Below the pieces are notes generated by a model. It had not been told where the DNA came from. It saw only the letters and a list, made by a program, of their open reading frames with translations, and made no database searches. 64,000 nt of DNA, from positions 96,180-160,179 of the IMG/VR virus record IMGVR_UViG_3300028048_001801; one strand, written 5' to 3'. A program made the position numbers and the translations under genes. The DNA comes from a virus (lineage: Duplodnaviria; Caudoviricetes). This document shows positions 1 through 64,000 of the stretch, in pieces; positions within the stretch are counted from its first letter, which is position 1, and each line of letters opens with the position of its first letter.

Positions 1-210
1 TCCACAAAAAGAAATCGCTCCGAGAGAAATACCGCCCCAATTTCCACCAACCGTCACAATGAAAGAATAACCATTGCAATGTGGCTTCCCGCCAAAGAAA
101 AGAATAACCACGGCCGCGGTAATAAGCCCAATGAGCGTCATTATGCCGCCCCACGTTAAAGACAATAACCAATAACCTACACCAAGTAAAACTTTTATAA
201 CCTTATTCAT
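1..210 (-). CDS. Membrane protein, hypothetical (truncated by window edge)
   Basis: ATG at 210 after a GGAG SD. Reads MNKVIKVLLGVGYWLLSLTWGGIMTLIGL..., hydrophobic, open to position 1. Not in the ORF track. Confidence 0.7.
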   Translation of the reverse strand, partial: MNKVIKVLLGVGYWLLSLTWGGIMTLIGLITAAVVILFFGGKPHCNGYSFIVTVGGNWGGISLGAISFCG

Positions 211-403
211 TTTCACTCCTTTTAGATCTTTCAAAGATCTCAGACTCTGTAATATTAAATTGTGCAAATACTTTATTTAAATCGTATTTTGTTATCTCAA
301 ACGTAAGTCCTCCGTCTACAGAATTAAGACATTTCGCAACCTCTGTTAACGCATCTTCGGCGCCAGTGTTATACGCCATTTCCCCAACCATATATTTATC
401 CAC
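203..403 (-). CDS. Hypothetical protein
   Basis: 66-aa ORF, GAGG SD, coupled to neighbours. Confidence 0.65.
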   Translation of the reverse strand: MDKYMVGEMAYNTGAEDALTEVAKCLNSVDGGLTFEITKYDLNKVFAQFNITESEIFERSKRSENE

Positions 404-433
404 TTTATTGTTACCTCGCTTTTATTTCTTAAT

Positions 434-808
434 TTAAATCTTCAAGTACGTTTCCATATTCCTTACCAAGGTGTCTAGAAGGTGTGGCTCAGCTTCGGAA
501 AATGACGTGGTGACAGGCTTTTCCAAGTCTTTAGCAAACTCCCTTCTACATTTAGTACACCAATGAGAGACTATTTCGTTCCCGTCTGAGTCACAAGACA
601 CCACTTCTGTACAATCTTCGCCGTCTTTTATAATCCTATGGCACTTGTCGCAAGTTGCAATAGTGGCTACTTCGGTGTTGAAATTACCCCACGCTGTATC
701 ATAGCCATTTTGCCATGCGGTGTCTAAAAGAGAAGTCAATTCTTTCTTTGTAAGCTTGTAATCCTCGCCACAATTCGGAAGTGGGAAACTATATTTTTCT
801 TGTATCAC
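434..808 (-). CDS. Hypothetical protein with CxxC pairs (putative Zn finger)
   Basis: CDKC...CTKC; start overlaps upstream stop. Confidence 0.7.
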   Translation of the reverse strand: MIQEKYSFPLPNCGEDYKLTKKELTSLLDTAWQNGYDTAWGNFNTEVATIATCDKCHRIIKDGEDCTEVVSCDSDGNEIVSHWCTKCRREFAKDLEKPVTTSFSEAEPHLLDTLVRNMETYLKI

Positions 809-975
809 TTATCACTTCCTCCATTAAACTTCCCTTCGAGCTTTGCCGCACAATCTGCGCAATAATCTCTTCCCATATAAGTCTCATCCATCTCTTTCCC
901 GCAAACGGGACAAACATGGATAATCTTCTCCGAAATGACATCGTCTTCAGTTGTGACCTTTTTTAAAACTTCCAT
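805..975 (-). CDS. Small Zn-finger protein
   Basis: CPVC...CADC. Start moved to ATG 975 (GGAGG SD) because the longer ORF overlaps a promoter. Confidence 0.65.
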   Translation of the reverse strand: MEVLKKVTTEDDVISEKIIHVCPVCGKEMDETYMGRDYCADCAAKLEGKFNGGSDK

Positions 976-999
976 AATTCCCTCCTTTATCGTACCACT

Positions 1000-1028
1000 A
1001 TTATAACATAGAAAAAAGTTGGCGTCAA
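1000..1028 (-). promoter_or_regulatory. sigma70/sigmaA promoter
   Basis: TTGACG-17 bp-TATAAT with extended -10 TG and A-rich upstream tract. Confidence 0.75.
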
Positions 1029-1124
1029 TCATTTTAACCCAACTTTTTCAAAATTTTCTAAAAATAATTTATCTTTATTTTCCCGAGAAAAATCATATGT
1101 TTTTAAAGGTAAATTCGACAATAA

Positions 1125-1289
1125 TTAATCTGGTCTGCCTTCTTCTATAACTATAAAATCAACGGGGTCGCAAGGCTTTATTTGACCATTTCCGACCAAC
1201 TGCGCCTTGATGTTCTCAACCGCGTTTTCGGGCGAATCCGCATTTACGGTCATGATCGTCTCTATTTTAACCATAACTTTATATTCCAT
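1125..1289 (-). CDS. Small hypothetical protein (54 aa)
   Basis: MEYKVMVKIETIMTVNADSPENAVENIK...; below ORF-track cutoff, directly follows 1293..1685. Confidence 0.6.
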   Translation of the reverse strand: MEYKVMVKIETIMTVNADSPENAVENIKAQLVGNGQIKPCDPVDFIVIEEGRPD

Positions 1290-1292
1290 ATT

Positions 1293-1685
1293 TTACCACT
1301 TTCTATGTGCTTCTTCTATGGTTTCAACTCCGTCGTAATCGTCAATTTCCCATTTGATGCCATCGGGAATCTCAACGACCTCAAGTCGAGCGTATTCACC
1401 ATACGACGCCTCTCCAAGTTCTTCTATTACTTTTATGAGTTCTGGATCTGTTCTTTCACTTGCGTCCGAAAAACTATAAGCACCATACGTTTTTCCGTTG
1501 TCGGTTGTTATGACAAAACTATTAGAGCTTTCCCATTTTTCAAGGCTGTTCGTAATGTCGATTTCGTTCCCGTTTAAGTATTTAACGATTTTGTCGATAT
1601 GCATGCCCTTTAGTTCAACAATTTTAATGAGCGCCTGTACACTTAACGAAAAGCCACCGTAACAAGTATTCTTTACGATTTTCAT
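1293..1685 (-). CDS. Conserved phage hypothetical protein
   Basis: N-CYGGFSLS...RTDPELIKVIEELG...YDGVE pattern typical of a widespread phage family. Confidence 0.8.
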   Translation of the reverse strand: MKIVKNTCYGGFSLSVQALIKIVELKGMHIDKIVKYLNGNEIDITNSLEKWESSNSFVITTDNGKTYGAYSFSDASERTDPELIKVIEELGEASYGEYARLEVVEIPDGIKWEIDDYDGVETIEEAHRKW

Positions 1686-1687
1686 AT

Positions 1688-1939
1688 TTAGTTACCTCCA
1701 CAGATATATGCTATAGCACCGGTAAGAATTAAACCCACAAAAAATATGATAAGTGGGAGAAAGACATAAAACCAGCCGAACGTAATCGTTCCAACAAGTT
1801 TAAGAATAAGAAAAACAAAGAAAACTATCGGAGCGGAAATAAAACCGCCAATCAATAAAATTGAAAGCGTCATCAACAGAATAGAAAACGCCACCAAGGC
1901 ACCTGAGAGCATTCCCTCACCAAACTTTTTAAAACTCAT
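1688..1939 (-). CDS. Small membrane protein
   Basis: 83 aa, strongly hydrophobic; LILKLVGTITFGWFYVFLPL. Confidence 0.75.
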   Translation of the reverse strand: MSFKKFGEGMLSGALVAFSILLMTLSILLIGGFISAPIVFFVFLILKLVGTITFGWFYVFLPLIIFFVGLILTGAIAYICGGN

Positions 1940-2055
1940 TTATATATCCCCCTTTACACTTAATTTCTTCAGTATTTCCCTAACGATTCGCCGCGTGCGG
2001 CTCATCGCAGTGTTTTTGTAAAAATGTAATAAAATTAGGCTTTTATTACTTTAAA

Positions 2056-2109
2056 ACCACAATATATAGTATGTCTAAAAATATTGGCCACAATATATAG
2101 TAGGTCTAA
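2056..2109. promoter_or_regulatory. Tandem NrdR-box-like operator pair
   Basis: CCACAATATATAGTA at 2057 and 2088, 31-bp period. Matches the NrdR consensus acaCwAtATaTwGtg and its typical spacing. Confidence 0.65.
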
Positions 2110-2336
2110 TTTTCAATTTTTCCAGATTTGTTGGAGTTGTCATCTCCAGGAACTCCAATGAAATAATTGTAAACAATCCTAGACAGATGTGCGGCGCATC
2201 TCGGGCTGCACGTTCTGTACTTAATTGTCTCAATGATCATCGTTATAGTTTTGCCGTTGCCACGACCCTGACGTGTAATTATATCTGATTCTTCTGCTTC
2301 GAATTCTCTGCCACAACACATGCAATGCAATTTCAT
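2106..2336 (-). CDS. Small Zn-finger protein
   Basis: CMCC...CSPRC; ATG 2336 with GGAG SD below the promoter. Confidence 0.65.
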   Translation of the reverse strand: MKLHCMCCGREFEAEESDIITRQGRGNGKTITMIIETIKYRTCSPRCAAHLSRIVYNYFIGVPGDDNSNKSGKIEN

Positions 2337-2364
2337 AATGCGCTCCTTTGTTCTTCTATAATAG

Positions 2365-2393
2365 ATTATAACATATTTGCAACACGATGTCAA
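2365..2393 (-). promoter_or_regulatory. sigma70/sigmaA promoter
   Basis: TTGACA-17-TATAAT, extended -10. Confidence 0.85.
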
Positions 2394-2774
2394 CCATTTT
2401 CGTCATATTTTTTTAATTATTTTTTTTATTTTTTAGAAAATAATTAAAATTAATTTACCCCTAAAAACCATAGAAAAACCATATGTTTTTAAGGGTAAAT
2501 TATAATAAACAATGTGTTGATATTTTACGGGAGATTTCGCTGCGCAGTCGTCTACCGTCTTGTGTTTTGCATATCTGCATACCTTTGAAGAGTTCCGTCT
2601 CTACTACCAACCACCGTCATCACGGTGCGAGTTTTTTGATTTCCTCATATTCCTTTAATATCCGCATTCTTACGGTATACATGGTAAGATCTATTCTTCA
2701 AGATTTTTCGAGGAGCTACCCCAATAGTTTCTATGGAAATCGATCAAACCCTCCTATGAGTAGGTTGGGTTTTA

Positions 2775-2853
2775 TGGAGCCCCTGGTAGGCTATGCTCCT
2801 ACGATAATACCGGGGTACAAATCCGGCCCAGTCGTCTACTGTGGCACAGGGGC
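2775..2853 (-). tRNA. tRNA-Thr(UGU), atypical T-loop
   Basis: GCCCCTG/CAGGGGC acceptor stem, CCA end, anticodon loop TT-TGT-AC; T-loop is AGCATAG rather than TTCRA. Confidence 0.7.
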
Positions 2854-3005
2854 GTGCTATTTTTTGTTATTTTTTATTGTAATATTCCCAAACTATCCCA
2901 CTTGTTTATTGAGGGCGAAGATGCTATCTTCTACCCTCAATATGCCTACCATGGCAATGGTACGTAGGGTTCACGTTGCCTCATTTGTTATCTCACGAAG
3001 GTGAG

Positions 3006-3080
3006 TGGCGTTCCATAGGAGAGTTGAACTCCTGTCTTAAGAGTGACAGTCTTGTGTCTTAACCGTTGGACCAATAGAAC
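3006..3080 (-). tRNA. tRNA-Asp(GUC)
   Basis: Cloverleaf, CT-GTC-AC loop, TTCAACT T-loop, GCCA end. Confidence 0.9.
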
Positions 3081-3082
3081 AC

Positions 3083-3213
3083 AGATTTTACTCTTCCCCC
3101 CAATCACCGCTTCTACTCTTGGGAAGTTGAAATTGCTGTTTCTTCTTATAAGGCAATGAGATCCGTGGGTGAAAACGATTGTCTCAAAATTGTTCCTTAT
3201 AAAAGTAAAATCT
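3083..3213 (-). ncRNA. Putative structured ncRNA (about 130 nt)
   Basis: 10-bp closing inverted repeat (3083-3092/3204-3213) enclosing two further helices; lies between tRNA genes. Confidence 0.4.
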
Positions 3214-3214
3214 C

Positions 3215-3296
3215 TGGTGGAGTAGCAGAGAGTTGAACTCTGGTCTTTCAAGTTCCTTTGACGGCTTTACTTGAAATCGACAGCCGTTTCTACCCC
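3215..3296 (-). ncRNA. tmRNA-like RNA consisting only of the tRNA-like domain
   Basis: GGGGTAG/CTACTCC-ACCA with G3:U70, stemless D-loop ending TCGA, 8-bp helix, GAC, then canonical T-arm. Confidence 0.7.
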
Positions 3297-3300
3297 ATTT

Positions 3301-3376
3301 TGGTGGACCCAACAAGATTCGAACTTGCGACTTCCTGCTTGCAAGGCAGGCTATCTACCAACTGATATATGAGCCC
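3301..3376 (-). tRNA. tRNA-Ala(UGC)
   Basis: Cloverleaf, CT-TGC-AA loop, G3:U70, ACCA. Confidence 0.95.
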
Positions 3377-3487
3377 GAAATTAAAGAGAATATCGTTTCT
3401 CTTCCTCGCGACGCTTCCTTTACCACTTCGTATAGTGGTGGTCACACGCCCGACTAACATTAAACAGGTGGATATACGATTCCAGTT

Positions 3488-3563
3488 TGGTCGGGGTGAA
3501 CAGACTCGAACTGCCGACATCCTGGTCCCAAACCAGGCGCGCTACCAACTGCGCTACACCCCG
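3488..3563 (-). tRNA. tRNA-Pro(UGG)
   Basis: Canonical cloverleaf, TT-TGG-GA loop, C1:G72, ACCA. Confidence 0.95.
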
Positions 3564-3755
3564 ATTAAGAATAGAGATTTAACTAGTCATCTCTATTTAG
3601 TATCCCTTTATGAGTAATCACTTCATATTCTAAGATAAGGGATAAAATCTTGAAAGTTCCTCATCTTGAGTACTTACAACCTTCAGAGAGTTTTTTGCTA
3701 GCTCACAAAGCCTGTCATCCCTATTCAGACAGCTTCGCCACCTTGATTAGAGGAG

Positions 3756-3870
3756 CGGTCGGGACTGCCAGAATCAAACTAGCTTCTTCTGTGGTCGAGT
3801 TGTTCTCTTGGCTATCTTTGAACTATATTGTCTACTCTGTTACAGTGCTCTATCATTGAGCTATGTCCCG
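3756..3870 (-). ncRNA. tRNA-like RNA with about 49-nt insertion replacing the anticodon loop
   Basis: CGGGAC/GTCCCG acceptor, TAGCTCAATGATAGAGC D-arm, GCTAG-TTTGATT-CTGGC T-arm, ends ACCG. Confidence 0.6.
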
Positions 3871-3875
3871 ATATG

Positions 3876-4055
3876 TGGGTGCTGCCTGCATTTGGTTACT
3901 TTAATGCAGTAAACGTACGGATAGTTTGAACAGATACTATCCGAAACTCACGGGCACCCCTCCGTGCGAACTAACGCTACACCCAAGCTCCTAAGAGTTA
4001 TGAGTTTGATCTATATTAGCGTTAGTGGTAGGCTAGGAACTTTTTCGTTCAGCCT
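3876..4055 (-). ncRNA. Putative pseudoknotted ncRNA
   Basis: Crossing helices 3876-81/3980-85 and 3970-79/4017-26, plus three nested hairpins. Confidence 0.45.
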
Positions 4056-4214
4056 TGTAATTGAGAACCCGTACTCCATTACCGCCACGTCTGACTTTAT
4101 TATTCATCATGTCTGGCCTTTTTTATTTCTTCCTATTAAATAAGCGGATGATAAAGGTTTTTCATAATCGTTTCCACGATTTTAGCAAGATTAGGAACTC
4201 TTGCAGTATTCCTA

Positions 4215-4262
4215 CCCGATGGCGGGATTTGAACCCGCAATGACCAGCTTTAATTCATCGGG
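4215..4262 (-). ncRNA. tRNA minihelix-like RNA (acceptor stem plus T-arm only)
   Basis: CCCGATG/CATCGGG stem, GCGGG-TTCAAAT-CCCGC T-arm, only a 17-nt linker; no encoded CCA. Confidence 0.5.
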
Positions 4263-4266
4263 ATGC

Positions 4267-4350
4267 ACCTCTCCGTGCCGTTGGCTCGACCATTTCCCGT
4301 GCATATGTACGTTATACACTTAAGGGCGTGTTACTTTACACTACAGGAGA
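4267..4350 (-). ncRNA. Degenerate tRNA-like RNA with extended anticodon arm
   Basis: D-arm TAGTGTAAAGTAACAC; CCC..GTGTATA-ACGTACA-TATGCAC-GGG arm; weak T-arm. Confidence 0.4.
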
Positions 4351-4669
4351 GATAAAAGCTTGTCTTTCCAAGCCGTCAGGATTACACTTTTTCGAAAACT
4401 GTTATACCAAATTACAACGCTAACCGTTTCATAACTGTTAGGAAACTTCAGCTATTCAACCTGATGACATACAGCCAAATCGTATGGTTTCGTGACGTGA
4501 TAGTTGTCAATGCTCAATAGCAAAGTCAATATCGGGCATGGTTTACAATCAAACAGTTTACTGCACTCCAACCTGGAGTTTACCTCTATTTTAGTTAACA
4601 TTATTTGAGGCGCAATTCAAAGCAAGGTGCCGCTCCCAGCGCTACGGTCCACGAGCTGTTCAATTGTAA

Positions 4670-4746
4670 TGGTTGCGGGGGGCGAGATTCGAACTCGCGT
4701 CTTTCTGGTTATGAGGCAGAACTGGAACCACTCCAGTCACCCCGCG
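4670..4746 (-). tRNA. tRNA-fMet(CAU)-like
   Basis: CGCGGGG start, C1:A72 mismatch, CT-CAT-AA loop, ACCA. Lacks the three G:C anticodon-stem pairs and has one extra C in the acceptor stem. Confidence 0.8.
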
Positions 4747-4942
4747 ATATTTAAGGGCTTTCCACCCTTTCGAGGGTTAGGTAGTTTTAATCTAAACTCA
4801 CAAAACTTTTTGCGCTAACACATTAAATTGCCAACAACCTTACGGATTTGTTTCCACCTACTATTGATATATTGTCTTGACCGCTCACGGGATTTTAGGG
4901 CTGCTTTCCGCCTTTATCGGGCAATATATCTCACTATAAAGA

Positions 4943-5019
4943 AGCCCCTTGCAGGAATCGAACCCGCGTCTTTACTCACGACCATGTCTGTGGTAAATCT
5001 TCCACTGATATAAAGGGGT
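4943..5019 (-). ncRNA. tRNA-like RNA with extended anticodon arm and no 7-nt loop
   Basis: CCCCTT/AAGGGG acceptor, GCGGG-TTCGATT-CCTGC T-arm, anticodon arm TTAC-CAC-A-GAC-ATG-GTC-GTG-A-GTAA. Confidence 0.55.
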
Positions 5020-5024
5020 ATATA

Positions 5025-5552
5025 ATAGCAAGTTGTCGTATTGCTCGAAGTTCTACTTACTTGTCTTTAATGGGCGACCAACATTAACAAAACCACGCCC
5101 TGGACAAATTTTCAAATTCCTTACGTCAGTCCTTAGTCACGCCGCTTACCGACTAAATCGGGTGCGGTTTCATCTGGGAGAATTGATATTTCTATCAACT
5201 ATTCCACTGAGCATCTCTTCAGATATATCCGAATTTCACGGAATTACTAATTATCGTGATACTTGCAATCACCTTTTACTCCTCGCCATAGAACCTACTC
5301 TTCGTAAGCGTCTTGACTAATAGAACAATCGGAAACCTGACTTTCACAGGATTTCTTAATCTTCACAATAGAACCTGGTCATCTTGTTCAGTGATAATGG
5401 CCTACCCCACCGAACAATTGGATTCTCGTCTTTCCGAGACGTCATCTATTGTATTTACTAAGTATGGCTGCTACTTTCTTTGCCGACATTTAACCGATCC
5501 TCGTCTTCCCGATAAGCACCATACTTAGTATTTACTACCGATTTCTTTTTAC
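5025..5552 (-). ncRNA. Large (about 520 nt) structured ncRNA candidate
   Basis: No credible ORF, many nested inverted repeats (e.g. 12-bp 5456-67/5519-30), begins just downstream of a consensus promoter. Confidence 0.6.
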
Positions 5553-5558
5553 AGTCAT

Positions 5559-5587
5559 ATTATATATCATATTTATTAATTTGTCAA
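5559..5587 (-). promoter_or_regulatory. sigma70/sigmaA promoter for the ncRNA/tRNA operon
   Basis: Perfect TTGACA-17-TATAAT with A-tract UP element. Confidence 0.85.
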
Positions 5588-5615
5588 CCGTTTTCGACAC
5601 TTTTTTAAAATTTTT

Positions 5616-6464
5616 TTATTTTTTATGAAATAAACTTTTACTTTTGGCTTGTTCAACTATTTTTATAAGTGGTTGATAGAATGAGTAATTTATATATAAA
5701 TCAAAATAACCGACAATTCTACAATTTGGATCCCATGGACGCTGCCAGCTAAAATGTATTAGTCTGCAATTGCGCAAAGCGTTATCAAAACAATGACTCC
5801 CCCACAATTCATATGGTTGGAAATTGTAAATGAAACCATTTATTTTTGTAATCGGAATCTTGTCGATATATAAATTAAGAAAATCTTGATCTAAATATTT
5901 AAGTTTTGGCAAGTTGGAAAAGAAAATATCTTCAAAATCTTCCATAGAATAAGTTTGCCTAAATGTATCTAAGTTAAATTTTACTACACCCGCATTGCAA
6001 TAAATGTTTAGTGACCCCGATCTTGCGTCGCAACACCCATCAAGTTCATTGGCCATAACAAAAGGCGCTTTTAAGTTGAATAATGGTGTTAAGTCGCCCT
6101 TGCATAATATATCGGCGTCCAAATAAATAACCTCTTTTATATCATCCTCGTCTATTAACCATGGCGCAAAAACCCTAAAACACGTTGCATCGTGCCACCT
6201 ATGATGAGAAAGAGTGAAATTCATTTTATATTCATAAAGCATTATACCAAGAGCATATTTTTCATTAAATAATTCTCTGATGATATCTTCACCAAGTTTC
6301 TCACAGATGCATATAAAAGAAACGTTTTTGTTGCTTGCTTTTACAGACATCATAAGATTTATCGCTTGCATGTAATAACCGTTGTCAAAGGTTAACAAAA
6401 TGATATTATCTGAAATTTTAAAAAATTTAGTTGTTTTCTTAGACAATAATATAAAATTATTCAT
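5616..6464 (-). CDS. Glycosyltransferase family 8
   Basis: YLDADIL (DxD), NAGV, DQD, IHF..RPW motifs; start moved to ATG 6464. Confidence 0.85.
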   Translation of the reverse strand: MNNFILLSKKTTKFFKISDNIILLTFDNGYYMQAINLMMSVKASNKNVSFICICEKLGEDIIRELFNEKYALGIMLYEYKMNFTLSHHRWHDATCFRVFAPWLIDEDDIKEVIYLDADILCKGDLTPLFNLKAPFVMANELDGCCDARSGSLNIYCNAGVVKFNLDTFRQTYSMEDFEDIFFSNLPKLKYLDQDFLNLYIDKIPITKINGFIYNFQPYELWGSHCFDNALRNCRLIHFSWQRPWDPNCRIVGYFDLYINYSFYQPLIKIVEQAKSKSLFHKK

Positions 6465-7266
6465 TTCTATTGCCGAACTCTTGTATATATTTAAGTTTTT
6501 CTGGAGTTTTTTCATTTAGTTGCCAATAATAATCAAAATCCAAAACACGCTTATCAAACATAGCATCCCCTCTATTTAATTTTTGTTTAATGAATTCTTC
6601 AAGGGTCTTTGTCATATAATGGTTGATGAAAGCATTGTTTGAAAAATTGCCAAACTTATCTGTTGCGGTTATTTCACCTCGACACTCTATACCGTCCGCT
6701 GTTACTTGGCCAATGTGCATACCATTTATACGACAGCTATGCGTGTCAATATAAACATTTGATAACTTCCCTCTTGTTATTTGTTTGCCTTCTGTGAATA
6801 ATTCTATATTCTTTTTTATAATTTGTTTTTTAAAAAAAATATGAACAGGAACCCGCGTATCTCTTGTTATAAAACCGTCGTCCCCATACATATGCCAATG
6901 TAATTTAATGCTTGTCGCTTTTTGAAAAATTGGGCTCAATAACATTTCTGTAATATTTTGCCATTTGTTTAAAACAATATATTCGTCTATATCTATAAAC
7001 GCGCACCAATCAAATGTTTGATTATATTTTGCATAAAAAACATTATAACACTCTGGTTGAAAGAAATATTTTTTTATTCCACGAACGTCAAAAATTGTTA
7101 TTCGATCCATATATTGTGGTAAAATTATATTACCTATAAACACAGAACCGACATCATCATTATCAAATAAATAAATATGATTGAAACCGATATTAAAATG
7201 ATATTGGATCCATTCGTTTATGTATAAGTGTTCATTTTTTGCGATTGCGCAAATAACATTATTCAT
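6457..7266 (-). CDS. GT-A glycosyltransferase (GT92/GT2-like)
   Basis: CAIAKNE..YINEWIQYH..GF, FIDIDEYI, INHYMTKT motifs. Confidence 0.85.
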   Translation of the reverse strand: MNNVICAIAKNEHLYINEWIQYHFNIGFNHIYLFDNDDVGSVFIGNIILPQYMDRITIFDVRGIKKYFFQPECYNVFYAKYNQTFDWCAFIDIDEYIVLNKWQNITEMLLSPIFQKATSIKLHWHMYGDDGFITRDTRVPVHIFFKKQIIKKNIELFTEGKQITRGKLSNVYIDTHSCRINGMHIGQVTADGIECRGEITATDKFGNFSNNAFINHYMTKTLEEFIKQKLNRGDAMFDKRVLDFDYYWQLNEKTPEKLKYIQEFGNRNE

Positions 7267-7999
7267 GCTCGGCCCTTTGTGGCAAATCGCCATGCTCAAA
7301 AATAAATTTCTCTAAGTTTATTGTGTTTTGTCTTAATAAATCCCAGCGGTATTGTTTTCTTCTAGACCACGTCGATGGTATGTTCGGGTCGTGAAAGTGC
7401 GTGGTAGTTAAACTATTTGGAATATCGAATTCAAAATCCTTATATTTAACATACAGCAACATTGAAAATATCCTATCTTCAAAACCGACGCTTTGCTCAG
7501 GGTCAATGTTGGGAAAATCTGTTTCTTCCAATATTTTTCTCGAAATAGCACACAAATTGAGGCATGAGTCTTTATATGGGTTTAAAGAACCTCTTTTTGC
7601 ATCATCGCTATCCCCCTTTAAAAAAGCAAAACCGTTGGGATTTTTGTCGATTTTAGACAAATATTCTTCTATACCAACATCGTTAGAACAAGATATGACA
7701 CAATCGTCATCAAACATAAGTATATAGTCTGCATCCGTTTCTGTTAAAAATTTTTCTCTTAAAATTTTACGAGCTTTTAATATACCAAGTCTTTCGGTAT
7801 ATTTGTAAATTTTGGCCTCGTTTAAGATATTTGGAACGTCGGTCTTCCAATTTTGCGCCACAATGACCAACGGTATATCAGGAAAATATTGATTAAGTTG
7901 TCTTAAAAGTTTGTTAAATGCTCTGATTCTTATCATTCTTGGCCCTACGTCATCTGGAAACCAACTAACAATACCAATAATTTTTTTTAGCTTTTCCAT
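7259..7999 (-). CDS. GT-A (GT2-like) glycosyltransferase
   Basis: YILMFDDD (DxD) and GFED motifs. Confidence 0.75.
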   Translation of the reverse strand: MEKLKKIIGIVSWFPDDVGPRMIRIRAFNKLLRQLNQYFPDIPLVIVAQNWKTDVPNILNEAKIYKYTERLGILKARKILREKFLTETDADYILMFDDDCVISCSNDVGIEEYLSKIDKNPNGFAFLKGDSDDAKRGSLNPYKDSCLNLCAISRKILEETDFPNIDPEQSVGFEDRIFSMLLYVKYKDFEFDIPNSLTTTHFHDPNIPSTWSRRKQYRWDLLRQNTINLEKFIFEHGDLPQRAEHE

Positions 8000-9582
8000 T
8001 ATCTTACCCTCCCTTTATACCATTTTTCCCATTCATGTGTGTCCTTTTGATATCCTGGCAAACCTCTTTCTTTCCAGTGTTCCCAGGTAACACTGCCAAC
8101 CCTTGGCATATTATAATAATAAACAATTTCTTCCGAACGAACTTCGTCAAGCGTACCACCCTTACTCTCTTTTAATCTTTTCTTAAAATCGGTGTCCTCA
8201 AAACAACGGCGCATGGGGTCGTGTCTAACAGATCCTATATAATCCAATCTTACAAAGCAACCTCTGAGTATTGTTTCGGGATGCGTGGAAAACCCATCGT
8301 TTCTTGTGTATTTGGGTATAAGTATATTTTGATCTTTAAGTTCGTTATCAAGGATTTTGCAAAAAACCTGAGTGTCTATCTTATCATCTGCATCGAGGAA
8401 GAAGATATAATCTCCGTTAGCAATATCTAAAAGAACATTTCTACCATATCCAACGCCCGCATTCCGAGACACGGAAAGAATATCGCATTTAGCCAGCTTA
8501 AAGTCGCTAAGTTTATTTTGCGCTCGTTCGATAGATTTGTCGGTAGATTTATCGTCTAATATCAAAATCTCTATATCTTTCCTATCTGGAATGGAGCCGA
8601 GACACGTCTCGATATAATCTTCCATATTGTACATACAGATTCCTATCGTAACCTTCGGTTTCTTTTCAAACTTAGACATCTTAAAATATCTTGATTCAAA
8701 AGCCCGTCTAACAGCATTATTTTCGCTCCACGTCTTTACATTAGTACGCTCGTTGTCGTTTAAAATCAGCGTGTTTTCAGGACTTGACAAAATAATTTGA
8801 GCGACGGAGTCGATATTGTTTTCCATATTCATGTATGCATAAGTTCGCGTCGGCTCTGTCACATTTTTTATGCAGAATTCGTAATATGGATAAATATATT
8901 GATTATGATTATTTGGAGCCCTAAATGGAGTAATGTTTTTATAAATCTTATCCCCCAACAATTCGTTAACTTTTGTTATATGACTTTTGATCATCGGAGT
9001 AAACTCATGATAAGGAGTTATATAGTTGGGTGTAGAATCACGGCCGTTCACAGCAAGCTGGACATCGTTAAAACAACGACAACAAACAATGTGGAACTGT
9101 AAATAATCTTGTAACACCCTTTGTCTGAAGCCTATCTTGAGTTTCCCGTCTTCGCTGAAAAAATCCTCTGCCTTCAGCGGTTTTAAGACATAATAATCAT
9201 CGTTTGCATAAATGAAATGTTCGGAAAGATTTGGGATTTTATCTAAGAACATTTCAATAGTGGTCGAATTATAGGTTGGAAGGTATTGTTCTGGAATGAA
9301 ATCTTTGTGATAAACCACTTGAACTTTATTCGTATCCAACCACTCTGGAATTTGATCTTCTGCCTGAAGAATTATATAAAATTTATTTATAAAAGGCATA
9401 TATGCCTCAAGGCCTCTAAGCATATATCTTAGAAAACCCCAGTCTCTATACCTTTCACTATTAAAATTATTTAATCTTTGTTCATCGCCATTTGAACGAC
9501 AAAAATCAACATATGTTTTTTGCCACTTTTTGCTTGTACTATTCACATATGGGAACACAAAATCTATTGGGTAATCTATCAT
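7999..9582 (-). CDS. Stealth-family sugar-1-phosphate transferase fused to a C-terminal GT2 domain
   Basis: IDFVFPYVN (CR1), PTYNSTTIE..FIYANDD (CR2), LND (CR4); then YNMEDYI..DDKSTD..FFLDADD GT2 motifs. Confidence 0.85.
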   Translation of the reverse strand: MIDYPIDFVFPYVNSTSKKWQKTYVDFCRSNGDEQRLNNFNSERYRDWGFLRYMLRGLEAYMPFINKFYIILQAEDQIPEWLDTNKVQVVYHKDFIPEQYLPTYNSTTIEMFLDKIPNLSEHFIYANDDYYVLKPLKAEDFFSEDGKLKIGFRQRVLQDYLQFHIVCCRCFNDVQLAVNGRDSTPNYITPYHEFTPMIKSHITKVNELLGDKIYKNITPFRAPNNHNQYIYPYYEFCIKNVTEPTRTYAYMNMENNIDSVAQIILSSPENTLILNDNERTNVKTWSENNAVRRAFESRYFKMSKFEKKPKVTIGICMYNMEDYIETCLGSIPDRKDIEILILDDKSTDKSIERAQNKLSDFKLAKCDILSVSRNAGVGYGRNVLLDIANGDYIFFLDADDKIDTQVFCKILDNELKDQNILIPKYTRNDGFSTHPETILRGCFVRLDYIGSVRHDPMRRCFEDTDFKKRLKESKGGTLDEVRSEEIVYYYNMPRVGSVTWEHWKERGLPGYQKDTHEWEKWYKGRVR

Positions 9583-10529
9583 TTGACACCGTCCATTATT
9601 TCGTATATAGATTTATTTGGATAAATTTTTAATAAGTTTTTCTTCATAAAGGTTGATATAAAACGCAGATCGGAAGACGTTGTCTTCTCAGTATCGTTAA
9701 TAACAACCTCTTGGTTTTTGGCGCTAATCAAAGCGTCTATTATTCTATTTATACGTTTTCGTTCTATTGCTAAATAACTTACTGTTCTTTGAGATTCCTC
9801 AAATTTATCTGTTAAATAAGCGTATTCAGAATATATATATTGATTATAATTTGAATTTGTTCTAAAATTTGTAATGTTCGGCTCTATGTCTTCCCACAAG
9901 AATTTTCTTGCTTTCACAGCCAGTTGTTTATTCACTGGTGTGAATCCATGTATTGGAACTATAAAACCACCATTTTCCAATGGGGTTAACTCTAATTTTG
10001 TTACAAGTTGATTATATAAATTGTGACATACGCTCCAATATTGAGAGTTATCTCTGGTGGCGTTCCACGTGTTCATTGAAAGTTTTGGCAAGCCTTTATT
10101 TGTAAAATAATCCTCGGGAGTAACATCAGCTCCGAAGTACATGTCATCGTTTCCATATATAAAATGGTCAGACAATCCTGGAATATCTGGAAGAAACATC
10201 TCTATGGTACATGAGTTATATGTGGGCAAGTATTCTTGCGGAATAAAATCTTCGTGTAAAATTATTTTAACTTTTGTTTTATCCAACCACTTTGGAACCT
10301 GTTCTTTATTCGAAACTATTAAAAAAATATTGTTTATAAATGGAGCATGTTTTTCAATGCTTCTGAATACAAACGGTAAACAACCGTTATCTCGGTATCT
10401 TTCACCGTCTATATTGTCTATCCGTCCGCGTTGTTTTGTTTGAATACAATATTTTTCATAGTTTTGCCTCCAGATTTGATCGAAGTTGTTTACGTATGGA
10501 AAAACATAGTCTATCGGGAAATTTATCAT
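9579..10529 (-). CDS. Stealth-family (capsular polymer phosphotransferase-like) protein
   Basis: IDYVFPYVN, PTYNSCTIE..FIYGNDD, IND, PNKSIYE motifs; paralog of the adjacent gene. Confidence 0.85.
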   Translation of the reverse strand: MINFPIDYVFPYVNNFDQIWRQNYEKYCIQTKQRGRIDNIDGERYRDNGCLPFVFRSIEKHAPFINNIFLIVSNKEQVPKWLDKTKVKIILHEDFIPQEYLPTYNSCTIEMFLPDIPGLSDHFIYGNDDMYFGADVTPEDYFTNKGLPKLSMNTWNATRDNSQYWSVCHNLYNQLVTKLELTPLENGGFIVPIHGFTPVNKQLAVKARKFLWEDIEPNITNFRTNSNYNQYIYSEYAYLTDKFEESQRTVSYLAIERKRINRIIDALISAKNQEVVINDTEKTTSSDLRFISTFMKKNLLKIYPNKSIYEIMDGVK

Positions 10530-10530
10530 A

Positions 10531-11523
10531 TTATTTATTTTCTAACTCCCTACAAAGCGTTACCGCCGCACTTGCACCATCGCCACACGCTGTTACTACT
10601 TGACGCGTTTGTTTTTGTACGCAGTCGCCCGCTCCTATTGCTCCCTCGTTCATCTTGAGGATATATCCGTCATCATTGTTGGGTCCTGTGAGATCTGCTA
10701 TATGACGGAAACACTTATTCTGGGGGATCATTCCTATTGCCTCAAATACGCCGTCAACAGAAATCGATCCTTCGGGATTTCCTTCGACCTTTTCATAGAA
10801 CGCAATAGAGATTTGTCCCCTTTCTTTTAAGAACTTCTTAACACGTATATTTGTCCAAACTATTATTTTGGGATCTGACATTATAGCGTCTTGAAGTGAT
10901 TTTTCGGCCGTAAGATATGGAAGATCTTGAAGAACATAAATACACTTCGCAAATTTAGAAATCTCCAATGCCTCGGTGAGCGCCGAATTGCCACCGCCTA
11001 TTACGGCTACAATCTTGTCTTTATAAAAGGGTGCATCGCAAGTGGAACAGAACGAGATTCCTTCGCCTATCAATTCTTCCTCGCCTAAAACGCCGAGCGT
11101 TCTATATTTAGAACCTGTTGCCGCTATTATACTACGACTATAATAAGTATTGGTTAAAGTATTAATTTCAAACCACGAGTGAACGATGTCACCTTTTATT
11201 TCTGCATGACGAACAATATCTATTACCTCTTCATTTAAGAAAACCAGGGCCCCAGATTCTATGCTTTCAATCTGTTCTTTTACGTTCTCTATAAAATCAA
11301 ATCCGCTGATTTCCGCAAAGCCTGGAATGTTGGTAACCTTCGGCGAATTCAATATCTGCCCGCCTATCTCGTCTTTATCAAATAAAATGACGTTTTTATT
11401 ATCACGCAGCGCATAGATTGTAGCTGTAAGCCCGGCGGGGCCAGCGCCAACAATAGCTATGTCTGCGGGGTTATTTTTACTACATATATCTTCGTAACCA
11501 CTTCTATCTTTTAATGATGCCAT
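10531..11523 (-). CDS. trxB: Thioredoxin reductase (FAD/NADPH disulfide reductase)
   Basis: GAGPAG, ATG, CSTC redox CxxC, GGGNSA, AGD..RQVVTACGDG. Confidence 0.9.
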   Translation of the reverse strand: MASLKDRSGYEDICSKNNPADIAIVGAGPAGLTATIYALRDNKNVILFDKDEIGGQILNSPKVTNIPGFAEISGFDFIENVKEQIESIESGALVFLNEEVIDIVRHAEIKGDIVHSWFEINTLTNTYYSRSIIAATGSKYRTLGVLGEEELIGEGISFCSTCDAPFYKDKIVAVIGGGNSALTEALEISKFAKCIYVLQDLPYLTAEKSLQDAIMSDPKIIVWTNIRVKKFLKERGQISIAFYEKVEGNPEGSISVDGVFEAIGMIPQNKCFRHIADLTGPNNDDGYILKMNEGAIGAGDCVQKQTRQVVTACGDGASAAVTLCRELENK

Positions 11524-11543
11524 ATCTTCTCCTTTGTATTATT

Positions 11544-11572
11544 AGTATACCACAACACTAAAAACACGTCAA
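11544..11572 (-). promoter_or_regulatory. sigma70/sigmaA promoter overlapping a terminator-like hairpin
   Basis: TTGACG-17-TATACT with TG; -35 lies in the inverted repeat aaaacacgtc..gacgtgtttt. Confidence 0.7.
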
Positions 11573-11600
11573 ATGTTTTAGACGTGTTTTTTAAAAAATA

Positions 11601-11879
11601 TTAAGAATTTTCTATTTTTTTAAGAGAGATTATATTGCATATAAAGTCATATACGAACAAACCGAGCGCCGTCACAACACCTACGATATTTAATATGAAT
11701 ATCGCCACACTGTGAGATACATGTATCGTCGCTGTCCACCAATTAATATTGACGGCAACTCCGCCGATCATAACCCATTGTGTTATAATTTGAGCTAAAC
11801 ATATAAGTAAACCCACAATTATAAACGCCCCTAAAAAAACACTTAGATACGCTGTTTTTTCATCTTTTTTGCTTAACAT
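11601..11879 (-). CDS. Small membrane protein
   Basis: 92 aa, two hydrophobic segments, GGAGG SD. Confidence 0.7.
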   Translation of the reverse strand: MLSKKDEKTAYLSVFLGAFIIVGLLICLAQIITQWVMIGGVAVNINWWTATIHVSHSVAIFILNIVGVVTALGLFVYDFICNIISLKKIENS

Positions 11880-11894
11880 AATAATTACCTCCTA

Positions 11895-12824
11895 TTAACT
11901 TTTTGCCAACCCATCATAATACGCAAATTGCATTAATGATGAGTATAATTCTTCTCCGAATAATTTTATATATTTTTTCGAATCGCCTTGCTTTTCCCAT
12001 TCGTGAGCTTGCATATGCCAATTAATATAAAAGAGAACTTTTTGAATTTCTTCTATAGACATCTGGGGAAGAAGATCTAAATGAGATGCCACAACATAAG
12101 CGCCATATTGGGCGTGGCTATAATAATGAGATTGGCCATTTTCATCCGTGGATCTTGTATACAATTTCCCTATATCGTGCCAGAGCGCCGCGTAATAAAG
12201 ATACCTGTGGTTATTGTTGTTTAGATTGTCTATATAATTATCGGCTACTTTTTCACAATGACCACCTAATGTTAGTAAGTGATGGCGGTTATTCTGATCA
12301 AATCTATCCATCTGCGATTGTGTAGTTGCGACTAAAGAGAGGTCTTGTTGGGTTTGAGGATAAAGAAATTTTATATGCGTAAACCCTTCAAAAAATTGAG
12401 GATGTTGATACGATAAAAGGAACTTTTGAATAACTTCCTCAGGAACTACCCTCTCTCTCTTCTTGTTTTGCTCATATACAACTTCGAGCGGAGTATTTAT
12501 CACATATGCACAAACGTCTAAATTTTTTAACTTCAATTTTTCAAGCTTATCAAAAACCCCGCGTCTGGCCTTTTTCGTAATGTTTGTTGCGTCTACAACA
12601 ACGGTTTTCCCGTTTATTAGCGCTTTAACCATACGATTATAATATTCTTCGAAAACTAATTGGTTGTTTGTTTGGTCGTTCTCATCGCCGAGTAGTTCTT
12701 TCCTAAGGGCGTCTGATGAGATAACAACGTCACAAAGACCGTTGTTAAGTAAATCATAGGCCGCCTTTGTTTTCCCCGACCCAGGCAATCCAACCATCAC
12801 ATACAAGGTTTGCTTATTATCCAT
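11895..12824 (-). CDS. Polynucleotide kinase (AAA_33 P-loop) fused to an HD domain
   Basis: GLPGSGKT, SSDALR, DATN; HHLLTL..H, WHDIGK, H..Y..HA HD motifs. Confidence 0.88.
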   Translation of the reverse strand: MDNKQTLYVMVGLPGSGKTKAAYDLLNNGLCDVVISSDALRKELLGDENDQTNNQLVFEEYYNRMVKALINGKTVVVDATNITKKARRGVFDKLEKLKLKNLDVCAYVINTPLEVVYEQNKKRERVVPEEVIQKFLLSYQHPQFFEGFTHIKFLYPQTQQDLSLVATTQSQMDRFDQNNRHHLLTLGGHCEKVADNYIDNLNNNNHRYLYYAALWHDIGKLYTRSTDENGQSHYYSHAQYGAYVVASHLDLLPQMSIEEIQKVLFYINWHMQAHEWEKQGDSKKYIKLFGEELYSSLMQFAYYDGLAKS

Positions 12825-13137
12825 ATATCTTTGCTCCTTTGTGCTTATTTTGAAGTACTTTTTGAGGTATGTTGTAACAAGTAATTAAAACCGTACCTTT
12901 CCTGTTAAAGATATAGACCGCATTACCTTTTACCCTAATGGCTCTATCAGACCCGCCGTTTCTTTGAACGTTGACTAGGTATGAATACATACTTGTTTTA
13001 ACTCCGTAAGAATCTAGCCTCTTTCCCTCTTTCCAGATTTTACTTACATATTCCGCAATATTCTTTTGTTTGCACTGGGTTCTTTCAACCACCCTTTGCG
13101 CTCCATGGTAAGAGCAGATTGTTTGAAAATTTTTCAC
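12817..13137 (-). CDS. Hypothetical basic protein
   Basis: GTG start at 13137 with GGAGG SD; HGAQRVVER...VLITCY. Confidence 0.7.
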   Translation of the reverse strand: MKNFQTICSYHGAQRVVERTQCKQKNIAEYVSKIWKEGKRLDSYGVKTSMYSYLVNVQRNGGSDRAIRVKGNAVYIFNRKGTVLITCYNIPQKVLQNKHKGAKIYG

Positions 13138-13169
13138 CTTGTTTTTAACCTCCTTGTTATTACAATAAT

Positions 13170-13198
13170 ATAATAACACTTTAGAAATGCGTTGTCAA
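13170..13198 (-). promoter_or_regulatory. sigma70/sigmaA promoter
   Basis: TTGACA-17-TATTAT with TG. Confidence 0.7.
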
Positions 13199-13301
13199 CT
13201 ATTTTAAGATATTTTTTTTAAAATTTTTTTAATTATTTTTATAATTTTATTCCGAAAGACATAAACCCCTCGAAATCGACGGGTTTTGCGCAGATTTGGT
13301 T

Positions 13302-13336
13302 AAAAAAATACCACAACAGCCCCTTGTTGTGGTATT
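13302..13336 (-). terminator. Rho-independent terminator
   Basis: AATACCACAACA-AGGGGC-TGTTGTGGTATT hairpin followed by a T-run on the minus strand. Confidence 0.75.
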
Positions 13337-13423
13337 AAATATTTAAGATTTATTTAAAACTTGTAAAACTTAGTCGAGAATATGTCTCAAAACCTGTATT
13401 TACATCTATTTGTTTGATCTGTT

Positions 13424-13984
13424 TTACCGAAGGTTAAACAGAGAATCGAATATTGACTGAAATAGGTTTTGAGCTTTTTCTATGCGACCAAATCCCATTA
13501 ACATGGGGAATAATTCTGCTCCAGCCGTATCTACCGAATAATGATATGCGCCATACTTCTTACAAAAAGCACTAAGTTCAGCGTACGCTTTCTCAAGAGC
13601 TTCTTCGTCCGCTTTGTCAAGAGCGTCGTAAGCTTCTCCGAGTTTTTCTTCTTCGGCTTCTTGTTCTTGGGCAAGCGCTTCAGCTTTTGCATCGTATTCT
13701 TTTTGTAATTCTATGTTTTTAGCACGATATTTTTTATCGATTTCTCTATTCTGCTTATCGAGCTCGTCGCGTTTAACAGAGTTATCCTTTTTTACCTGCG
13801 ATGCGAGAGCAAAAGCTTTTTCGACAACCTGAGCAGCTTCTTTTCTTTCCGTATTTACAACGTTTTTGTCGTCTTTTTCTGCAGCAAGCTTTTTATCGGC
13901 CTGTGTTTTAATTTTTGCTTCAGCTTCTTCTAAAGCCTCCACAGTGTCATAATTTTTCTTCGTAATTTCAGAATAATATTTCAT
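13424..13984 (-). CDS. Hypothetical coiled-coil protein
   Basis: 186 aa, A/E/K-rich, GAGGAG SD. Confidence 0.8.
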   Translation of the reverse strand: MKYYSEITKKNYDTVEALEEAEAKIKTQADKKLAAEKDDKNVVNTERKEAAQVVEKAFALASQVKKDNSVKRDELDKQNREIDKKYRAKNIELQKEYDAKAEALAQEQEAEEEKLGEAYDALDKADEEALEKAYAELSAFCKKYGAYHYSVDTAGAELFPMLMGFGRIEKAQNLFQSIFDSLFNLR

Positions 13985-14042
13985 AAAAAATAATCTCCTC
14001 TTATTATTTTTATAATCGAAACTAAGGGGCTAGTTTTGATAG

Positions 14043-14330
14043 CTATTTTATTTCGGGTTCTTCTTCTGTTATTCCTAAAACCTTGTCTATCTGTTCTTTT
14101 AAGGAAATAAAAATTGTTATGTCTTGATTAATCGTATCATAATTAATGATCCTCGACGTTTGCTTTTTGTCACCGTTCACAAGCGAAGAAACCTCAGACA
14201 TCCAAGCGGCCGCTTCGGGTCCAATGTCCTCGTGTCTTTGTTTTTCTTCTATTTGCCTATATATCAAATCCTCTATTGCTCTTCCGAGCATAGACGAAAT
14301 AAAAAACAGGTCTACCTCTTTTGTGTCCAT
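14043..14330 (-). CDS. Hypothetical protein
   Basis: Start moved to ATG 14330, coupled to the upstream stop. Confidence 0.65.
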   Translation of the reverse strand: MDTKEVDLFFISSMLGRAIEDLIYRQIEEKQRHEDIGPEAAAWMSEVSSLVNGDKKQTSRIINYDTINQDITIFISLKEQIDKVLGITEEEPEIK

Positions 14331-14587
14331 TATATTTCCTCTACTTTGTTTATATATTGTATCGTTTGACAGTGCGGGCACGCGCAAAGCTCTGCATGTA
14401 GTCCGTCTTCTCTGGTAAAAGAACTAAATGGGAAAATAATGATTTTTTCGTTCCCATCTAAAACAGTGGTCTCACCATGCGTTTCCGTAGTTTTGTAAAT
14501 ATACCCACACACGGGACACTTATACATCTTCGTTGTAGTATATCTTCCCGTGCTCTCGTTTTTTACGCTTTCCCTGTAAAAATTCAT
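14330..14587 (-). CDS. Zn-ribbon protein
   Basis: CPVC...CPHC. Confidence 0.7.
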   Translation of the reverse strand: MNFYRESVKNESTGRYTTTKMYKCPVCGYIYKTTETHGETTVLDGNEKIIIFPFSSFTREDGLHAELCACPHCQTIQYINKVEEI

Positions 14588-14590
14588 GAT

Positions 14591-15166
14591 TTATTTGTTT
14601 TTTACGGTATCTTCGGAACTACTGTTTGAAACGATAGTGTTCAGAACAGGAAGATCAAAACTTTTTATTAATATTCCCTCAAGGCTCTTCATGAGTTTTG
14701 CAGCATCGTCTGCATCTAGCACGACGCTCCAAGAGCAATATTTTACCTTATTTGTTTTTGCAGCCTTTTTATACAATTTGACCGAACCATATCCCGAGAG
14801 AGAAACCGACTCGACCTCACCGTCTTCAGTATAATCTCTATCTATACCAAGGACACATCCGTCTGCCGAAGCGACTGCGCCATGCCCGTTGTTGATAACT
14901 CCGCTAAATAAACCCATAATTGCGGCTACTTCATCGGATAACACAAACGTCATATTTTCAGCTGCTATGTTAGCCTTACTGTCGTGAAACTTAGAAAATC
15001 CATAGTGATTAACTTCAAGCACGGGCACTTTGGCGATTTGCCCATCAGACATGGGCGCTTCTGTTTTGTATGTGCGAAACGCGATCATTCCACAACCACA
15101 TGAACAACGAGCTATAACTTCGTTACTTTTTTCGAGCGGTTTAAAACCGTCAACAAATTTAACCAT
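14591..15166 (-). CDS. Hypothetical protein
   Basis: 191 aa, CSCGC motif, GAGG SD. Confidence 0.75.
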   Translation of the reverse strand: MVKFVDGFKPLEKSNEVIARCSCGCGMIAFRTYKTEAPMSDGQIAKVPVLEVNHYGFSKFHDSKANIAAENMTFVLSDEVAAIMGLFSGVINNGHGAVASADGCVLGIDRDYTEDGEVESVSLSGYGSVKLYKKAAKTNKVKYCSWSVVLDADDAAKLMKSLEGILIKSFDLPVLNTIVSNSSSEDTVKNK

Positions 15167-15196
15167 AAATATATCCTCTCTTATTTTTCTTTGATT

Positions 15197-15225
15197 ATTA
15201 TATCATATATTGTTTTGTTTGTCAA
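15197..15225 (-). promoter_or_regulatory. sigma70/sigmaA promoter
   Basis: TTGACA-17-TATAAT with TG. Confidence 0.8.
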
Positions 15226-16072
15226 GCAAAATCAACCCACTTTCTGGAGTTTCTTCAAAAACCAACACATTTATTATGCCAGAATAGGCGGTGCAAGCGT
15301 CAATTGCTATAAGTTCAGGGGTAATAGCGGGTTCAAACGACCTTTTCCAACCAGGTCTATTCTTCTGGGGAAAAGGTTTTCTCTCCTGTTTGATATCGCC
15401 CCAATAAGCAGAACACGACCAGTGCCCACAAACTATCGTTTTATCGGGTTCAAAACATCTGCTCTTATACGCAGTGGGGAACCCCGCCCATATGGCCCAG
15501 TCCCACTCTTTCGCGAGTTCTGGTAAATCTCTCCACCCTTCATAATAATTCATAATCTGATTGTTATAACTGCCGCCAGTGGGGGATTTAAATGGTATCC
15601 AACCGTGAACAAATATATAGTCGCCCTTCTCAAAATAATTAAGATTGCCTTCAACCAAATGCATCCATGGCTCCATGGCTTCGTTGATTTCGTCTTTGTC
15701 GTCTTCCGACAGCGTTTCCCAATGCTCAAGCTTCCTTGTTATCTCTGGGTTCCCAACCAATTGAGAGATAGTCCCGACCGTACCATTGCTATAATGGTGA
15801 GATCCCTGTGCTTTGCCACAAACGTTTAATTCTTGGAGGAGACCCCACATTAACTGAGTATGATTTCCTTTGATAAGAACGAGACGGTTTTTCTTTTTCA
15901 GTCTTGTTAAAAAATTTAACATTTCTTTTGCCTCTAGTCCCCTATCGAATTCATCTCCCAGCGAGATCACATAGTGATCAGGATTGTTTATATCAAAACC
16001 CTTATCTTTTAACGCATCTTGTAATTGCGTATAGAAGCCATGGGCGTCGCTAAATACGAAATACTTTTTCAT
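15203..16072 (-). CDS. Metallophosphoesterase (calcineurin-like)
   Basis: SDAHG, GDEFDRG, GNH, FVHG, CGH, IDAC motifs. Confidence 0.88.
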   Translation of the reverse strand: MKKYFVFSDAHGFYTQLQDALKDKGFDINNPDHYVISLGDEFDRGLEAKEMLNFLTRLKKKNRLVLIKGNHTQLMWGLLQELNVCGKAQGSHHYSNGTVGTISQLVGNPEITRKLEHWETLSEDDKDEINEAMEPWMHLVEGNLNYFEKGDYIFVHGWIPFKSPTGGSYNNQIMNYYEGWRDLPELAKEWDWAIWAGFPTAYKSRCFEPDKTIVCGHWSCSAYWGDIKQERKPFPQKNRPGWKRSFEPAITPELIAIDACTAYSGIINVLVFEETPESGLILLDKQNNI

Positions 16073-16330
16073 TTACTTATCATTCCCTTTTTTGTTGTTG
16101 TATATGGCATAAGCAGATTTTGAATCCGCTCTGCCTTCGTTGTATTCTTCTTCCGTTATTACAATGGCTTTGGTTATTGCATTTTGTTTATTATGTTTAA
16201 CACACGGCATATTTTTAGCTTGTTTTATAGCGGTTAACATATCTTTCGCCTTAATATAGAAAACAAGCTCAACTTCATTACCAGAACCGACATGACCGCC
16301 GCGGGCATACACTTTATAATAACGTTTCAT
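16073..16330 (-). CDS. Hypothetical protein
   Basis: 85 aa, coupled to both neighbours. Confidence 0.7.
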   Translation of the reverse strand: MKRYYKVYARGGHVGSGNEVELVFYIKAKDMLTAIKQAKNMPCVKHNKQNAITKAIVITEEEYNEGRADSKSAYAIYNNKKGNDK

Positions 16331-17468
16331 CTTTTATTAATCCTGCGGTTCTTAAATGCTTCTTAATGTCACCATACAAATGTATATCTCTCATGACATA
16401 TTCTTTTGGCGAATAAATAACAGGTCTTACCCCCGTTAAATAATCGTAAAGCTTGCATAAATAGTTGCCCGAATATTGGTCTTTCACCTGTGAATAAAAT
16501 GCCGATTTTATTGGCACATTTTGACCACTTTTGATGATTTTTTCCCAATATTCCGCATCTTTTTTGACCACTTTGACCCTTTCGGATACGAAATCTTCCA
16601 TTTCGCGTATAATTTTAGCGTATTTAGGGTAATATGCTAAAAATTCTTCATAATCTCCCGAAAAGAAGATGCTAATAAGCTTAGAGAGAGCTAACGTGTC
16701 ATTAAAATAATGCGAAGTTGCCACATAATAGGGTGACTTAATTTTAACACGATTATAATTCCCGTCCACGGCCACAAACCCCTCTTGTTCATCTTTAAAC
16801 CGAGAAGCGACGGCAACGACATCGTCGAGAGTTTGGAACTCCCACTCTTCAGGCTTTTGTATTCCTATATCTATATTAAACTCTTGGCCCGTAATGTTGC
16901 TACGGGTTCCGATGTGCCATATAGCAGACTTGTTGTATTTAATTACTTGCTCGTTATATGGAGTAGTAAGTTCAAATATATAAGTGTTATTCTTATCAAG
17001 AAGATCGAAATTTAAAGACTGGTTTTTAGCACATTGATAAAACAGGTCTCCAAACGTTGTTGCCACAGTGTTGTTTTCTGGGTGCGCCGAAACCGCCATA
17101 ACCTCAAAAGCGTTTATCATGCCATTAGTGGCAACTCGCCACTGTTTGTTATAATAATAACATTTAAGAATTGATCCGTCTACCTTTGTTTGGATACGTG
17201 TTGTTCCCCAGTTTATTTTTGCCGCATGAAGTTCACCGTAATTGAAAAACTTATCAAACCCGCGACACACGATTTTCCAAGAACCCTCTTCGAGTATAAT
17301 CCCTCTGCACTCTTGGACCATGGGATCCCCAAGATCGCTATTCCACAGCTGATAATTGAAGATCACGAGCCCGTCTTCATGCTTTATTGTAAGATTGTAC
17401 GGGTCGTGTTTTAATAACATCTCCCACTCAATGGGATTCTTTTTAATAAACTCTTGCAGTTTTGTCAT
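16314..17468 (-). CDS. T4 Rnl1-like RNA ligase
   Basis: ECRGIIL, FDKFFN, KVDGS (motif I), FEL, EGFV, RVKIKS. Confidence 0.9.
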   Translation of the reverse strand: MTKLQEFIKKNPIEWEMLLKHDPYNLTIKHEDGLVIFNYQLWNSDLGDPMVQECRGIILEEGSWKIVCRGFDKFFNYGELHAAKINWGTTRIQTKVDGSILKCYYYNKQWRVATNGMINAFEVMAVSAHPENNTVATTFGDLFYQCAKNQSLNFDLLDKNNTYIFELTTPYNEQVIKYNKSAIWHIGTRSNITGQEFNIDIGIQKPEEWEFQTLDDVVAVASRFKDEQEGFVAVDGNYNRVKIKSPYYVATSHYFNDTLALSKLISIFFSGDYEEFLAYYPKYAKIIREMEDFVSERVKVVKKDAEYWEKIIKSGQNVPIKSAFYSQVKDQYSGNYLCKLYDYLTGVRPVIYSPKEYVMRDIHLYGDIKKHLRTAGLIKDETLL

Positions 17469-17490
17469 ATTTAATAACCTCAGTAATATT

Positions 17491-17519
17491 ACTATAACAC
17501 ATCAAGAATTATTTGTCAA
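17491..17519 (-). promoter_or_regulatory. sigma70/sigmaA promoter
   Basis: TTGACA-17-TATAGT with TG. Confidence 0.7.
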
Positions 17520-17721
17520 CTCTTTTAATGCAAATTTTACAACATTTTTCACAAAAATCTTGAGCGTCTATGATGGCATCAAAAACACTATCCGACTCTC
17601 TTATGGTTTTTGCTTTAAATTTTTCGAATGTCAGACAGCCAAGACATGTATCGGTTTCATTTTCCACAAGCGATCCCACCTCTTTCGCGCGTCTTATTGT
17701 TGTTTGCCTTTGTCTTTTCAT
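17509..17721 (-). CDS. Small Cys-rich hypothetical protein
   Basis: 70 aa, ATGA overlap. Confidence 0.6.
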   Translation of the reverse strand: MKRQRQTTIRRAKEVGSLVENETDTCLGCLTFEKFKAKTIRESDSVFDAIIDAQDFCEKCCKICIKRVDK

Positions 17722-18026
17722 GCGTCCCCTTTTTGTGACAATACATCTATATATGTTTCTATGTCGCTTAACGCCTCTAAATATCCCATATTATATTCGC
17801 TTAGATACTTATTGCCATTTGAATATTTAGCCGCTCTGTCTATGAGTGTGTTTTTAAGTTGATCGCACGTATCCTTTATGATTTTGTTTTTAACGCCAAC
17901 CCCTTGATTAATCAATTCTTCTGATAGCAATCTCATGTCAATCACTGTTAAACCACTAAGGTTCGTTGTGGCTGCAGCTTCTATCAGTATATCTGTAAGA
18001 CTTGTAACTTCATCAATAACCGACAT
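17718..18026 (-). CDS. Hypothetical protein
   Basis: 102 aa, GGAG SD. Confidence 0.7.
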   Translation of the reverse strand: MSVIDEVTSLTDILIEAAATTNLSGLTVIDMRLLSEELINQGVGVKNKIIKDTCDQLKNTLIDRAAKYSNGNKYLSEYNMGYLEALSDIETYIDVLSQKGDA

Positions 18027-18429
18027 CTTTTATGTTTCTCCTTTTCCATTTTGATAACTTTTTAGGATCTTCAGTCTTTTTGAGACCTGTTACCTTTTTT
18101 TCTGCATCTTTTTTCGAAAAGAATACATCTACGTTTGGTTCTATATTAGGCCCAGACTCGTTACCATCTTTATCAACGAGTTTGCACATCCAGATATCAC
18201 CGCACCCGACTAAAGAAATGACCTCATAGATGTCAATTCCATAAGTTATCTCGCCGTCTTTCTTCTCCCAATATGGAAGAAAAGCTTCTTGGCGAATTTC
18301 ACATGGAATTTTATTGCCACTAGGCATAAATTCGATATCTGCAGCAAGATGCTCTGCGACTCCGCTATGCGATATTTCGCTGTCTTGCTTAAGTTCTGTT
18401 TCTTTTGTCTGTTCTTTTTTATTATTCAT
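18013..18429 (-). CDS. Hypothetical protein
   Basis: Start moved to ATG 18429, overlapping the phoH stop. Confidence 0.7.
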   Translation of the reverse strand: MNNKKEQTKETELKQDSEISHSGVAEHLAADIEFMPSGNKIPCEIRQEAFLPYWEKKDGEITYGIDIYEVISLVGCGDIWMCKLVDKDGNESGPNIEPNVDVFFSKKDAEKKVTGLKKTEDPKKLSKWKRRNIKDVGY

Positions 18430-19204
18430 TTTGCTCATCCTGTGTGTTTTTGTTTGATGTAGGATTATACTCGTCCGCAATCCTACTAACCCAACCACGA
18501 TGGTTTTCGGTTAGTTCGCAAACAGCAACGCCCTCGCGACCCTCGAACCAATTCAGATAAGGTATAAAACCGCTATTGCTTCTATTCTTAATAAGGTCAC
18601 ACTGGCCGTCATGCCCTATAACTATAACCTTCGTTCCGTCTTTCACGCGGGTTAAAACCTTTTTGAGTTCGTCAATGTAAAAATTTTGAGCTTCGTCTAT
18701 AATTAAAATAGTTCTGTTTCCAATATTAGTACCCCTTAAAAAGGTATGTGATTTACAGGAAACAAATGCGTCAGCGGGATTTTCTGTGTTCAATTCTTTA
18801 ACGACTTTCTCGGGGAAGTATCCGCATTCCGTGAGGGCTTCTAGGCATGGCTCGTAAAAAGCTTTTTCTTTATCCTCTACACCTCCTGGAAGAAGGCCGA
18901 GTATAGACTGGAAATTATTGTTTAAGCTAAAACAATAAAGGATTTCATCATAAAGACCGTACTCAACCATAGCACAGGCAGTTGATACCGCCACAGTCGT
19001 TTTGCCTGACCCGCTCCTGCTGTTCACAAAAATAATTTTATTTTCTTTTTTGTATATCTCGTCTCGTAAATGCTTTTGTTCTGCATTAAACGTAAAGCCG
19101 AGTCTTTTAAAGAAGCCGCTATTTTTTAATGTTTCAGGCGCATCTATTTGTCTGGGCTCTATGTTCGCTTTACTCTTTTTTGTTGCCGAAGTTGTTTTTG
19201 CCAT
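18422..19204 (-). CDS. phoH: PhoH-family ATPase
   Basis: SGSGKT, LGLLPG, FLRG, IIDEAQN, KKVLTR, GHDGQCD. Confidence 0.9.
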   Translation of the reverse strand: MAKTTSATKKSKANIEPRQIDAPETLKNSGFFKRLGFTFNAEQKHLRDEIYKKENKIIFVNSRSGSGKTTVAVSTACAMVEYGLYDEILYCFSLNNNFQSILGLLPGGVEDKEKAFYEPCLEALTECGYFPEKVVKELNTENPADAFVSCKSHTFLRGTNIGNRTILIIDEAQNFYIDELKKVLTRVKDGTKVIVIGHDGQCDLIKNRSNSGFIPYLNWFEGREGVAVCELTENHRGWVSRIADEYNPTSNKNTQDEQNE

Positions 19205-19219
19205 AAGAAAGTCCTTTAA

Positions 19220-19510
19220 TTATTTTTTTATGTAATAAGCGCATTTACAGGTCCCGCAAGCCTCTGTGTTAGGTTCTATTCTTGCTACGCTGCTGTTTTT
19301 ATTCATTGTTGAAATTTGGCATATAACACAATTCGGATCCTCGGAAAGGTTATATACACAATTGTGGTTCCCTTGAACGTGCGGGCACTTTTGAACATAT
19401 TTAGCCACATCCCTCGTTGTTTGTTCGAGTTTTTTACATTTATTGTCAATAATAGTATCTTCGTCAGAGAACAATGACGTCTGAATGTATTTGTCGTTAG
19501 ATGTTTTCAT
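19220..19510 (-). CDS. Cys-rich hypothetical protein
   Basis: 96 aa, coupled start. Confidence 0.65.
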   Translation of the reverse strand: MKTSNDKYIQTSLFSDEDTIIDNKCKKLEQTTRDVAKYVQKCPHVQGNHNCVYNLSEDPNCVICQISTMNKNSSVARIEPNTEACGTCKCAYYIKK

Positions 19511-20067
19511 TAGAATACCTCTTTTATAATAAATGAATTAAGGTTAATATAATTATCAGCTACGAACTGAACAGCGCTATATAAATCCACATATTCATCT
19601 ACAGAAATAGCCATTTCTTTCAAGATTTGAGCGCACACCAGTTCTTTTTCTAGCGCCCTTCTTTCGCGTTTACCCATAAAAGTAAGTTTGACGGATTCGT
19701 AACTAATCATGTCCGAGATTGCCTGAATAGAAGCATTTATATATTCTTCGAAGTTTTCGGTGTACATCACGGTCAGAAGCAATACAGCTTTAGGGCCTTG
19801 CCACAAAAGACCATCTATCAAAAAATATAGACTCACAAATGCAGCAATTACACAAATGACAAAACAGGTTTCTCCTGCAAAAATATTAAACCAATTCAGC
19901 CGTACACCTACTGATAAAAATGCAAATAATAAGAAAAACGCAGAAGAAAGCAAGATTCTATTTACCTTAGTCTTAATTGCATCGTGTCGCGCCAGCATCA
20001 AATTTGACGAAAGCGTTGTAACGTGCGGGGCACCCCCCTCGTGTTTAAAATTAAACCGTACCGTCAT
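19510..20067 (-). CDS. Membrane-associated hypothetical protein
   Basis: Two hydrophobic helices; ATG 20067 with GAGGAG SD. Confidence 0.7.
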   Translation of the reverse strand: MTVRFNFKHEGGAPHVTTLSSNLMLARHDAIKTKVNRILLSSAFFLLFAFLSVGVRLNWFNIFAGETCFVICVIAAFVSLYFLIDGLLWQGPKAVLLLTVMYTENFEEYINASIQAISDMISYESVKLTFMGKRERRALEKELVCAQILKEMAISVDEYVDLYSAVQFVADNYINLNSFIIKEVF

Positions 20068-20389
20068 TATTATATCTCCTCTTTTCATTATAAACAACGC
20101 TCACTCCGAATACAACGTTTTCGAGCTTACAATAGCTGATCGCCGACGACATTGTTTCGAATATTAAATTTGGATTTGATACGGCTTTCACTTTTTCTTC
20201 GCCGTTGGGCAAGAGGACTTTAAATAATATGTTCTCTTCTCTTTTAAACTGAGTTCCGAAACTGTCTTGGAAATTATATTTTGGCAGAATACTTGTGATT
20301 TCTCCGTATTCAACCACATAATTTTCCGCGCCAATGCACCTATCAACGAAATAAAACTCTTTGCCTATGTCTTGCTTTGTAATATTCAT
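20051..20389 (-). CDS. Hypothetical protein
   Basis: 112 aa, GAGGAG SD. Confidence 0.7.
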   Translation of the reverse strand: MNITKQDIGKEFYFVDRCIGAENYVVEYGEITSILPKYNFQDSFGTQFKREENILFKVLLPNGEEKVKAVSNPNLIFETMSSAISYCKLENVVFGVSVVYNEKRRYNNDGTV

Positions 20390-20407
20390 ATTTTCTCCTC
20401 GTCGTAT

Positions 20408-20437
20408 AGTTTAGCACATTTCTCCTATACGCGTCAA
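20408..20437 (-). promoter_or_regulatory. Probable sigma70/sigmaA promoter
   Basis: TTGACG-18-TAAACT with TG. Confidence 0.5.
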
Positions 20438-22749
20438 CTATTTTCGCCCTGATTTTCGAATAAATTTACAATTAATTCTTTAAGCCAAGTGCATTTATAT
20501 TTAATACCTGTTATAGAGCAAGCTCTACGAATAGCCGTTGGTTGCCCAATTAACGTATTAAACTTCTTACATCTTGTTATTGCCGTATACAACCATTCCT
20601 TGGAGAGTAAGGCATACGAACCATTATCACACACCGTTATGACATATGGGAATCCTGAACCCTGCGCCGAGTGACAGGTTATAGCATAGCCGAGTTCGAG
20701 ATCGTAATATTGTAATTGTGGAATAAATACAAGCCCCTGCATAAACTGGACTTTCATGCCTAAAATTGGATCTATTTCAACTATTTTGCCAATATTTCCA
20801 TTGAAAACAGGAACCGTATTACCATCAAGATCATATGTGTCATAACAGTTTTTAGTAACCCTAACGTTATCCCCAGGTTTAAACGTAATTTCATAGTCGG
20901 TTTTCCCATCCTTCTTCTTTATCGTAACCTGATCGGGATAATCTTTGGGGTTAATTATTTTTTGAATACATTCATTGATTTTTCGAGCCGAAGTGTTACC
21001 TATAACCCTTTTACCAGTAACAATCATTATGTCATCTGGATCGGCATTGTAATCTGACAAAAAGTGCTTATACTCTTTTAACACTTCATAAAGAACGTTA
21101 TCAAGCTCTTTGACGGTCGTTATTTTAAAATCCTGTAATTCTCCGCGGACCTCTGTTCCATAAAAATTGGGCTTAACTATTTGCTGTTCATCATATACGC
21201 GCCTGGATTCGGTGATAACACCGCTTTTTTGAGCCTGTCTGAATATCTTGGTAAGATGAGTGTGCGCGAATTTCTTTGATTCTATAATGTCGTGGAAAAC
21301 ACATCCGATACCTATCGGTTCAAGCTGGCCCGTATCTCCAACTAAAACAAGTTTACAACCGTTAGGAATGGCTTGCAACAAATCGTAGAAAATGTGTTCG
21401 TCTACCATCGATGCCTCATCGAGGATAATCATATCATAAGTAAGTTGATTTTTCTTATTGTATATAAAGCCATTTTCCTCGGGGTCGAACCCTAACAACC
21501 TGTGGATCGTATGTCCCTCTAACCCCGTTATTGTCCCAAGGTTCAAAGAAGCCTTGCCGCTTAGGGCGCATAATGCTGCATATTGTCCGTTTGCCCTGAT
21601 TGCCCGTGACACTGGTTTCATACAGGTTGTTTTACCTGATCCGCCAAGTGCGGTAACTATGCTGATATTTTGTGTTAAACAGCTCCTAATGGCGCCTCTT
21701 TGCTCTTCCGAATATTGGAATCCGAGCTCATATTCGCTTTGAGCGATCGCTCTCTCTATATCTCTAACGGGACGGACTTCGGCTGTTGAGATCCTATAGA
21801 GCTCGTGCGCGATTTTTTCCTCAAGCTCTCTATATTCAACAAGCCCAATGCGGCGCGTTTCTTTTTCTATGTAAACACGTTCTTCCTTGGCCAATTCAAC
21901 AAGCAGCAATCCTATAGAGTCTTTTTCAATCTCAGGAAACTGCTGATAGCAATATTCCAGCATGTCTTCAACATACATATAGGTGTCGCCGTTTACTTCG
22001 CCGTTTCTGTTTAACAAGTAGAAAATAAATGCCTTTATTCTTCTCGGATCGTCTTTTGCTATACCGCCCGCTATTGCTATGGCATCAGCTTTATTCCAAC
22101 CTATCCCTTTAACATCATATATTAACGTATACGGATCTTTTTTGATAACCGACACTAAAACTTCAGCCGACCCATATCTCTCGCACAATTTCTCTATTGT
22201 CAGTCTCGTTAATCCATACTTAAATAACTCTACATACGCGCAACTGTCGAGCCTTGTCTCTTTGTATTTGTCGATGATCTTACGTGCACGAATCCTCCCG
22301 ACCCCTTGTACCGCAGTAAGAGCATCTATGTCTTCGTTCTCTAAGACGCTTATCGGATCTTCGAACGTTGCCATTATATTTTTCGCAGTCATCTCAGGAA
22401 GAATGTACATGAAGAACTTTTCGACGTCTTCTCTTGATTCGAAGCTCACACTTTCGACCATTTTGATAATCTTATATTGATATCCATACTTTTCGTGTTT
22501 TGTCAATTCTCCCAAAACCTCGTACTCGGTTTTCATACTTAAAGAGGGAGTCGGCCCCGAAAAAGTAAGGAAATATTCGGTTGGACTATATTTCCAACCG
22601 CGGTCATCTGGTATTTCGCCTTCGACGAGTTTGCCGATGAATCGAATAATGGCAAAACCGCCGTTTTGATAATTCGGCTCCTTGAAAGTCACTCTTTGTA
22701 TTTTGCCTTTAACGTGGATCCTAGATCCAAGCATTTCTTGCGCGTCCAT
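20434..22749 (-). CDS. recD2: ATP-dependent RecD2-family (SF1B) helicase
   Basis: N-terminal HhH region, GGSGKTT, TIHRLL, DEASM, GDTGQL, FRQ, YAITCHSAQGS, YTAITR. Confidence 0.92.
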   Translation of the reverse strand: MDAQEMLGSRIHVKGKIQRVTFKEPNYQNGGFAIIRFIGKLVEGEIPDDRGWKYSPTEYFLTFSGPTPSLSMKTEYEVLGELTKHEKYGYQYKIIKMVESVSFESREDVEKFFMYILPEMTAKNIMATFEDPISVLENEDIDALTAVQGVGRIRARKIIDKYKETRLDSCAYVELFKYGLTRLTIEKLCERYGSAEVLVSVIKKDPYTLIYDVKGIGWNKADAIAIAGGIAKDDPRRIKAFIFYLLNRNGEVNGDTYMYVEDMLEYCYQQFPEIEKDSIGLLLVELAKEERVYIEKETRRIGLVEYRELEEKIAHELYRISTAEVRPVRDIERAIAQSEYELGFQYSEEQRGAIRSCLTQNISIVTALGGSGKTTCMKPVSRAIRANGQYAALCALSGKASLNLGTITGLEGHTIHRLLGFDPEENGFIYNKKNQLTYDMIILDEASMVDEHIFYDLLQAIPNGCKLVLVGDTGQLEPIGIGCVFHDIIESKKFAHTHLTKIFRQAQKSGVITESRRVYDEQQIVKPNFYGTEVRGELQDFKITTVKELDNVLYEVLKEYKHFLSDYNADPDDIMIVTGKRVIGNTSARKINECIQKIINPKDYPDQVTIKKKDGKTDYEITFKPGDNVRVTKNCYDTYDLDGNTVPVFNGNIGKIVEIDPILGMKVQFMQGLVFIPQLQYYDLELGYAITCHSAQGSGFPYVITVCDNGSYALLSKEWLYTAITRCKKFNTLIGQPTAIRRACSITGIKYKCTWLKELIVNLFENQGENS

Positions 22750-22791
22750 TTTGTCTCCTAAAATAATTATGCCTGCTGTAATATCAATAAT

Positions 22792-22821
22792 ATAATATCA
22801 CAACAGACATAATTCTGTCAA
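22792..22821 (-). promoter_or_regulatory. sigma70/sigmaA promoter
   Basis: TTGACA-18-TATTAT with TG. Confidence 0.6.
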
Positions 22822-22975
22822 GCATTTTAACCTGTTTTTAAAATAAAAGTACAATTTTATTTCTTGACCATTTTTATACTAAAAATGACCTCTCTCTTGC
22901 CTGTTTTTTATAAAAATGATTTAATTTCTACAAAAAATCGTCCTGGAAGTCGAAATTATAGCATAATTGACCACT

Positions 22976-25900
22976 TTAATCCCACCGATTATTTTTGCCG
23001 TACCATTGAAGGATCTTATTTGGCTCTTTTGTGAAATCCTGTTGCCACTTACCGTTTTCATCTTTGTACCATGGGTGTTCTTCGCCCAATTTGTAAGTTA
23101 TTATATCGTGTGTGTTGATCGGAGTGGTCTGATACGTCTTCTTTTTTAATTTAACGGTATATCCCTCGCCAGTGCCAAGATCGTAAAGGCTTATGCGGAA
23201 GTTGTTTCCTTTCATTTCTAAGTTCGTTATAAAGGCGTTTCCCTGCGCATCGGGTATCGTTGTAGCGATATAGCCAAGATATTCTGATTCGGCAGCGAGA
23301 CGATCCTTTAAGGGAATTTCCTCGTTAGGAATATTGTGTACTATTTCTAACAACATTTTTCCCACGCCATCAGTATCTAAAACATATTGCTTATCTGTTT
23401 CTTTAATGGCATAAGTTTCTATATACGGGATCGCCTCAAGCGGCAGTGAATCTTTCTTGAACTGTTTCGTCTTGCCTGCACATTGATATTTATCATAATA
23501 TTCGACGGTTTTAAGAAGTGTTTTCGCAGGACCGAATTCTGAAAAATAACCAAGACGGATAAGGATGTCGAGCCGTGAAGAATTAATATCTTTTTTGTTT
23601 TCGGTTAAATCTTTAACTAAATCTAAAAAGTTATCATATTTTTTGTTTTGAGCCATTTCATATAAAGCATCGGCGCATCCCTGACTAAAACCTTTTAATG
23701 ACAAAAGAGAAGGGTAAATCAATCCATTATTTTTGTCTGCGACAAATCGACGATTATCCACGCCCCATTTATATGGGCCTTCTTTTATCCCAAAAGCTTT
23801 TTTCATTTCAGCCTTCAAAGCCTGAACTTTATCCTTATTGCCCTTATCAGAATACATCTGCATAAGCACTTCATAAAATTCATAAGTATAATGAACTTTG
23901 AGCCAAGCGCAATATAACGAATCTAGAGCCATACAATAAGCGTGCGCACTATTAAAACCGTACCCGCAGCTATCATTTATGATTTGCCAAACCTTAGCGC
24001 TCATATCGTCAGCTTCTGATTCGGAAATATTGTTTTCTTTTAAGATTTTTTCCTTAAACCCATTTAAGAATCTTTCTTTTAACGGTTTAACCTTTTCGGG
24101 GTGTTTTTTAGCTATTGCTTTTATGATTCCATAACATTCATCAAGGGGGAACCCAGCATAGTTCAACGTATTCATCGTTTGTTCTTGATATAACACGAAC
24201 GAATAGGGGAATTGTGGGGTTTGAAGAATATTATCGAAAGCAGGTATTCCATATTCAAACGGTTCTCGTGATTCAAATTTATTATACATTGATTTGAATG
24301 CAGGCCTAATAGCCGCTATCCACGCACACAATTCAGATATATTTCGCGGTTTGTATCGTTTGAGTTTCTGTTTAGAGCCTTCGCCTTCGCATTGATTGAC
24401 ACCTATCGTGTAGGCATTAGCGTATAGATCCCAAACAGCAGTATCGTTTTCAACCAGATTGCTTAATTCCGTGGTGGATAAGATCGGCTTATTTATTCGC
24501 TTAAACATCTTATCTATCATATAAACAACGTCGACCTTGAGCAAATCGTTTTTAAGAAACTTATAATTTTCTGCGATTGCTCCGTCTATAACAGTTGTTA
24601 TATAATCGCGACCAGTTGCATCGCTTTTGCATCTTATCAGCCCAATTTCTTCTCGGATGCTGCCACCATATAATAGATACGCGCATGGCGCCTTATTTTT
24701 ATGGTCGATAACACCCCAGTATTTTTGGCTCTTTTTTATATAATCCTCGTATTTTTTATCTACAAAATCAAATATGTCTATGTCGTCTTTGTTGTCGTCT
24801 TCGGCATTTTTTAAAGCTTCATCATATTTTGAAATTTGCGCCGAAATTTCGTTTGCGAGTTCAAAATCCATTTTAGCCGCTCTGGCATAAAGTTTAAAAG
24901 CGGATTTCTTTTTTAGCGTGCCAAATGCTATCATTGGATACGCGTGATCATCGCCCAAAACCTCTTTTTGCGCTTCTGCAAAGACGTCGGGATTACCCGT
25001 ATTAAGATCTAAATCAGGCAGCGAGTTTGTCTCTAATATACGGGTTTTGCTTATAAATCTTTCTGGATAGAGTTTTATGGGGGAAGTAAATCTATCCACT
25101 TTTGAAAATCCACATAATGTGTTAGTCATAAAGCCTACTGCCGATCCGCGGCCCGTCGACGTTATCAAACCACCCTTTTCAACCGCTTTTTTAACAATTT
25201 CATAGTCGATTAAAGGATAGTCAACCATGTTTGTTTCTTTATAGGTGGAAACTTCTTTTTTAACCCCTTCGAAATACTCCTGATAGCGATCTTCGGGAAT
25301 ATTTTTCATATACTCTGAAAACAATCGGCTAATCAGTTCACTATATATTTTATTTTTCTCAGCCTGCGTTTTATCAGGATATAGAGTTGGCATTTTAACA
25401 ACTGGCTTAAACAATATATTATCGTTATAATCCTTAAATTCAAGTAAAACATCTGACGCATCCATTGCGGCTTGAATTTCTTCTTTGGAAAAAACACCTT
25501 GTTCTAAAAAACGCTCCATTGTTGTTTTTTCATCAGGATAATCCATATACCATCCCGCTTCAGAATCATCATATTTAATATTACGCCCCGCCAATATGTC
25601 ATCACGCTCAACGGACTCCTCAGGATAAATATAGTGGCTATCTAGCCCCGCTATCATTTTAATTCCATATTTCTGTGAGATTTCTTTCGTTCTACGAGAA
25701 AGTTCCTTTTGAGCCTCAGTCGCGTGCGCTTGAATTTCTAATAAGAAATTGTCTCCAAAATAATTATGTAGCTTAATCGCAATGTTTTCTGAATCATCAT
25801 ATTTCCAAAAGGCGATACAGGCCGAAGTAAGAAATACATCGTCCTTCGGAAGAGAAAGCAACAATTCTAAGTCAACACGTGGCTTATAATAAAACCCTGT

Positions 25901-26209
25901 TTCATTAGCATCTGATAAAATGCGATTTATTGCACGCCTGCCATTTTCGTTTTTTGCTAGGATTATAATGTGGGCATTTGTTTTGTCTTGTTCTTTTCTA
26001 TCTTTAACCCAATATGCCTCTGTTCCGAAAACAAACTTGAGATTGTATTTTTTCGCAAGTTCAAAACAACCATAATAATAGCCCTGCCATCCGTGTTCGA
26101 CAGATGACAAAACTTTCTGCCCTAATTCAACTGCGCGCTTAGCATAATCCTCGAGCATTGCTGCGCTATCGGATTCACTATAACAACTATGTTTATGATA
26201 GTTTTGCAT
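22976..26209 (-). CDS. dnaE: DNA polymerase III alpha subunit (phage DnaE)
   Basis: PHP domain HKH..SAC..DSHY; GRGSA, PDLD catalytic motif, KNDLL, IRP, LYQEQ, YGFNSAHA. Confidence 0.95.
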   Translation of the reverse strand: MQNYHKHSCYSESDSAAMLEDYAKRAVELGQKVLSSVEHGWQGYYYGCFELAKKYNLKFVFGTEAYWVKDRKEQDKTNAHIIILAKNENGRRAINRILSDANETGFYYKPRVDLELLLSLPKDDVFLTSACIAFWKYDDSENIAIKLHNYFGDNFLLEIQAHATEAQKELSRRTKEISQKYGIKMIAGLDSHYIYPEESVERDDILAGRNIKYDDSEAGWYMDYPDEKTTMERFLEQGVFSKEEIQAAMDASDVLLEFKDYNDNILFKPVVKMPTLYPDKTQAEKNKIYSELISRLFSEYMKNIPEDRYQEYFEGVKKEVSTYKETNMVDYPLIDYEIVKKAVEKGGLITSTGRGSAVGFMTNTLCGFSKVDRFTSPIKLYPERFISKTRILETNSLPDLDLNTGNPDVFAEAQKEVLGDDHAYPMIAFGTLKKKSAFKLYARAAKMDFELANEISAQISKYDEALKNAEDDNKDDIDIFDFVDKKYEDYIKKSQKYWGVIDHKNKAPCAYLLYGGSIREEIGLIRCKSDATGRDYITTVIDGAIAENYKFLKNDLLKVDVVYMIDKMFKRINKPILSTTELSNLVENDTAVWDLYANAYTIGVNQCEGEGSKQKLKRYKPRNISELCAWIAAIRPAFKSMYNKFESREPFEYGIPAFDNILQTPQFPYSFVLYQEQTMNTLNYAGFPLDECYGIIKAIAKKHPEKVKPLKERFLNGFKEKILKENNISESEADDMSAKVWQIINDSCGYGFNSAHAYCMALDSLYCAWLKVHYTYEFYEVLMQMYSDKGNKDKVQALKAEMKKAFGIKEGPYKWGVDNRRFVADKNNGLIYPSLLSLKGFSQGCADALYEMAQNKKYDNFLDLVKDLTENKKDINSSRLDILIRLGYFSEFGPAKTLLKTVEYYDKYQCAGKTKQFKKDSLPLEAIPYIETYAIKETDKQYVLDTDGVGKMLLEIVHNIPNEEIPLKDRLAAESEYLGYIATTIPDAQGNAFITNLEMKGNNFRISLYDLGTGEGYTVKLKKKTYQTTPINTHDIITYKLGEEHPWYKDENGKWQQDFTKEPNKILQWYGKNNRWD

Positions 26210-26211
26210 AT

Positions 26212-26757
26212 TTACTCCCTTTTGTTTCTTTTATATTGTCCAAAATACTTTTCTTCTGCTTGATCTCTAACCCTCTTTGCTTCATTTATATCTGCATAAG
26301 TTCCAAGATTTATCCTTTGACCATCACAACTAATATAAACCTTATATTTTTGCTCTAGTTTTGAAAAATGTATACCCTTATAGCCTGTCGAGCTGTTAAC
26401 ATAGGTTTTTACATTTTTCATATTAAGCCCATGAGATATAATTCTCAAATTGGTGACGCAATTGTTGCTAGGGTCTCCATCTATGTGGTCGATTTCGTGT
26501 TTTTTGTCATAAACATATCCGGTTTCACTTTCCATTATCAATACGTGTAAAAGTTTATATTCTGTTTTCCCGTTTTGATTAACACCTATCCTAGTTCTAA
26601 AATAACCGTCTGGATGTCTGTGCCAACAATATTGTGACACTAAATCATAATATTTTTTATCAAAACAGAATTTATATTTACCATTTAGTGTTGTACCATA
26701 TACAACTTCGTTTTTTATTTCATATGAGTTAAATTGTCTTTCAAATCCCATATTCAC
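26212..26757 (-). CDS. Free-standing HNH homing endonuclease with AP2-like C-terminal domain
   Basis: IDHIDGDPSNNCVTNL; STGYKGI..YKVYI..INLGTY..EAKRVRD.AE. Confidence 0.88.
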   Translation of the reverse strand: MNMGFERQFNSYEIKNEVVYGTTLNGKYKFCFDKKYYDLVSQYCWHRHPDGYFRTRIGVNQNGKTEYKLLHVLIMESETGYVYDKKHEIDHIDGDPSNNCVTNLRIISHGLNMKNVKTYVNSSTGYKGIHFSKLEQKYKVYISCDGQRINLGTYADINEAKRVRDQAEEKYFGQYKRNKRE

Positions 26758-26770
26758 CTCATCTTCCTAC

Positions 26771-26799
26771 ATTATATCACAACGTCAAAAAGATGTCAA
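26771..26799 (-). promoter_or_regulatory. sigma70/sigmaA promoter for the HNH-dnaE unit
   Basis: TTGACA-17-TATAAT with TG; -35 lies inside inverted repeat 26787-26817. Confidence 0.8.
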
Positions 26800-26836
26800 G
26801 TAAAATTGACATCTTTTAAGAAATAAAATTGCATTT

Positions 26837-27346
26837 TTATTTTTTATATTCTAAAGTCACAAGCGTGTCGTTTTTGCTACCGCCATGATTAACAATCAAA
26901 ACATCGGTCATTTCAAACCCGCGTCCTTTCCTGAGCCCATTGGTATTCCACCCGCAGGAAATGACTTTGCCGCCAGGTTTTAATATCCTTGCGATATTAT
27001 CTTTAATCAGAGAGCAATATTTCATATTAGCGACATTGACTTCGAGTTTGACTTTGCCATATGAATGATATAACTCTGATGCTTGTGTAATAGAATATGG
27101 CGGATCGTATAAAACCAAGTCGGCACTTTCGTCGGGCAGCATCTTAAGGAATTCAAGAGCATCCATGTGATAATCGGTCTCAAATTCTGGATTGAGATCA
27201 TTAGTAATAGTTCCATATTTACAGTTGTTCGCAAAGGGATCTACTATCGCATCACTGTTCGCCACCTCTCGTTCGACAAGCTCTTTAATGGGTTTAATAG
27301 TAAATGTGTTCCCGTTAGGCATTGCCCATTCTTTTTTGAATTCCAT
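26837..27346 (-). CDS. Small adenine-specific DNA methyltransferase-like protein
   Basis: VDPFA (SAM-binding), DPPY catalytic motif, RILKPGG. Confidence 0.8.
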   Translation of the reverse strand: MEFKKEWAMPNGNTFTIKPIKELVEREVANSDAIVDPFANNCKYGTITNDLNPEFETDYHMDALEFLKMLPDESADLVLYDPPYSITQASELYHSYGKVKLEVNVANMKYCSLIKDNIARILKPGGKVISCGWNTNGLRKGRGFEMTDVLIVNHGGSKNDTLVTLEYKK

Positions 27347-27703
27347 TTAATACACCACACACTTTTTATTATTATATTTAACAATATAATCGTATAATTC
27401 CTCTATCGTTTTTAGAAATACAACCTCGCCGTCTGCTTCTTCAATAGCCATATCCCTATTGCCCCAATCACACTCGTATATAAAATATTGAATATCGTCA
27501 CCGAATCCAACATAACCACCATATTCAATATCCATCAGATCACAAACCATTTTGGTCATAGTGGTAATTTCATCAGAATAAATCATCGCTATTCCTTCAC
27601 CGTCTCTATTAAGAGAACGAAGTATCTCGTCAAGAGCCCTCTCTTTGTCGAAGGCGTTTTTAATTGCCTGCATATATTCTACAAATTTTTCTTTACTAAT
27701 CAT
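27347..27703 (-). CDS. Hypothetical protein
   Basis: 118 aa; IQYFIYECDWG..TIEELYDY phage-family pattern. Confidence 0.75.
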   Translation of the reverse strand: MISKEKFVEYMQAIKNAFDKERALDEILRSLNRDGEGIAMIYSDEITTMTKMVCDLMDIEYGGYVGFGDDIQYFIYECDWGNRDMAIEEADGEVVFLKTIEELYDYIVKYNNKKCVVY

Positions 27704-27707
27704 AAAA

Positions 27708-27890
27708 CTAAATTATCTCCTTAAAATATAATATTTTAACAGTACTATGATTGTGTGCTTTTCTTATAAGATCTTCTATCTTTTGCAAAGATGTAATATT
27801 ATCAAGTTTTTCTGGAGGGGTTAATATCGCATTGTCAAACCCAGAAAAACTACCATCGATATAACAATAAGATACGAAATATTTATACAT
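27708..27890 (-). CDS. Hypothetical protein
   Basis: 60 aa, MYKYFVSY start, in operon. Confidence 0.6.
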   Translation of the reverse strand: MYKYFVSYCYIDGSFSGFDNAILTPPEKLDNITSLQKIEDLIRKAHNHSTVKILYFKEII

Positions 27891-27901
27891 ATAAAATTAT
27901 T

Positions 27902-28135
27902 TTAATTTTCTGATTCGACGTGGCGATATTCATACCTCGCCACATTGTCCATCTTGGAAAGAAAGGGAGTATGACAGTCGGGGCACTCAATGCTTCCGTA
28001 CCCATCTATTTTTCTTTCCAAATATTCAAAATCTTCTATGCCACACTTAAACACACATCCGCAAGTTGGACATGTGAGAAAATAAATAGTTTTTGTTTTT
28101 CTCTGAATATTACCAGGCCTAATTATTTCTTTCAT
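27902..28135 (-). CDS. Zn-ribbon protein
   Basis: CPTCGC...CPDC. Confidence 0.7.
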   Translation of the reverse strand: MKEIIRPGNIQRKTKTIYFLTCPTCGCVFKCGIEDFEYLERKIDGYGSIECPDCHTPFLSKMDNVARYEYRHVESEN

Positions 28136-28144
28136 ACTAACCCC

Positions 28145-28627
28145 TCAGTTTTTTTCATATAATAAAAACGGTCTATAACCGATGCGCTCTACGCAGAGAC
28201 ATTTGCTGGTAGCGTTGTCTACATAACGCTCGTCATTATGCACATGACCGTAGTAATTCATGTACGGCGTGGTTTGGCTCAATATTAACGGTGCATGACT
28301 CAGTAGATAAAACCCGTCATACAGTATGGGAAATCTGCTCACGGTATGGAATCCCATATCTCTATAAGTTTGTTCGGACCAATTATCATGATTTCCCATT
28401 ATTAAAATCTTTTTCCCATTTAGTCTTCTCGCAATGTTTGAAATATACTCTTTATTGCCAAGCCCAAAATCGCCAAGATGAAGAACCACGTCTTTGTTTG
28501 ATACGGTTTCGTTCCAAAGCTTAATCATAGCTTCGTCCATTTCTTCGACACTTGCAAAAGGTCTATTACAATATTTAATTATATTTGCATGCCCAAAGTG
28601 GGTGTCGCTAATTCCAAATATTTTCAT
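28145..28627 (-). CDS. Calcineurin-like phosphoesterase
   Basis: SDTHFGH, HLGD, GNHD, SHAP, GHVH. Confidence 0.9.
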   Translation of the reverse strand: MKIFGISDTHFGHANIIKYCNRPFASVEEMDEAMIKLWNETVSNKDVVLHLGDFGLGNKEYISNIARRLNGKKILIMGNHDNWSEQTYRDMGFHTVSRFPILYDGFYLLSHAPLILSQTTPYMNYYGHVHNDERYVDNATSKCLCVERIGYRPFLLYEKN

Positions 28628-28629
28628 AT

Positions 28630-29541
28630 TTACTTTTTATCCTTATAAAAATCTATACCATAATTAAAGCAAGTTGACCACCAAATCCCAAGTCTATCCG
28701 CTTTTCTGCTTAATTTTTTCATAATTTTTTCCAATCCTTTAGATTCTTCTTCGTCTAAAGAATAACAACCTGCCGTCGAAACCAAATCAGAGTTAAGAGA
28801 TAAAGGAGCAATTATATCGTATCTTGGAGTACAATGATCACCACAATCCCTAATTCTGGCTCCTTCATAATTAGGAATTATATTCTTTTCTACCCATCTA
28901 ACGGTCTTAGCATTAAATATTTTAGTATATTTGGCCTCTTTGTCCTCATGTTTGATCCACTTAAAGTATTTTCTTTTTGCCTCTTTACGAGACATATAGA
29001 CATGATTGTAATCTAAGAGTTGATGGTGTCTGCAAAATGCCAGATAAGGCTCATTTTCAATAAACTCAATGTCTGAAAATACATCAAACATACCTGCCAT
29101 GCATAATTCTTGGTCTTCTGTGAGTTTATTCCCATCACACACATTATGTTCTGAAAGATAAATATTTTCTACTATAGCAGAAGCAGACGGTTTAAATTTG
29201 TCTATATCCCTTTCGAATTGAGCAAAGAACTCTCCCCTGACATTATCATTACTAAACTCCCAAAATACTCCGAACAACCATCCTGGGCATTCTTTTATTC
29301 TAAAATGTAAAACAGAATTGGTACCGAAGCCAAAGATAAAATAACCATCTAAATATTTTATATCTTTATCGTCTATAGTATAAGGGTGAAACAAACAGCT
29401 AGAATATCCTTTTCTAAGTTCTTTAATTAGAGTGTCGGAAGCAATTTTAAAATCACAAGCGTGACCTTGCTTATCCGCCTCTTCGACCTGTTCTTTATAC
29501 ATTTTAATCAAATTTTCTAATGGGTTTTTAGCCATAAACAA
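28630..29541 (-). CDS. Hypothetical protein
   Basis: 303-aa ORF with GGAGG SD below a promoter. Confidence 0.8.
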   Translation of the reverse strand: MFMAKNPLENLIKMYKEQVEEADKQGHACDFKIASDTLIKELRKGYSSCLFHPYTIDDKDIKYLDGYFIFGFGTNSVLHFRIKECPGWLFGVFWEFSNDNVRGEFFAQFERDIDKFKPSASAIVENIYLSEHNVCDGNKLTEDQELCMAGMFDVFSDIEFIENEPYLAFCRHHQLLDYNHVYMSRKEAKRKYFKWIKHEDKEAKYTKIFNAKTVRWVEKNIIPNYEGARIRDCGDHCTPRYDIIAPLSLNSDLVSTAGCYSLDEEESKGLEKIMKKLSRKADRLGIWWSTCFNYGIDFYKDKK

Positions 29542-29566
29542 ACCTCCTAAAATATGTTGTGGCTAT

Positions 29567-29595
29567 ATTATACACTAATAATATAGCCTTGTCAA
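29567..29595 (-). promoter_or_regulatory. sigma70/sigmaA promoter
   Basis: TTGACA-17-TATAAT. Confidence 0.8.
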
Positions 29596-29608
29596 CTATT
29601 AATGTTAA

Positions 29609-29926
29609 TCATAATTTCCCCTTATTATTCTTATTTATACACATAATTCCCTTAATCATCCCGCTCGTCGAGCAAATTACGATGCAGCTATTGATTAACT
29701 CTTTCTCACTTTTGGCATCAATATACTTGCCGCTCCAATCGAAATAACCCTCTTTCATTCTCGCAACAAGCCCTGCTTCCCGAAAATACTCGACAAAATC
29801 AGTACTCCAATCAAGTAATTTTCTCTCTTCTTTGAAGGCGCTCGGGCTGTCTAAAAAGTCTTTAATATTATCGCCGACGTGAAAATCCTGTGTGCCTTTA
29901 ACGAGATACATTGCATAAAGTTTCAT
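29609..29926 (-). CDS. Hypothetical protein
   Basis: 105 aa, GGAG SD within junction palindrome. Confidence 0.65.
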   Translation of the reverse strand: MKLYAMYLVKGTQDFHVGDNIKDFLDSPSAFKEERKLLDWSTDFVEYFREAGLVARMKEGYFDWSGKYIDAKSEKELINSCIVICSTSGMIKGIMCINKNNKGKL

Positions 29927-29941
29927 AATAAAACTCCTATT

Positions 29942-30226
29942 TTATTTTCCTAAATCTTTGTTTGTTATCTTGAATTTTTGCATAACTTCCTGTATAAGAA
30001 AGATTAAACTTAATTCGTTAAAAGGTTTTTCCGTAAGAAAATCGACAACAAATTTCACAACTTCCGTATATGCTTTATGTTTGATTTCATCCTCGTCAAT
30101 AGGTTTCGGCCAATAAGGCGTGGTGTCGGGTATAATTTCCCTACGAACCCTCAAATATTCTTCGGGCTTTTCAGGTGCTTTCCCCGTTCTCTGAACGTGG
30201 TCAACTATATAACAAAATTCATCCAT
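29942..30226 (-). CDS. Hypothetical protein
   Basis: 94-aa ORF. Confidence 0.65.
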   Translation of the reverse strand: MDEFCYIVDHVQRTGKAPEKPEEYLRVRREIIPDTTPYWPKPIDEDEIKHKAYTEVVKFVVDFLTEKPFNELSLIFLIQEVMQKFKITNKDLGK

Positions 30227-30293
30227 TTATCCATGTCTCCTTCCGTATACTCAAAATTTTTCATCTTTTCTCCTTATAAAATAGAGTGTTTAT

Positions 30294-30530
30294 TTATAAA
30301 ACGATACTTTTATTACCGCTTAAGTCTCTTGTATCTGTTTCAGCGCTAAGTATTATGTCATTATTTGTAGACATAGAAGTGTCTACATTCTTATATATCT
30401 CGTCATAGTTGGTTCCAAACAACTGATTATATGCCTGTGTGAAAGAAAGATTTGGATGCTTTCTTCTATACTTTTCTACTTTACGACGAGTCTCTCTATT
30501 CGTATTTGGTGGTGTATTGTAATAAAGCAT
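30294..30530 (-). CDS. Hypothetical basic protein
   Basis: Start moved to ATG 30530, just after the upstream stop. Confidence 0.55.
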   Translation of the reverse strand: MLYYNTPPNTNRETRRKVEKYRRKHPNLSFTQAYNQLFGTNYDEIYKNVDTSMSTNNDIILSAETDTRDLSGNKSIVL

Positions 30531-30532
30531 TC

Positions 30533-30748
30533 TTAATTCAACCCCATTTCTCGACAAAGATCATTATAGAGTTTATCTAACATAATTTTAAGGTACTGTT
30601 TCTTATCTTCATTTGTTAGATTATCATACATCTCATCCATGAATTTATTCACTAAACAATATTCATGTATGGGGTCCCCCATGGGTTGATTGTTTCGTTC
30701 AAAAAATTCATAGAATTTGATTTTCCAACTAAATAGGTCTAAATTCAT
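30533..30748 (-). CDS. Hypothetical protein
   Basis: 71 aa, GGAGG SD. Confidence 0.65.
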   Translation of the reverse strand: MNLDLFSWKIKFYEFFERNNQPMGDPIHEYCLVNKFMDEMYDNLTNEDKKQYLKIMLDKLYNDLCREMGLN

Positions 30749-30751
30749 ATT

Positions 30752-31018
30752 TTAACCTCCTAAAATTATCTTGCGATATTCTTTTGGTGATATCTTTCCC
30801 ATCTCATAATCTATTTCTGCCTTTAATTCCTTTTCGTCTAAACATCTTGGAACATTGTATATGTAATTTCTGATTTTCTCAACCGCTTTATCGGGCGAGA
30901 TATCCATTTTACTCTCATCGGCACACACCTCTCCTATCAGGAAAAGACTGTGGTCACATTTTTCTATAATATGAATAAGTTGCTCCTTCGAAAGAGTCAT
31001 CAATGTTTCTTTATCCAT
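30752..31018 (-). CDS. Hypothetical protein
   Basis: 88 aa, GGGAG SD. Confidence 0.7.
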   Translation of the reverse strand: MDKETLMTLSKEQLIHIIEKCDHSLFLIGEVCADESKMDISPDKAVEKIRNYIYNVPRCLDEKELKAEIDYEMGKISPKEYRKIILGG

Positions 31019-31021
31019 AAA

Positions 31022-31273
31022 TTATAACTCCCAAGAATCAGGTATTTTGTCTACAAGTAAGCAACAATCAAATTCCTCATTATAGAAAGGACAATCAGGA
31101 CAATCTAATTGTTGTCTACATACTTGTTTTACTTCTTTCAAAGTATAATCCTCAAGTTTTCTATCTACTTTGTCTAAATATTGTTTCAAAATATAAGCAT
31201 TAGGATCGTCCATATCAAACCTCCAAATAAAAACAGCAATCTGTTCATTATACAATGATTTTCCATAAATCAC
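31022..31273 (-). CDS. Hypothetical protein (Cys cluster)
   Basis: C..CPDCPF..CC..P.W pattern. Confidence 0.6.
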   Translation of the reverse strand: MIYGKSLYNEQIAVFIWRFDMDDPNAYILKQYLDKVDRKLEDYTLKEVKQVCRQQLDCPDCPFYNEEFDCCLLVDKIPDSWEL

Positions 31274-31282
31274 ATAATCTTT

Positions 31283-31637
31283 TCAGATTACATTTATAAT
31301 GGATGGGGTCAGATAACCCTGTATTCCGTCGGCAAAAGCGTTCGGAAATACTTTCTTAATAATTTGTAAAGAACCATTTACGTCAGAATTTATCAATCTT
31401 CCGTCATCAGCTTTAAACAACCCTCTTTTAATTCTTCTCGATTTGTTGTAATTTTCTTTTAACGGTTCTTCATTGTCGAGAAAACTCGTTCCAGAAGTGT
31501 ATGATTCATCGGTTGTTATGAACTTTATCCCCACCTCTTCACACTTATATTCAAGCTGTATAACACATTTGATTTATATAACCCCAAATTTGATGTTGTT
31601 TTGTTATAATTTGCTGCTCAGTCCTAATTATTCTCAT
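31283..31637 (-). pseudogene. tnpB: Internally deleted IS200/IS605-family TnpB
   Basis: N-terminal MRIIRTEQQIITKQHQIWGYINQMCYTA* joined out of frame to the C-terminal QLEYKCEEVGI..ESYTSGTSFLD..RRIKRGLF..INSDVNGS. Confidence 0.8.
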
Positions 31638-31651
31638 AAAAACCCATGTTT

Positions 31652-31831
31652 TTATTGTCCTCTTTCTTTATGAACAAACTTGCGAATGGTTCGACTCAAC
31701 TCTTCATAACAATCCTTACAAAGATCACATTTTAAGAACTCGTCTATCGTGTCTATTTCGATATCGGGATAATCATGCATCTCGTCTAATTCTTTACCAC
31801 AATGGTCGCAGTATATTTTAGTCTTTGTCAT
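31652..31831 (-). CDS. Small Zn-finger protein
   Basis: YCDHCG...DLCKDC; start at ATG 31831. Confidence 0.7.
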   Translation of the reverse strand: MTKTKIYCDHCGKELDEMHDYPDIEIDTIDEFLKCDLCKDCYEELSRTIRKFVHKERGQ

Positions 31832-31844
31832 TATATGTTCTCTC

Positions 31845-32129
31845 TTAAAGTTTATCAAACTCATCATCTATTTCGTCAATATATGCACTAATGCACTTTT
31901 CAATTCTTCTGTATAATTCTAAAGGAAAGGCATTTGAAATATTGAATCTGGTTATATCTTCCGCGTGAGCATCTTCTACAACCAAACAGCGGCCTACCGC
32001 GATGTGCGCGTCTCCGTCGTTGGTATACGTACCTGAAATAACTAAACAACGCATTACACTAGCAAATTCAGATGCAGCTTCTCTCTGGTCGTTTAATTCT
32101 TGTGCTTTTTCAAATTTTTCTTGAGTCAT
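31845..32129 (-). CDS. Hypothetical protein
   Basis: 94 aa, GGAGG SD. Confidence 0.75.
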   Translation of the reverse strand: MTQEKFEKAQELNDQREAASEFASVMRCLVISGTYTNDGDAHIAVGRCLVVEDAHAEDITRFNISNAFPLELYRRIEKCISAYIDEIDDEFDKL

Positions 32130-32158
32130 TTTATAACCTCCGTCATTTATGTGTTTTT

Positions 32159-32187
32159 ATTTTAACACAAATAAGAAAATTTGTCAA
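32159..32187 (-). promoter_or_regulatory. sigma70/sigmaA promoter
   Basis: TTGACA-17-TAAAAT with TG. Confidence 0.75.
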
Positions 32188-32232
32188 CTGTTTTAAGCCA
32201 TATTTTCGAAATAAAACAAACCTTTTATTTTT

Positions 32233-32775
32233 TTAATAAACCCTTACAATTCTCGGTTCGCTAAGATAATCGCAAACTAAATCACCGAAGAATTTTAATG
32301 CCATACCTTCTCTATAAACATCCGCGGTCGCTCCATTAAACCCAGTAACTTTAGTATAAGAAAAACTTTTATAAATAAAGCCACTATCAGGATCTTCCCA
32401 ATAATTATCAAACCAATTTTGCAATTCATCGCTTATATCATAACCACAAGATTCAGATAACTCACAGCAGACATAACCTTCTATATAAGAAAGTTGATGA
32501 TAATTAGTTCCGTTTTCGGTCCGTTCAGCAAGTTCGAAACACGCAGACGATAGATGCAATTGCGGGTTTTGTATTTCATAATTAAAATCCAACTCTTCAG
32601 CAGCAGTGGTAGACAAATCATACCGCTCTTTAAAAGTATCGATTATATCTTCGATTTCGATTGAGTTACTGTCTCCTACGTATAATCTTATAGTACAATT
32701 ATGTTTTTTAGCAATCGAATTTAATTCTGAGAGCGTATTTACATGCGCGGTGGTAAAGCTTAAGATATTATTCAT
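32233..32775 (-). CDS. Hypothetical protein
   Basis: 180 aa, AGGAG SD. Confidence 0.75.
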   Translation of the reverse strand: MNNILSFTTAHVNTLSELNSIAKKHNCTIRLYVGDSNSIEIEDIIDTFKERYDLSTTAAEELDFNYEIQNPQLHLSSACFELAERTENGTNYHQLSYIEGYVCCELSESCGYDISDELQNWFDNYWEDPDSGFIYKSFSYTKVTGFNGATADVYREGMALKFFGDLVCDYLSEPRIVRVY

Positions 32776-32816
32776 TTTAATAACTCCTTATGGTAAAATT
32801 GAAACAAGTCTATGCC

Positions 32817-33239
32817 TTATAGCCCTAAACCTCTTTTGATTCTATCTCTTTTGTCTAATTCGTAAAGAGATAGATCTCCAATTTTTCTATCTTCCAATAG
32901 CTCAAGTTCGTATGCTAGTTTACTTGTTTCCTGATTGTAGATCTCTTCTAATTCTTCCTGTTCAACGCTTAATTTGAGCTCTTTGACATACTTGTTATAT
33001 TTATGTTCTGTAACAAAATAGTTTATAAGACCCAAACAAAGAGCCATTCCAAAGGAAGATACTGTTACTATCCAAGAATGTTGTATGCCTCCTGCAAGAA
33101 AAGCAATTGATATAAGGCAGACAAGTGCAAACGTGGATGTAAAGCCCTTTAAGAATTCGTTTTCAAACCAATACCTTTCCACCTCTCTTCTACACACCGT
33201 TCTTCCGTAATTTGTTTCTTTTTTATAATATTTATACAT
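32817..33239 (-). CDS. Membrane protein, hypothetical
   Basis: Two hydrophobic helices. Confidence 0.7.
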   Translation of the reverse strand: MYKYYKKETNYGRTVCRREVERYWFENEFLKGFTSTFALVCLISIAFLAGGIQHSWIVTVSSFGMALCLGLINYFVTEHKYNKYVKELKLSVEQEELEEIYNQETSKLAYELELLEDRKIGDLSLYELDKRDRIKRGLGL

Positions 33240-33262
33240 ATTTTTACTCCGTAATGATTAAT

Positions 33263-33769
33263 TTAAGAATTGTACTCCTTAGGGAGAACTACTGCATATT
33301 TTACTATATTTACTTCAAATGGCTTCTTGGGGTGGTTGAATATATACCCATCCTCATTAGTTAGAAATCCCCATGAACAAAGCTGATGCACTATATAATC
33401 ATCTGGGCATGAGGATTCACCCATTTTTTCTTTGAACTTTTTAAGTTCAAATTTTTCTATTTCTGGTCTTATAGACAACATTGTTAAGCTATTTATCTCT
33501 TCTTGAAAAGGAAGTAATGGTTCCATAGGGAGATTGTTTAAAGAAGGGAAAGATAAATTTATGCTAATCAACCATGTTTCCAAAGGGAATCTTTCATCTT
33601 TAAAATTATTTCCCCCGATATTTTTGAACATACAAACTTCTTTGCCATACACATAATCCGATGTTTCTTTTACCACGGGTTTTCTGTTAATACAATAATT
33701 AAAAAGAGAGTCTTTAAGAGCATCTGATATTTTTTTCAACATCTCTGGAGTTACAGATAAGTCTATCAT
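33263..33769 (-). CDS. Hypothetical protein
   Basis: 168-aa ORF. Confidence 0.7.
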   Translation of the reverse strand: MIDLSVTPEMLKKISDALKDSLFNYCINRKPVVKETSDYVYGKEVCMFKNIGGNNFKDERFPLETWLISINLSFPSLNNLPMEPLLPFQEEINSLTMLSIRPEIEKFELKKFKEKMGESSCPDDYIVHQLCSWGFLTNEDGYIFNHPKKPFEVNIVKYAVVLPKEYNS

Positions 33770-33818
33770 AAATTGTTTCCTTTGTCGTTCTCGACTTTTG
33801 GTATTTGAAGTTCTTCCA

Positions 33819-34169
33819 TTATATTTCCTTCCATCCGTTTCTCTTTATTATTCTACGCATATTTTCTACCCCAACAGGGTTTTGTGAGTGAATATGAAAA
33901 GTAAAATATTTACCTAAATCAACTTGTTCAAGCCAATCGAGCAATTTTATATAGTCACCTCCATCACCTATATAACCTCCAGCATCGTGATCTATATTTA
34001 ATTCTGGAAAGTCAGACATCATTGCCATATAAAGTACTCGGTTATTATTTTCTAAAGCACTTTTCTTAGACCCCTCTAATCTGGTAATTATATCTTTTGC
34101 TTCGTTCACCGACCTTACCCAAATATATCCTTCAGGTGCAGGTCTTACGTCATCTATCCAAAGTTTCAT
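33819..34169 (-). CDS. Cyclic-phosphate-processing receiver-like domain protein
   Basis: KLWIDDVRPAP..DHDAG..HIHSQNPVG pattern. Confidence 0.75.
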   Translation of the reverse strand: MKLWIDDVRPAPEGYIWVRSVNEAKDIITRLEGSKKSALENNNRVLYMAMMSDFPELNIDHDAGGYIGDGGDYIKLLDWLEQVDLGKYFTFHIHSQNPVGVENMRRIIKRNGWKEI

Positions 34170-34170
34170 T

Positions 34171-34554
34171 TTATTCCTCCTTATATTCAGGCAATTCTGT
34201 CCAAGCGATTACATTTAATAAAGTTATTCTACTACCCATTGAAGCTATTTCAAAAAACTGCTTACCGCCAACTGGAGTGTCATCATAATAGTTAGCCATA
34301 AAGTAATCTTTATTTGTAGTGCAAAGCCATACTTTCTGCCCTTGGCGGGTCGGCAAATCGTTTTCAGATACTTTATGCCAAACAGGTTTAGTCCAACCCA
34401 TGTCTATAAGTTCTTTTGCCATCTTGTTGTATTCAAATTCTATATAGGTTTGGTCTCCGTATCCGCAATCTTCTTGATATTCGTCGTAATCCACAACAAG
34501 ACTTAGATTCCGTTCCATTTCTTTAATTAATTCTTCTTTCATATTTTCCTCCAA
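34171..34554 (-). CDS. Hypothetical protein with DUF551-like C-terminus
   Basis: WHKVSENDLP...VIAWTELP. Confidence 0.7.
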   Translation of the reverse strand: MEENMKEELIKEMERNLSLVVDYDEYQEDCGYGDQTYIEFEYNKMAKELIDMGWTKPVWHKVSENDLPTRQGQKVWLCTTNKDYFMANYYDDTPVGGKQFFEIASMGSRITLLNVIAWTELPEYKEE

Positions 34555-34569
34555 AATAAAACATGTGTT

Positions 34570-34968
34570 TTATTCCACAACCGGTATAATAGTTGGTGTT
34601 ATTACTACACTCGATTCCTTAACAGATAATAAATCAATAGCATCAAGAATTGACTTAGCAAATTCTTCCGCCAGTTTCATTGTCTCTACATCTCTCCATC
34701 GGAATTCTTGTTCCCATGTGACAGTACGGTTAAGCCAGGAACCCTTTTCCACTCGATGCCAAATAATGTCGCAAGGAACATCAAAAGTCTTGCAGTAGCA
34801 AATCCCGTTGTATCGTATGCTTACGTCTATCGCTCGCTTACCTGGATTTGGATTTATTAATATTCTTCCACTTTTATATTTATAATCAAAAGCTCTCAGT
34901 GGAGCAGAAGATGTTCTGCCTTTATGCCACTCTTGATAATTTTTATATTCTACTTTATCTACTCTCAT
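34570..34968 (-). CDS. Hypothetical protein
   Basis: ATG 34968 with GAGG SD; bracketed by palindromes 34556 and 34981. Confidence 0.7.
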   Translation of the reverse strand: MRVDKVEYKNYQEWHKGRTSSAPLRAFDYKYKSGRILINPNPGKRAIDVSIRYNGICYCKTFDVPCDIIWHRVEKGSWLNRTVTWEQEFRWRDVETMKLAEEFAKSILDAIDLLSVKESSVVITPTIIPVVE

Positions 34969-34994
34969 ACTGTTTTCCTCATAAAACACGCGTT

Positions 34995-35261
34995 TTATTT
35001 TTCTCCTGCTCCAAGAAATTCGTTGTCATAGCCTAACCAAGTGAAACATGCTACAAACTTGTCGCCTTCAAAATATCCTAAAGAATAATAACACACAAAA
35101 TCATCGTCTTCACATTTTTGATATAAGACATCACACTTTGCAGGAATTATAAGATCACCGTACCCAGAAAGGTTTAACTCGTAGTAATTGTTATTATAGC
35201 ATGACTTATCTTTAAGGTGCGTCATGTATTTTGGATCTAACTCGAATTTGAACTCTATCAT
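34995..35261 (-). CDS. Hypothetical protein
   Basis: 88 aa; stop codon inside palindrome 34981. Confidence 0.7.
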   Translation of the reverse strand: MIEFKFELDPKYMTHLKDKSCYNNNYYELNLSGYGDLIIPAKCDVLYQKCEDDDFVCYYSLGYFEGDKFVACFTWLGYDNEFLGAGEK

Positions 35262-35298
35262 AAGTGAAAAACTACCTCCAACTTCAACTTACACTATT

Positions 35299-35327
35299 AT
35301 TATATATTATAAATAGTATTTTGTCAA
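35299..35327 (-). promoter_or_regulatory. sigma70/sigmaA promoter
   Basis: TTGACA-17-TATAAT. Confidence 0.8.
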
Positions 35328-35386
35328 CTGTTTTGAGGTAGTTTTTAAAAATTTTTTAATTTATTTTTATAAAAGAATAGTTTTAT

Positions 35387-35587
35387 TTAATCTGCAGCGG
35401 GATCGACAACGCCTTCGGTCACGGTAAATTCTTTCCCACATTCCAAACACCTACAAACCGTGGTGGCTTTGTTTTTATCAGGATTTATATTTACCCCGTT
35501 TTCATAAATGGGCGGATAATAGCACATTGTCGAAAAAGAATGTTTTTCTGCATATTTTGAAGCACCACAATAAGGACATTTTATCAT
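35387..35587 (-). CDS. Zn-ribbon protein
   Basis: CPYCG...CLECG; bracketed by palindromes 35369 and 35602. Confidence 0.75.
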   Translation of the reverse strand: MIKCPYCGASKYAEKHSFSTMCYYPPIYENGVNINPDKNKATTVCRCLECGKEFTVTEGVVDPAAD

Positions 35588-35619
35588 ATTTTCTCTCCTT
35601 TATAAAAGAATGTTTTTAT

Positions 35620-35919
35620 TTACATATTCATTATAATTACTTTGCTTTCGTTCCCGAAGACGTTTTTAACTCTAATTTCTTTGAATACCTTTTGAGACCA
35701 ATGCTCTTTGGGCCGCCAACTTTTCGGTGCGTCTTCTTTAACAATATCGACTAAGAATCTTCGAGGTATCGCTTGTAAAAATCCCATTACGATTCCCTCG
35801 TTTTCTTCAAATGAAGTCGCTCTATATCTTAAAGCTATGCTTTGAGCGTTATTCTTCTCATATGGATTATTTGCAAGTAATTTCCAAATCGTTTCCTCGC
35901 CAAAATAATTTTGAATCAT
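35620..35919 (-). CDS. Hypothetical protein
   Basis: 99 aa. Confidence 0.7.
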   Translation of the reverse strand: MIQNYFGEETIWKLLANNPYEKNNAQSIALRYRATSFEENEGIVMGFLQAIPRRFLVDIVKEDAPKSWRPKEHWSQKVFKEIRVKNVFGNESKVIIMNM

Positions 35920-35921
35920 TT

Positions 35922-36608
35922 TTATACCTCATTATTTTTCTGTTTATCTATCCAGTTTTTATAATCTTCTACAACTAAATCAAAACATTTTTTAGCGAAA
36001 TTGACCCTAAAATAAAGGTCGTCGTAGCCTAAACTAAAAAGAGAAATATATACTGCTTCGTTATCTTTATACAGCATCCTATCAAAATAGGTGCCCCAGA
36101 TCTCCTGATAACAAAGACTTCTTCTATAGTAATCAAGATGATCTATATAATATTTAAGGTTATCATCATCCTGAATTTCATTTATCTGTTCAGGCGTAAG
36201 TTTTTTGCACTTTTCTACGATGGGTGTTAAAAATTCTAACTCTTTCCAGTCTTCGAAATCATAGTCTTGATCTGTTGAGTTCTGAAAATAAATCGTAGTG
36301 TCAAATAAATCATAAAGAGAATTTGGAACCCCAAATATACAGAGAGTTTCTTGCTCTTTAAGATAGAACCATCTATAACAAAAAATCTTGCTTACCCAGT
36401 TTTCTTGTTCCGACTTATCTTTTTCGGGGTAATCTTCCCATGAGGATAGGTTTTTTGAATTAATTACTCTAGAAGCAGGAGAATAATGAAAATTTTGTTT
36501 CGCAATTTCATCAGATGTTTCTTTTACCTGGTTTTTCATAGTAACAAAAAATTCTTGGATATCTTGCGCTGGAATTTTCTTAAAACTAATATAACAACTG
36601 TAACTCAT
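35922..36608 (-). CDS. Hypothetical protein
   Basis: 228 aa; YFQNSTDQDYDF motif; GGAG SD. Confidence 0.8.
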   Translation of the reverse strand: MSYSCYISFKKIPAQDIQEFFVTMKNQVKETSDEIAKQNFHYSPASRVINSKNLSSWEDYPEKDKSEQENWVSKIFCYRWFYLKEQETLCIFGVPNSLYDLFDTTIYFQNSTDQDYDFEDWKELEFLTPIVEKCKKLTPEQINEIQDDDNLKYYIDHLDYYRRSLCYQEIWGTYFDRMLYKDNEAVYISLFSLGYDDLYFRVNFAKKCFDLVVEDYKNWIDKQKNNEV

Positions 36609-36633
36609 ATAATCTCCTAATAAAATTTCACTT

Positions 36634-37239
36634 TTATATCTTTTTTTCGAAATAGTTTACGCCATTAACAAGCTCTTCCTTAGTTAAAGCCCAAGTTTTA
36701 CCATAGTCATCTATGTGATAAGTATTGGCATCGGGACCTGGCCAGCCCCAAACGTAATAAAGATGATTATAATAAAGCTGCGAATCAAACGGTTTTATAT
36801 GGATAATTTCAACATGCGGTTTGTTTGTGTATTCTCCTCCATACATTGTCCCATAAAACCCCTTTACAAATGCTGTTTGAAGTTTAATCTTTTGAGAATC
36901 GGATAGAGACCAGTCGGTTATGTTATTCACTAAATTATTAAAGGCATCAATTTTATAGTTGTTTTTCTCGCAAAATTTTTCATAAAATTCCAAGGGATTG
37001 TCGGACCATGTTTCGTTGCGATCTTCATAAAACCATTCTCCTCCAAACCCATCGGAAAACGACTCTGCACTAATTGGGGAAAACGAATCTTTGTTGTATT
37101 TAGAAATACGATTTCTTTTATCTACAACACAAAGTGTTTCACCCAAGGCGTTAAATTTCTTTTGCGCCAATTGTTCCCTCATTTTCTGTTCTTCTTTAAG
37201 TCTTATTCTTTCTGCGTCTTCTTCGGTCCAAAGTTTCAT
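36634..37239 (-). CDS. Hypothetical protein
   Basis: 201 aa; WGWPGPD..YGKTWA. Confidence 0.8.
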   Translation of the reverse strand: MKLWTEEDAERIRLKEEQKMREQLAQKKFNALGETLCVVDKRNRISKYNKDSFSPISAESFSDGFGGEWFYEDRNETWSDNPLEFYEKFCEKNNYKIDAFNNLVNNITDWSLSDSQKIKLQTAFVKGFYGTMYGGEYTNKPHVEIIHIKPFDSQLYYNHLYYVWGWPGPDANTYHIDDYGKTWALTKEELVNGVNYFEKKI

Positions 37240-37266
37240 TTTTACCTCTTTTATAAAATTACTTTT

Positions 37267-37770
37267 TTATTTAGATTGTTTTAACAATCCGTCATAATAT
37301 TTAACCAAATCCCTAGCTTGTTTGCTTTCCTTTTGAGCGCTCTTTAATAGCTCCCTAACAGAGTGTCTGCCGTATTGCTTCCAAATTATTTTGTTTGTAC
37401 GTAAATCTACGATAAAACCACATTCCACCGTTGTTAAATCCGAGGCGTCAACCCAGCAAAACAATTTTCTTTTAAGGGAGTCCAAAAATTGTTCCGATCC
37501 TGTGGTAGCTACAACACATCCGCGTAATATAGCAACCAAATAAGCATCGCCATCTCTATATGGTTTATCATCTGAATAAATAAAATTTTCTTCCCACTCC
37601 GGGCTATATGGTAATCCATTGTCGATATAAAAATCCTTTATACTGATTTTGGTTTTATATTTTTCAGCCTCTTTCTCGTTTTCTTTGAGGGTTTGTATTA
37701 AAACCATTCGCTCCTCAGGTGTCATTTTTTTTATTCTATCTATTTCATTCATTCCATAAAGCTGACTCAT
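37267..37770 (-). CDS. Hypothetical protein
   Basis: 167 aa. Confidence 0.75.
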   Translation of the reverse strand: MSQLYGMNEIDRIKKMTPEERMVLIQTLKENEKEAEKYKTKISIKDFYIDNGLPYSPEWEENFIYSDDKPYRDGDAYLVAILRGCVVATTGSEQFLDSLKRKLFCWVDASDLTTVECGFIVDLRTNKIIWKQYGRHSVRELLKSAQKESKQARDLVKYYDGLLKQSK

Positions 37771-37793
37771 TTATTGTTTTCTCCATAATGAAA

Positions 37794-38144
37794 TTAACAT
37801 TTTTTTATTATGCCCTCTTCGAGCATATAATCAAAAATCTCTTTATCGATTTCTCTTGCCTCGTCGGGATAAAAACTATATACATCTGTCCAGCCTTCGA
37901 TGTAAAACCCCTTAACCTTTGTTATGTAAAACGCACAATCAGCGCCTGTTTTTATTTCGCAGCCGAGAGAACGAAGATAGTCTATACAAGAAATATCTCT
38001 TAATCCATCTACAAAAGTAATTTTTGTTTTAGGTGTATAGTGCTGTTGTATAGTTGGTCCAAAGTGTTTATAAACTTCAGGCCTGGCATTTACAACTTCT
38101 GGCTCAGCGAGTTTTGCCGCAAAGTATTTAATCTTTTCATCCAT
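37794..38144 (-). CDS. Hypothetical protein
   Basis: 116 aa. Confidence 0.7.
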   Translation of the reverse strand: MDEKIKYFAAKLAEPEVVNARPEVYKHFGPTIQQHYTPKTKITFVDGLRDISCIDYLRSLGCEIKTGADCAFYITKVKGFYIEGWTDVYSFYPDEAREIDKEIFDYMLEEGIIKKC

Positions 38145-38150
38145 ATGAAA

Positions 38151-38357
38151 TTAACCTTTTATTTCTTCTTTGCCAACTGCTTCTGCAGCGGGATTCCACG
38201 TAATATCCGCCATTGTTAAAACTCGACAGTTCTCAATGTGTGGATTGAGTATTTTATGATCGGAGGCATATTTATATGCCGTCTCTTTGCTGTCAAAAAC
38301 CCTATGTGTAAACAACGGTGTTTGCCCATCGTTATCAAATAACACAGATACTTTCAT
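38151..38357 (-). CDS. Hypothetical protein
   Basis: 68 aa. Confidence 0.65.
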   Translation of the reverse strand: MKVSVLFDNDGQTPLFTHRVFDSKETAYKYASDHKILNPHIENCRVLTMADITWNPAAEAVGKEEIKG

Positions 38358-38373
38358 GTTTCACCTTATAAAA

Positions 38374-38874
38374 CTAAACTTTTATTTTCTCGTTTTCAGC
38401 ATTCCTAAATATTTCCATGGCCCTACAAACATCGTTAACATTCTGAGTGTCTATTAACGCTTGGATATTTTCCTTAGCATAGTCTATAACGGTTTCTCTT
38501 ATCTTTTTATTAGAATATTTTTTATCGCTATAAACTACATAAAAAAGGCGTTTCTCTATAAAACTGCAACCCCATCCACCTCCTTGTTTTGAAACACAAG
38601 GGGTTATTTTTATCCACGTATCATCATCGTTAACCGAAACGCGTTTGTTTTTAGGATCAAACGTAATACAAAAGACTACTTCTGTCTTATAATATTTCAT
38701 TTTTTCACGCCAATGATCATATGTATTAAGTTCGCGGATATAGCATCTGGGATCCTCTGTATCAATCCAGTCCTCTGCGATTTGTTTGTCAAGAAAAACC
38801 TTTTCGATAATCTCTCTGTCTTCTAAACGAGACACCGACTCGTTTCTCATTGCTAAATAAACTTTCATAAACAA
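38374..38874 (-). CDS. Hypothetical protein
   Basis: 166 aa. Confidence 0.75.
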   Translation of the reverse strand: MFMKVYLAMRNESVSRLEDREIIEKVFLDKQIAEDWIDTEDPRCYIRELNTYDHWREKMKYYKTEVVFCITFDPKNKRVSVNDDDTWIKITPCVSKQGGGWGCSFIEKRLFYVVYSDKKYSNKKIRETVIDYAKENIQALIDTQNVNDVCRAMEIFRNAENEKIKV

Positions 38875-38887
38875 CTGCCTTATAAAA

Positions 38888-39361
38888 CTAATTTTTCATT
38901 TCTTTATTGCATTGAGCCTCGATTAAATCATCAGGGATTCCCTTTCCCGCCAAGACACTTTCTCTTATTTTGCCCATCAACTCAGAATCTTCGTCTGAAT
39001 AGAAGCGCCAAGTTTGTTTTGTAGCGTCTAGGCCAGTCATTTTTTTATAATCTTCTAAACTCGTAAAACACATAAGGTTATAAAGGTTTTGCACATATTT
39101 ACCTGTTTGGGGATCTATGTTATACATAATAAGCTCTAATTTTATTTTATCAACATCCTGTTCTTCGTTTTTTGTGACAGGGTCGTCCGCACCTACTATT
39201 ACGCCACAATCACCACGATCAAAATGAACGACATACTGATTTTTTTTATTTATAGCGACTATTACACCCACTCCATCCAAATATTCTGCGGCACGTGGGT
39301 ATTCATGCTCACTATGTATCATCATCTTTTCAATTTTAACAACCGTACCTATTTTAAACAT
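38888..39361 (-). CDS. Hypothetical protein (SH3-like N-terminus)
   Basis: MFKIGTVVKI..; ATG 39361 with GAGG SD. Confidence 0.7.
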   Translation of the reverse strand: MFKIGTVVKIEKMMIHSEHEYPRAAEYLDGVGVIVAINKKNQYVVHFDRGDCGVIVGADDPVTKNEEQDVDKIKLELIMYNIDPQTGKYVQNLYNLMCFTSLEDYKKMTGLDATKQTWRFYSDEDSELMGKIRESVLAGKGIPDDLIEAQCNKEMKN

Positions 39362-39387
39362 ATTTTGCACCTCGATAAAACTAGATT

Positions 39388-39699
39388 TCATTGTGCTATT
39401 AATTCTAATAATTTATTATAGAAGTCGGTCAAGATATTATAGTGTTCCGAGGGCTCACACCCCTCTAATACCGAACAATAATCTTTGACCCCTTTGATAG
39501 TAGGACCTTTGGAAGTCTCAAAAGGGTGAAAAAAATAATGTCTTATTCTCAAGTCGGCTATAACAAGCGCTAAATCTATCGGGTCGTATATTTCAGACGC
39601 CTTTTTTGGTCCCATTTCAAGAATTGCATCGATATCATATTTTACAATTTTTCCCGCTACAGAAGTGCTTTCTATAATTCCAAATTTAATATCATTCAT
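39388..39699 (-). CDS. Hypothetical protein
   Basis: 103 aa. Confidence 0.7.
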   Translation of the reverse strand: MNDIKFGIIESTSVAGKIVKYDIDAILEMGPKKASEIYDPIDLALVIADLRIRHYFFHPFETSKGPTIKGVKDYCSVLEGCEPSEHYNILTDFYNKLLELIAQ

Positions 39700-39732
39700 A
39701 AGTCCGCCCCTTCTATAAAACTAGATTTTTAT

Positions 39733-40233
39733 TTACCAGATAAAATCCAGTTCGTCTCGATTATTTATTTTATCGAGCTCCTCTTGTGTCGCATATCTAA
39801 TAAACTCCAAATCCGAATCAGAAATCCAGGCAAAACCTCCACGCCCGTCGATACCCGTCAACATACAAGACCCGCCATTTTGATGATCTATTATATATTC
39901 TTTATCGACTTTAGCCAAACCATTATTTATAAATTCGGTATTCGGTTTAACTTTGACGACATTAACATTACCAGTAAATTTATAAACCTTTTTAAAATGA
40001 GGTAATTTACCAATTAAATTACACCCATCAACGTATCCAATAACCCACCACGTTCTTTCTTTGGTGGATGAAGCCATTAAGGTTTGACCAGTTTCTCCAT
40101 AAGCGAAAACATCTCCATCACCAAGATAAGATTTCACTTTTTTGTTTGACAACAGCTCTTCTAAAGAATTTGCTTCTATTGCAAACGGTTTTGTATCAGC
40201 CCAACTAGGAATATGTTGTATTAGTTTTATCAT
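39733..40233 (-). CDS. Hypothetical protein
   Basis: 166 aa. Confidence 0.75.
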   Translation of the reverse strand: MIKLIQHIPSWADTKPFAIEANSLEELLSNKKVKSYLGDGDVFAYGETGQTLMASSTKERTWWVIGYVDGCNLIGKLPHFKKVYKFTGNVNVVKVKPNTEFINNGLAKVDKEYIIDHQNGGSCMLTGIDGRGGFAWISDSDLEFIRYATQEELDKINNRDELDFIW

Positions 40234-40265
40234 TTTGCCACCTTTTTATAAAATCAAGTTTTCAT

Positions 40266-40922
40266 TCACTCTTGGCATTTTGCTAGATCACGATATTTGA
40301 CCTTAACGATAATTCTGTTGCCCTGAGCATCCAACAGTCTAACATTCGGCACACATACAAACCCTTCTTTTTCGGTAGGCCTATCTTCTGTGGCGTATTT
40401 ACTCATATCTTTGATGCCCATTTTGATATTGTCTTTGACTTTATCAATAAGTCGTGTCAAACTTCCGACCTCGAAGAATTCAACTGTTTCTACACCAAAA
40501 TAATCGAATATATCCTTGATAACTCTCTTGTCGAGATACATTCCGTTTATCATGACGTCAAAACCAATAAGTCTTTCCGAACCGCCATAAACGCCACCCT
40601 GTATTTTACCACCGTAACACTCCATAAAAAGCATTACTTCTTTATTTCCGAAGTTTTGTTCAAAGATAACCTCGCTCTCCCCGAAGGTTTTTTGTAGAAG
40701 CTCTTCAACCTCTTTGGGTAATTGGCTCTTGTCGGTTCTTCCACTCCACGAAACTCTGTGTCCGTCATATTCCACCCTAGTACTCATTCCGTCAACTTTT
40801 TCGCTTGCCAACCACGATAAATTTTTTAAATAATCTATTTCGGGAGTTGTTATTTCATTTGTGTATTTTTTGGTTATTCCATCAAATTTATAAAGTGTAT
40901 TTATTTTCTGATATTCTTTCAT
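40266..40922 (-). CDS. Rnl2-like RNA ligase family nucleotidyltransferase
   Basis: EKVDG (motif I), ECYGGKIQ, GFDV, EGFV, IVKVK. Confidence 0.8.
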   Translation of the reverse strand: MKEYQKINTLYKFDGITKKYTNEITTPEIDYLKNLSWLASEKVDGMSTRVEYDGHRVSWSGRTDKSQLPKEVEELLQKTFGESEVIFEQNFGNKEVMLFMECYGGKIQGGVYGGSERLIGFDVMINGMYLDKRVIKDIFDYFGVETVEFFEVGSLTRLIDKVKDNIKMGIKDMSKYATEDRPTEKEGFVCVPNVRLLDAQGNRIIVKVKYRDLAKCQE

Positions 40923-40947
40923 AAGACCTCCAAATAAAACGATGTTT

Positions 40948-41127
40948 TTATCTTACTTCAAACTTCTTCGCAAGGTTCCGATAATATTCGATCCTTGCTT
41001 TTAACTCGTAGTCCTCTCCGCCACCCTCGCAGGATTTGATATACTCAACCTCCCAATCGTGGATAGCTAAGAGGATACATGCGTTAACCTTTTGACTTTC
41101 TAATTCGGTTAGTTCAACCGTTTTCAT
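40948..41127 (-). CDS. Small hypothetical protein (59 aa)
   Basis: MKTVELTELESQKVNAC..., GGAGG SD, stop in palindrome 40934; below ORF-track cutoff. Confidence 0.6.
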   Translation of the reverse strand: MKTVELTELESQKVNACILLAIHDWEVEYIKSCEGGGEDYELKARIEYYRNLAKKFEVR

Positions 41128-41156
41128 AAAGCACCTCCAAACCTTTAATTTTCTTT

Positions 41157-41185
41157 ATTATAACACGCCTGACACGATCTGTCAA
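41157..41185 (-). promoter_or_regulatory. sigma70/sigmaA promoter
   Basis: TTGACA-17-TATAAT with TG. Confidence 0.85.
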
Positions 41186-41208
41186 GCGTTTTACACCCAT
41201 AAATTAAA

Positions 41209-41429
41209 TTATTTTTCGGATAATTTCTTTTTTGCTTCGGAGTGGGTAAGGAACGTGTCGTGATATAAATACCCAAAATCTTTATTGCTTTGCCCATCGT
41301 CCCAATAAACTATAATGCGTTCTCTCGAATCTATTCTTGTAACAATGTGATTATAGGCTTGCATGCCTTTTTATTGGCCTCATAAACCATATCACCTATA
41401 TTTACAAGTATATCTGGATCTATTTTCAC
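41209..41429 (-). pseudogene. Frameshifted small gene (paralog of the 41903..42307 family)
   Basis: MKIDPDILVNIGDMVYEANK in frame 0, then ..TFLTHSEAKKKLSEK* in the -1 frame. Confidence 0.5.
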
Positions 41430-41687
41430 TTAATCTTTCCTCCCCACTGTAAACAACCAAGCAAATATTCCTGTTATGGTAAATAACGGAGCTAAGGCTA
41501 ACCCTAAAATCCAGTAAATTATACAACCCACCCAATTCATGCGTGTCATTTTATGTAAAGTTGCAGGTGATATCATATAAGCATATTTGTTAAGTTTATC
41601 AAAAAACCAGCTTACATAAACAAAATGTAGCAAGACCGAAAAAGCACAACAAATTAAGACTATTAGTATAATTTCATTCACTGCCAT
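41430..41687 (-). CDS. Small membrane protein
   Basis: 85 aa, hydrophobic. Confidence 0.7.
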   Translation of the reverse strand: MAVNEIILIVLICCAFSVLLHFVYVSWFFDKLNKYAYMISPATLHKMTRMNWVGCIIYWILGLALAPLFTITGIFAWLFTVGRKD

Positions 41688-41690
41688 AAC

Positions 41691-41906
41691 TTATATTTCT
41701 CCATGTTTCGTTCTATATATTTTCCAAGGCGCCTCTCCATTATAATCATCAAGTTCCGCAACCCAAACCTCTTCACCGCACTCTTTGCAGAAAGCCAATT
41801 TCTTCTTATAATGTATATCTTCGCCTTTTATGGGGAAAACATCGTCGACTTCTTTTACTGCATAATCTACAAATTTTCTACAATTTGTACATATTGCTTG
41901 GTTCAT
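41691..41906 (-). CDS. Stand-alone YgiT/MqsA-type zinc-finger protein
   Basis: CTNC..IKGEDIHY..FCKECGEEV..ELDDYN; no HTH. Confidence 0.65.
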   Translation of the reverse strand: MNQAICTNCRKFVDYAVKEVDDVFPIKGEDIHYKKKLAFCKECGEEVWVAELDDYNGEAPWKIYRTKHGEI

Positions 41907-42307
41907 TTCTCTTCTCCTTTAAGCTCTGCAAGTTTCTTTTCGGCTTCGGGACGGGTAAAAAATACTCTATCTCCTAAAAGTGAAACAGCAGGACTTCCAA
42001 ATGGCAAGATAAACCTTAGCCCTAACCCATCGCCGTAGTCAGAAAAGCCCTTAACCACACTTGCAACCATAGTATATTCCGCTGTCCAATCTTCTTTGCG
42101 TATTGTATAAACAATAGTTCCTACCTTGCACGGAAACCTTTTTATCAAGCCTTGTTCTTCACCGTTAAAAATTTCCTCGCAATCTTCTACTATCTCATTG
42201 ATTAGATCTATTTCGTGTTTATGTCCGTCTGTAATATGATAAACTGGTTCGTGTGTTAAGTTGTGTTGCTTTAAGATTGCTATGTTATTCTTTAATCTCT
42301 CGTTCAT
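41903..42307 (-). CDS. Hypothetical protein
   Basis: PCKVGTIVY...VFFTRPEAEKKL phage family. Confidence 0.75.
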   Translation of the reverse strand: MNERLKNNIAILKQHNLTHEPVYHITDGHKHEIDLINEIVEDCEEIFNGEEQGLIKRFPCKVGTIVYTIRKEDWTAEYTMVASVVKGFSDYGDGLGLRFILPFGSPAVSLLGDRVFFTRPEAEKKLAELKGEEK

Positions 42308-42310
42308 AAT

Positions 42311-42580
42311 TTATTCCTTATGCTCTTCGTTCAACCAAATAACAAAATCTTCGACCGCTTTATCATCGTCTTCATAGAAAACTTCCTCTTTAACAGTTTG
42401 CATTTCTCCGAAAAATCCTTCACGCTGATAAGTTTCGTATCGCCTGTTAAACGGATTTGTGTATCTATCAACCCACCCATAATCATCAGAACAAGTCGGA
42501 TTATTCTCAAGAAAAGTGTGGGCAAATATTTCATCACTCATATTTGCAAGTTTATTCATTAACCATTCTCTGTTAGTCAT
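42311..42580 (-). CDS. Hypothetical protein
   Basis: MTNREWL...WLNEEH pattern. Confidence 0.7.
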   Translation of the reverse strand: MTNREWLMNKLANMSDEIFAHTFLENNPTCSDDYGWVDRYTNPFNRRYETYQREGFFGEMQTVKEEVFYEDDDKAVEDFVIWLNEEHKE

Positions 42581-42582
42581 AT

Positions 42583-42765
42583 TTAAACCTCAAATTCTTC
42601 TTCAATAACTACCTTTTTCAAACACTGCCTGCAAAAATAAACCTTATCCCCTTTCTTAAGGTTTTGTTCGGGTACATCTTCACGCAACACCCCGTAAAAA
42701 TTTACTTTATTTTCGTCCTTCTTTACAATATCTTTGCCGCAACTAAAACATTTTGTTTTTAACAT
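42583..42765 (-). CDS. Small Zn-finger protein
   Basis: CFSC...CRQC. Confidence 0.65.
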   Translation of the reverse strand: MLKTKCFSCGKDIVKKDENKVNFYGVLREDVPEQNLKKGDKVYFCRQCLKKVVIEEEFEV

Positions 42766-42790
42766 GTTTACACCTTCATTGATAAAATTG

Positions 42791-43030
42791 TTATTTTATT
42801 TCTATAGAATCAAGTTCTGATATAGGCATCCAACCAATAACTTCATCTAATTTATAATATCCACAACCGTCGTCCAGGAAAATAAGTATATTGTCTTTTA
42901 TTTGTAGCGTACCTATTTGATACCCTTCATACAAAACCCTATTCCCTGGTCCGCCATAATAACTATATTTAAAAACAACCTGTTGTTTATTATCTTTAGG
43001 TAATTCTTTCTTCGGATCTCTAAAATACAT
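42791..43030 (-). CDS. DUF551-like protein
   Basis: ELP...VIGWMPI. Confidence 0.65.
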   Translation of the reverse strand: MYFRDPKKELPKDNKQQVVFKYSYYGGPGNRVLYEGYQIGTLQIKDNILIFLDDGCGYYKLDEVIGWMPISELDSIEIK

Positions 43031-43032
43031 AA

Positions 43033-43236
43033 TTACTCCTTATCTTTATATTCTTCGCGCCAAGTTAAATATTTTCTAAGTACGTTAAACTGTTCTTCTG
43101 TCAGGGTAAAACCATAATCTGAAAAACCTTCCGACCTAATAATAAACTGTGCTTCGGATTCAGTCAGTTTCTCGTCGTCGTAAATAAAGAAATATTTTTC
43201 GCCCGTTCTTCGTTTATATTCAATCTGTCTTAACAT
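43033..43236 (-). CDS. Hypothetical protein
   Basis: 67 aa, AAGGAG SD. Confidence 0.65.
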   Translation of the reverse strand: MLRQIEYKRRTGEKYFFIYDDEKLTESEAQFIIRSEGFSDYGFTLTEEQFNVLRKYLTWREEYKDKE

Positions 43237-43238
43237 AA

Positions 43239-43439
43239 TTACTCCTTATCTTCATTTCGTTGAGCGTAGAAAGAAGCAATAATAGATTTCGCTGCAAGTA
43301 TTCCTTCTCTATATGCTCCTTTCTCTTTAGGGCCTGTAAACGCATTCCAACCTATTTTTAAGTTTAGTAAAGCGTTTGGAGAAATTTTATTGGAAAGCAG
43401 TTCTTGTAATTCTTTATATTCTTGTTCTGACATTCTCAT
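43239..43439 (-). CDS. Hypothetical protein
   Basis: 66 aa. Confidence 0.65.
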   Translation of the reverse strand: MRMSEQEYKELQELLSNKISPNALLNLKIGWNAFTGPKEKGAYREGILAAKSIIASFYAQRNEDKE

Positions 43440-43460
43440 AACTATTCCCTAATAAACCTT

Positions 43461-43745
43461 TTATTTTATCATGTGTTCCCAACTTATCTCTATACTATTA
43501 GTATAATAACCTACAAATGTTGCATATCCTAATTTTTCAAAGGCTTTAGCCATATATTCTAAATCATCGAGTGTGATAGAAGTAAAAAGACTAAAACGTA
43601 TTTTAATATTAGAGTATCCCTTTTGCGCTGCTCTTTTAATATCCCTTTCAATCTTTTCCATCTTTTTAGACATCTTACATTCGTACTTTTCTTTACGATG
43701 GGTATCTTTATAATTCTCTTTAACCATTTCTTCCATTGTCTGCAT
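43461..43745 (-). CDS. Hypothetical protein
   Basis: 94 aa; IKRAAQKG..LGY..IEISW pattern. Confidence 0.7.
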   Translation of the reverse strand: MQTMEEMVKENYKDTHRKEKYECKMSKKMEKIERDIKRAAQKGYSNIKIRFSLFTSITLDDLEYMAKAFEKLGYATFVGYYTNSIEISWEHMIK

Positions 43746-43756
43746 ATAAGAACCTC

Positions 43757-43924
43757 TTAATACCAGCTGATAATCTCTTTAGAGAAATACATAGCTCCGT
43801 TTTTAATTTCGTCGAGTTCTATAATTTCACTTTCACAATGTCTCTCATTACCTGGATCCAAGTCGTCTACGGCTTTAGTTAATTCTTCCAAAGTTACTTC
43901 TTTATCCTCTAAAAAATATTTCAT
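43757..43924 (-). CDS. Small hypothetical protein (55 aa)
   Basis: MKYFLEDKEVTLEEL..., GAGG SD; below ORF-track cutoff. Confidence 0.6.
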   Translation of the reverse strand: MKYFLEDKEVTLEELTKAVDDLDPGNERHCESEIIELDEIKNGAMYFSKEIISWY

Positions 43925-43939
43925 AATAAGAACCTCTTT

Positions 43940-44419
43940 TTATTTATATGTGCTCAATGAATCTCTAACGCCTTTAATATCAAGTTGCAAAGAATTTAAT
44001 GTTTGAAAAATATCTTGCAAAGGTATTATCTCAAAGGTGTCAGCACTATCTCCATTGTCCTTCCAACAAATCATAAACTTAAATGATGGGTTAGCATATT
44101 GATCAAACATCGGTAATAAACAACAAGGGTTATTTTCCAATTCAAAGTTATACTTCTTTTTAATGGTGGCAACGAGAGGTAAGAAATCGGATTTATTTTT
44201 AACTTCGTAAATCATTGGCTTAAAAGTACCGTAGGCGAAAAGATTGCTTAAAGTCTCACATTCTATTAGTCTTCCAATCTCAAAACTCTTTAAATCACCT
44301 TTTAATTTTAAGGCGTTTTCGTAATCTTCAACTAATCTTTTATTTTTACTCTGCAGTTTTCCGTCTTCTGACTCGTAAAGAATCTCTTCAATTACCTTAG
44401 TGCTTTTAATTTCTTTCAT
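43940..44419 (-). CDS. Hypothetical protein
   Basis: 159 aa. Confidence 0.75.
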   Translation of the reverse strand: MKEIKSTKVIEEILYESEDGKLQSKNKRLVEDYENALKLKGDLKSFEIGRLIECETLSNLFAYGTFKPMIYEVKNKSDFLPLVATIKKKYNFELENNPCCLLPMFDQYANPSFKFMICWKDNGDSADTFEIIPLQDIFQTLNSLQLDIKGVRDSLSTYK

Positions 44420-44439
44420 AATAAACCTCTTGTTTTATT

Positions 44440-44739
44440 TTAACTAAATAAATCCTTAAACCCTTCTTTCGTTGTAAACAGCCTCACGATCCCAACAACA
44501 ACCAACCCAACGATAAACACTATTGTTGAAGCCGGAAGTAATAATAAATCAACTATGGAGCTTAAGATTTTGCCCAGTAAACTTATTCCATCGCTTTGAA
44601 ACGCTGCTAAAGAACATTTAATAAAGAAACAAAACGGCTTACGATAATTGTCTCCCACTGCAAACCAAAGTGCTGAAAAAACTCCTACAACTTGTATTGC
44701 CACACAAATAGCTATTAAAATTTTCACCCATTCACTCAT
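44440..44739 (-). CDS. Small membrane protein
   Basis: ATG 44739 with GAGG SD; hydrophobic. Confidence 0.7.
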   Translation of the reverse strand: MSEWVKILIAICVAIQVVGVFSALWFAVGDNYRKPFCFFIKCSLAAFQSDGISLLGKILSSIVDLLLLPASTIVFIVGLVVVGIVRLFTTKEGFKDLFS

Positions 44740-44771
44740 CGAAGCACCTCGCAAATTTATTTTACACCCTT

Positions 44772-44800
44772 ATTATAACAAAACAGTTGAACATTGTCAA
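44772..44800 (-). promoter_or_regulatory. sigma70/sigmaA promoter
   Basis: TTGACA-17-TATAAT with TG. Confidence 0.85.
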
Positions 44801-44830
44801 CTGTTTTAAACCATTTTTTAAAAAATATTT

Positions 44831-45163
44831 TTACTTTTTCAAATCTTGTATTTTTTTAGGGTGATAACTACCTGCATGTTTAACATTTACTTGATAGATT
44901 TCAGCCGTAGGAAATTTTTTTATCAAATCTTCTAGTTGCAATATTTTCCCATTTTCAAAGAGATTACACGCATCTTTTCCAATTTTACCACAGATAGAAC
45001 AATAATAATAAGGGCGAGAAAATACCGCACCATGTTGTAAAGTATAAACAACAATTACCACTTTATCATACTGATGTTTATGTTTCGATTTTACCTCAGA
45101 TTTAGAAACGCTTGATTCTTTCTTCTTCCTGTAAGGAATTTCTTCTTTTTCTTCAAATTGCAT
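44831..45163 (-). CDS. Hypothetical protein (HKH..CSICG Zn site)
   Basis: KSKHKHQY...YCSICGKI; ATG 45163. Confidence 0.7.
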   Translation of the reverse strand: MQFEEKEEIPYRKKKESSVSKSEVKSKHKHQYDKVVIVVYTLQHGAVFSRPYYYCSICGKIGKDACNLFENGKILQLEDLIKKFPTAEIYQVNVKHAGSYHPKKIQDLKK

Positions 45164-45222
45164 CGCCGCCACCTCTTGATAAAACTGTAATTTTATTTCC
45201 TGTCATCAGACTTACTACCGCT

Positions 45223-46041
45223 TTATACCAACTGCTTCCTAAACCATTGTTTAAGAACTTCTACTTTTATATTGTCTAGTTTTCGATATGGTTCTGGATT
45301 AAATTCGCACTCGTGTTTTTCGACAAAATCACACTTTATTTGCTTTGTGTTCGTATCAAACTCAGTTGCCAACTCCTTTGCCTCTACAAGAGAATATTTA
45401 TTCAGCTTCGCATCTTGCATCATTTTAAGAAGCCTCGGACTATGCATTGTGAGACATTTTTTAAAGGGTATACCACTGATATAATTTTTAAGAAATTCAT
45501 TAATGCGAATTATATGATGAAGTTGCTTTCCATCATAGCCGTATTTTTCTATCTTGTCAATAATTGTTGGGTAAGGATGGGTAAGCGCTTTAAGTTTTTC
45601 CATGCTCATACCCGCCATTGTTTTAACAGTTTGCGCCCGGTGACAGTGAACAAGATCTTCTGCCAACCCTCGAATTTCCATCCAAAAATCACGATATTCA
45701 TCTGGCAGCATAAAATAATCAGAAAATAAAATTTCTACGAAATTTACGTTTTGTTTTTTAAAAGTATCAAACATAATTCGCATATCTTTTAAGTCAATGT
45801 GTTCATTGTTTGCTCGAACGTGAGTGGTTGATATTGGCTGATATCCTTTGCAAAAACTATCAAAAGATGGTAACAGGATGGCCTTGGTATCGACATCACT
45901 CTTGTATTCGTCGGTATACAAATCCAAATTATAATTCTGACTTCCTTGTACGACTACACAAAACACTTCGTGACCAAAGCCTAGTGCCTCATTGTAATGC
46001 TCTTCTAGTTTTGAATAAATGTATCTATCTCTATCATCCAT
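45223..46041 (-). CDS. Pol-beta superfamily nucleotidyltransferase (RlaP-like)
   Basis: QGSQNY..SDVDTK, NVNFVEILF, YDGKQLHHIIR. Confidence 0.78.
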   Translation of the reverse strand: MDDRDRYIYSKLEEHYNEALGFGHEVFCVVVQGSQNYNLDLYTDEYKSDVDTKAILLPSFDSFCKGYQPISTTHVRANNEHIDLKDMRIMFDTFKKQNVNFVEILFSDYFMLPDEYRDFWMEIRGLAEDLVHCHRAQTVKTMAGMSMEKLKALTHPYPTIIDKIEKYGYDGKQLHHIIRINEFLKNYISGIPFKKCLTMHSPRLLKMMQDAKLNKYSLVEAKELATEFDTNTKQIKCDFVEKHECEFNPEPYRKLDNIKVEVLKQWFRKQLV

Positions 46042-46132
46042 ACTTGGTAACCTCTCGTTCGATAAATTCTTTTATCGGTTTAATTGTAAATGTCTTACCG
46101 TTTGGCGTTGCCCAGACTTTATTAAATATCAT
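46034..46132 (-). pseudogene. Truncated paralog of the 26837..27346 methyltransferase
   Basis: MIFNKVWATPNGKTFTIKPIKEFIEREV versus MEFKKEWAMPNGNTFTIKPIKELVEREV. Confidence 0.75.
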
Positions 46133-46523
46133 CGTCTATCTCTTTAATTTCAAACAGTTCCCACATTTCGTCGTTTGACATCGCGGGGTCGCAATGGTTT
46201 GCCGTTCTCCAAATCGTCTCATTCTCAGCTGAGTCTATAATTTCTTCTAACCCATCAACATGAGCCCCGAAAGACTCCCCGTCCCAAAAAGCGCCAGAAG
46301 CTTTTATTTCTACAAAAATCTGCGCATAATTGCCAACTTTTGAGATGATGATGCTTTCATCTATAGAATAAGGTTCTTCTTCCCACTCGTCCTCGTAATA
46401 GTTGTTCCATTCGTTTCCATCTCTTTCAAACCCCTCATCTCTTAACAGAACATTAAGGTAATAAAGAGATCCCGAATAGTTGTATACGCAGCTAAAACTA
46501 AACTTACAATTTTTCTTTTCCAT
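46122..46523 (-). CDS. Hypothetical acidic protein
   Basis: ATG 46523. Confidence 0.7.
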   Translation of the reverse strand: MEKKNCKFSFSCVYNYSGSLYYLNVLLRDEGFERDGNEWNNYYEDEWEEEPYSIDESIIISKVGNYAQIFVEIKASGAFWDGESFGAHVDGLEEIIDSAENETIWRTANHCDPAMSNDEMWELFEIKEIDDDI

Positions 46524-46581
46524 AAAGAAACCCTTCTCGATTTTGGTTTTGCCGATGTCATCCAAACCAAATTACACATAG

Positions 46582-46610
46582 ATTATAACACATAAAAAAA
46601 ATACTGTCAA
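46582..46610 (-). promoter_or_regulatory. sigma70/sigmaA promoter in a palindrome
   Basis: TTGACA-17-TATAAT with TG; -35 inside inverted repeat 46596-46630. Confidence 0.85.
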
Positions 46611-46709
46611 GCGTTTTTGACAGTATTTTTTAAAAAATTTTCAAAATGAATTCAGAATTTTATTCTTTTGACCCAATGGTTGACCCAGTCGACCAAATGA
46701 ATTTCAGTT

Positions 46710-47123
46710 TTATTCTTTGGGTTCCTTCTTATTATCACAACACTCAGGCCAAATCCAATGCTCTAGGTCATCTATATATAATCTATACCTAGTATAACAA
46801 ACACAATTTTTGTCAAGACTGGGGGCGAATACCTTGGAACTTGTGATGGTGTAATACTCGTGTTTATATCCTAAGAAATTCGAAGGATTATCAGCCCCGT
46901 CGCCAAAAAGTTTAATAGCAACCTCGAAAGTTTTATCTTCCGCTGTTTCAAACTCCTCATAATAAAGCGGTAGATCGAACTCAATAACATCACGGATTGC
47001 GCCTTCTGCGTTAACGGTGTAGTGATTGTAGTTCGCAACGTCTTTATATTCTTTACCTTTAAATGTTAAAATCGGCGCCATTGCATAGAATTTCACATTT
47101 TCTTTTTTTGCTTCTTCTTTCAT
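46710..47123 (-). CDS. Hypothetical protein
   Basis: ATG 47123 with AGGAG SD. Confidence 0.7.
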   Translation of the reverse strand: MKEEAKKENVKFYAMAPILTFKGKEYKDVANYNHYTVNAEGAIRDVIEFDLPLYYEEFETAEDKTFEVAIKLFGDGADNPSNFLGYKHEYYTITSSKVFAPSLDKNCVCYTRYRLYIDDLEHWIWPECCDNKKEPKE

Positions 47124-47156
47124 ATTTACTCCTTTTTGGTTAATAAAAACCATATT

Positions 47157-47432
47157 TTATTTATTTGGCACCTCTTCGTCCCACATATGGTCAACAATGT
47201 GTTCAAATGTATCCATAATTACAAAGTAATCTCTTAATACGTCGCGATACTCGATATCCTCATCTGCATTGTCTCCTGCACAGATGCTTGAGTAAAGTGC
47301 ATTTATATCAAAATTCTTATCTTTTGCGTAATCAAATTTCTCAAGAATCCCGATGAGTTTGTAAATATTACGCATATCTAGAAATAAATTGTCCATTTCT
47401 TCTTTTTGTTTAAAAACTTGTTTGTATGTCAT
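47157..47432 (-). CDS. Hypothetical protein
   Basis: 91 aa. Confidence 0.7.
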   Translation of the reverse strand: MTYKQVFKQKEEMDNLFLDMRNIYKLIGILEKFDYAKDKNFDINALYSSICAGDNADEDIEYRDVLRDYFVIMDTFEHIVDHMWDEEVPNK

Positions 47433-47444
47433 AATTTATTCTCC

Positions 47445-47702
47445 TTATTTCTGCAACCCATACATAATGATCGGTGCACCATCTTGATATACAAGAGACC
47501 CCAAGGTATTAAAATCTATCCAATCTCTCGCTTCATCTTCGGTCCAACCCTCTTCTTCCATCGCCGCTTCAACCATCAAGTCATAATCATATATAACACG
47601 GTCATCATGGCTCACGCCAATTATAGCCTTGTCGAAAGAAGGATTTTCGAAGATAACTAAATCTTCATATCCGTTGTCGCACAAAATTTCTCTGTTTGTC
47701 AT
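47445..47702 (-). CDS. Conserved phage hypothetical protein
   Basis: FDKAIIG..VIYDY..EARDWIDFNT..API pattern. Confidence 0.75.
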   Translation of the reverse strand: MTNREILCDNGYEDLVIFENPSFDKAIIGVSHDDRVIYDYDLMVEAAMEEEGWTEDEARDWIDFNTLGSLVYQDGAPIIMYGLQK

Positions 47703-47706
47703 GTGT

Positions 47707-47958
47707 CTACTCCTTTGGAATACCGCTTCTTATCTCGTTGATAAAAGATTTCATAGGCGTGTCTTCATTATCGAAATAATGTTCGCGATCGAAATAACGA
47801 TAGTATACGTATTCTACAATAGTCTTAGAGAATGCGCCTACTATAAAATTATTTTCTATAAAACTTATCACGATAAAACTATCACAGTTTTCAAAATCGC
47901 AATCGGGGAAAAACATTTCGTCTCTCCCTTTTACTTTAATACATACGCCATTCATCAT
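47707..47958 (-). CDS. Hypothetical protein
   Basis: 83 aa. Confidence 0.6.
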   Translation of the reverse strand: MMNGVCIKVKGRDEMFFPDCDFENCDSFIVISFIENNFIVGAFSKTIVEYVYYRYFDREHYFDNEDTPMKSFINEIRSGIPKE

Positions 47959-47973
47959 AATAAAGTCTCCGTT

Positions 47974-48159
47974 TTATTCTGCTTTTAATTTCGATATGAT
48001 GGTCTCAAATTCGTCGTTTGTTTCGATTTCCTTCCCCGTTGTCATTGTGATATATGTGCACTTTCCGCCAAAGGTCATTATTTCTTCTATCGAAACTATT
48101 TCATTTTTATTTACAAAAATCGAATGCCCATCACTTTTACGTATCATCAAAAAATTCAT
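47974..48159 (-). CDS. Hypothetical protein (FlbD-like small beta domain)
   Basis: IFVNKNEIVSIEE..TYITMTTG pattern. Confidence 0.6.
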   Translation of the reverse strand: MNFLMIRKSDGHSIFVNKNEIVSIEEIMTFGGKCTYITMTTGKEIETNDEFETIISKLKAE

Positions 48160-48188
48160 ATTCTCCTCCTTATAAAATCGAAGTTTTA

Positions 48189-48416
48189 TTAACGCCTATC
48201 TTCTTGGATTATTTCGTTTAATGCCTCAATCTCGTATTCACATTCAAGAAAACGTTGACCGCTTTTTTCATGATTATATTTTAGTTGATATAGCGCATTT
48301 CTAATCTTTAAAAGATCGGGTAAAAGTTTATCGTCGACTCTATTATGTAATTCTTCAAGTCGGTCTAAAAAAGCTTGTTTATTCATACACCCTTCGTTAT
48401 CATAATATCTTCTCAT
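48189..48416 (-). CDS. Hypothetical protein
   Basis: 75 aa; bracketed by palindromes 48172 and 48432. Confidence 0.7.
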   Translation of the reverse strand: MRRYYDNEGCMNKQAFLDRLEELHNRVDDKLLPDLLKIRNALYQLKYNHEKSGQRFLECEYEIEALNEIIQEDRR

Positions 48417-48445
48417 ATATTATATCCTCTCATAAAATGGAAGTT

Positions 48446-48937
48446 TTATTCTTCTCCCGCATAAATCTTTGCGAGCTTTATAAACTTCTTCTGAAGCCTT
48501 TTAGCAAAGTTTTCTTGTGTATCGGTACATCCACAGTAGTATCTAATCGGGAAAGTATTTGAGCTGTCGAACTCTATGTCTGCTCTTTCGTTAAAATCAG
48601 GCCCGTATTTACTTCTATTTTGAGAGACAAGTTCAATAGAATACCCCGTAGGATTCCAATATGTGCCTTTGGGGAACCCGCCGACACAAGCGTCCATAAA
48701 ATCCATAAGACTCTCATTGTCCCGAAGATAGGCATGCACACCGCCCTTCGCCTTGATGACATCTTTGCTATAGGCGATAAATTCCTCTATCGTGTATTTG
48801 CCTTGCTTCATTTGGACACAATAATTGTTTTTCGGGCAATGCATATAATCACACTTCTCACAATCGCATTTGGTAAAATTGATTGTCCTTCCGATGTCAA
48901 ATTTCTGATTTTTAACAGGTTCCCATTTCGTTTTCAT
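48446..48937 (-). CDS. Hypothetical protein
   Basis: 163 aa, Cys cluster. Confidence 0.75.
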   Translation of the reverse strand: MKTKWEPVKNQKFDIGRTINFTKCDCEKCDYMHCPKNNYCVQMKQGKYTIEEFIAYSKDVIKAKGGVHAYLRDNESLMDFMDACVGGFPKGTYWNPTGYSIELVSQNRSKYGPDFNERADIEFDSSNTFPIRYYCGCTDTQENFAKRLQKKFIKLAKIYAGEE

Positions 48938-48950
48938 ATTATACCCTCTT

Positions 48951-49163
48951 TCAATATAAGTCTTTATAAAAAATAAGATTCATAACAGAACCTACTACAC
49001 ACCCCACACCCGCGGCAACCACGCATGCAACAGGCAAAGTAAATAAATCAAACACATATTGCATAATCGCCCCGAAGGCTATCCCGAGTACTCCCAAAAT
49101 AAACACAATTATTAAAAACAACTTCATTTTCGTCTCATACCTCTTCTTTTCTCTCCGCTTCAC
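48951..49163 (-). CDS. Small membrane protein
   Basis: Hydrophobic; true start is probably a few codons downstream. Confidence 0.6.
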   Translation of the reverse strand: MKRREKKRYETKMKLFLIIVFILGVLGIAFGAIMQYVFDLFTLPVACVVAAGVGCVVGSVMNLIFYKDLY

Positions 49164-49476
49164 GACAAGTATCCGTATAATCTACAGGATACCAATAACC
49201 TATATCGTCCTGGGTAAGTAATTTTCCGAACTTTTGAGCTTTTAATCCGCAACTAAATCTCCAATCATTAGATTTTTTGAGCGCCCACTTACACTCCCCG
49301 CAAGGAATAACGTTCTTAAAATTATCTACCTCTTCTGTCAGCTCCTTTAGACACTTTTTACAAAGAGGGATTTTAATGCTCCCAACTTTGCAATCAATAC
49401 TTAATTCTGCATAAGTGGGAGCCCCACAAACGCAGCGTTCTTCTGAATCATAGTCTTTTAATTTGAGTGTTATCAT
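49135..49476 (-). CDS. Cys-rich hypothetical protein
   Basis: 113 aa, several CxxC. Confidence 0.7.
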   Translation of the reverse strand: MITLKLKDYDSEERCVCGAPTYAELSIDCKVGSIKIPLCKKCLKELTEEVDNFKNVIPCGECKWALKKSNDWRFSCGLKAQKFGKLLTQDDIGYWYPVDYTDTCREAERKEEV

Positions 49477-49508
49477 TATGTCTCCTATGATGAAATCACA
49501 CTTTTATT

Positions 49509-49583
49509 TGGTGGGAAAGCAGGAAGTTGAATCCTGTCTTAGAGAGCCACAATCTCTCGTGCTACCGTTACACTACATTCCCC
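49509..49583 (-). tRNA. tRNA-His(GUG)
   Basis: AGAGA-TT-GTG-GC-TCTCT arm, encoded G-1, A73, CCA. Confidence 0.85.
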
Positions 49584-49586
49584 ATA

Positions 49587-49660
49587 TGGCAGGCGGTAGT
49601 TGTTCTGCCCAACCGTACTCGGAGTCAAAGTCCGATGCACTACTATTGTGCTAACCGCCT
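49587..49660 (-). tRNA. tRNA-Gln(UUG), atypical T-loop
   Basis: TCGGA-CT-TTG-AC-TCCGA arm, AGGCGGT/ACCGCCT stem, GCCA end; T-loop GGCAGAA. Confidence 0.8.
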
Positions 49661-49663
49661 ATT

Positions 49664-49938
49664 TCCAACTGCCGTGAATTTCTCAGCAGTTGATTGAACG
49701 CAGACTGGATGATCTTACCCTCTGGATTATTTCGCCCTACTCGATAAGTCTTTATAACCCAGCTGCGCATATACTTTAACTCTTCCCCTCGTCACCACAT
49801 GCAACTTTACGACGAGTCATTTTCCAACTTCCTTTCTCACGGTGTATCGCTTTTCGGAGTCGCTCATTCCTTAATTGCACCGAATAGGTTGGCTGTGGCA
49901 CCTCTCTATCTTCTCAGACCTGTTATGAGGTGAGTTAA
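49664..49938 (-). ncRNA. Putative structured ncRNA (about 275 nt)
   Basis: Multibranch set of inverted repeats, no ORF, upstream of tRNA-Gln. Confidence 0.5.
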
Positions 49939-49964
49939 AAACTTAATAAAATCCGTTATCTCTT

Positions 49965-50315
49965 TTAAATATCTTCTCTCGGATTTAACCAATGACCCGC
50001 CTTTATGTACCACATTATATGAAGCAATGGCTCGTCATACTTATCATAAGTAACTTTACCGTGCCAAATTCTAAAAATGGGTTTCAAATAATATGTTCTA
50101 TCCGAATTGTTAAACCCTATTTCGCAAATTCTTGAGAATGAGTATTCATCTTTGGCCGCTTCTGCTTTAAGTACATCATACGCTTCTTCAAATTCGTCTG
50201 CTTTAAAAAGATAATAATCTTCCAATGCTCCGAATTTGCCTGATATTAAAACGACATAGGAGAAATTTGGTTGATCGGTTCTTTCTTTTAATTTAGTATA
50301 TTGAATAAAGTCCAC
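49965..50315 (-). CDS. Hypothetical protein
   Basis: 116 aa, GAGG SD. Confidence 0.7.
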   Translation of the reverse strand: MDFIQYTKLKERTDQPNFSYVVLISGKFGALEDYYLFKADEFEEAYDVLKAEAAKDEYSFSRICEIGFNNSDRTYYLKPIFRIWHGKVTYDKYDEPLLHIMWYIKAGHWLNPREDI

Positions 50316-50353
50316 AACACACCTCTCTCATGCTTACAAATAAAATTCGTATT

Positions 50354-50545
50354 TTATTTTGATGAAAAATATACCCCTACTAGACTAGACTCGGTAATCG
50401 GGAATCCATCATCATCCAACACCCTCTCATCCACAACCTGTGAAAACAAGGCTATAAACGAACCGTTATCTGCTTCGATGATCTTCTGTTTTTCTTTGCC
50501 GTTGCCGTTTTTATAAGTCAATACAAGTTTGCTCATGTCTATCAC
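50354..50545 (-). CDS. Hypothetical protein
   Basis: 63 aa; stop in palindrome 50340. Confidence 0.6.
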   Translation of the reverse strand: MIDMSKLVLTYKNGNGKEKQKIIEADNGSFIALFSQVVDERVLDDDGFPITESSLVGVYFSSK

Positions 50546-50564
50546 CTCGCCGATCTACATTTTT

Positions 50565-50593
50565 ATTATAGCAAAACGCTCGACAGACGTCAA
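50565..50593 (-). promoter_or_regulatory. sigma70/sigmaA promoter
   Basis: TTGACG-17-TATAAT with TG. Confidence 0.75.
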
Positions 50594-50635
50594 GCGTTTT
50601 AACCATATTTTTTAAAAAAATTTTAAGACGTTAAA

Positions 50636-52276
50636 TTAAATGTCGTCAAGATCAATTAGTTCATCGACTCTATAATCGTTCATTATCATACGATAATTGA
50701 ATTTACGACCAAACCAACCCTGGTCTAATGTTCCATATGCTGCAAGAGAAGCGTCGTCAGGAATAAACTCCCAATCATTAGAATTCCATTTGATAAACAG
50801 CATATAAGGCGTGGTTATCTTAGTATGTCTTCCATTACTCATCGAACCAACCTCATATTCTGTTACGTCTTCTATCATTACCGTAATTGGCGCAAAACCC
50901 TGCCCTGATATTTTGTTTAATTGTTTAAGCCAATCTATTAACTCTTTATTGATTTGTCTTTGCGATAACTGTATATCAACCGTCACATGCTGTTCAAACT
51001 CCACATCCGCGAGTTGTTCGGCAATTCTTTTTTCAAATTTTTCCTTGTTTCTTTTAGGCATCGTAAAGCCAGCGGCGTTACTATGTCCCATAGCCTTGGC
51101 GTATCTTGTTTTATTAATTATCTTAGAAAAATCTTCTATGCCAGCGGCCCTAATTGACCCGCTATAAACTTCTTCGCCAGAGGGATCTATACTTTCTTTC
51201 GTCATTATAATGGGTTTTTGGAATTGGCCCAAAGCTTTATTTGCCAGCAACCCACTGATACCATCCGACTCATCAAGAACAAAGAACATTACTTTATTAT
51301 TCTTTTGCTGTTCTGCTTGTTTTTCAATTTGAGAATAGGCCTCATCAACTTTTTGATTTTGCTTTTCTCGACACGTTTTCAATATCTCTATCAAGGTGTT
51401 TATTTCGGCTTCATCGTCTGATAAAAATAACTTTAAAGCATCCCAGTTTTGATTCATACGGTTTGCGGCATTAACCAACGGGGCAATTCCAAAAGAAACA
51501 GAGGTTGAATTCATCTCATAACCACCATTAATCTTTTTAATTGCTATATTGTTTAAGTTATCGAATCCCGTTTTGCAAATATATCTGTTTTCAAGCGAAT
51601 CAGTCCCAACAGACATCATATCTGCACAAATACCACAGGCTGCCAAATCATAATATTGTTCCGCATAATGTGTTCCAATAAGGGAGTCTATATATAAACA
51701 AAACTTTAACGCTACTCCCGCTCCACACAAATGTGGATTTGGATATTCGTTCATAGAACTGACCAAATGTATTTCTTTTTGCATGGCTAATACATTTGGA
51801 ACCAAATCATGATGATCAAGAACAATTATTTCCGATCCAATATTCAGCAATTCATCGTATAATACCGTATCGGTTTGTATTGAGTCAACAATAATAACGA
51901 TGTCATATTTCTTCTCAAAGCACGGCGCTGTCGACATCAAACCATGCGCCTTACCATCATTTATATATGGCGTAAGCAAGTCTTTATTAACAAAATGAGA
52001 CAAATAACGCATTATTATTGTCCCCGAAGTAATACCGTCTACTCAAACATCCGTGTCGTAATATACAAAAAAGCTTTGCTGATTTTGTATACCTTCTACG
52101 ACACGGAAAGCGCCCTCCTTTATGTTTTTAAAGTCCTCAAACGGCACCATATCTTCTTCAACAGGACACAAAAATCTATTTAAGTTCATTATGTCACGCG
52201 ATTTTAAAATTTCATTTTCTATCTTATTTAACGACCATTTTCGGCCATCGAGTTTTGCTTTCCAAATCTTCTGCAT
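50636..52276 (-). CDS. recJ: RecJ-like ssDNA exonuclease (DHH family) with in-frame TGA at 52043-52045
   Basis: ORFs 52043..52276 and 50636..52012 are in one frame: YYDTDV*VDGITSG; also LDHH, LCGAGV, ADMM, APLVNA, GSIR, GHSNAAG. Confidence 0.85.
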
Positions 52277-52277
52277 G

Positions 52278-53180
52278 TCAAATTTCTCCTTGCAATTGCT
52301 GTTTAATCAATATATATTTGTTGTATTTTCTATCTAAATAAACCGTTGCGTCTTCATACAAGAAATTTAATATTCTCATTGCTTGCTGGATTCCGCAAAA
52401 GGCCAACGATCTATAACAGCCATCTCTGTCTGGGTGTCTTTGTTTTATTTTATGTTTATTATATGTTATTATATTGTTTTCATATAAATATTTTTCTATG
52501 CTTTTTAAAATTTGTGGACAAGCACCAAAAACAACATTTAATTTAGTAACGCTTTTTGAGTATTTTTCATCAAAGCATTCATAAATAGTAAAACTTCCAT
52601 CTGCATCTAATAAACCACGCATAAAATCTTTAAAAAATTTTTGAGGAACACATCTTAGTAAATTTGTTGCATTCTCTCTATGCGGGACAAGCCCGTATTG
52701 ATTTCGCAGAACATCTATTAAATAACTATCAACAATAACAATTCTACTCTCTACACATTTATCGTTAAAACTCGTATTACTTTTAAAAAAATTAATAGCA
52801 TAATTCCCAGCAATTGCTTGATTAAATTTTTCCAAGTGTCTGTAATCTTCGAGTTTAAGCGATAATTTTAAATTTTTTTCTGTAATTTTATTATTTCTAA
52901 TTCGGACACACGTAGAGCCATCGGCCCATATAAAACCTATCCAATAAGCCTTTTCCTCGCTATCAATTTCATCAAAATAATGATTATTGAAACGTGTGTT
53001 TATTTTTTCGCCCTTAGGTCTCAATAATGCTTCATTTTTTAAGCCGGCAAGAATACGATCATTCATGGTTTTTTCAGAAATTCCTATAGATTTAGCCCAC
53101 TCAACAGCTTTTTTCTCTATTCCATCAACAGAAATATACCAGGCGTTCGACTTGTTTTTGCGGTAAACTCTCGTTTCCAA
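52278..53180 (-). CDS. Free-standing LAGLIDADG homing endonuclease
   Basis: YWIGFIWADG and FMRGLLDADG motifs, LYEDATVYLDRK; N-terminal WAKSIGI DNA-binding repeat. Confidence 0.88.
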   Translation of the reverse strand: METRVYRKNKSNAWYISVDGIEKKAVEWAKSIGISEKTMNDRILAGLKNEALLRPKGEKINTRFNNHYFDEIDSEEKAYWIGFIWADGSTCVRIRNNKITEKNLKLSLKLEDYRHLEKFNQAIAGNYAINFFKSNTSFNDKCVESRIVIVDSYLIDVLRNQYGLVPHRENATNLLRCVPQKFFKDFMRGLLDADGSFTIYECFDEKYSKSVTKLNVVFGACPQILKSIEKYLYENNIITYNKHKIKQRHPDRDGCYRSLAFCGIQQAMRILNFLYEDATVYLDRKYNKYILIKQQLQGEI

Positions 53181-53184
53181 TAAT

Positions 53185-54216
53185 TTATGCCTCCTTAAAG
53201 CATCTTAACAATTGATTGTTTATTATATTTTCATACTCATCTCTACCCATATCGGTGGGAGAGTTCTTTGTCCCTTTCAAAGCAGGGTTTTTAGTGTAAT
53301 CCCAGTAAAAAATTTCGACCTCTTGGAACCCCATGTTTTTCTTCAATAAATTAATATTTCTCTCTGTTTGCGCCAAATCAAGCCCTTCGTCTAAAGCGAA
53401 AATTATTTTTTGAGGATTTAATTGCAATATTAACCGTGCTTGTTTCGGTGAGAGAGAGTTACTCCCCAGTGCGACCACGTTCTTAACGCCGAAAGAATGC
53501 GCTTGCATAACCATTTTTTCAGATTCGCCAATTACCACAGTTTGCCCAAATAAATATTGATAATTTTGATAATAACCATATAAGTATTTTGAAGCAGAAC
53601 ATTCATGAAGATATAAATATTTTGGTATATATTCGTCTATATCCGCAGAATCAAGATTGATACGTCCCTTCACCCCAATTAGTCTTCCAAGTTCATCATA
53701 TAATGGTATGACAATACGTTGAGAATGTACGTCGAACATAATATGAAAATATCTCTGTGTTTCCAAAGATATTCCATCTCTCAAAAACCTGCGATTCGGG
53801 ACAAAGTCATACTCGTCCAATATTGTTTCTGGATACTCTGGCAATAATTCGTCTCTTGATGTTTTAGAGGCAATGCGATTATAAATCCCCTCAAATAATT
53901 CTACCCTCTTTTTGGGTGTCCAGTCGTTTTCGAGTTTTAGTAACTCTTTTACTTTATGTAAGACTTCTCCAAGAGTTTTCCCTTTTTCTTGCACAATATA
54001 TGCAAAAATATCCGTTGAAACGCCTCGGGCGAAATCGTGAACAAGTAAGGACGGGTTGTCTTCGAGTTTTATACTAATATTTTGACCGCCATCGGCATCT
54101 CGCCTAAAACGGAGTTCTCTTTGTTTTAACTGAAAATTTTCAAAACCATAAAAATCTAAAAGGTCAACCATGCGATCAACTTGCTCTAATAGCATCGTTT
54201 TAAGTTCTTTAAACAT
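53185..54216 (-). CDS. dnaG: DNA primase (TOPRIM)
   Basis: RIVIP..G.LIGVKGR, KYLY, LYG, GESEK, ALDEG; immediately follows the helicase. Confidence 0.8.
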   Translation of the reverse strand: MFKELKTMLLEQVDRMVDLLDFYGFENFQLKQRELRFRRDADGGQNISIKLEDNPSLLVHDFARGVSTDIFAYIVQEKGKTLGEVLHKVKELLKLENDWTPKKRVELFEGIYNRIASKTSRDELLPEYPETILDEYDFVPNRRFLRDGISLETQRYFHIMFDVHSQRIVIPLYDELGRLIGVKGRINLDSADIDEYIPKYLYLHECSASKYLYGYYQNYQYLFGQTVVIGESEKMVMQAHSFGVKNVVALGSNSLSPKQARLILQLNPQKIIFALDEGLDLAQTERNINLLKKNMGFQEVEIFYWDYTKNPALKGTKNSPTDMGRDEYENIINNQLLRCFKEA

Positions 54217-54251
54217 AATTGCCTCCTTTTATGATTTTTGTATTATATCGT

Positions 54252-56915
54252 TTATCTTCTATCTTCGTTTGAGAAGAATTTTCTCGTCGGATAACATCTC
54301 GCTGTTTCATAGAAAGATGCATGGTCTAAGTCTGTTCTACATAAGAAAGCAGATCCATCAACTCCTGAGTCTACGCCACGTCTGGTTTTATCACTAAACG
54401 CAATAATCCACGTTTTATTTCTGTCTGCCTCATATGGTTCGTCATACCACTCTCCGCTTCCATCTGGTTTCATTTTTCTCCTAAATGGATGGATATAGAA
54501 TGGGGATTCGGGATCTAATTCAGGTGCGTATAGTTTTCTAAACAAAACAAGATTGCTCAACGTTTCCTTAATTTGTTTACAGTTTGCCAAACATGAACTA
54601 TCCAACCACGATCTATTGAGAGTATTAAGAGCAAGCTGTATAGTGATTATGCCTATAACATTATATTTCATTGCGATTTCGGTTAAAGAACGAACATCTC
54701 TTACTAACCCTACCCAGGTATTGTCACTGGTGTTGTCGTCAATTGTCATTTTCATTGTATCGACAATAAACGCCGAGGCGGCTTCTCTTAATATCGCTCT
54801 TTTTATAAGTTGGCATGAAAATTTGGTGTCGGCATCTGAGAGCGTTACTATCTTAATTTTCTTTGCATAATTTTCTTTCCAATATGCTTTTGCTTTTTGG
54901 ACAACTTCCCAATCAGCGCTATCGAACTCACCGCTTAATATCTTCCGCTTACTGAGTTTTTCATACTTAAAAACCCTATAAACGACCCAAGCCAAAAACA
55001 ACGCCTTAACATCACTCGAACTGGATTCGTTGGTTATCATTACAACCTTCTCACCCTTTGATGCAAGAGACATTGCCGTTGTTACCATGTAAGTTGTATT
55101 ATGAGTAACAACATAATCATTCGCCAAAAATAAATGATCTGCGGCTTCTACTGTAAAACACGTCATATCGGTTTTTTTACTAGTACGCTCAATGTCAATA
55201 ATAGGTAGGTGATCATTAAATTCTGTTCTGTTATTCAGTGAAAGATATGTGTCTATTCTGTGTTTTTTATTTAAGGCCCGAAACAATTTTGGTTTATCTT
55301 CTTTTGGCGTAGATAGTGTAATCGTATAACACACACCAGATTTATATTTGTCTCTGTTGTCGCAAGAGACAGTAGCAATATAACCAAGGCTTCTACACAA
55401 TTCAACAAAACCATCTTTTAAAGCGGTGCTTGTAGTTGAAAAACGCACTCGCCCTTTTTTATCAATTGTTCCATCTGTGTCCAACAAGCCCTGTAATAAA
55501 GACATACGCTGCTCAACAGACCCGAGCAAATAATCGCTGGGGATAAACTTTGTATTAGAGCGTGTATTCCAAAGGTCGGGGTAATTTTTTAATAAAACCT
55601 GTGTTTTAACCCTATGTTTAGGGTCATCTATAGGCCTAAAGTCGTAAGTATAATTTTTACAATTTATATTTATAGCCTTTGTACAAACTATATTCCCCAG
55701 AATATTTGTTAATAGATTAGGGATTTCACTTGTGCCCGACGAAAATTGAAGCGCTTTAGATGAAAAATGTCCATTCCCCAAAAGAGCACCCATTACGTAC
55801 GGGTCAACAGAGTATTGTTTTTGCGGATATTCAACGGCACCATTTAACTTAACGGCATATCTAAATTCATATTTCCCACGTTGAAACTGCCCATTACATC
55901 TATTATAAAGCTGTTCTGTTGTTTCTACTCTATAAGAATACTGGTCCGCTCCCCTGTGTCTATACTCCCATAAGTGATCTTTGCAACATTCAACGACGCG
56001 CCCATCTTTGAAATGAACCTTCCAAATCTCTTTTTGTTCGTCTTGCGGATGAATCATCAATACTTTAGTTGGTTTGCCATCTCGCCCAAATAAATAATCT
56101 CCTGGGCGAATATCACCAACTCTTCTGGGCCCTATTGGAGTAGGTATAATTGTATCGTTCGGAAGAGCTTTTCCACTGCCGCTATGGGATCCCCACGCTG
56201 AAAGAGTACCTGGTTTCAGTCCAAGCGTATTCGCTGACATAAACGGGAATGTTCTAATTTCATCTCCATCTATATCAAACCCCGCCTCGCCATATGAGAC
56301 ACCCATCTCTTCTTTATTTTTTAAGCTTTGCAACCACGCATCGTCGAACTCAATATAGCCCTCTTCCAAAAGTTTTGTGTTTTGGACTTTAGTTTGCATA
56401 GAGGCGATTGATCCCTCATAGAATTCGAGGACCTCAGCGCATGACAGATCTTTGAAGAACTCAAAGGGAACAATGTTTTTCCCATTGTCAAGAGTTATTG
56501 TAGAAAAGATATTGAACCCTTTTGTGTATAATTTTAACAATGTATTGCTTTTGTTTAAATCATCTAAGAAAGAATCCCAGTTTTTATCATTGACCGTGTC
56601 CATTACATTGTCAATTTGGCTATAATCGCCGAGCGCGTCTTCGACCATGTGGACAAAATCACTTTCTAAGCTAGATACGAACGTTACTTCATCGAATTTC
56701 TGAATGCCTTTTTCACGAAGTTTTTTTGCCATGATAAACAGCATTCTGCCGTTGTTGGTTATAAAATCATCCGCGTCCAAACCACAATCATCATAGAGCT
56801 CAAGATTTTTAAGAAGACATCCACAAACGTTTCCTTCGATTTGAACTCTCTTATCTAAAAGCCTCTCATCATATTTGTCTTTTATCGCAGGCACAAAACT
56901 ATCATATTGTATCAT
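54252..56915 (-). CDS. dnaB: Replicative DnaB-family helicase containing an intein
   Basis: Walker A SGSGK|TT split by the intein; ITNE, IVDT Walker B, TIQL, KTRRG. Confidence 0.88.
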   Translation of the reverse strand: MIQYDSFVPAIKDKYDERLLDKRVQIEGNVCGCLLKNLELYDDCGLDADDFITNNGRMLFIMAKKLREKGIQKFDEVTFVSSLESDFVHMVEDALGDYSQIDNVMDTVNDKNWDSFLDDLNKSNTLLKLYTKGFNIFSTITLDNGKNIVPFEFFKDLSCAEVLEFYEGSIASMQTKVQNTKLLEEGYIEFDDAWLQSLKNKEEMGVSYGEAGFDIDGDEIRTFPFMSANTLGLKPGTLSAWGSHSGSGKALPNDTIIPTPIGPRRVGDIRPGDYLFGRDGKPTKVLMIHPQDEQKEIWKVHFKDGRVVECCKDHLWEYRHRGADQYSYRVETTEQLYNRCNGQFQRGKYEFRYAVKLNGAVEYPQKQYSVDPYVMGALLGNGHFSSKALQFSSGTSEIPNLLTNILGNIVCTKAININCKNYTYDFRPIDDPKHRVKTQVLLKNYPDLWNTRSNTKFIPSDYLLGSVEQRMSLLQGLLDTDGTIDKKGRVRFSTTSTALKDGFVELCRSLGYIATVSCDNRDKYKSGVCYTITLSTPKEDKPKLFRALNKKHRIDTYLSLNNRTEFNDHLPIIDIERTSKKTDMTCFTVEAADHLFLANDYVVTHNTTYMVTTAMSLASKGEKVVMITNESSSSDVKALFLAWVVYRVFKYEKLSKRKILSGEFDSADWEVVQKAKAYWKENYAKKIKIVTLSDADTKFSCQLIKRAILREAASAFIVDTMKMTIDDNTSDNTWVGLVRDVRSLTEIAMKYNVIGIITIQLALNTLNRSWLDSSCLANCKQIKETLSNLVLFRKLYAPELDPESPFYIHPFRRKMKPDGSGEWYDEPYEADRNKTWIIAFSDKTRRGVDSGVDGSAFLCRTDLDHASFYETARCYPTRKFFSNEDRR
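55098..56168 (-). mobile_element. Class 3 intein (357 aa) with LAGLIDADG endonuclease
   Basis: Starts with Ala (ALPNDT), block B DHLW, block F MTC, ends VTHN before +1 Thr; LQGLLDTDG. Confidence 0.88.
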
Positions 56916-57519
56916 AATCTTCTCCGTATTCGTCCTCCAATTCTTCCATAGACCGTCTAAGCCCTTTACGCGGGGTTAATTTAGGTACATAATTAGTATA
57001 ATCTATGTGCCCCGTAGTGGTGTCTATAGAAACCAACTCTTTCCCGCTTTGTGGTCTGTAATTTATTATTTCTTTTATTATAATGGCACTAAGATATTTT
57101 AATTTGGCGGTGTTGGTGGATATCCCCCTTTCGGAAATTTTAATACGTAAACTCTCTTCGTTTTCAAAAAGATAATAATATATCTTTTTGTAAGATGCTT
57201 CTTTAAGCCAAAGAGTCAAAGCTGTATTGTATCCACCTACGTCAAAACCGTCACAATTCAATATTTTTCGAACAAGATCTTCAATGCCATTTTCATACTT
57301 GAGACGCTTTGCAACATATTCCATGCCACCTTCGTATTCTTCTCTACTACAGTAAAACGTTTTGCGAGGCCCTTCAACCACACAATAAGCGACATCGAAC
57401 GCTATTGCTTTTCCACAAAGGGCGCATCTCACCATTTTTTTACTCGTTTCAGCTACACTTGGAGCATCAGATGTTTTCTTGGGATATGTTTTTTTCTTAG
57501 GGATCAAATCCTTATGCAT
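56902..57519 (-). CDS. Hypothetical replication-module protein with Zn finger
   Basis: CALC..FYCS; coupled to dnaB. Confidence 0.75.
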   Translation of the reverse strand: MHKDLIPKKKTYPKKTSDAPSVAETSKKMVRCALCGKAIAFDVAYCVVEGPRKTFYCSREEYEGGMEYVAKRLKYENGIEDLVRKILNCDGFDVGGYNTALTLWLKEASYKKIYYYLFENEESLRIKISERGISTNTAKLKYLSAIIIKEIINYRPQSGKELVSIDTTTGHIDYTNYVPKLTPRKGLRRSMEELEDEYGEDYDTI

Positions 57520-57521
57520 TA

Positions 57522-57550
57522 ATTATATCACCTTCTAAAAGTTTTGTCAA
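57522..57550 (-). promoter_or_regulatory. sigma70/sigmaA promoter
   Basis: TTGACA-17-TATAAT with TG. Confidence 0.8.
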
Positions 57551-57614
57551 ACAAAATGGATATAATAAGACTGAAATAATTTTAAATTATTCCAGCCTTA
57601 TATACCCTTTTTAA

Positions 57615-58808
57615 TTAATCGATTTCAATGCGTAATTCTGAATCAATAATAGCCTTAATCTGGAGAAGAACTTCATCGGAGCTTGCCTCGAGCGAGGATT
57701 CGCCCCTTAAGGTCTTAATTCTTTTCTTGACATCCATCGGTAAATCTTTGAATGAAAGCCTTATGTCTTCTATTATTTTTTCCCTCTCATCCGCACCTAA
57801 AGCTAAGACTTCCGCATCAGCAGCAGGTTCTGATGGGGTATCGACGTCAAACGGAGGAGTGTCTTCGTCATTTTCTACTTTGTCATAAGAAGATGTAGAT
57901 TCGACAATTTTCGGCGCTTCTATTTTTCTAGTAGCGGGAGCAAGCTCTGGCTTACCATTCGCCTCTGCAGCAATGGCGTCTTGCACAGCCTTGATGAACG
58001 CATCCGCGTCGAGGGGAATCTCATCTATAATGTGTGCAAATCTCGATTTTGCGTCTGCAACAAGCATATCATCGCGGAATTTAATCTTTCTTGTTTCGTC
58101 TATAAGAGTAGATCTTTCTTTCGTTTTATTTGTTACAGGGTTCTTATCTCCAACCGCAACTTTTTCAATTTCTCTATCATAATAACCACATGCGACAACG
58201 TGGCTAGAATTCTTAATCGCATTAAAATATTTCATGCTCATATTTGCAGTTATGGTAGTAAAGTTCTTGCCCGTATAAAGATCTGCCTGTTCTTTTTCTT
58301 TAACGTGTGCGGTCCACCAAACACCAACGCCTACAGAATTAAGCCTGGATATAACCTTTTTTGCGGTGTCAACAACTCTTTCCATACCGCGGCCATAGCC
58401 GCCCTCTACGGAATTGATCGATTTCGCTTTTACAAAATTGGGGTTGCCTGCGTTAGAGGCGTTCCAATCTTTGATGACATAATCTTCGACAACTTCGAAA
58501 TAAGCATCGAGGGTGTCGATAACCACGAGCTTCAAATTGGGGTAGTCGGTATCTTTGTTTTTGACGATATCTTCTACAACTTCTCTAAGTTTACCGTAAT
58601 TGGGAATCCTTTCAGCGATAGCCCCTGCAATGGCTTTTACACCATCTTCGAGACCCATGTCAAAAATCATATATCCATCATCACCAAACAATTTGTGTCC
58701 GACATTACACATAAGAGTGGTTTTGCCGAAACCAGAAGGGCCCATGGCACCAAGCATAAAATTACTCAAATCAGCACTTACAACGGTTTTTTTACCAAAT
58801 TTTCCCAT
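57615..58808 (-). CDS. AAA_24/Sak4-like ATPase (recombination or annealing)
   Basis: GPSGFGKTT, EDG, VVIDT, GGYGRG, TAHVKE, AKSRF. Confidence 0.8.
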   Translation of the reverse strand: MGKFGKKTVVSADLSNFMLGAMGPSGFGKTTLMCNVGHKLFGDDGYMIFDMGLEDGVKAIAGAIAERIPNYGKLREVVEDIVKNKDTDYPNLKLVVIDTLDAYFEVVEDYVIKDWNASNAGNPNFVKAKSINSVEGGYGRGMERVVDTAKKVISRLNSVGVGVWWTAHVKEKEQADLYTGKNFTTITANMSMKYFNAIKNSSHVVACGYYDREIEKVAVGDKNPVTNKTKERSTLIDETRKIKFRDDMLVADAKSRFAHIIDEIPLDADAFIKAVQDAIAAEANGKPELAPATRKIEAPKIVESTSSYDKVENDEDTPPFDVDTPSEPAADAEVLALGADEREKIIEDIRLSFKDLPMDVKKRIKTLRGESSLEASSDEVLLQIKAIIDSELRIEID

Positions 58809-58820
58809 TATTATATCTCC

Positions 58821-59975
58821 TTAAATATCATCTTCGTCGCTAAAAAGATCGAATTTCTTAGCGGACGTTTTTGTTGTAGTTGTATTTTTTGTAGTCCTTT
58901 CCCCAGTGGGCTTAGCCTGAAGAGTTTCCATGTCTACTTCTGTAGCTTGAGGGCCATTAGCATATCCACGCGACAGACCGTCGAGATAGATATAAGAGAC
59001 CCTGTCACCATATACGGCGTTCCCCATTTCTGCCCTTATATCATCCATGGTCTTAACGCCCCATTCGAGCATTTGCTTCTGTTCATCGCTCAAATCTTCG
59101 ATATTAATTTCTGTCTTGGGGGTACCCTCAAAAAAAGTAACATTTACACCGACCACCGAAATCGGGCTTTCCATATCACCAAGCTTCGTAAGGGTGTTAA
59201 TTAAACCATTTTTGATTGGGTTATCTTTCTTTAAAACAAGCCCTGTTTCAACATAATAGTTTTGTTTCGACATTCTTTCATAGAACTGCATATATCCCGA
59301 GATCGGAGTGTTTCCATCTTCCATTTCTTCGCCAACAGCATTGTCTCTATCATAATAGAAGTCTATCTTTCCAAAAAGGCCAGGGGTGTCTTTGTCTGAT
59401 GCTTTATAAATATTAGTAGGAACGAAACTTCTAAAATATTTACCGCCGTCATCTTTCTTATTCGAGTAGCTATATTCTATCGTTCCCGTAACAACATAAT
59501 TATCTTCGCCAAATCCATCCGCCAAAATTATTTCTTCTACCTTTTTAGCGAAATCATAGGTTGAGATGTAAGAGTGTTTCTGCTTGGAAAGCTCTGCCGC
59601 TTCATCTTCTTTTTTAGCATCAACCAGCGCTTCACGTATTTTGTCTGAAGCAAGGTCTACTGTGTATCTTCTGTAATTTGGAATTTTTTCTATGATGGCC
59701 GGATCAAATCTATCCGCCCACGCTATCTGAACGTTCTCAACGTCTCTTTTGTTGGTAGCGCCCGCCTTGATCTGCTGGGTGTAAATTACGTTTTTGCTAT
59801 CATCTTTAAACTTCCCGCCCGAAAGGTCTACGAAACCAGAGCACTCGCCGCAATCAACTCTAAATTTAACCCTCTCTATCATCCAGCCACTATCAAAGGT
59901 TACTGTTTCAATAAACTTTTTGTCTTTCTTGTCTTCGATTTTCTTAATTTTTCCTACAAACTTAAATGTGTTCAT
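58821..59975 (-). CDS. Putative single-stranded DNA-binding protein
   Basis: NTFKFVG start, beta-rich, acidic tail (FSDEDDI), adjacent to the Sak4-like ATPase; function inferred from context. Confidence 0.55.
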   Translation of the reverse strand: MNTFKFVGKIKKIEDKKDKKFIETVTFDSGWMIERVKFRVDCGECSGFVDLSGGKFKDDSKNVIYTQQIKAGATNKRDVENVQIAWADRFDPAIIEKIPNYRRYTVDLASDKIREALVDAKKEDEAAELSKQKHSYISTYDFAKKVEEIILADGFGEDNYVVTGTIEYSYSNKKDDGGKYFRSFVPTNIYKASDKDTPGLFGKIDFYYDRDNAVGEEMEDGNTPISGYMQFYERMSKQNYYVETGLVLKKDNPIKNGLINTLTKLGDMESPISVVGVNVTFFEGTPKTEINIEDLSDEQKQMLEWGVKTMDDIRAEMGNAVYGDRVSYIYLDGLSRGYANGPQATEVDMETLQAKPTGERTTKNTTTTKTSAKKFDLFSDEDDI

Positions 59976-60013
59976 AATTTCTCCTTGTTTTTTATAATGC
60001 TTTTATTTGTTGC

Positions 60014-60547
60014 TTATTGTTTGTCATTTTCGACAACTTTATCTTCGCTACTATCCGCAAAGGTTTCTGCCGTATTCTTTGACATTTCTTCTTCTACCTC
60101 AAGAACGGTTTTGTATGTTCCGTCACTCGATTCGATGAGAATATCCGTATAGGTGTCAAACAACCACGGCTGGACGCGAACTTGTTCGCCAGTTTCAGGA
60201 TCGGTAACATAACGATTGTCTTCTTCGAAACAAATTAACGAATTGACAGCGTTCTCTCTTGTAACGTGCAATATGTCGTTTTTATGTTCTTCTACAAACT
60301 GTAAGAAATCAGGATTCTTATCGGCTTGTGGACGAGACATAATTGCGTCATAATTTAACTTACAAGCGCACCCATCAGGGACCAGTTCGTAATTATCTAA
60401 GTGGGCAAAATCATTAGATACCTGTAAATCACTAAAGTCGTAATTGCCCGCTTGGATACGCGCGACAGCTATTAAAGAATCAAATTCTTCTCTCGTTAAC
60501 TTCGTTTTATGCTTTCTATTATACGCACGTCTCTCAGCTCTTCCCAA
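60014..60547 (-). CDS. Hypothetical protein
   Basis: 177 aa, TTG start with GGAGG SD. Confidence 0.75.
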   Translation of the reverse strand: MGRAERRAYNRKHKTKLTREEFDSLIAVARIQAGNYDFSDLQVSNDFAHLDNYELVPDGCACKLNYDAIMSRPQADKNPDFLQFVEEHKNDILHVTRENAVNSLICFEEDNRYVTDPETGEQVRVQPWLFDTYTDILIESSDGTYKTVLEVEEEMSKNTAETFADSSEDKVVENDKQ

Positions 60548-60591
60548 AGTCTCTTATCCTCCTATTTAATATTTGCCTTTTAAGCATTATT

Positions 60592-60620
60592 ATAATAACA
60601 CGGTTTTGATTTTCTGTCAA
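60592..60620 (-). promoter_or_regulatory. sigma70/sigmaA promoter of the replication module
   Basis: TTGACA-17-TATTAT with TG. Confidence 0.7.
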
Positions 60621-60910
60621 GGAAAAGTGCCATGTTTTTTTAAAGTTTTTTAAAATTTTTCAATAATAAAAATTTTGTTCTAATACACATGATTTGATAA
60701 AATTAATGCTTTCGCCAAAAATGATATAAAAAAGAAGAGTCCTCGCTTTTATTGCGAAAACCCTTCTCAAAGTAAGTAAAAATATAAAAAATTAAATAAA
60801 AATGCGTTTATATCAAAGTTTAAACTTATTTATTAAATTTTATTTTTTAGTTTTGGCTTTTATAATTTTCATTATAAAAGAATTATTTTATTTTGTATAT
60901 AAAAATTGAT

Positions 60911-60936
60911 AAAACGGCCATTTTCACAGCCGTTTT
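60911..60936 (-). terminator. Probable intrinsic terminator
   Basis: AAAACGGC/GCCGTTTT hairpin just after the 782-aa gene. Confidence 0.55.
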
Positions 60937-60952
60937 AGTTGTTCAATAAATA

Positions 60953-63301
60953 TTATTGCCCATCAATCGAGTCATAGTCTATTTCTTTGTAACCTGTCCT
61001 TCTGGAATATGTATTGTTCCCAAAAAACCATTCGCCATTGTCATTTAATCCGCAAATGCCGTGTTCTTCTGTTCCTTCATCGGGGCCATATCCTCGATAA
61101 GTGGTTGTTAATAAATACGCATCAAAATAGCTGTCAAGAGCAGAAATAGTAAAAGCATCTGTTTCATTACAAATTACTCTGAAATAATATGTTGCAGCGT
61201 TAGAGGAGGTTTCTCCGATAAACAAACAAATGTCATGGGTGTGTAGCCCACCGCCACTTTCACCAAGGTCTCCCTTCCTAACAACATCATCAGAATCAAC
61301 GGGAGCGCTTTTGACTTTGACTCTACCATCGGCGAGAACCTCCATTGCGTTGTTTCTAATATTATCCGCAGTACCGTTTCCGACAATAAACAAGGCATTC
61401 GGATTTTCCTTGTTGTATTTACCGAAGACAGTTTGAGCTTCTGCCGTTGCTTTAGTTCCTAAGCCACCAGCATGAGTGTATTTTACTGAAGGAATAAGAT
61501 AAGTTTGATAAGTATCACCCGTAGCATCGTAATCTCTCGAATAGACATTAAGATCTACAAGAACACCTGCTTGGGTATTACCACCTTCCGAAACTGCACC
61601 ATCACCGTATGCTTTTGTTAAAATACCTGTCGACCTTGCAGTATGTCCAAACGCTTCTGTACCAGCGCCACCAGCATAAGTGTTGTGGTCAACAGTTTGT
61701 AAAGGTGAAACAGTGATTTTCTCTGAATAATAAGCGTAATTACCAGTGAGTTCAAGGTCTGTAGTACCATCATATACGAAGTCAAAAGAACCTTCAAAAT
61801 AATCTGTATAAGGAGAGTAGCCATATTTATGATTGCCCATAAACAAGCAGCCATCTCCGATACTCCAATCCTGACCCATGGACTCCATCCATGTATCGGG
61901 ACTACCAGTATCAAGATTTGCGACCTTTGAAATCTGAATACCTCCTACTTGATTTTCCAAGCTCCCGTTAAAGTGGTACCAAGAACCTTTTGTTAAGATG
62001 ACAGCTGGATGTTCTACTATGTGGGATTTTAATTCTGCAATTGCAAAATCTGGTAATGTACTTACATCTTCACTCTCGAAAATAAAATTGAATGCCCCTG
62101 AAAATATTTCTCCTTGACCTTCCGCAACAAGTCCTCCATATTCCTCTCCATTAGCAAACACGTAACTATTACTATACTCTGTACCTGGGCTACCAAAACC
62201 ATAACCTGTTTCTGTTGTAGCTCGCGGAGTTAAAGAAGTATCTATGTTTTCGATGCTTGAGCAAGTAATGCGGTACCAAAAACCTCCAAAAGATGGTAAT
62301 GTTCCATAGAATCTATATCTCTTCCCAACTGTAAGTCCAAGTGTTTTTTGACTGCTTGATGTGGCTTTCAAAATTTCTTTTATGGTATGCGTTCTCGAAC
62401 CATCTGTTTTAGAGTTAGATCCGTCCGCCTTTGTATTCTGTCCACCAGCGGTGGCAAAATCTCCATTCGATTCATTATTACCGCCATAAGAACGTCCGAA
62501 AGAGCCATTAACGGTATTGTAACTTCCTGTCGCATCACCATAAGGAGCATTGACCTTATTGTGCGCACCAGATACTCTACCGTGACTTCCATTTTCGGTA
62601 ACTACGTTATCCCAACCAGACATATCAGCATATGGTGCATATGCCCTATTTTCATTTCCACGCAGGAAAATCGCCGAAGCCATACCGAAATTACGAGTTC
62701 CAGCGGTAAATCCGTACAACCCTGCATAGTTCTTATAACCAGTAGCAAAACCGAAGTTTGCGGCATAGTTAGTGTCACCACCCGCAAATGCACCGTAACC
62801 TACTACGTTTTTGGTTCCACCAACTGCGCTTCTATCATTTTTAGCCGAAGAAGTTCCGCCCCATTGGAATGTGTACTTTCCTAATGCACCAGCGGTCCAA
62901 GTTGCGTATCTTATAATACTTGTTGCTTGTGATAATAAGTTATAAAGTATTTCAACTTTAATACCATTTATTGTCGCGAACTTTTCTCCGCTGACGGTTG
63001 TAACAGGATAACTCGCAACGCTACTCGTAACAGTTGTTGGTTGCCCGTTTGAAAAATTGACAGTATATTCTACATTATCAAGAGTAAACTTATTATTTTG
63101 AACCACAATATAAGGGTTAGGATAATTTTCACTTGCATCATTTCCAGTAGCGCCATACAGACCCTCAAAGGTTTCTCTGCCAGGCTGTACAAGAATATGG
63201 GCAGAACCAGTACCTTCGCCATTTTTAATGTTCCAATTCACAATAGGATATTCAACGTCATTGCTGTCTACATATTTTATTGTGTTTTTGAATTTAGGCA
63301 T
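60953..63301 (-). CDS. Tail fibre or adhesin-like protein with YadA-head-like G/N repeats
   Basis: Approximately 14-aa repeats (ATGSYNTVNGSFG, TAGGQNTKADGSNS); GKYN..ALFIVGNG..RNNAMEVLADG. Confidence 0.7.
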   Translation of the reverse strand: MPKFKNTIKYVDSNDVEYPIVNWNIKNGEGTGSAHILVQPGRETFEGLYGATGNDASENYPNPYIVVQNNKFTLDNVEYTVNFSNGQPTTVTSSVASYPVTTVSGEKFATINGIKVEILYNLLSQATSIIRYATWTAGALGKYTFQWGGTSSAKNDRSAVGGTKNVVGYGAFAGGDTNYAANFGFATGYKNYAGLYGFTAGTRNFGMASAIFLRGNENRAYAPYADMSGWDNVVTENGSHGRVSGAHNKVNAPYGDATGSYNTVNGSFGRSYGGNNESNGDFATAGGQNTKADGSNSKTDGSRTHTIKEILKATSSSQKTLGLTVGKRYRFYGTLPSFGGFWYRITCSSIENIDTSLTPRATTETGYGFGSPGTEYSNSYVFANGEEYGGLVAEGQGEIFSGAFNFIFESEDVSTLPDFAIAELKSHIVEHPAVILTKGSWYHFNGSLENQVGGIQISKVANLDTGSPDTWMESMGQDWSIGDGCLFMGNHKYGYSPYTDYFEGSFDFVYDGTTDLELTGNYAYYSEKITVSPLQTVDHNTYAGGAGTEAFGHTARSTGILTKAYGDGAVSEGGNTQAGVLVDLNVYSRDYDATGDTYQTYLIPSVKYTHAGGLGTKATAEAQTVFGKYNKENPNALFIVGNGTADNIRNNAMEVLADGRVKVKSAPVDSDDVVRKGDLGESGGGLHTHDICLFIGETSSNAATYYFRVICNETDAFTISALDSYFDAYLLTTTYRGYGPDEGTEEHGICGLNDNGEWFFGNNTYSRRTGYKEIDYDSIDGQ

Positions 63302-63383
63302 TTTGTTTACCTCCTTGTTTTTAAGGAAATAAACGCACTTTATTTAATATATTAACTTACGTGAAATAAAATATTGTTTTTAT

Positions 63384-63863
63384 TCAGTTTTTTAATTGAT
63401 AAGGCTTTTCCCAAAATCGATTAGTAATATCAATTAGACTCCCATTATCAATTTTATATAATCTTTGATTAGTCGTTGGGCTTTTCAAAGAGCCGAGCTC
63501 TGATATGTAGGGCCCAACTTTGACGTAATCAAGTAATTTTAATATTTCTTCAGAAACCGATTCAGATCCTGAATAAAGCGCAGTTTTTAAATTCGGATAG
63601 TTTGCTTTTAAGAATTTTAATTCCTGTTTCAAATCTGCCTTTTGATTCTCATCGTCGCCACCCATAAACAAAACACAAGTGATCAAATCCGAATAAGCCG
63701 CCAATTGCTTTACGAGTTCTGGATGCACATCACGGCCCACATTCGCCCATAAATATTGCGAATGACACCCTTGGCAATGATGCGGGCAATTAGATATCGA
63801 AAAACTTAAACTTATTTCATCGGGAATTTCTTGTAAACATATGGCTTCACTTGCACTTTTCAT
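63384..63863 (-). CDS. nrdG: Anaerobic ribonucleotide reductase activase (radical SAM)
   Basis: EIPDEISL..CPHHCQGCH, MGGD, KVGPY..TTNQR; start moved to ATG 63863 overlapping the nrdD end. Confidence 0.9.
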   Translation of the reverse strand: MKSASEAICLQEIPDEISLSFSISNCPHHCQGCHSQYLWANVGRDVHPELVKQLAAYSDLITCVLFMGGDDENQKADLKQELKFLKANYPNLKTALYSGSESVSEEILKLLDYVKVGPYISELGSLKSPTTNQRLYKIDNGSLIDITNRFWEKPYQLKN

Positions 63864-64000
63864 TGTCGACTTCGTTTCCTTTATTATAATATCTTTTACT
63901 CGCTTCTTTTTGACGAGCCTCTGAATATTTTGAGACGCGCTTAACATATCCAATAACACGGGTTAAATAATCAAGATTATCTGACCCGCATTTGGGGCAC
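63847..64000 (-). CDS. nrdD: Anaerobic ribonucleoside-triphosphate reductase, C-terminus (truncated by window edge)
   Basis: CPKCGS..TRVIGY glycyl-radical motif, stop at 63847. Confidence 0.9.
   Translation of the reverse strand, partial: CPKCGSDNLDYLTRVIGYVKRVSKYSEARQKEASKRYYNKGNEVDNEKCK

Follow-up and report, generated by a model that had tools for sequence, protein, structure and literature searches.

The Locus and Its Phage

The window, i.e., the whole 64,000-nt stretch of DNA analysed here, represents the final 64 kb of an IMG/VR record of 160,179 bp that is rated complete by CheckV and has a GC content of about 36%. On its minus strand, positions 3215–3296 contain an 82-nt gene for a tmRNA that is reduced to its tRNA-like domain (TLD), in the following called mini-tmRNA. 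The gene is part of a same-strand array consisting of tRNA-Pro, tRNA-Ala, mini-tmRNA and tRNA-Asp. The tRNA-Ala(UGC) gene (3301–3376, minus strand), recognised by both ARAGORN and Rfam, ends with its CCA 4 nt (AAAU) upstream of the mini-tmRNA, and this short gap implies co-transcription and processing by RNase P. The next gene downstream, identified by the same two tools, encodes tRNA-Asp(GUC) (3006–3080, minus strand). A candidate promoter, TTGACA-17-TATAAT (5559–5587, minus strand), agrees with the sigma-70 consensus at 12 of 12 positions, which is a consensus match only. It heads an RNA-gene stretch of approximately 2.5 kb with four called tRNAs, the mini-tmRNA and two odd tRNA-like elements, in which no convincing protein gene was seen; a third odd element is located just outside this stretch.

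The odd elements are all encoded on the minus strand. A tRNA-like gene at 3759–3870 scores 32.3 bits with the tRNA model RF00005, above the cut-off, and carries an insert of about 49 nt in the anticodon region; uncalled by ARAGORN at default settings, it could be an intron-containing tRNA or a non-decoding mimic. The degenerate element at 4943–5019 (RF00005 27.7 bits, below the cut-off) has a C1-G72 acceptor (CCCCUU/AAGGGG) and a good T arm, and lacks CCA. ARAGORN at relaxed settings reads it as a tRNA-Cys with the unnatural anticodon ACA, and its matches to the tmRNA model (13.6 bits) and to the family model R1 described below (18.6 bits) are weak and partial. The 49-nt 'minihelix' at 4214–4262 (RF00005 24.9 bits) consists of a 7-bp acceptor (CCCGAUG/CAUCGGG) and a canonical T arm, with 17 unstructured nucleotides replacing the D and anticodon arms, a U as discriminator and no CCA. 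At 2775–2853, a cloverleaf-like element with a perfect 7-bp acceptor (GCCCCUG/CAGGGGC), a UCCA end and an atypical T loop is called by ARAGORN only at relaxed threshold, as tRNA-Thr(UGU), and lies antisense to a 173-aa ORF without family match. In a different part of the window, a second tRNA (49590–49660, minus strand; RF00005 46.7 bits) adjoins tRNA-His (49509–49582) and is unreported by ARAGORN. The segment immediately upstream of the RNA-gene region (5616–10529, minus strand) encodes glycosyltransferases (GT8, GT2) and two proteins with a Stealth CR2 domain, a sugar-modification cluster that is unusual for a phage.

The DNA polymerase III alpha subunit of the phage shares 38–44% identity with its counterparts in a human-gut phage contig and in large siphoviruses of Bacillus and Geobacillus, and these relatives make a Bacillota host likely. 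The five cultured or deposited phages with the most closely related DNA polymerase (Tsamsa, Thrax2, pW2, Geobacillus E3 and MT835469) contain no mini-tmRNA, as their best R1 scores of at most 37.6 bits are at the level of tRNAs. Thus, the mini-tmRNA is not essential to this phage lineage. It was likewise not found in distant relatives that share the neighbouring 130-aa protein (36–46% identity). The phage itself encodes no SmpB gene, and a search with RF00023 revealed no full-length tmRNA in the whole phage. It does encode a T4 Rnl1-like RNA ligase (window 16314–17468, minus strand; phrog_562, E 7.5e-43). An RNA ligase is also present in Mycobacterium phage DS6A (see Comparison with Known Systems), where it is RtcB-like, and these enzymes may link RNA repair with the manipulation of ribosome rescue.

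Architecture of the Mini-tmRNA

Direct reading of the minus strand at 3215–3296 gives exactly the 82-nt string and the segmentation of the initial annotation, with the parts in standard rather than permuted order; RNA position i corresponds to window position 3297 − i. The acceptor stem (P1) starts with the 5′ strand GGGGUAG (nt 1–7, 3290–3296, with G3 at 3294), which pairs with CUACUCC at 3219–3225. The latter contains U70 at 3221 and is followed by A73 and an encoded CCA (nt 72–82, 3215–3225). The alanine identity elements attributed to it, G3:U70 and A73, are directly legible in the sequence. P1 pairs 5–7 covary and are broken in none of the 89 members of the family alignment (among the matches listed). 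A stemless D-loop, AAACGGCUGUC (nt 8–18, 3279–3289), was also correctly recognised; annotated as ending in UCGA, it comprises 11 nt and corresponds to the tmRNA consensus GG..UUCGA. Its conserved GG is found in 88 of 89 members among the matches listed, and was not imposed by the search pattern.

The D-loop is followed by the GA of the tandem G·A pairs and the 5′ strand of P2a, UUUCAAGU (nt 19–28, 3269–3278; assigned from the RF00023 consensus structure), by the apical module AAAGCCGUCAAAGGA (nt 29–43, 3254–3268) and by the 3′ strand of P2a, ACUUGAAA, which leads into G52 and A53 of the tandem G·A pairs and the linker C54 (nt 44–54, 3243–3253). The 8-bp helix that was proposed to replace the anticodon arm is thus real, and it is capped by 15 nt. 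The GAC that had been described as a linker is present as well, but only C54 serves as such, since the G and A form the tandem G·A pairs with the GA of UCGA. When these are counted, the tmRNA consensus structure gives a helix of 10 stacked pairs. The T arm, CAGAG-UUCAACU-CUCUG (nt 55–71, 3226–3242), has a 5-bp stem and the loop UUCAACU. An architecture pattern with 25 specified bases matches the window once, as compared to 0.00 matches expected from 100 shuffles. The folding energy of the lone sequence is unremarkable (z −1.77), and the support for the structure therefore comes from homology and covariation rather than from thermodynamics.

Matches to RNA Models

The tmRNA model RF00023 aligns with the element end to end (model positions 1–374) at 44 bits, slightly below the gathering score of 47. 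The match has an E value of 1e-15 in a 2.1-kb search and of 1.9e-17 over the whole phage, where it is the best match. The alignment takes in model positions 1–29 and 336–374, and the intervening 306 positions are replaced by 13 nt. Accordingly, the TLD features are in place (acceptor with G3:U70, A73-CCA, T arm, stemless D-loop, tandem G·A pairs and P2a), and the pseudoknots PK1–PK4 are absent. With 15 nt between the two strands of P2a, the mRNA-like domain with its resume codon, tag reading frame and stop codon is missing too.

The initial annotation had named Infernal and ARAGORN as checks on its reading of the element as a tmRNA TLD without mRNA-like domain. Infernal with the tmRNA model recovers both ends of the molecule at the score and E value given above. 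The jakobid mt-tmRNA model RF02544 matches neither the element nor any other part of the phage genome at E ≤ 10, and ARAGORN at default settings calls no tmRNA, tag or tRNA at this position. A 'permuted tmRNA' that ARAGORN reports at relaxed threshold only is spurious, as it runs across two genuine tRNA genes. In a gathering-threshold scan, the element attains the required score for none of the Rfam families, tmRNA being 3 bits short. Homologues folding as ordinary tRNAs would have contradicted the TLD assignment; the element is not among the nine matches that the tRNA model RF00005 finds in the genome at E ≤ 10. The assignment is further supported by the family model, on which the element scores 80.1 bits, by covariation in 89 homologues and by the conservation of an alanine identity that the search had not imposed.

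A Widespread Family in Phages

A scan of IMG/VR with the architecture pattern, which had been checked on the window, identified at least 120 loci. Among the matches listed, 109 of 120 have a perfect 7-bp acceptor even though the pattern imposed 4 pairs; an ordinary tRNA-Ala accounts for a single one of these 109, and loci whose stems are imperfect resemble 3′ fragments of ssrA. Three scans together yielded validated mini-tmRNAs on at least 128 IMG/VR contigs, with at least 105 distinct sequences and, among the matches listed, lengths of 73–90 nt (mode 81–82). Mini-tmRNAs are thus common in uncultivated phages of very different lineages, which span 44–71% GC. BLAST searches of 50,697 phage records with the element and with two members of the family returned nothing useful, because queries of about 80 nt are too short and too diverged.

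RNAalifold recovered P1, a 6-bp P2a and the T arm from 33 sequences, 13 of the 18 pairs showing compensatory changes, and a covariance model (R1) was built from this alignment. Family members score at least 59.5 bits on R1 and ordinary tRNAs at most 41 bits; the window's element reaches 80.1 bits (E about 1e-15). The adjacent tRNA-Ala scores 24 bits, as compared to 80 bits for the mini-tmRNA, and its likeness is limited to generic features. When 89 distinct members among the matches listed were aligned to R1, 95.6% of the cells were in standard pairs (P1 100%, T arm 100%, P2a 96%). Four of the five T-arm pairs and all six innermost P2a pairs covary in these 89 members of the listed matches. 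The covariation score is 0.70, compared with 0.16 after shuffling (reached in 0 of 500 trials) and at most 0.105 with slid partners. Covariation among homologues, which the initial annotation had suggested looking for, is hence found in all three helices, and the structure is under selection.

In a second viral scan, the acceptor stem and the discriminator were left free. It gave a list of 98 distinct sequences with at least six acceptor pairs, 97 of which are family members and one an ordinary tRNA (among the matches listed). All 97 members carry G3:U70 and all 97 carry A73, and pair 4:69 and pairs 5–7 vary (again among the matches listed). A G·U pair can turn into G:C by a single transition, and its unchanged presence is strong evidence for selection for recognition by AlaRS. 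The window's element falls into a minority subgroup in which a U-A pair takes the place of C-G after the tandem G·A pairs. A complete scan places this subgroup on 20 contigs, some of which score too low on R1 to count as mini-tmRNAs. The most similar member among the matches listed resides in a 205-kb contig, where the fetched locus contains 32 tRNAs.

The proximity to tRNA genes is not a constant feature of the family. Among the matches listed, the fetched stretch contains tRNA genes in 33 of 87 distinct loci, all seen on the strand of the mini-tmRNA, and in 18 of the 87 a tRNA lies within 300 nt, at some loci only 1–7 nt away. No tRNA was present in the fetched stretch of the other listed loci (54 of 87), and the mini-tmRNA is thus often the sole tRNA-like gene nearby. 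ARAGORN calls the mini-tmRNA in two and misses it in 85 of these 87 loci (among the matches listed). A shared protein partner was not found when the ORFs within 3 kb of 88 mini-tmRNAs among the matches listed were clustered; the largest cluster covers 11 of these 88 loci and carries no informative annotation.

The Apical Module

The apical module stands in place of the entire mRNA-like domain and the pseudoknots, and probably consists of a purine bulge followed by a 2-bp CC/GG stub with a short closing loop. Its assignment is based on motif enrichment and on the P2a/P2b junction of the tmRNA consensus. Among the matches listed, 63 of 89 members have AA[AG] within the first 6 nt of the cap (18 expected), and 45 of 89 have a purine run followed by CC..GG (1.7 expected). 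In real tmRNAs aligned to RF00023, a GAa bulge directly follows P2a, then P2b starts, and a one-base bulge is present on the return strand. Since the cap motif corresponds to this GAa bulge and the start of P2b, the mini-tmRNA looks like a tmRNA minus everything past the first P2b pairs. The 2-bp apical hairpin of the covariance model is loosely kept, with only 65% of the cells paired (89 members among the matches listed).

Two further proposals for this module were rejected. In the window, the D-loop and the apical loop could form six Watson-Crick pairs (ACGGCU/AGCCGU), as seen in the centroid fold of the lone sequence. A corresponding D-loop/apical pseudoknot does not emerge from the family, in which the complementarity is 373 compared with 367 ± 8.7 after permutation; in 284 of 1000 permutations the complementarity is at least as high as observed. 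It is also unlikely that the conserved UAA at the start of the module acts as a one-codon 'stop-only' frame, because this triplet is enclosed in a hairpin at a distance of 8 nt from P2a and corresponds to the GAa bulge seen in normal tmRNAs.

Cellular Genomes

Running the pattern on 185,579 bacterial and archaeal species genomes gave at least 120 matches. The complementary acceptor stem is missing in 115 of the 120 bacterial-genome matches listed, and three matches that were examined correspond to the last 86–99 nt of full-length tmRNA genes (353–388 nt). A convincing mini-tmRNA (84 nt, perfect acceptor stem) occurs only once among the 120 matches listed, and probably stems from a prophage or from a phage contig binned with the genome. 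The mini-tmRNA family is therefore essentially phage-specific, the bacterial matches among those listed being almost only 3′ ends of full tmRNA genes.

Proposed Function

In tmRNA, G3:U70 and A73 mark the molecule for alanylation, EF-Tu attaches to the acceptor/T stack, and the D-loop, the tandem G·A pairs and P2a constitute the SmpB site; the tag is supplied by the mRNA-like domain. The mini-tmRNA keeps G3:U70, A73-CCA, the 12-bp acceptor/T stack, the D-loop, the tandem G·A pairs and P2a. With moderate confidence, we propose that it is a functional phage gene whose product would compete with the host tmRNA for SmpB and, when charged with alanine, for stalled ribosomes, thereby blocking ssrA tagging. 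Its expression, charging, SmpB binding and effect on trans-translation are inferred from what is established about this process. The RNA would be transcribed together with the neighbouring tRNAs, being made early from the candidate strong promoter, and tRNA-processing enzymes would release it from the transcript. Alanylation by the host AlaRS would then be accompanied by binding of EF-Tu and of host SmpB, on which the mini-tmRNA would have to rely because the phage has no SmpB of its own. Competition with the host tmRNA for SmpB, together with competition of the charged mini-tmRNA for stalled ribosomes, would bring ssrA tagging and the proteolysis triggered by it to a stop during infection.

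The initial annotation had suggested an SmpB decoy or a tag-less rescue RNA. The decoy has indirect experimental support from Mao et al. 2009, who, as cited in PMC4131195 and PMC11915505, observed a strong inhibition of tmRNA in E. coli by a molecule of this kind, which a titration of SmpB may explain. According to the account in PMC4131195, this inhibition is independent of chargeability, yet G3:U70 is strictly conserved in the phage family, which hints at something beyond titration. G3:U70 and A73, unchanged in 97 of 97 members among the matches listed, would be needless for a pure protein sponge, and this suggests that charging is probably part of the function.

The conserved charging elements point to more than a soaking up of SmpB and keep alive the idea of a tag-less rescue, the main rival, even if we consider it rather unlikely. 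The Ala-charged mini-tmRNA, together with host SmpB and EF-Tu, would enter non-stop ribosomes and accept the nascent chain, and the complex would be resolved without a degradation tag, either by drop-off and peptidyl-tRNA hydrolase, by an ArfB-type release or by repeated alanine-adding rounds. If true, ribosomes would keep cycling and truncated phage proteins would be spared when host RNases cut mRNAs. That charging matters is indicated by G3:U70, A73 and CCA, all present in 97 of 97 members among the matches listed without having been imposed, and the location of the mini-tmRNA among tRNA genes that supplement translation fits such a role, as does the presence of RNA repair in both phages (the T4 Rnl1-like ligase here and the RtcB-like ligase in DS6A). 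The same reasoning has been put forward for organellar tmRNAs that are CDS-less and occur together with SmpB (PMC11915505). However, no release mechanism is encoded alongside, as Pth-, ArfB- or RF-like neighbours are not recurrent, and the sole experimental report, as cited in these papers, shows inhibition and not rescue. Tag-less rescue and competition for SmpB and ribosomes are not mutually exclusive.

Binding of a target other than SmpB is improbable. The mini-tmRNA would then mimic a tRNA without an anticodon and sequester a host defence factor that reads the shape of tRNA or tmRNA, for instance a nuclease, RNase R or a sensor for abortive infection. Three more non-canonical tRNA-like elements in or just beyond the 2.5-kb RNA region, namely the tRNA with the insert of about 49 nt, the minihelix and the degenerate tRNA, would suggest a set of such mimics. 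Yet the conserved nucleotides do not reflect a generic tRNA shape; they are those specific for tmRNA (GG..UCGA, the tandem G·A pairs, GAC and the P2a/P2b junction), accompanied by the AlaRS identity set. Moreover, the other mimics do not accompany the family elsewhere, and 54 of 87 loci among the matches listed have no nearby tRNA. A non-functional remnant, i.e., a decayed tRNA-Ala duplicate, the internally deleted pseudogene of a captured tmRNA or an attP-type ssrA fragment, would fit with the position directly after tRNA-Ala, with the missing ARAGORN call and the score below the Rfam gathering score, and with the mere 3′ ssrA fragments that do occur on some viral contigs, but it is very improbable in view of the covariation, as compensatory changes preserve three helices across more than 100 distinct sequences, the 3:70 G·U never turns into G:C (97 members among the matches listed), the acceptor stem has both of its halves, in contrast to att fragments, and beyond generic features there is no likeness to the adjacent tRNA-Ala (24 versus 80 bits on R1).

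Competition for host SmpB and stalled ribosomes is hence the explanation that we prefer. A more far-reaching possibility, which we put forward only tentatively, is that charge-dependent mini-tmRNAs are a widespread phage counter-measure. With host SmpB they would enter ribosomes stalled on mRNAs cut by host defence RNases and add alanine, perhaps in repeated rounds, but no ssrA degron. If so, rescue would be decoupled from proteolysis or re-routed, a so far undescribed hijack of bacterial translation quality control, and the retained G3:U70 wobble and the P2a/P2b junction module would reflect an action on the ribosome and not a simple titration of SmpB. Trans-translation is nearly universal in bacteria and a drug target, yet the ways in which phages handle it have hardly been explored. 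The family is essentially absent from bacterial chromosomes (among the matches listed) and goes largely unseen by ARAGORN and at the Rfam threshold; with a covariance model of its own, phage annotation would gain a gene class that it now misses. An apparent oddity thus turns into the general question of whether it is routine for phages to shut down the ribosome rescue of the host or to re-route it, and whether they do so in dependence on alanine charging.

Comparison with Known Systems

The initial annotation had regarded phage tmRNAs as full length and TLD-only forms as known from organelles. This view is contradicted by a published entry, as Hudson, Lau and Williams list 'Mycobacterium phage DS6A (TLD only)' (PMC4131195), and the 2025 tmRNA database paper, which repeats the statement on inhibition, still has DS6A as its phage example (PMC11915505). 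DS6A is the single phage with a TLD-only tmRNA that is named in the searchable literature, in which no description of the breadth of the family was found. The search of the DS6A genome (JN698994.1) with R1 gave one match (65 bits) at 28478–28560 on the plus strand, between gp33 and gp34, where the GenBank record has no such annotation. Judged by this score, the window's element is a member of the already described DS6A-type family of TLD-only phage tmRNAs.

The DS6A RNA (tmRNA Website tmID 11587, 'Phage__Mycobacterium.9') is 83 nt long, compared with 82 nt here, and both have the same architecture of P1 with G3:U70 and A73, a stemless D-loop ending in UCGA, P2a, an AAAACC-hairpin cap and the T arm. 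Differences are seen in the sequence GCAC, which replaces (G/A)GAC, and at the 3′ end, which is CACUA and not CACCA, so that DS6A has CUA in place of CCA. The genomic settings differ as well. DS6A is a 60-kb temperate actinophage with 69% GC at the locus, and its mini-tmRNA gene stands alone, whereas the window derives from a 160-kb phage of 36% GC that probably infects Bacillota, and its mini-tmRNA, a member of the U-A subgroup, is located inside a tRNA array.

In comparison to canonical tmRNA (RF00023), the mini-tmRNA keeps all strongly conserved nucleotides of the TLD, and its cap corresponds to the P2a/P2b junction. It lacks the resume codon, tag frame, stop codon and pseudoknots of canonical tmRNA and cannot tag proteins. 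Full-length or two-piece tmRNAs of phages, as in the mycobacteriophage Bxz1 group, Bacillus phage G and the Melnitz-type marine myophages (PMC9004378), are also phage-encoded ssrA homologues and often lie near tRNA genes. They keep the tag reading frame and are found by ARAGORN; the mini-tmRNA has no such frame, and ARAGORN misses its family in 85 of 87 loci among the matches listed.

The organellar CDS-less tmRNAs of jakobid and oomycete mitochondria (RF02544) likewise consist of a TLD without a coding part, and also include the Mallomonadaceae plastid forms of about 65 bp (PMC11915505). Both the organellar RNAs and the phage mini-tmRNAs are presumed to depend on an SmpB that is encoded elsewhere. 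The mt-tmRNA model, in contrast, has no detectable match in sequence or structure to the mini-tmRNA (E ≤ 10), and the setting is organelle genome reduction in one case and phage takeover in the other. The organellar and the phage reductions thus look like independent ways to a tmRNA that consists of its tRNA-like domain.

Follow-up and report, generated by a model that had tools for sequence, protein, structure and literature searches.

The motif and its placement

The DNA analysed here (the window, 64 kb) is part of the 160-kb genome of a gut phage (G000). Between 26823 and 50357 its genes lie on the minus strand, and in the accessory-gene region they form long operons that have strong promoters and lack terminators. 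The palindrome ATAAAA-N6-TTTTAT occurs in 25 exact copies in the window, 19 of them within 26823-50357, and in 41 exact copies in the whole genome; a further 12 copies in the window have one mismatch (a first-pass annotation had counted 23 and 9, respectively). Dinucleotide shuffles give a mean of ~0.07 exact copies per 64 kb, close to the earlier estimate of ~0.1. In the genome, all other arm spacings from 0 to 20 nt are represented by 0-2 copies each, and reversed or direct arrangements of the arms by 0-4 copies each; the excess at N6 is confirmed as real. The full motif in this genome is A-ATAAAA-N6-TTTTAT-W, and that of the wider phage group is ATRAAA-N6-TTTYAT. With 41 exact copies and only 5 R/Y variants, the arms are unusually strict for a regulator site, a point that counts against the binding-protein reading given below.

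Sites are distributed across the genome at approximately one per 5 kb, and are dense in the early accessory-gene operons, where almost every other junction has the motif. In the interval from 22 to 52 kb, ~30 of ~62 junctions bear it with at most two mismatches. Most copies occupy the gap from a stop codon to the next Shine-Dalgarno, as the first-pass annotation had described for the small-gene junctions, and the typical order in the direction of transcription is stop codon, motif, 0-6 nt, Shine-Dalgarno and start codon (Table 1). One site abuts the 3' end of tRNA-His, so that a tRNA gene is bounded by the motif as well. Four copies are upstream of sigma-A-like promoters, whereas in the relative L102 sites are placed between the -10 box and the Shine-Dalgarno. 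No site in G000 overlaps the -35, -10 or +1 positions of the strong early promoters, and a classical operator role is thus not evident, which again counts against a binding protein.

Some sites are intragenic. Eight copies lie inside real genes, whereas resampling of synonymous codons predicts 0.62 (at most 3 in any of 300 runs), which indicates selection on the DNA sequence itself, also away from junctions. The earlier statement that none were seen in the long replication genes is corrected by the exact copies at 11382 and 16494.

Table 1. Motif sites by position in the window (TD, spacer in transcription direction).
Position	Match	Spacer	Context	In relatives
2029..2046	exact	TTAGGC (+ strand)	intergenic, adjoins two copies of CCACAATATATAG	
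11382..11399	exact		within Pyr_redox_2 oxidoreductase gene, translated NKNVILF	
16494..16511	exact		within T4-type RNA ligase 1 gene	
22843..22860	exact		after stop codon, ~21 nt upstream of TTGACA promoter preceding DnaE polymerase operon	
26823..26840	exact		upstream of 12/12 sigma-A-like promoter at 26799	L092 homology starts here; L092 spacer differs
29928..29945	exact, class II	TAGGAG (Shine-Dalgarno)	ATG 1 nt past motif	
30276..30293	one mismatch	ACTCTA (TD)		spacer retained in L093 despite other upstream gene
30296..30313	exact		3' end of small ORF	
32211..32228	exact		23 nt upstream of promoter at 32187	
34556..34573	exact		junction: stop, motif, Shine-Dalgarno	
34981..34998	exact		junction	
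35369..35386	exact		after stop codon, 41 nt upstream of 12/12 promoter at 35327	
35602..35619	exact	4/6 bases in common with 35369	junction	
36620..36637	exact		junction	
37253..37270	exact		junction	
37788..37805	two mismatches	TGTTAA		L092 homology block stops 10 nt beyond
38145..38162	one mismatch, ATAAAA-GGTTAA-TTTCAT	GGTTAA (TD)		three upstream flanks across window, L087, L092; same downstream gene
38368..38385	exact	GTTTAG	junction	
38882..38899	one mismatch	AATTAG		retained in L087, both flanks different
39715..39732	exact	ATCTAG		18-bp island: three upstream and three downstream sequences among window, L087, L092
40248..40265	one mismatch, ATGAAA-ACTTGA-TTTTAT	ACTTGA	after RNA ligase gene	homology with L087, L092, L093 stops here; downstream, L087, L092 and window all mutually different
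40934..40951	exact	ACATCG	upstream of RNA ligase gene	L093: promoter abuts left edge, replacing 59-aa gene
42782..42799	exact		junction	
43926..43943	one mismatch, class II		Shine-Dalgarno within spacer	
44421..44438	one mismatch, class II		Shine-Dalgarno within spacer	
45179..45196	exact		junction	
47143..47160	exact		junction	
47960..47977	one mismatch, class II		Shine-Dalgarno within spacer	
48172..48189	exact	CTTCGA (TD)	junction	
48432..48449	exact	CTTCCA, 5/6 bases in common with 48172	junction	
49490..49507	one mismatch		begins 1 nt past 3' end of tRNA-His (49509-49582, minus)	
50340..50357	exact		junction	
60874..60891	exact		AT-rich intergenic stretch	
63366..63383	exact		64 nt upstream of gene start	

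Half-sites, transcripts and promoters

The placement of the motif relative to translation starts would suit an RNA element, i.e., an AU hairpin or an unpaired AU-rich stretch just ahead of the ribosome-binding site. Such an element might act as an operator or enhancer of translation, or mark where early polycistronic transcripts are cut between cistrons. In approximately 26 of the 41 exact copies the motif stops 10-19 nt ahead of a start codon, and in four sites (class II) the spacer, which would form the loop, is itself the Shine-Dalgarno. The flanks are also asymmetric relative to transcription (A at -1 in 36/41; spacer ending in T in only 3/41), and the long operons with strong promoters and no terminators fit such an element. 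Against this, a forced 6-bp RNA hairpin reaches only -0.45 kcal/mol, the distance to the Shine-Dalgarno is variable, and eight copies are intragenic and four upstream of promoters. A strict 6-nt spacer of free sequence is, moreover, typical of dimer-DNA recognition. The motif family of the relative G028 comprises 9 G/C, 7 G/T, 7 A/C and 1 A/T sites, all N6. The arms show no pairing covariation (Fisher p 0.19), and G-U sites (7) are not preferred over A-C mismatched sites (7). Because the half-sites vary independently, these sequences favour a dimeric DNA-binding protein over an RNA hairpin, and we consider the RNA element unlikely.

The number and spread of the sites, including the intragenic copies, are reminiscent of T4 late promoters. 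The genome encodes a 975-aa protein matching PF05183, and the motif could in principle be a promoter or other signal for a phage YonO-like (two-barrel) RNA polymerase, through which each small gene would gain a second, phage-specific transcription start; the YonO promoter is not known (PMC5467207). This idea is highly improbable in our estimate: nine genomes of the G004 clade, which lacks the motif, have the homologue, no homologue was detected in the G001 clade, which has the motif, and G004 contains no other over-represented inverted repeat. In addition, the palindrome confers no direction, and in many sites the Shine-Dalgarno begins 0-2 nt past the motif or falls within it, which leaves no space for a leader.

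Gene exchange at the sites and the phage recombinase

Comparison with four natural relatives, at 80-98% nucleotide identity, and with the eight genomes of a second clade (the G001 clade) shows homology blocks that stop at site edges in both sets. Single 18-bp sites, including the spacer, are retained in relatives between genes that are unrelated on both sides. In the window lineage, five consecutive sites retain their spacers, although L087 and L092 have unrelated genes between them. Crossovers fall to either side of the spacer. Within the G001 clade, one and the same site occurs with two left and three to four right flank types, and a one-gene indel is flanked by two sites; the deletion in G025 relative to G033 fused two sites with different spacers. 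Conserved motif 18-mers lie beside a homology break in 40% of pairwise comparisons, versus 12% for other junction 18-mers, and both flanks differ in 12% versus 0.4%. Since homology blocks end at site edges and 18-bp islands persist, the sites are module boundaries marking exchangeable genes. The earlier prediction that breakpoints of gain, loss and replacement map to the motif was borne out in L087, L092, L093 and the eight-genome clade. About half of the module breakpoints, however, fall at junctions without a motif, and, counted by junction, breaks are no more frequent where the motif is present than where it is absent (10/20 versus 90/226).

Neighbouring spacers resemble each other, as the first-pass annotation had claimed. 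Summed over the 41 sites, adjacent-spacer matches number 90 versus 67 expected (permutation p 0.0008; p 0.0002 in the window and 0.002 in 26823-50357), and the excess is greatest for pairs <1.5 kb apart and for the spacer 3' half. No identical spacer pair occurs anywhere in the genome. The spacer stays put while the genes on both sides change, and is therefore not borne by a cassette, unlike attC.

A tyrosine recombinase, which the first-pass annotation had proposed to look for elsewhere in the genome, is indeed encoded outside the window (G000:26422-27480). The protein is Xer-like, has 352 aa and adjoins a RuvC-like gene, and its best solved relative is XerH; an integron integrase identity was rejected (TIGR02249, 30 bits versus a cut-off of 265). 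The gene is ~100 kb from the densest array, with no site adjacent to it. Its presence tracks that of ATRAAA-N6-TTTYAT across 45 genomes, 24 of which are well covered. The recombinase is present in 11/11 genomes of at least 70% completeness with at least five sites and absent from eleven with at most two, and recombinase and motif family are concordant in 22/24 well-covered genomes. One of the concordant genomes is G019, which has neither, although its GC content and the similarity of its DNA polymerase to that of the query make it look akin to G016-G018, which are rich in the motif and carry the recombinase. Motif subtype is not predicted by how similar the recombinases are: the nearest relatives of the G000 enzyme (G024, G028 and G042, 42-44% identity) come from genomes with ATGAAA/TTTCAT sites or with hardly any sites, and the G001 clade has identical sites yet two recombinase types, 39% and 30% identical to that of G000.

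The sites might therefore be dedicated recombination sites, where the Xer-like enzyme binds both arms and carries out strand exchange within the 6-bp spacer. As each site has its own spacer, exchange would be confined to the same slot in two co-infecting genomes (natural cassette exchange), and now and then an event between two neighbouring sites would insert or delete one gene. We regard this as doubtful, though it deserves weight. Inverted arms around a 6-bp centre are the layout of Xer/dif sites, and the single-recombinase sites difH and difSL flank their centre with GAAAA/TTTTC, resembling ATGAAA-N6-TTTCAT (PMC5357621). The enzyme with its RuvC-like neighbour, its concordance with the motif (G019 included), the breaks exactly at site edges, the 18-bp islands and the one-gene indels between two sites all agree with such a system, as does the similarity of neighbouring spacers, which site duplication upon insertion would produce. 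Of the other DNA-binding families sought in the genome (HTH_3, HU, HTH_17 and RHH), none was detected, and the recombinase is the only protein found whose usual target has such a layout; both points also count against the binding-protein reading. Opposed to recombination sites are the independence of enzyme and motif subtype, with two enzyme types present in a clade of identical sites, the distance of the gene from the array, conserved arms of only 6-7 bp versus 10-13 bp in known sites, and the off-motif breakpoints. The intragenic copies have no obvious cassette role, the G025 deletion united sites with unlike spacers, and several motif-bearing relatives are recorded as proviruses, which suggests that the enzyme is simply their integrase. 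The first-pass proposal of an integron-like cassette array thus holds for the module boundaries, neighbouring spacers and recombinase co-occurrence, but not for the fixed spacers, enzyme type, motif subtype, intragenic copies or half of the breakpoints; an integron-like tyrosine-recombinase mechanism at the sites is not established.

The same motif is found in phages with DNA polymerases only 41-44% identical, and closer relatives lack it, as might be seen if it were a site for a nucleoid protein or global regulator of a Firmicute host that phages accumulated independently. The motif tracks a phage gene, the recombinase, and subtypes A and G are clade-specific, which makes a host factor improbable.

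Proposed reading and known systems

We tentatively read the motif as a putative binding site of a dimeric, sequence-specific DNA-binding protein, with a role in transcription and in gene exchange. In favour of this reading are the specificity for N6, the independent arms, the weak hairpin, the intragenic copies, the variable placement relative to promoters, the flank asymmetry, the co-occurrence with the recombinase and the module exchange at the sites. The protein would be tied to the temperate, recombinase-bearing members of a large DnaE-encoding siphovirus group, and when bound could act on transcription through the accessory operons as an operator or roadblock, like mycobacteriophage stoperators. 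The 18-bp site is the only sequence common to unrelated neighbouring genes, and so may also be where crossovers occur when co-infecting relatives swap, gain or lose whole genes, probably via short-homology recombination, as with the PeSL elements of T4-type phages. Identity of the reader, transcriptional role and recombination pathway are what we infer from these patterns. A phmmer search gave no small protein exclusive to motif-bearing genomes, which speaks against a dedicated binding protein, and arms of 6-7 bp offer very little homology for ordinary recombination, yet crossovers flank the spacer on both sides.

Integron attC/attI-IntI systems likewise have single-gene units split by recombination-type inverted repeats after each ORF, at which gene content differs among relatives. 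attC sites, however, are imperfect palindromes of 57-141 bp that travel with the cassette and are recombined by IntI as folded single strands, beside attI and a common promoter. The sites described here are 18 bp, their spacers remain in the scaffold when genes change, each unit is equipped with a ribosome-binding site and some also with a promoter, and the recombinase falls outside the integron type. difH/XerH and difSL/XerS share inverted arms ending in RAAA(A)/TTTY around a 6-bp centre (PMC5357621), and the phage enzyme is of XerH/XerS size, but dif sites have the longer arms noted above and occur once per replicon beside the recombinase gene, versus 41-46 copies here. SAS and ESAS of Cluster K mycobacteriophages (PMC3203893) are repeats of unassigned function upstream of many non-structural gene starts that sometimes overlap the preceding stop codon, and ESAS are inverted repeats with a variable spacer. 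SAS is, in contrast, an asymmetric 13-mer containing the Shine-Dalgarno, and ESAS has 17-bp arms and 4-13-bp spacers, whereas spacing here is strict and copies are also intragenic and upstream of promoters.

The closest known analogues are the stoperators and the PeSL shuffling cassettes of T4-type phages. The stoperators of Cluster A mycobacteriophages, e.g., those of L5 gp71 (PMC9283540, PMC6550527), are dozens of copies of one short site across a temperate phage genome, mainly in short intergenic gaps and often overlapping stop codons, with a subtype that varies among related clades. They are 13-bp asymmetric sites for a monomeric repressor with a single working orientation, and a role as exchange points is not in their description; the present motif has a perfect palindrome core whose half-sites are independent, and the four families sought yielded no repressor gene. 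PeSL (promoter-early stem-loop) cassettes (Arbiol et al. 2010, PMC2839356; Comeau et al. 2014, PMC4122927) are likewise short and conserved, number ~50 per genome and lie between genes, from stop codon to Shine-Dalgarno, in small-accessory-gene regions, with a few copies in core regions; indels and replacements between close relatives end at them. A PeSL combines a sigma-70 promoter with a G+C-rich terminator stem-loop, and both activities have been demonstrated, whereas the element here is an 18-bp palindrome, AT-only around a free 6-bp spacer, with neither promoter nor stable hairpin, in a temperate Firmicute siphovirus where each site retains its own spacer through exchanges.

A strictly spaced palindrome packed into accessory-gene operons

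The window forms the final 64 kb of a 160,179-bp IMG/VR virus record that is rated complete (36.5% G+C). The DnaE-type polymerase of this phage is ~38-39% identical to those of its nearest named relatives, which are large Bacillus/Geobacillus siphoviruses such as Tsamsa and E3, and is closer (43.5%) to that of an unannotated human-faecal phage. The INPHARED phage collection contains no nucleotide relative, and a genome-contig scan with the polymerase as query found no prophage relative. Window 26823-50357, which the first-pass annotation had proposed as an integron-like array of gene cassettes, contains ~60 small genes, all on the minus strand and nearly all of them matching no known family. 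The region includes eight sigma-A-like promoters (five of them perfect, 12/12), a terminator scan of it found no excess, and it has the layout of early polycistronic operons. The phage also encodes two different RNA ligases (RNA_lig_T4_1 and PF09414) alongside tRNAs and a metallophosphoesterase, a combination suggestive of an RNA-repair set that counters anticodon nucleases of the host.

The motif ATAAAA-N6-TTTTAT is present in 25 copies in the window, where shuffles predict 0.07, and in 41 copies in the genome. It is strictly N6: the same hexamers at the other spacings from 0 to 20 give 0-2 copies each, and reversed or direct arrangements of the hexamers give 0-4. When the 41 sites are read in the local direction of transcription, position -1 is A in 36, and the base following the motif is T in 20 and A in 15. 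The last base of the 6-bp spacer is T in just 3 of 41, while the mirror position is A in 13 of 41 and is not depleted, and the site therefore has some asymmetry relative to transcription. Conservation of the arms ends after 6 bases downstream and 7 bases upstream; the arms are perfect and the site is 18 bp long. A literature search by the motif letters returned nothing relevant. Some sites in several clades have another conserved word, CCACAATATATAG or ACTATATATAGT, no more than ~40 nt away, which could be a phage-specific promoter or another protein site.

About 26 of the sites end 10-19 nt ahead of a start codon and have the upstream stop codon in or against their left arm; the whole intercistronic gap thus consists of the motif and a Shine-Dalgarno sequence, which in four sites constitutes the spacer. 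In four cases the site precedes a -35 box by 21-41 nt. No -35/-10 pair was found inside the motif or at a fixed distance from it; promoters occur at only ~8 junctions, and the array holds several 12/12 promoters of its own. Eight sites fall inside genes of at least 80 codons, compared to an expectation of 0.62 when synonymous codons are redrawn (maximum of 3 in 300 runs); the well-defined ones among these genes include a Pyr_redox_2 oxidoreductase, a T4-type RNA ligase, an LRR protein and a glutaredoxin. The motif is selected throughout the genome and is packed into the accessory-gene operons. Its origin by chance or base composition is ruled out by the shuffles, the spacing control and the synonymous-codon resampling. 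A tRNA-His gene with a one-mismatch site beside it appears to occupy a slot as a protein gene does.

The motif is a strictly spaced palindromic site of the protein type, and a role at the RNA level is less likely. The 6-bp AU hairpin, when forced, has a mean energy of -0.45 kcal/mol. Other clades of the same phage group have a variant, ATGAAA-N6-TTTCAT, again only at N6, and in one complete genome (G028) the two arms are combined as G/C in 9 sites, G/T in 7, A/C in 7 and A/T in 1. The arms therefore vary independently, with A-C mismatches as common as G-U pairs and no positive covariation. Independent arms are the prediction of a protein dimer that reads two half-sites (ATRAAA), and not of base pairing. 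With no covariation and a marginal folding energy, hairpin pairing was rejected.

Coordinates of features in the phage and its relatives (G000, whole record; G001 and G042, relative genomes; L092, contig of a natural relative)
Feature	Position	Strand	Remark
Tyrosine recombinase, 352 aa, Xer-like	G000:26422-27480		outside the window
YonO-like two-barrel RNA polymerase, 975 aa	G000:51185-54112 (L097:11185-14112)		matches PF05183, a eukaryote-type RdRP family
RNA ligase, RNA_lig_T4_1	window 16314-17468		
RNA ligase, PF09414	window 40266-40922		
tRNA-His	window 49509-49582	minus	alone among small accessory genes
One-mismatch motif site	window 49490-49507		follows the tRNA-His gene after 1 nt
Second conserved word, CCACAATATATAG/ACTATATATAGT	window 2047-2110; G001:17660-17700; L016, L027, L028, L029		two copies adjoin site 2029
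86-nt non-coding piece	L092:1365-1452		
Direct repeat, ~130 bp	G042:43666-43810 and 75756-75900 (L114, L115)		three blocks

Relatives exchange whole genes at the sites

No two of the 41 spacers are identical. The first-pass annotation had noted that neighbouring spacers resemble each other, and permutation bears this out: adjacent spacers are more alike than permuted ones in the genome (p = 0.0008), in the window (p = 0.0002) and in the small-gene region (p = 0.002). The excess peaks at separations below 1.5 kb and, within the spacer, in its 3' half. Tandem gene duplication is ruled out as the source of the similar neighbours, since the flanked genes include no paralogues. A copied mini-element is likewise ruled out, as every spacer is different and the flanks have nothing in common.

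The IMG/VR relatives nearest by polymerase (56-61% identity) have neither the motif nor another over-represented inverted repeat. Four Logan contigs from other samples carry the PF09414 RNA ligase gene at 80-98% nucleotide identity, and in three of these (L087, L092 and L093) homology stops at site 40248, after this gene. Downstream of the site, the sequences of L087 and L092 differ from each other and from the window, while for L093 the stop is a BLAST endpoint only. The next site, 39715 (spacer ATCTAG), is an 18-bp island with three unrelated sequences upstream (a 166-aa gene, a 157-aa gene or an 86-nt non-coding piece) and three unrelated genes downstream. The AATTAG, GGTTAA and ACATCG sites behave in the same way. 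The spacer of a site stays put while the genes on both sides of it change. In L092, ~11 kb of window genes are replaced, and the replaced stretch ends at, or no more than 10 nt from, sites 37788 and 26823. No significant similarity was found by BLASTP among the same-slot proteins of the window, L087 and L092. Motif-free junctions (41214, 41143, 30228, 29600 and 26747) account for about half of the distinct breakpoints in the window's lineage.

Two smaller observations concern the same contigs. The RNA ligase gene of the window and its copy at L087:42-698 differ at 16 of 716 aligned bases; despite this, the proteins are identical, and the gene is therefore under strong purifying selection between freely exchanged slots. 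In L092, which is 91% identical, the 86-nt piece stands in place of a gene between the ACTTGA and ATCTAG sites. The piece contains the tRNA T-arm-like sequence GGTTCGACTCC, and may be a tRNA remnant or a small RNA; ARAGORN calls no tRNA in it.

A second clade comprises eight genomes with a polymerase 44% identical to that of the query; they share 4-8 sites of the same motif, in the same stop-motif-Shine-Dalgarno context. Here, the same site and spacer occur with two types of left flank and three or four types of right flank. Where two genomes (G025 and G002) have a single site, two others (G033 and G021) have a pair of sites enclosing an additional small gene, and the spacers of the pair differ at two positions. 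Among conserved 18-mers from junction windows, a homology break adjoins motif 18-mers in 40% of pairwise comparisons, compared to 12% for other 18-mers, and both flanks differ in 12% compared to 0.4%. At the level of junctions, those with the motif are not broken more often (10/20, compared to 90/226 for the others), and what sets them apart is the surviving island (6/20 compared to 9/226). Breakpoints also occur at junctions that have no motif; replacement of genes is thus widespread in these regions and does not require the motif. The motif nonetheless provides a precise crossover point, which is used preferentially and is itself kept. In both the window's lineage and the second clade, then, gene content differs by whole units bounded by sites, as the first-pass annotation had anticipated, and the sites are boundaries at which relatives exchange whole genes, and apparently a tRNA, while site and spacer persist.

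Candidate readers of the site

The genome encodes a Xer-like tyrosine recombinase, at 26.4 kb, with the array at 123-147 kb; a search for serine recombinases found none. The likeness of the enzyme to Xer is generic: it scores 63 bits on the XerC model, far under the cut-off, and 30 bits on the integron integrase model TIGR02249, for which the cut-off is 265. Its best solved relative is XerH, its neighbours are a weak RuvC-like resolvase gene and a holin gene, and an Atlas look-up of the enzyme yielded no host. The locus (G000:26422-28670; L096:6422-8670) places it between tail-region genes, which is an unusual place for an integrase.

Co-occurrence of enzyme and sites (ATRAAA-N6-TTTYAT) was scored in 44 relatives and the phage itself. 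Among the genomes at least 70% complete, a recombinase homologue is present in 11 of 11 with at least five sites, and is missing from eleven with two or fewer, the exceptions being G024 and G022. One genome (G019) lacks both the motif and the recombinase, and looks kin to the motif-rich G016-G018 by polymerase similarity to the query and by GC content; it shares no alignable accessory junctions with G016. Motif subtype is not tracked by recombinase similarity, as the closest homologues of the phage enzyme are in G-subtype (ATGAAA/TTTCAT) or nearly site-free genomes, and different recombinase types accompany the same sites in the G001 clade and in the G026/G042 pair. The motif is a feature of those members of the phage group that are temperate and carry the recombinase. 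Several relatives are recorded as proviruses, and the co-occurrence may therefore reflect only this link to temperate phages. No attachment-site repeats were found at the ends of the provirus record G042. Within that record, the recombinase gene lies on a 32-kb segment with a ~130-bp direct repeat at either side; the segment may represent a nested element within the prophage, or the repeats may be attachment-site-like.

The main rival to a regulatory reading has the sites recombined directly by the Xer-like recombinase or by another dedicated enzyme. It fits well with the unique spacers, the islands and the likeness of neighbouring spacers, and poorly with the short arms, the failure of recombinase and subtype to co-vary and the intragenic copies, and we consider it rather doubtful. 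A more specific form, which we judge to be unlikely, is a cassette-exchange scaffold in which such an enzyme recombines only sites with matching 6-bp spacers. Every junction would thereby be individually addressed, relatives infecting the same cell could swap the gene in a given slot and leave the gene order unscrambled, and slots would be gained or lost through rare events between neighbours with similar spacers.

A host-factor site or a signal for a phage polymerase is less likely. The gene for the YonO-like RNA polymerase heads the structural-gene block, outside the window; a signal for this enzyme was rejected, its homologues occurring throughout a motif-free clade. Profiling of gene content between motif-bearing and motif-free genomes gave no reader candidate, the only proteins clearly shared being the recombinase, dUTPase, DnaE, an HNH protein and a phosphoesterase. 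No HTH_3, HTH_17, RHH or HU proteins were detected in the genome, in which most small proteins match no family.

Our tentative preference is for the site as the target of a candidate dimeric DNA-binding regulator, stoperator-like in character, that doubles as a crossover point of short homology in the manner of a PeSL. The putative dimer would bind the site and act as at a stoperator, and exchange would take place by short homology at the same 18 bp.

Significance and comparison with known systems

It has long been asked how phages trade accessory genes so precisely at gene boundaries. The explanations usually given are random illegitimate events followed by selection, or the few linker elements described, such as PeSLs. 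The motif is strictly defined, very short and easy to mutate. It marks points of exchange in large temperate Firmicute phages of at least three clades from gut metagenomes, and natural variants already display slot-by-slot gene replacement; any cultured relative would therefore open the question to experiment. Should the binder be a repressor, the stoperator principle would extend beyond actinobacteriophages. Involvement of a dedicated recombinase would make the sites a gene-cassette platform of a new kind, and perhaps a tool; the cassette-exchange scaffold, if true, would be a phage counterpart of the integron, akin to engineered heterospecific lox exchange.

The likeness to integrons proposed by the first-pass annotation holds for one defining feature only, namely that gene content varies unit by unit at the sites. 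Integrons are defined by IntI and its specific insertion, and the phage recombinase, on its TIGR02249 score, is not of the IntI type. The attC sites are imperfect palindromes of 57-141 bp that are cassette-specific and move with the cassette, unlike the 18-bp phage sites with their perfect arms. In an integron, the integrase gene, attI and a common promoter adjoin the array, whereas here the recombinase is far off and the array has its own promoters. Xer core sites (PMC5357621) have inverted arms around a centre of 6-8 bp, a geometry shared by the phage motif at strictly N6; the ~10-13 conserved bases of Xer/dif arms are about twice the length of the phage arms, and the phage site is present in 41 copies. 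A Xer site is bound and cleaved by its cognate recombinase; for the phage motif, co-occurrence with the recombinase is positive for presence and negative for co-variation with subtype.

PeSLs (PMC2839356, PMC4122927) resemble the motif in their effect on genome evolution, in that breakpoints of indels and replacements between close relatives fall at the elements in both cases. They differ in containing a sigma-70-type promoter, which the motif lacks, and a stable terminator stem-loop, where the hairpin of the motif is marginal. PeSL cassettes are further characterised by mini-circles excised between neighbouring elements. Stoperators (PMC9283540) and the phage sites alike are found in temperate phages, in many copies throughout the genome and mostly in short intergenic gaps. 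A stoperator is bound by an immunity repressor that its phage encodes; in the present genome, searches for HTH_3, HTH_17, RHH and HU proteins found none, and most small proteins match no family. The stoperator is an asymmetric site used in one orientation, whereas the core of the phage site is a perfect palindrome, with asymmetry only in the flanking base and the last base of the spacer.

Follow-up and report, generated by a model that had tools for sequence, protein, structure and literature searches.

A probable programmed stop-hop with an upstream hairpin in a phage recJ gene

Stop-hops, bypassing and the recJ locus

In a stop-hop, a peptidyl-tRNA in the ribosomal P site passes over a stop codon flanked by matched codons and re-pairs downstream; nine nucleotides then yield one amino acid. 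Synthetic +2, +5 and +6 hops over stops were described in E. coli by Weiss, Dunn, Atkins and Gesteland under a title listing '-2, -1, +1, +2, +5 and +6 ribosomal frameshifting' (Weiss et al. 1987, cited in PMC5009743). Its constructs were artificial and reportedly of low efficiency, with no dedicated stimulator. According to the citing 2016 review, in-frame stop-hops have been demonstrated in synthetic constructs alone, and no example from nature is known (PMC5009743); the literature searched for the present analysis likewise reports no natural case of a minimal stop-hop.

Longer-range bypassing in T4 gene 60 involves refolding of the mRNA behind the ribosome, which is described as preventing backward sliding (PMC7026636), and a preprint names such refolding in its title as a driver of forward bypassing (10.1101/2024.12.09.627546). 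Short coding inserts are also tolerated in the mitochondria of Magnusiomyces capitatus ('byp' elements) and, as a candidate case, in a Streptomyces phage terminase gene (PMC5009743; PMC10732093).

The window considered here is a stretch of 64,000 nucleotides from a Caudoviricetes genome (IMG/VR record IMGVR_UViG_3300028048_001801, positions 96,180 to 160,179). Its minus strand carries a recJ gene interrupted within its first catalytic motif, where it reads TAC GAC ACG GAT GTT TGA GTA GAC GGT ATT ACT TCG GGG; the first-pass annotation had noted this GTT TGA GTA interruption, in frame on both sides, and it is indeed present. The following features make up the gene and its conserved neighbour:

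52046 to 52276, minus strand: recJ ORF1, 77 codons, with its ATG at 52276 and the take-off GTT as last codon
52048 to 52046, minus strand: take-off codon GTT (Val), from the sequence
52043 to 52045, minus strand: in-frame TGA stop, the A-site codon at take-off, from the sequence
52040 to 52042, minus strand: landing codon GTA (Val), synonymous with GTT, from sequence and alignment
50636 to 52039, minus strand: recJ ORF2 after the landing codon, with the rest of the DHH domain, DHHA1 and a RecJ OB-like domain
53185 to 54216, minus strand: DnaG-like primase gene, the conserved upstream neighbour of recJ, from synteny with relatives

The reading favoured here, with a probability of about 0.72, is that recJ carries a programmed stop-hop, that a hairpin on the exit side of the ribosome drives or guards it, and that hop site and hairpin form a cassette moved by recombination. 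The +2, +5 and +6 shifts found among recJ alleles all appear in the Weiss title, and the proposed P-site re-pairing is likewise that of the 1987 constructs as cited; unlike those constructs, the recJ site is natural and conserved, falls within a catalytic motif and has a covarying hairpin on its 5′ side.

Like the T4 gene 60 bypass element with its MobA endonuclease (10.1101/2022.08.31.505936; PMC7026636; PMC5462505), the recJ site interrupts a DNA enzyme within an invariant metal-binding motif, has an Asp codon directly before take-off, and implicates mRNA structure 5′ of take-off. Both elements are mobile and mosaic, with a neighbouring nuclease gene that is variably present or replaced. The differences are equally clear. 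The gap comprises 3 nt plus the landing codon, or less, in recJ but 50 nt in gene 60; unlike the latter, it contains neither a take-off stem-loop nor an internal Shine–Dalgarno (SD) sequence, and the recJ product has no KKYK-type nascent peptide (no nascent-peptide signal of any kind is evident at the hop site). The dominant recJ signal is a long exit-side hairpin, whereas the 5′ stem-loop of gene 60 is poorly conserved. Here recJ is paired with a LAGLIDADG gene, in T4 a topoisomerase gene with MobA (HNH), and most recJ cassette alleles have no nuclease gene, unlike gene 60 with MobA. The recJ cassette is analogous to the gene 60 cassette, and is not a member of that type.

The byp elements and the Streptomyces phage candidate resemble recJ in hopping between matched or near-matched codons at a slow or unusable A-site codon. 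However, byps, which occur in mitochondria with relaxed decoding, are hairpin inserts of 27–55 nt and are skipped themselves, whereas the recJ hairpin is translated and lies upstream; and the Streptomyces phage case hinges on the rare UUA codon, whereas the recJ host belongs to the standard-code Bacillota.

The interrupted recJ gene and its relatives

ORF1 encodes the N-terminal region of RecJ together with the first two Asp residues of DHH motif I (…YYDTDV), and aligns over its full length with the N-termini of intact homologues of 544–545 aa. The GAC GGT that follows the landing GTA supplies the third Asp and the Gly of D-x-D-x-D-G, and the frame, open on either side of the TGA, runs on to a stop at 50636. 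Pfam recognises the DHH domain in the product (1.6e-9) and, weakly, DHHA1 and RecJ_OB; the alignment of homologues shows no variation at the motif II Asp, at the DHH triplet or at the motif IV GH. On these motifs and domains, the gene is predicted to encode a RecJ-like DHH phosphoesterase. A tblastn search turned up only relatives at about 29% identity, the nearest named phage ones being RecJ-like exonucleases of the SPbeta YorK type; searched with megablast, GenBank phages contain nothing that matches the locus. Nowhere else in the 160-kb genome do long in-frame ORFs meet at a codon, a stop and a synonymous codon, and no other hop-like junctions were found.

Every aligned intact relative has D-x-D-x-D-G, and the spacing is canonical in 114 of 114 full-length homologues, with x a free position (T, C, V, Q, L, A and others). 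Removal of 6 nt from the window gene had been said to restore this motif; correspondingly, P0002, the nearest intact relative at 91% identity, has exactly 2 residues fewer, and the hop-joined window ORF is 544 aa long and reads …DTDVDGITSG….

A survey of recJ homologues for matched codon–stop–codon inserts at this motif, proposed at first pass, located an interruption at the same codon in 18 assemblies besides the window. These come from different pipelines (ENA, Logan and a JGI collection), and one of them is a 165-kb contig whose name records 478x coverage. Such recurrence all but rules out an assembly artefact, a concern raised by the window being a metagenome-assembled viral contig, and shows that the window allele is no isolated pseudogene. 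Sequencing error, or loss of the insert from the RNA through editing or a micro-intron, is extremely improbable as well: no Rfam family apart from tRNAs matches positions 48000–57000, no known splicing or editing mechanism would handle inserts of 2, 5 and 6 nt, and transcriptional slippage would need a type of homopolymer run that the site lacks. The protein collection contains further 77-aa N-terminal pieces ending in …DTDV or …DSDL. A scan of IMG/VR with the single protein gave no match, and an alignment-based scan returned only intact relatives, at ≤45% identity; some 160 more distant recJ loci are uninterrupted.

The interrupted alleles fall into three shift classes. The +6 class has GTT-TGA-GTA, with TAG in place of TGA (GTT-TAG-GTA) in one related lineage, L004/L104. 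The +5 class, known from a single 2.7-kb contig, has ACT-TAA-CC with ACC as landing codon (context ACT TAA CC GAT GG), and the +2 class has CTC-TAG with CTA as landing codon (context GAT CTC TAG ATG G). All three stop codons thus occur at the site, in every interrupted allele directly 3′ of the take-off codon, and each pair of take-off and landing codons is readable by the same tRNA: GTT/GTA (Val), ACT/ACC (Thr) and CTC/CTA (Leu). For re-pairing from CUC to CUA, either a mismatch at the wobble position must be accepted or the tRNA-Leu must decode every one of the four CUN codons. A trivial duplication of CT could give rise to the +2 class.

Given these variants at one codon, each preceded by a conserved RNA hairpin (see below), a hop of the ribosome over the recJ stop is most likely. 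After translation of 77 codons, the ribosome would come to a halt, its P site holding peptidyl-tRNA-Val paired to GUU and its A site occupied by UGA. The tRNA would then un-pair, the mRNA would slip by 6 nt, and the same tRNA would re-pair on the synonymous GUA without termination; decoding would resume at GAC GGU, with 9 nt giving one Val. The sister cassettes would work alike, with ACU-UAA-CC shifting by +5 onto ACC and CUC-UAG by +2 onto CUA. In every class, P-site re-pairing on a synonymous codon would restore the spacing seen in all 114 homologues, and no other route would rescue each of the three shifts. The predicted product, 544 aa long, is an ordinary RecJ-like DHH exonuclease whose metal-binding motif is the canonical D-T-D-V-D-G, and the junction peptide would be …FFVYYDTDVDGITSGTIIMR.

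Stop-codon readthrough would leave a different trace at the junction: the hop product would carry …YYDTDVDGITSG…, and readthrough, with UGA (UAG in L004/L104) decoded by a near-cognate or suppressor tRNA, would give …DTDV-X-VDG…. The active protein would then have 546 aa, with two extra residues (V-X) in motif I, and the stop would throttle expression. UGA is leaky in Bacillota, and the +6 alleles are in frame on both sides, as readthrough demands. It would nevertheless fail to rescue the +5 and +2 alleles, which change frame at the same site and with the same hairpin architecture; none of the 114 homologues tolerates extra residues in D-x-D-x-D-G; synonymous flanking codons, present in every class, are not required by it; and neither a suppressor tRNA nor a phage tRNA-Val was found in the whole 160-kb genome. 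Readthrough is therefore considered quite unlikely. An additional Rfam tRNA match at 49590–49660 looks like an odd tRNA with a TTG anticodon (read by eye), not a suppressor.

Three other decoding routes were considered and rejected. Genome-wide stop-codon reassignment conflicts with long ORFs that are normal under table 11 and with the presence of all three stops at the site in relatives. For the +2 class, a −1 frameshift would meet a TGA four codons upstream in the alternative frame, where inspection finds no codon for −1 re-pairing. Termination–reinitiation would need a start codon in the correct frame near the stop, and no allele has one.

The same observation bears on the idea of a split gene, in which the 77-aa N-terminal product would combine with a C-terminal chain that has its own start to form an active two-chain enzyme. 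Split phage genes beside homing endonucleases are known (10.1101/2022.08.31.505936) and provide a precedent, and gene callers predict a C-terminal ORF of 455–460 aa from a conserved internal Met. This Met is preceded by no SD sequence, however, and is ACG in L004/L104. Moreover, the roughly ten codons from the stop to this next possible start, which encode the catalytic D-G-I-T-S-G, are conserved in protein sequence and vary synonymously. Since this variation and the ACG codon argue against separate initiation, a two-chain enzyme is very unlikely.

The upstream hairpin, the mosaic cassette and selection on recJ

The stop-hop reading draws further support from the sequence immediately upstream of the take-off codon, where three features can be delineated:

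52050 to 52107, minus strand: coding hairpin of 58 nt, from folding and covariation
52114 to 52118, minus strand: SD-like GGAGG, 6 nt 5′ of the hairpin base
52034 to 52123, minus strand: 'hop cassette' tract, comprising the SD-like element, hairpin, take-off codon, stop, landing codon and GACGG

The lower stem of the hairpin pairs 52107–52097 with 52060–52050 and the upper stem 52092–52083 with 52070–52061. On the 3′ side, 1 nt separates its base from the take-off codon, so that the 3′ arm occupies positions −2 to −12. In the window, the 68-nt segment 52045–52112 folds with −27.9 kcal/mol (z −6.45), a value reached by 0 of 200 shuffles; across four allele types, z is −6.45, −6.26, −6.81 and −5.55, again with 0/200 shuffles each. 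The hairpin occurs in every interrupted allele tested and is absent from all five close intact alleles, whose z values are −0.6, −0.2, +1.9, −0.4 and −1.4.

Six base pairs show compensatory double changes, four in the lower helix and two in the upper, a result matched by 0 of 500 shuffles. The lower helix is 98.9% paired across alleles, and pairing drops from 93% to 26–58% when the register is slid. L002 carries a hairpin of unrelated sequence at the same place. The sense strand of the hairpin holds G-U pairs, which fit a structure formed at the RNA rather than the DNA level. GGAGG or AGGAG is found in all interrupted alleles inspected and in none of the five intact ones. A conserved cis element hence appears to accompany the hop site, with the hairpin and the SD-like GGAGG as candidate stimulators. 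At first pass, the interruption had been read as a translational bypass; this is strongly supported by the shift classes, the intact ORFs under purifying selection (see below) and the allele-specific, covarying hairpin. That reading missed the main accessory element, the 5′ hairpin.

The 3′ arm of the hairpin would roughly coincide with the mRNA covered up to the ribosome exit, for an assumed boundary at −12. On leaving the ribosome, the arm may re-zip, which would favour forward movement and block backward slippage, the mode of action proposed for the 5′ mRNA structure of T4 gene 60. With the boundary at −12, the predicted re-zipping gain for the first 5–6 nt of slippage is small (from −14.7 to −18.2 kcal/mol), and because of this small modelled gain the hairpin is only tentatively regarded as a 'spring'. 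Synthetic stop-hops in E. coli are inefficient, at about 1%, and for this reason the yield of the recJ hop may also be low.

Across diverged backbones, the cassette shows 83–97% nucleotide identity, compared with 61–78% in the flanks, and its boundaries are visible in pairwise comparisons with intact alleles on the same backbones. The hairpin and hop site would thus have spread as one unit by recombination between diverged phage recJ alleles. The near-identity of the cassettes could also reflect recent selfish spread rather than function. The insert would then inactivate recJ and spread by endonuclease-driven gene conversion or by hitch-hiking; the gene would seem intact because the acquisitions are recent, and the hairpin would act in the DNA, for mobility or for recognition by the endonuclease. 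Phages may be able to grow without RecJ-like genes. The mosaic distribution, the cassettes being far more alike than their flanks, and the mobile nuclease genes adjoining some cassette alleles all agree with such a knock-out.

It is opposed by the state of the genes. When joined at +6, +5 or +2, all alleles give an ORF of 544–545 aa or one that is open to the contig end, and no secondary defect was found in any of the 19 interrupted alleles after joining; the downstream inactivating mutations named at first pass as evidence against a hop are thus absent. Among the cassette-bearing alleles L005–L008, dN/dS is 0.02–0.03 at dS 0.4–0.8, and the interrupted recJ ORFs are, by this measure, under purifying selection, an argument weakened by the fact that much of the backbone divergence may pre-date acquisition of the cassette. 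The covariation of the hairpin, its sense-strand G-U pairs and the unrelated hairpin in L002 also speak against a purely selfish element, and an inactivating insert is on balance unlikely.

If the stop-hop reading is correct, the recJ locus is a natural series in which shift (+6, +5, +2), stop, tRNA (Val, Thr, Leu) and hairpin sequence vary around a fixed position and geometry. It would be a compact system for testing the part played by exit-side mRNA refolding in forward slippage, a matter of continuing debate in the case of T4 gene 60. Since automated gene calling breaks genes of this kind into a 77-aa 'hypothetical' protein and a truncated recJ, similar sites have probably been missed.

Neighbouring nuclease genes and the possible origin of the cassette

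One further feature separates the primase gene from recJ in the window:

52278 to 53180, minus strand: free-standing LAGLIDADG homing endonuclease gene (300 aa) with two motifs, from Pfam and motif inspection

As annotated at first pass, this gene ends 1 nt before the recJ ATG and lies about 230 bp from the stop (231 nt between ATG and TGA). Its translation contains the motifs …IWADGS… and …LLDADGS… and scores 26.2 bits against Pfam LAGLIDADG_1 (cut-off 23.1); LAGLIDADG_3, at 18.1, remains below its cut-off. The 300-aa protein is accordingly a predicted LAGLIDADG homing endonuclease, its activity being predicted as well; a PDB sequence search with it gave no match. A copy with 86% identity occupies the same junction in L015–L017, and L005 has an IscB-like RRXRR-HNH gene there.

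The first-pass annotation also held that the insert immunises its allele against the neighbouring endonuclease and looked for the two to occur together. Of about 9 interrupted lineages, 3 have a nuclease gene between primase and recJ and the others have none, and all 5 close intact alleles lack one as well; a LAGLIDADG gene is found only in the window and in the L015–L017 lineage. Furthermore, these two lineages show no co-conversion of the stretch from the endonuclease gene to the cassette. Immunity is a plausible idea with weak support, as the majority of cassette alleles lack a neighbouring endonuclease gene. It is possible that the cassette originated as an escape from a homing endonuclease that cuts the conserved motif; if so, homing endonucleases would again be seen pushing essential motifs toward translational recoding. 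That the insert serves to reduce RecJ levels is a conjecture.

A broader proposition joins these elements: the alleles would constitute the first natural family of minimal stop-hops, with one amino acid from at most 9 nt, in which the exit-side hairpin acts as a forward ratchet, the recJ cassette spreads by recombination among phages of rumen and gut Clostridia, and its origin lies in endonuclease escape. The chances for and against this full combination seem evenly balanced. In such a family, the folded hairpin would possibly bring the SD-like element beside the hop site and so aid the hop.

In almost all other relatives, the primase–recJ junction measures 0–17 nt; one of the roughly 160 distant intact loci has an unexplained insert of 598 nt at this position.

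The DHH-motif interruption in recJ

The window is the final 64 kb of a 160,179-bp IMG/VR viral contig, and all of its genes lie on the minus strand. Within recJ, the minus strand reads TAC GAC ACG GAT GTT TGA GTA GAC GGT ATT ACT TCG GGG, so that motif I is D-T-D-V-stop-V-D-G, whereas the alignment has D-x-D-x-D-G in every intact relative. The locus, in window coordinates, comprises:

Upstream of the LAGLIDADG gene, minus: DnaG-like primase gene (gene and domain read)
53180-52278, minus: two-motif LAGLIDADG gene, 300 aa, ending 1 nt 5' of the recJ ATG
ATG at 52276, minus: upstream recJ ORF, 77 codons (ORF read)
52107-52050, minus: predicted 58-nt hairpin, its 3' base 1 nt before the take-off codon
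52048-52046, minus: presumed take-off codon GTT (sequence read)
52045-52043, minus: stop TGA (sequence read)
52042-52040, minus: presumed landing codon GTA (sequence read)
Open to 50636, minus: downstream recJ part, same frame (Pfam DHH 1.6e-9; DHHA1 and RecJ_OB weak)

The first-pass annotation described this site correctly throughout: sequence, frames, DHH motif and the LAGLIDADG gene 1 nt from the recJ ATG. Removal of 6 nt does, as it claimed, restore D-x-D-x-D-G; among the hundreds of homologues retrieved with the read-through protein as query, the closest (P0002; 91% identical, 544 aa) falls short of the read-through translation by exactly two residues. Canonical spacing is found in 114/114 full-length homologues retrieved, with variable x (T, C, V, Q, L, A, M and others); several further matches are 455-460-aa 'C-terminal pieces'. 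The 77-aa N-terminal piece as query returned five further 77-aa proteins ending …YYDTDV, and their contigs likewise carry the GTT-TGA-GTA interruption (loci L005-L017).

The interrupted allele is present in the window and 18 other assemblies (ENA, Logan, JGI collection), one of them a 165-kb contig with 478x coverage according to its name. This recurrence rules out an assembly error or single-contig oddity. In all 18 the interruption falls at the same motif codon, the variable x, and joining restores the frame in every class. In the close clade (>=60% identity), ~40% of sampled allele lineages are interrupted, all at this codon; among ~160 more distant relatives (<=45% identity; IMG/VR, metagenomes, three Clostridia genomes) no interruption was found. 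Konateibacter and Clostridium genomes contain related prophage copies, which, together with strong Shine-Dalgarno sites, point to Clostridia as hosts. Several contigs carry the assembly labels STEW19 and TONG22, which we take to denote rumen or gut studies. In the intact relative L003, the TTG start of recJ was overlooked by the gene caller, giving a false look of truncation; a TnpB/Cas12f-like OrfB_IS605 gene (L003 5501-6673) lies directly 3' of it.

Shift classes and proposed restoration of the reading frame

Interrupted alleles differ in the slip, in nucleotides, that would join their frames. The +6 class reads GTT TGA GTA (window, L005-L017) or, in L004/L104, a single lineage from two samples, GTT TAG GTA, with another stop between the same flanking codons. 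The +5 class (L102) reads GAT ACT TAA CC GAT GGT, and its downstream frame is offset by +2 from the upstream frame; hopping from ACT onto the overlapping ACC would give D-S-D-T-D-G. The +2 class (L002 and L103, on different backbones) reads GAT CTC TAG ATG G, where slipping from CTC onto CTA and continuing with GAT GG would give D-x-D-L-D-G; L103-type N-terminal pieces occur on three more contigs. A -1 route for the +2 class is excluded, as a TGA lies four codons upstream in the target frame and, by inspection, no intervening codon can re-pair at -1.

In each sampled interrupted lineage, re-pairing of the P-site tRNA with a synonymous codon adjoining the stop would rescue the gene. Stop-codon readthrough cannot account for the +5 and +2 classes. 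The phage genome encodes neither a suppressor tRNA nor a tRNA-Val, and it has no second junction at which synonymous codons flank a stop and long in-frame ORFs adjoin it on either side. A second tRNA beside tRNA-His (49590-49660, minus; Rfam 46.7 bits, no ARAGORN call) has by eye the anticodon loop CUUUGAC (anticodon UUG, Gln) and an odd T-arm region; it is not a suppressor.

After the +6, +5 or +2 join, the ORF is 544-545 aa, or open to the contig end, in every allele. Inactivating changes downstream had been named as a sign against bypass; no joined allele has any other defect. Cassette-bearing L005-L008 show dS of 0.41-0.80 and dN/dS of 0.02-0.03. These values indicate purifying selection on recJ, with the caveat that part of the divergence would pre-date the cassette if the latter entered each backbone recently. 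Between the stop and the next Met lie ~10 codons, which specify D-G-I-T-S-G in the catalytic motif and vary mostly synonymously; in L004/L104, ACG stands in place of this Met. This makes independent initiation of a C-terminal fragment unlikely.

The reading favoured here, from sequence comparison and with a probability of about 0.7, is a programmed stop-hop borne by a recombining cassette; an exit-side hairpin would assist the hop, and its product would be a normal RecJ-like exonuclease. According to a 2016 recoding review, in-frame stop-hopping has been shown with synthetic constructs and in nature 'no occurrences are known' (PMC5009743); the recJ site, if this reading is true, would be a natural counterpart. 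Weiss et al. 1987 (ref. 54 of PMC5009743), the classic study with synthetic constructs, lists +2, +5 and +6 as forward shifts in its title. Full-text search found no literature pairing translational bypassing with RecJ.

A predicted hairpin and an SD-like element 5' of the proposed take-off codon

An unusual upstream haplotype (…KEGAFRVVEGIQN.KSFFVYYDTDV) is common to all interrupted alleles; intact alleles have …KEAAEIVIKGIENNKNFFIYFDVD or similar at this place. Two stems make up the hairpin, which the first-pass annotation does not mention: the lower has 11 bp (UCCGUGUCGUA pairing with UACGACACGGA) and the upper 10 bp. In L002 this position is taken by a hairpin whose sequence is unrelated (AGAUCUGUAU pairing with AUACAGAUCU). 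For each of four interrupted alleles (window, L002, L102, L103), 0/200 dinucleotide shuffles folded as well.

Predicted folding of interrupted and intact recJ alleles (allele; class; MFE in kcal/mol; z)
Window; +6; -27.9; -6.45
L002; +2; -24.1; -6.26
L102; +5; -24.9; -6.81
L103; +2; -22.8; -5.55
L098; intact; -8.2; -0.6
L099; intact; -8.0; -0.2
L100; intact; -4.8; +1.9
L187; intact; -8.9; -0.4
L003; intact; -8.3; -1.4

Across eight distinct, aligned cassette sequences, compensatory double changes occur at six pairs, including CCG/CGG to CGC/GCG in L102, A-U to G-C in L015, and U-A to A-U and G-C to A-U in L103; 0/500 shuffles matched this covariation. The lower helix is 98.9% paired in this alignment, and pairing collapses on sliding the register. 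G-U pairs on the sense strand point to an RNA rather than a DNA structure.

When the P site holds the take-off codon, positions -2 to -12 fall within the lower stem and make up its 3' arm. If -12 is taken as the ribosome boundary (mRNA exit), this arm roughly fills the covered stretch and the upper stem-loop lies just outside. The lower stem would re-zip once the mRNA moves forward, favouring forward and blocking backward slippage; a preprint names exit-side pairing in its title as a driver of forward bypassing (10.1101/2024.12.09.627546). In a simple model with the -12 boundary, the energy runs only from -14.7 to -18.2 kcal/mol across the first 6 nt, and such a mechanical role is at most plausible.

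Every interrupted allele inspected (window at 52111-52120, minus; same position in L002, L004-L017, L102, L103) has an SD-like AAGGAGG, or AGGAG in L102, on the 5' side of the hairpin and 6-7 nt from its base. This element is absent from the five intact alleles, which read AAAGAGGCG, AAACAAGCA, AAAGAAGCG, CAGGAAGCC and GAATCAGCC. In the model with the 3' arm held in the ribosome, GGAGG pairs with CUUUCC in the 5' arm, which is then free; closure of the hairpin would place the element ~7 nt from the take-off codon.

Probable cassette mobility and neighbouring nuclease genes

Three backbones are known both intact and interrupted (window/L098, L010/L099, L005-8/L100), and the two forms differ only within ~90 nt (window 52123-52034; gene positions 154-243). 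Comparison of diverged backbones gives 83-97% identity for the cassette and 61-78% for the flanks, a pattern that points to recombinational transfer, to strong constraint at the nucleotide level, or to both.

The first-pass annotation further proposed that the insert immunises the allele against the adjacent endonuclease. The association of insert and nuclease gene is modest. At the primase-recJ junction, the window and L015-L017 carry the LAGLIDADG gene (86% identical), and L005 has an IscB-like RRXRR + HNH gene (1980-3359; Pfam 2.9e-45) instead; the junction contains no nuclease gene in interrupted L002, L004/L104, L006-9, L010-14 and L102, or in any of the five close intact alleles. The recJ-proximal junction of L005 (aaggagaaatttgac-ATG) is the same as that beside the window's LAGLIDADG gene, with an altered primase 3' end, which suggests turnover of nuclease genes at one landing pad. 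Between the two LAGLIDADG-bearing lineages, the recJ 5' region from that gene to the cassette is 75% identical and hence not co-converted. A shared cleavage site would agree with the placement of all inserts at one codon. Endonuclease immunity is a possible, though less likely than not, origin of the insert.

Nuclease genes also adjoin uninterrupted alleles, since P0031 (825 aa; 24,942-bp contig), a 46% identical relative, is an I-HmuI-like HNH/NUMOD endonuclease and an intact recJ called as one ORF, the nuclease insertion again being at the 5' end of recJ. Among ~160 distant intact loci the primase-recJ junction measures 0-17 nt, except in L059 (44-nt gap) and L076 (598-nt insert); L076, the only one with a long gap, has a 198-aa ORF there (2339-2935) with no Pfam match.

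The recJ system has a real parallel in T4 MobA/gene 60, where the bypass outlasts loss of the endonuclease and the nuclease is replaced (10.1101/2022.08.31.505936), and it may work as a miniature version of gene 60. The gene concerned (recJ), the gap size (3 nt), and the lack of an in-gap stem-loop and of a KKYK-type peptide place it outside the gene 60 cassette family.

A DnaB-like helicase ORF (54252-56915, minus; 887 aa) has Hom_end and LAGLIDADG_3 matches mid-protein and therefore probably contains an intein. Its counterparts are 522-531 aa long without the intein-like part in L002-L004, and ~885 aa with it in L100 and L187.
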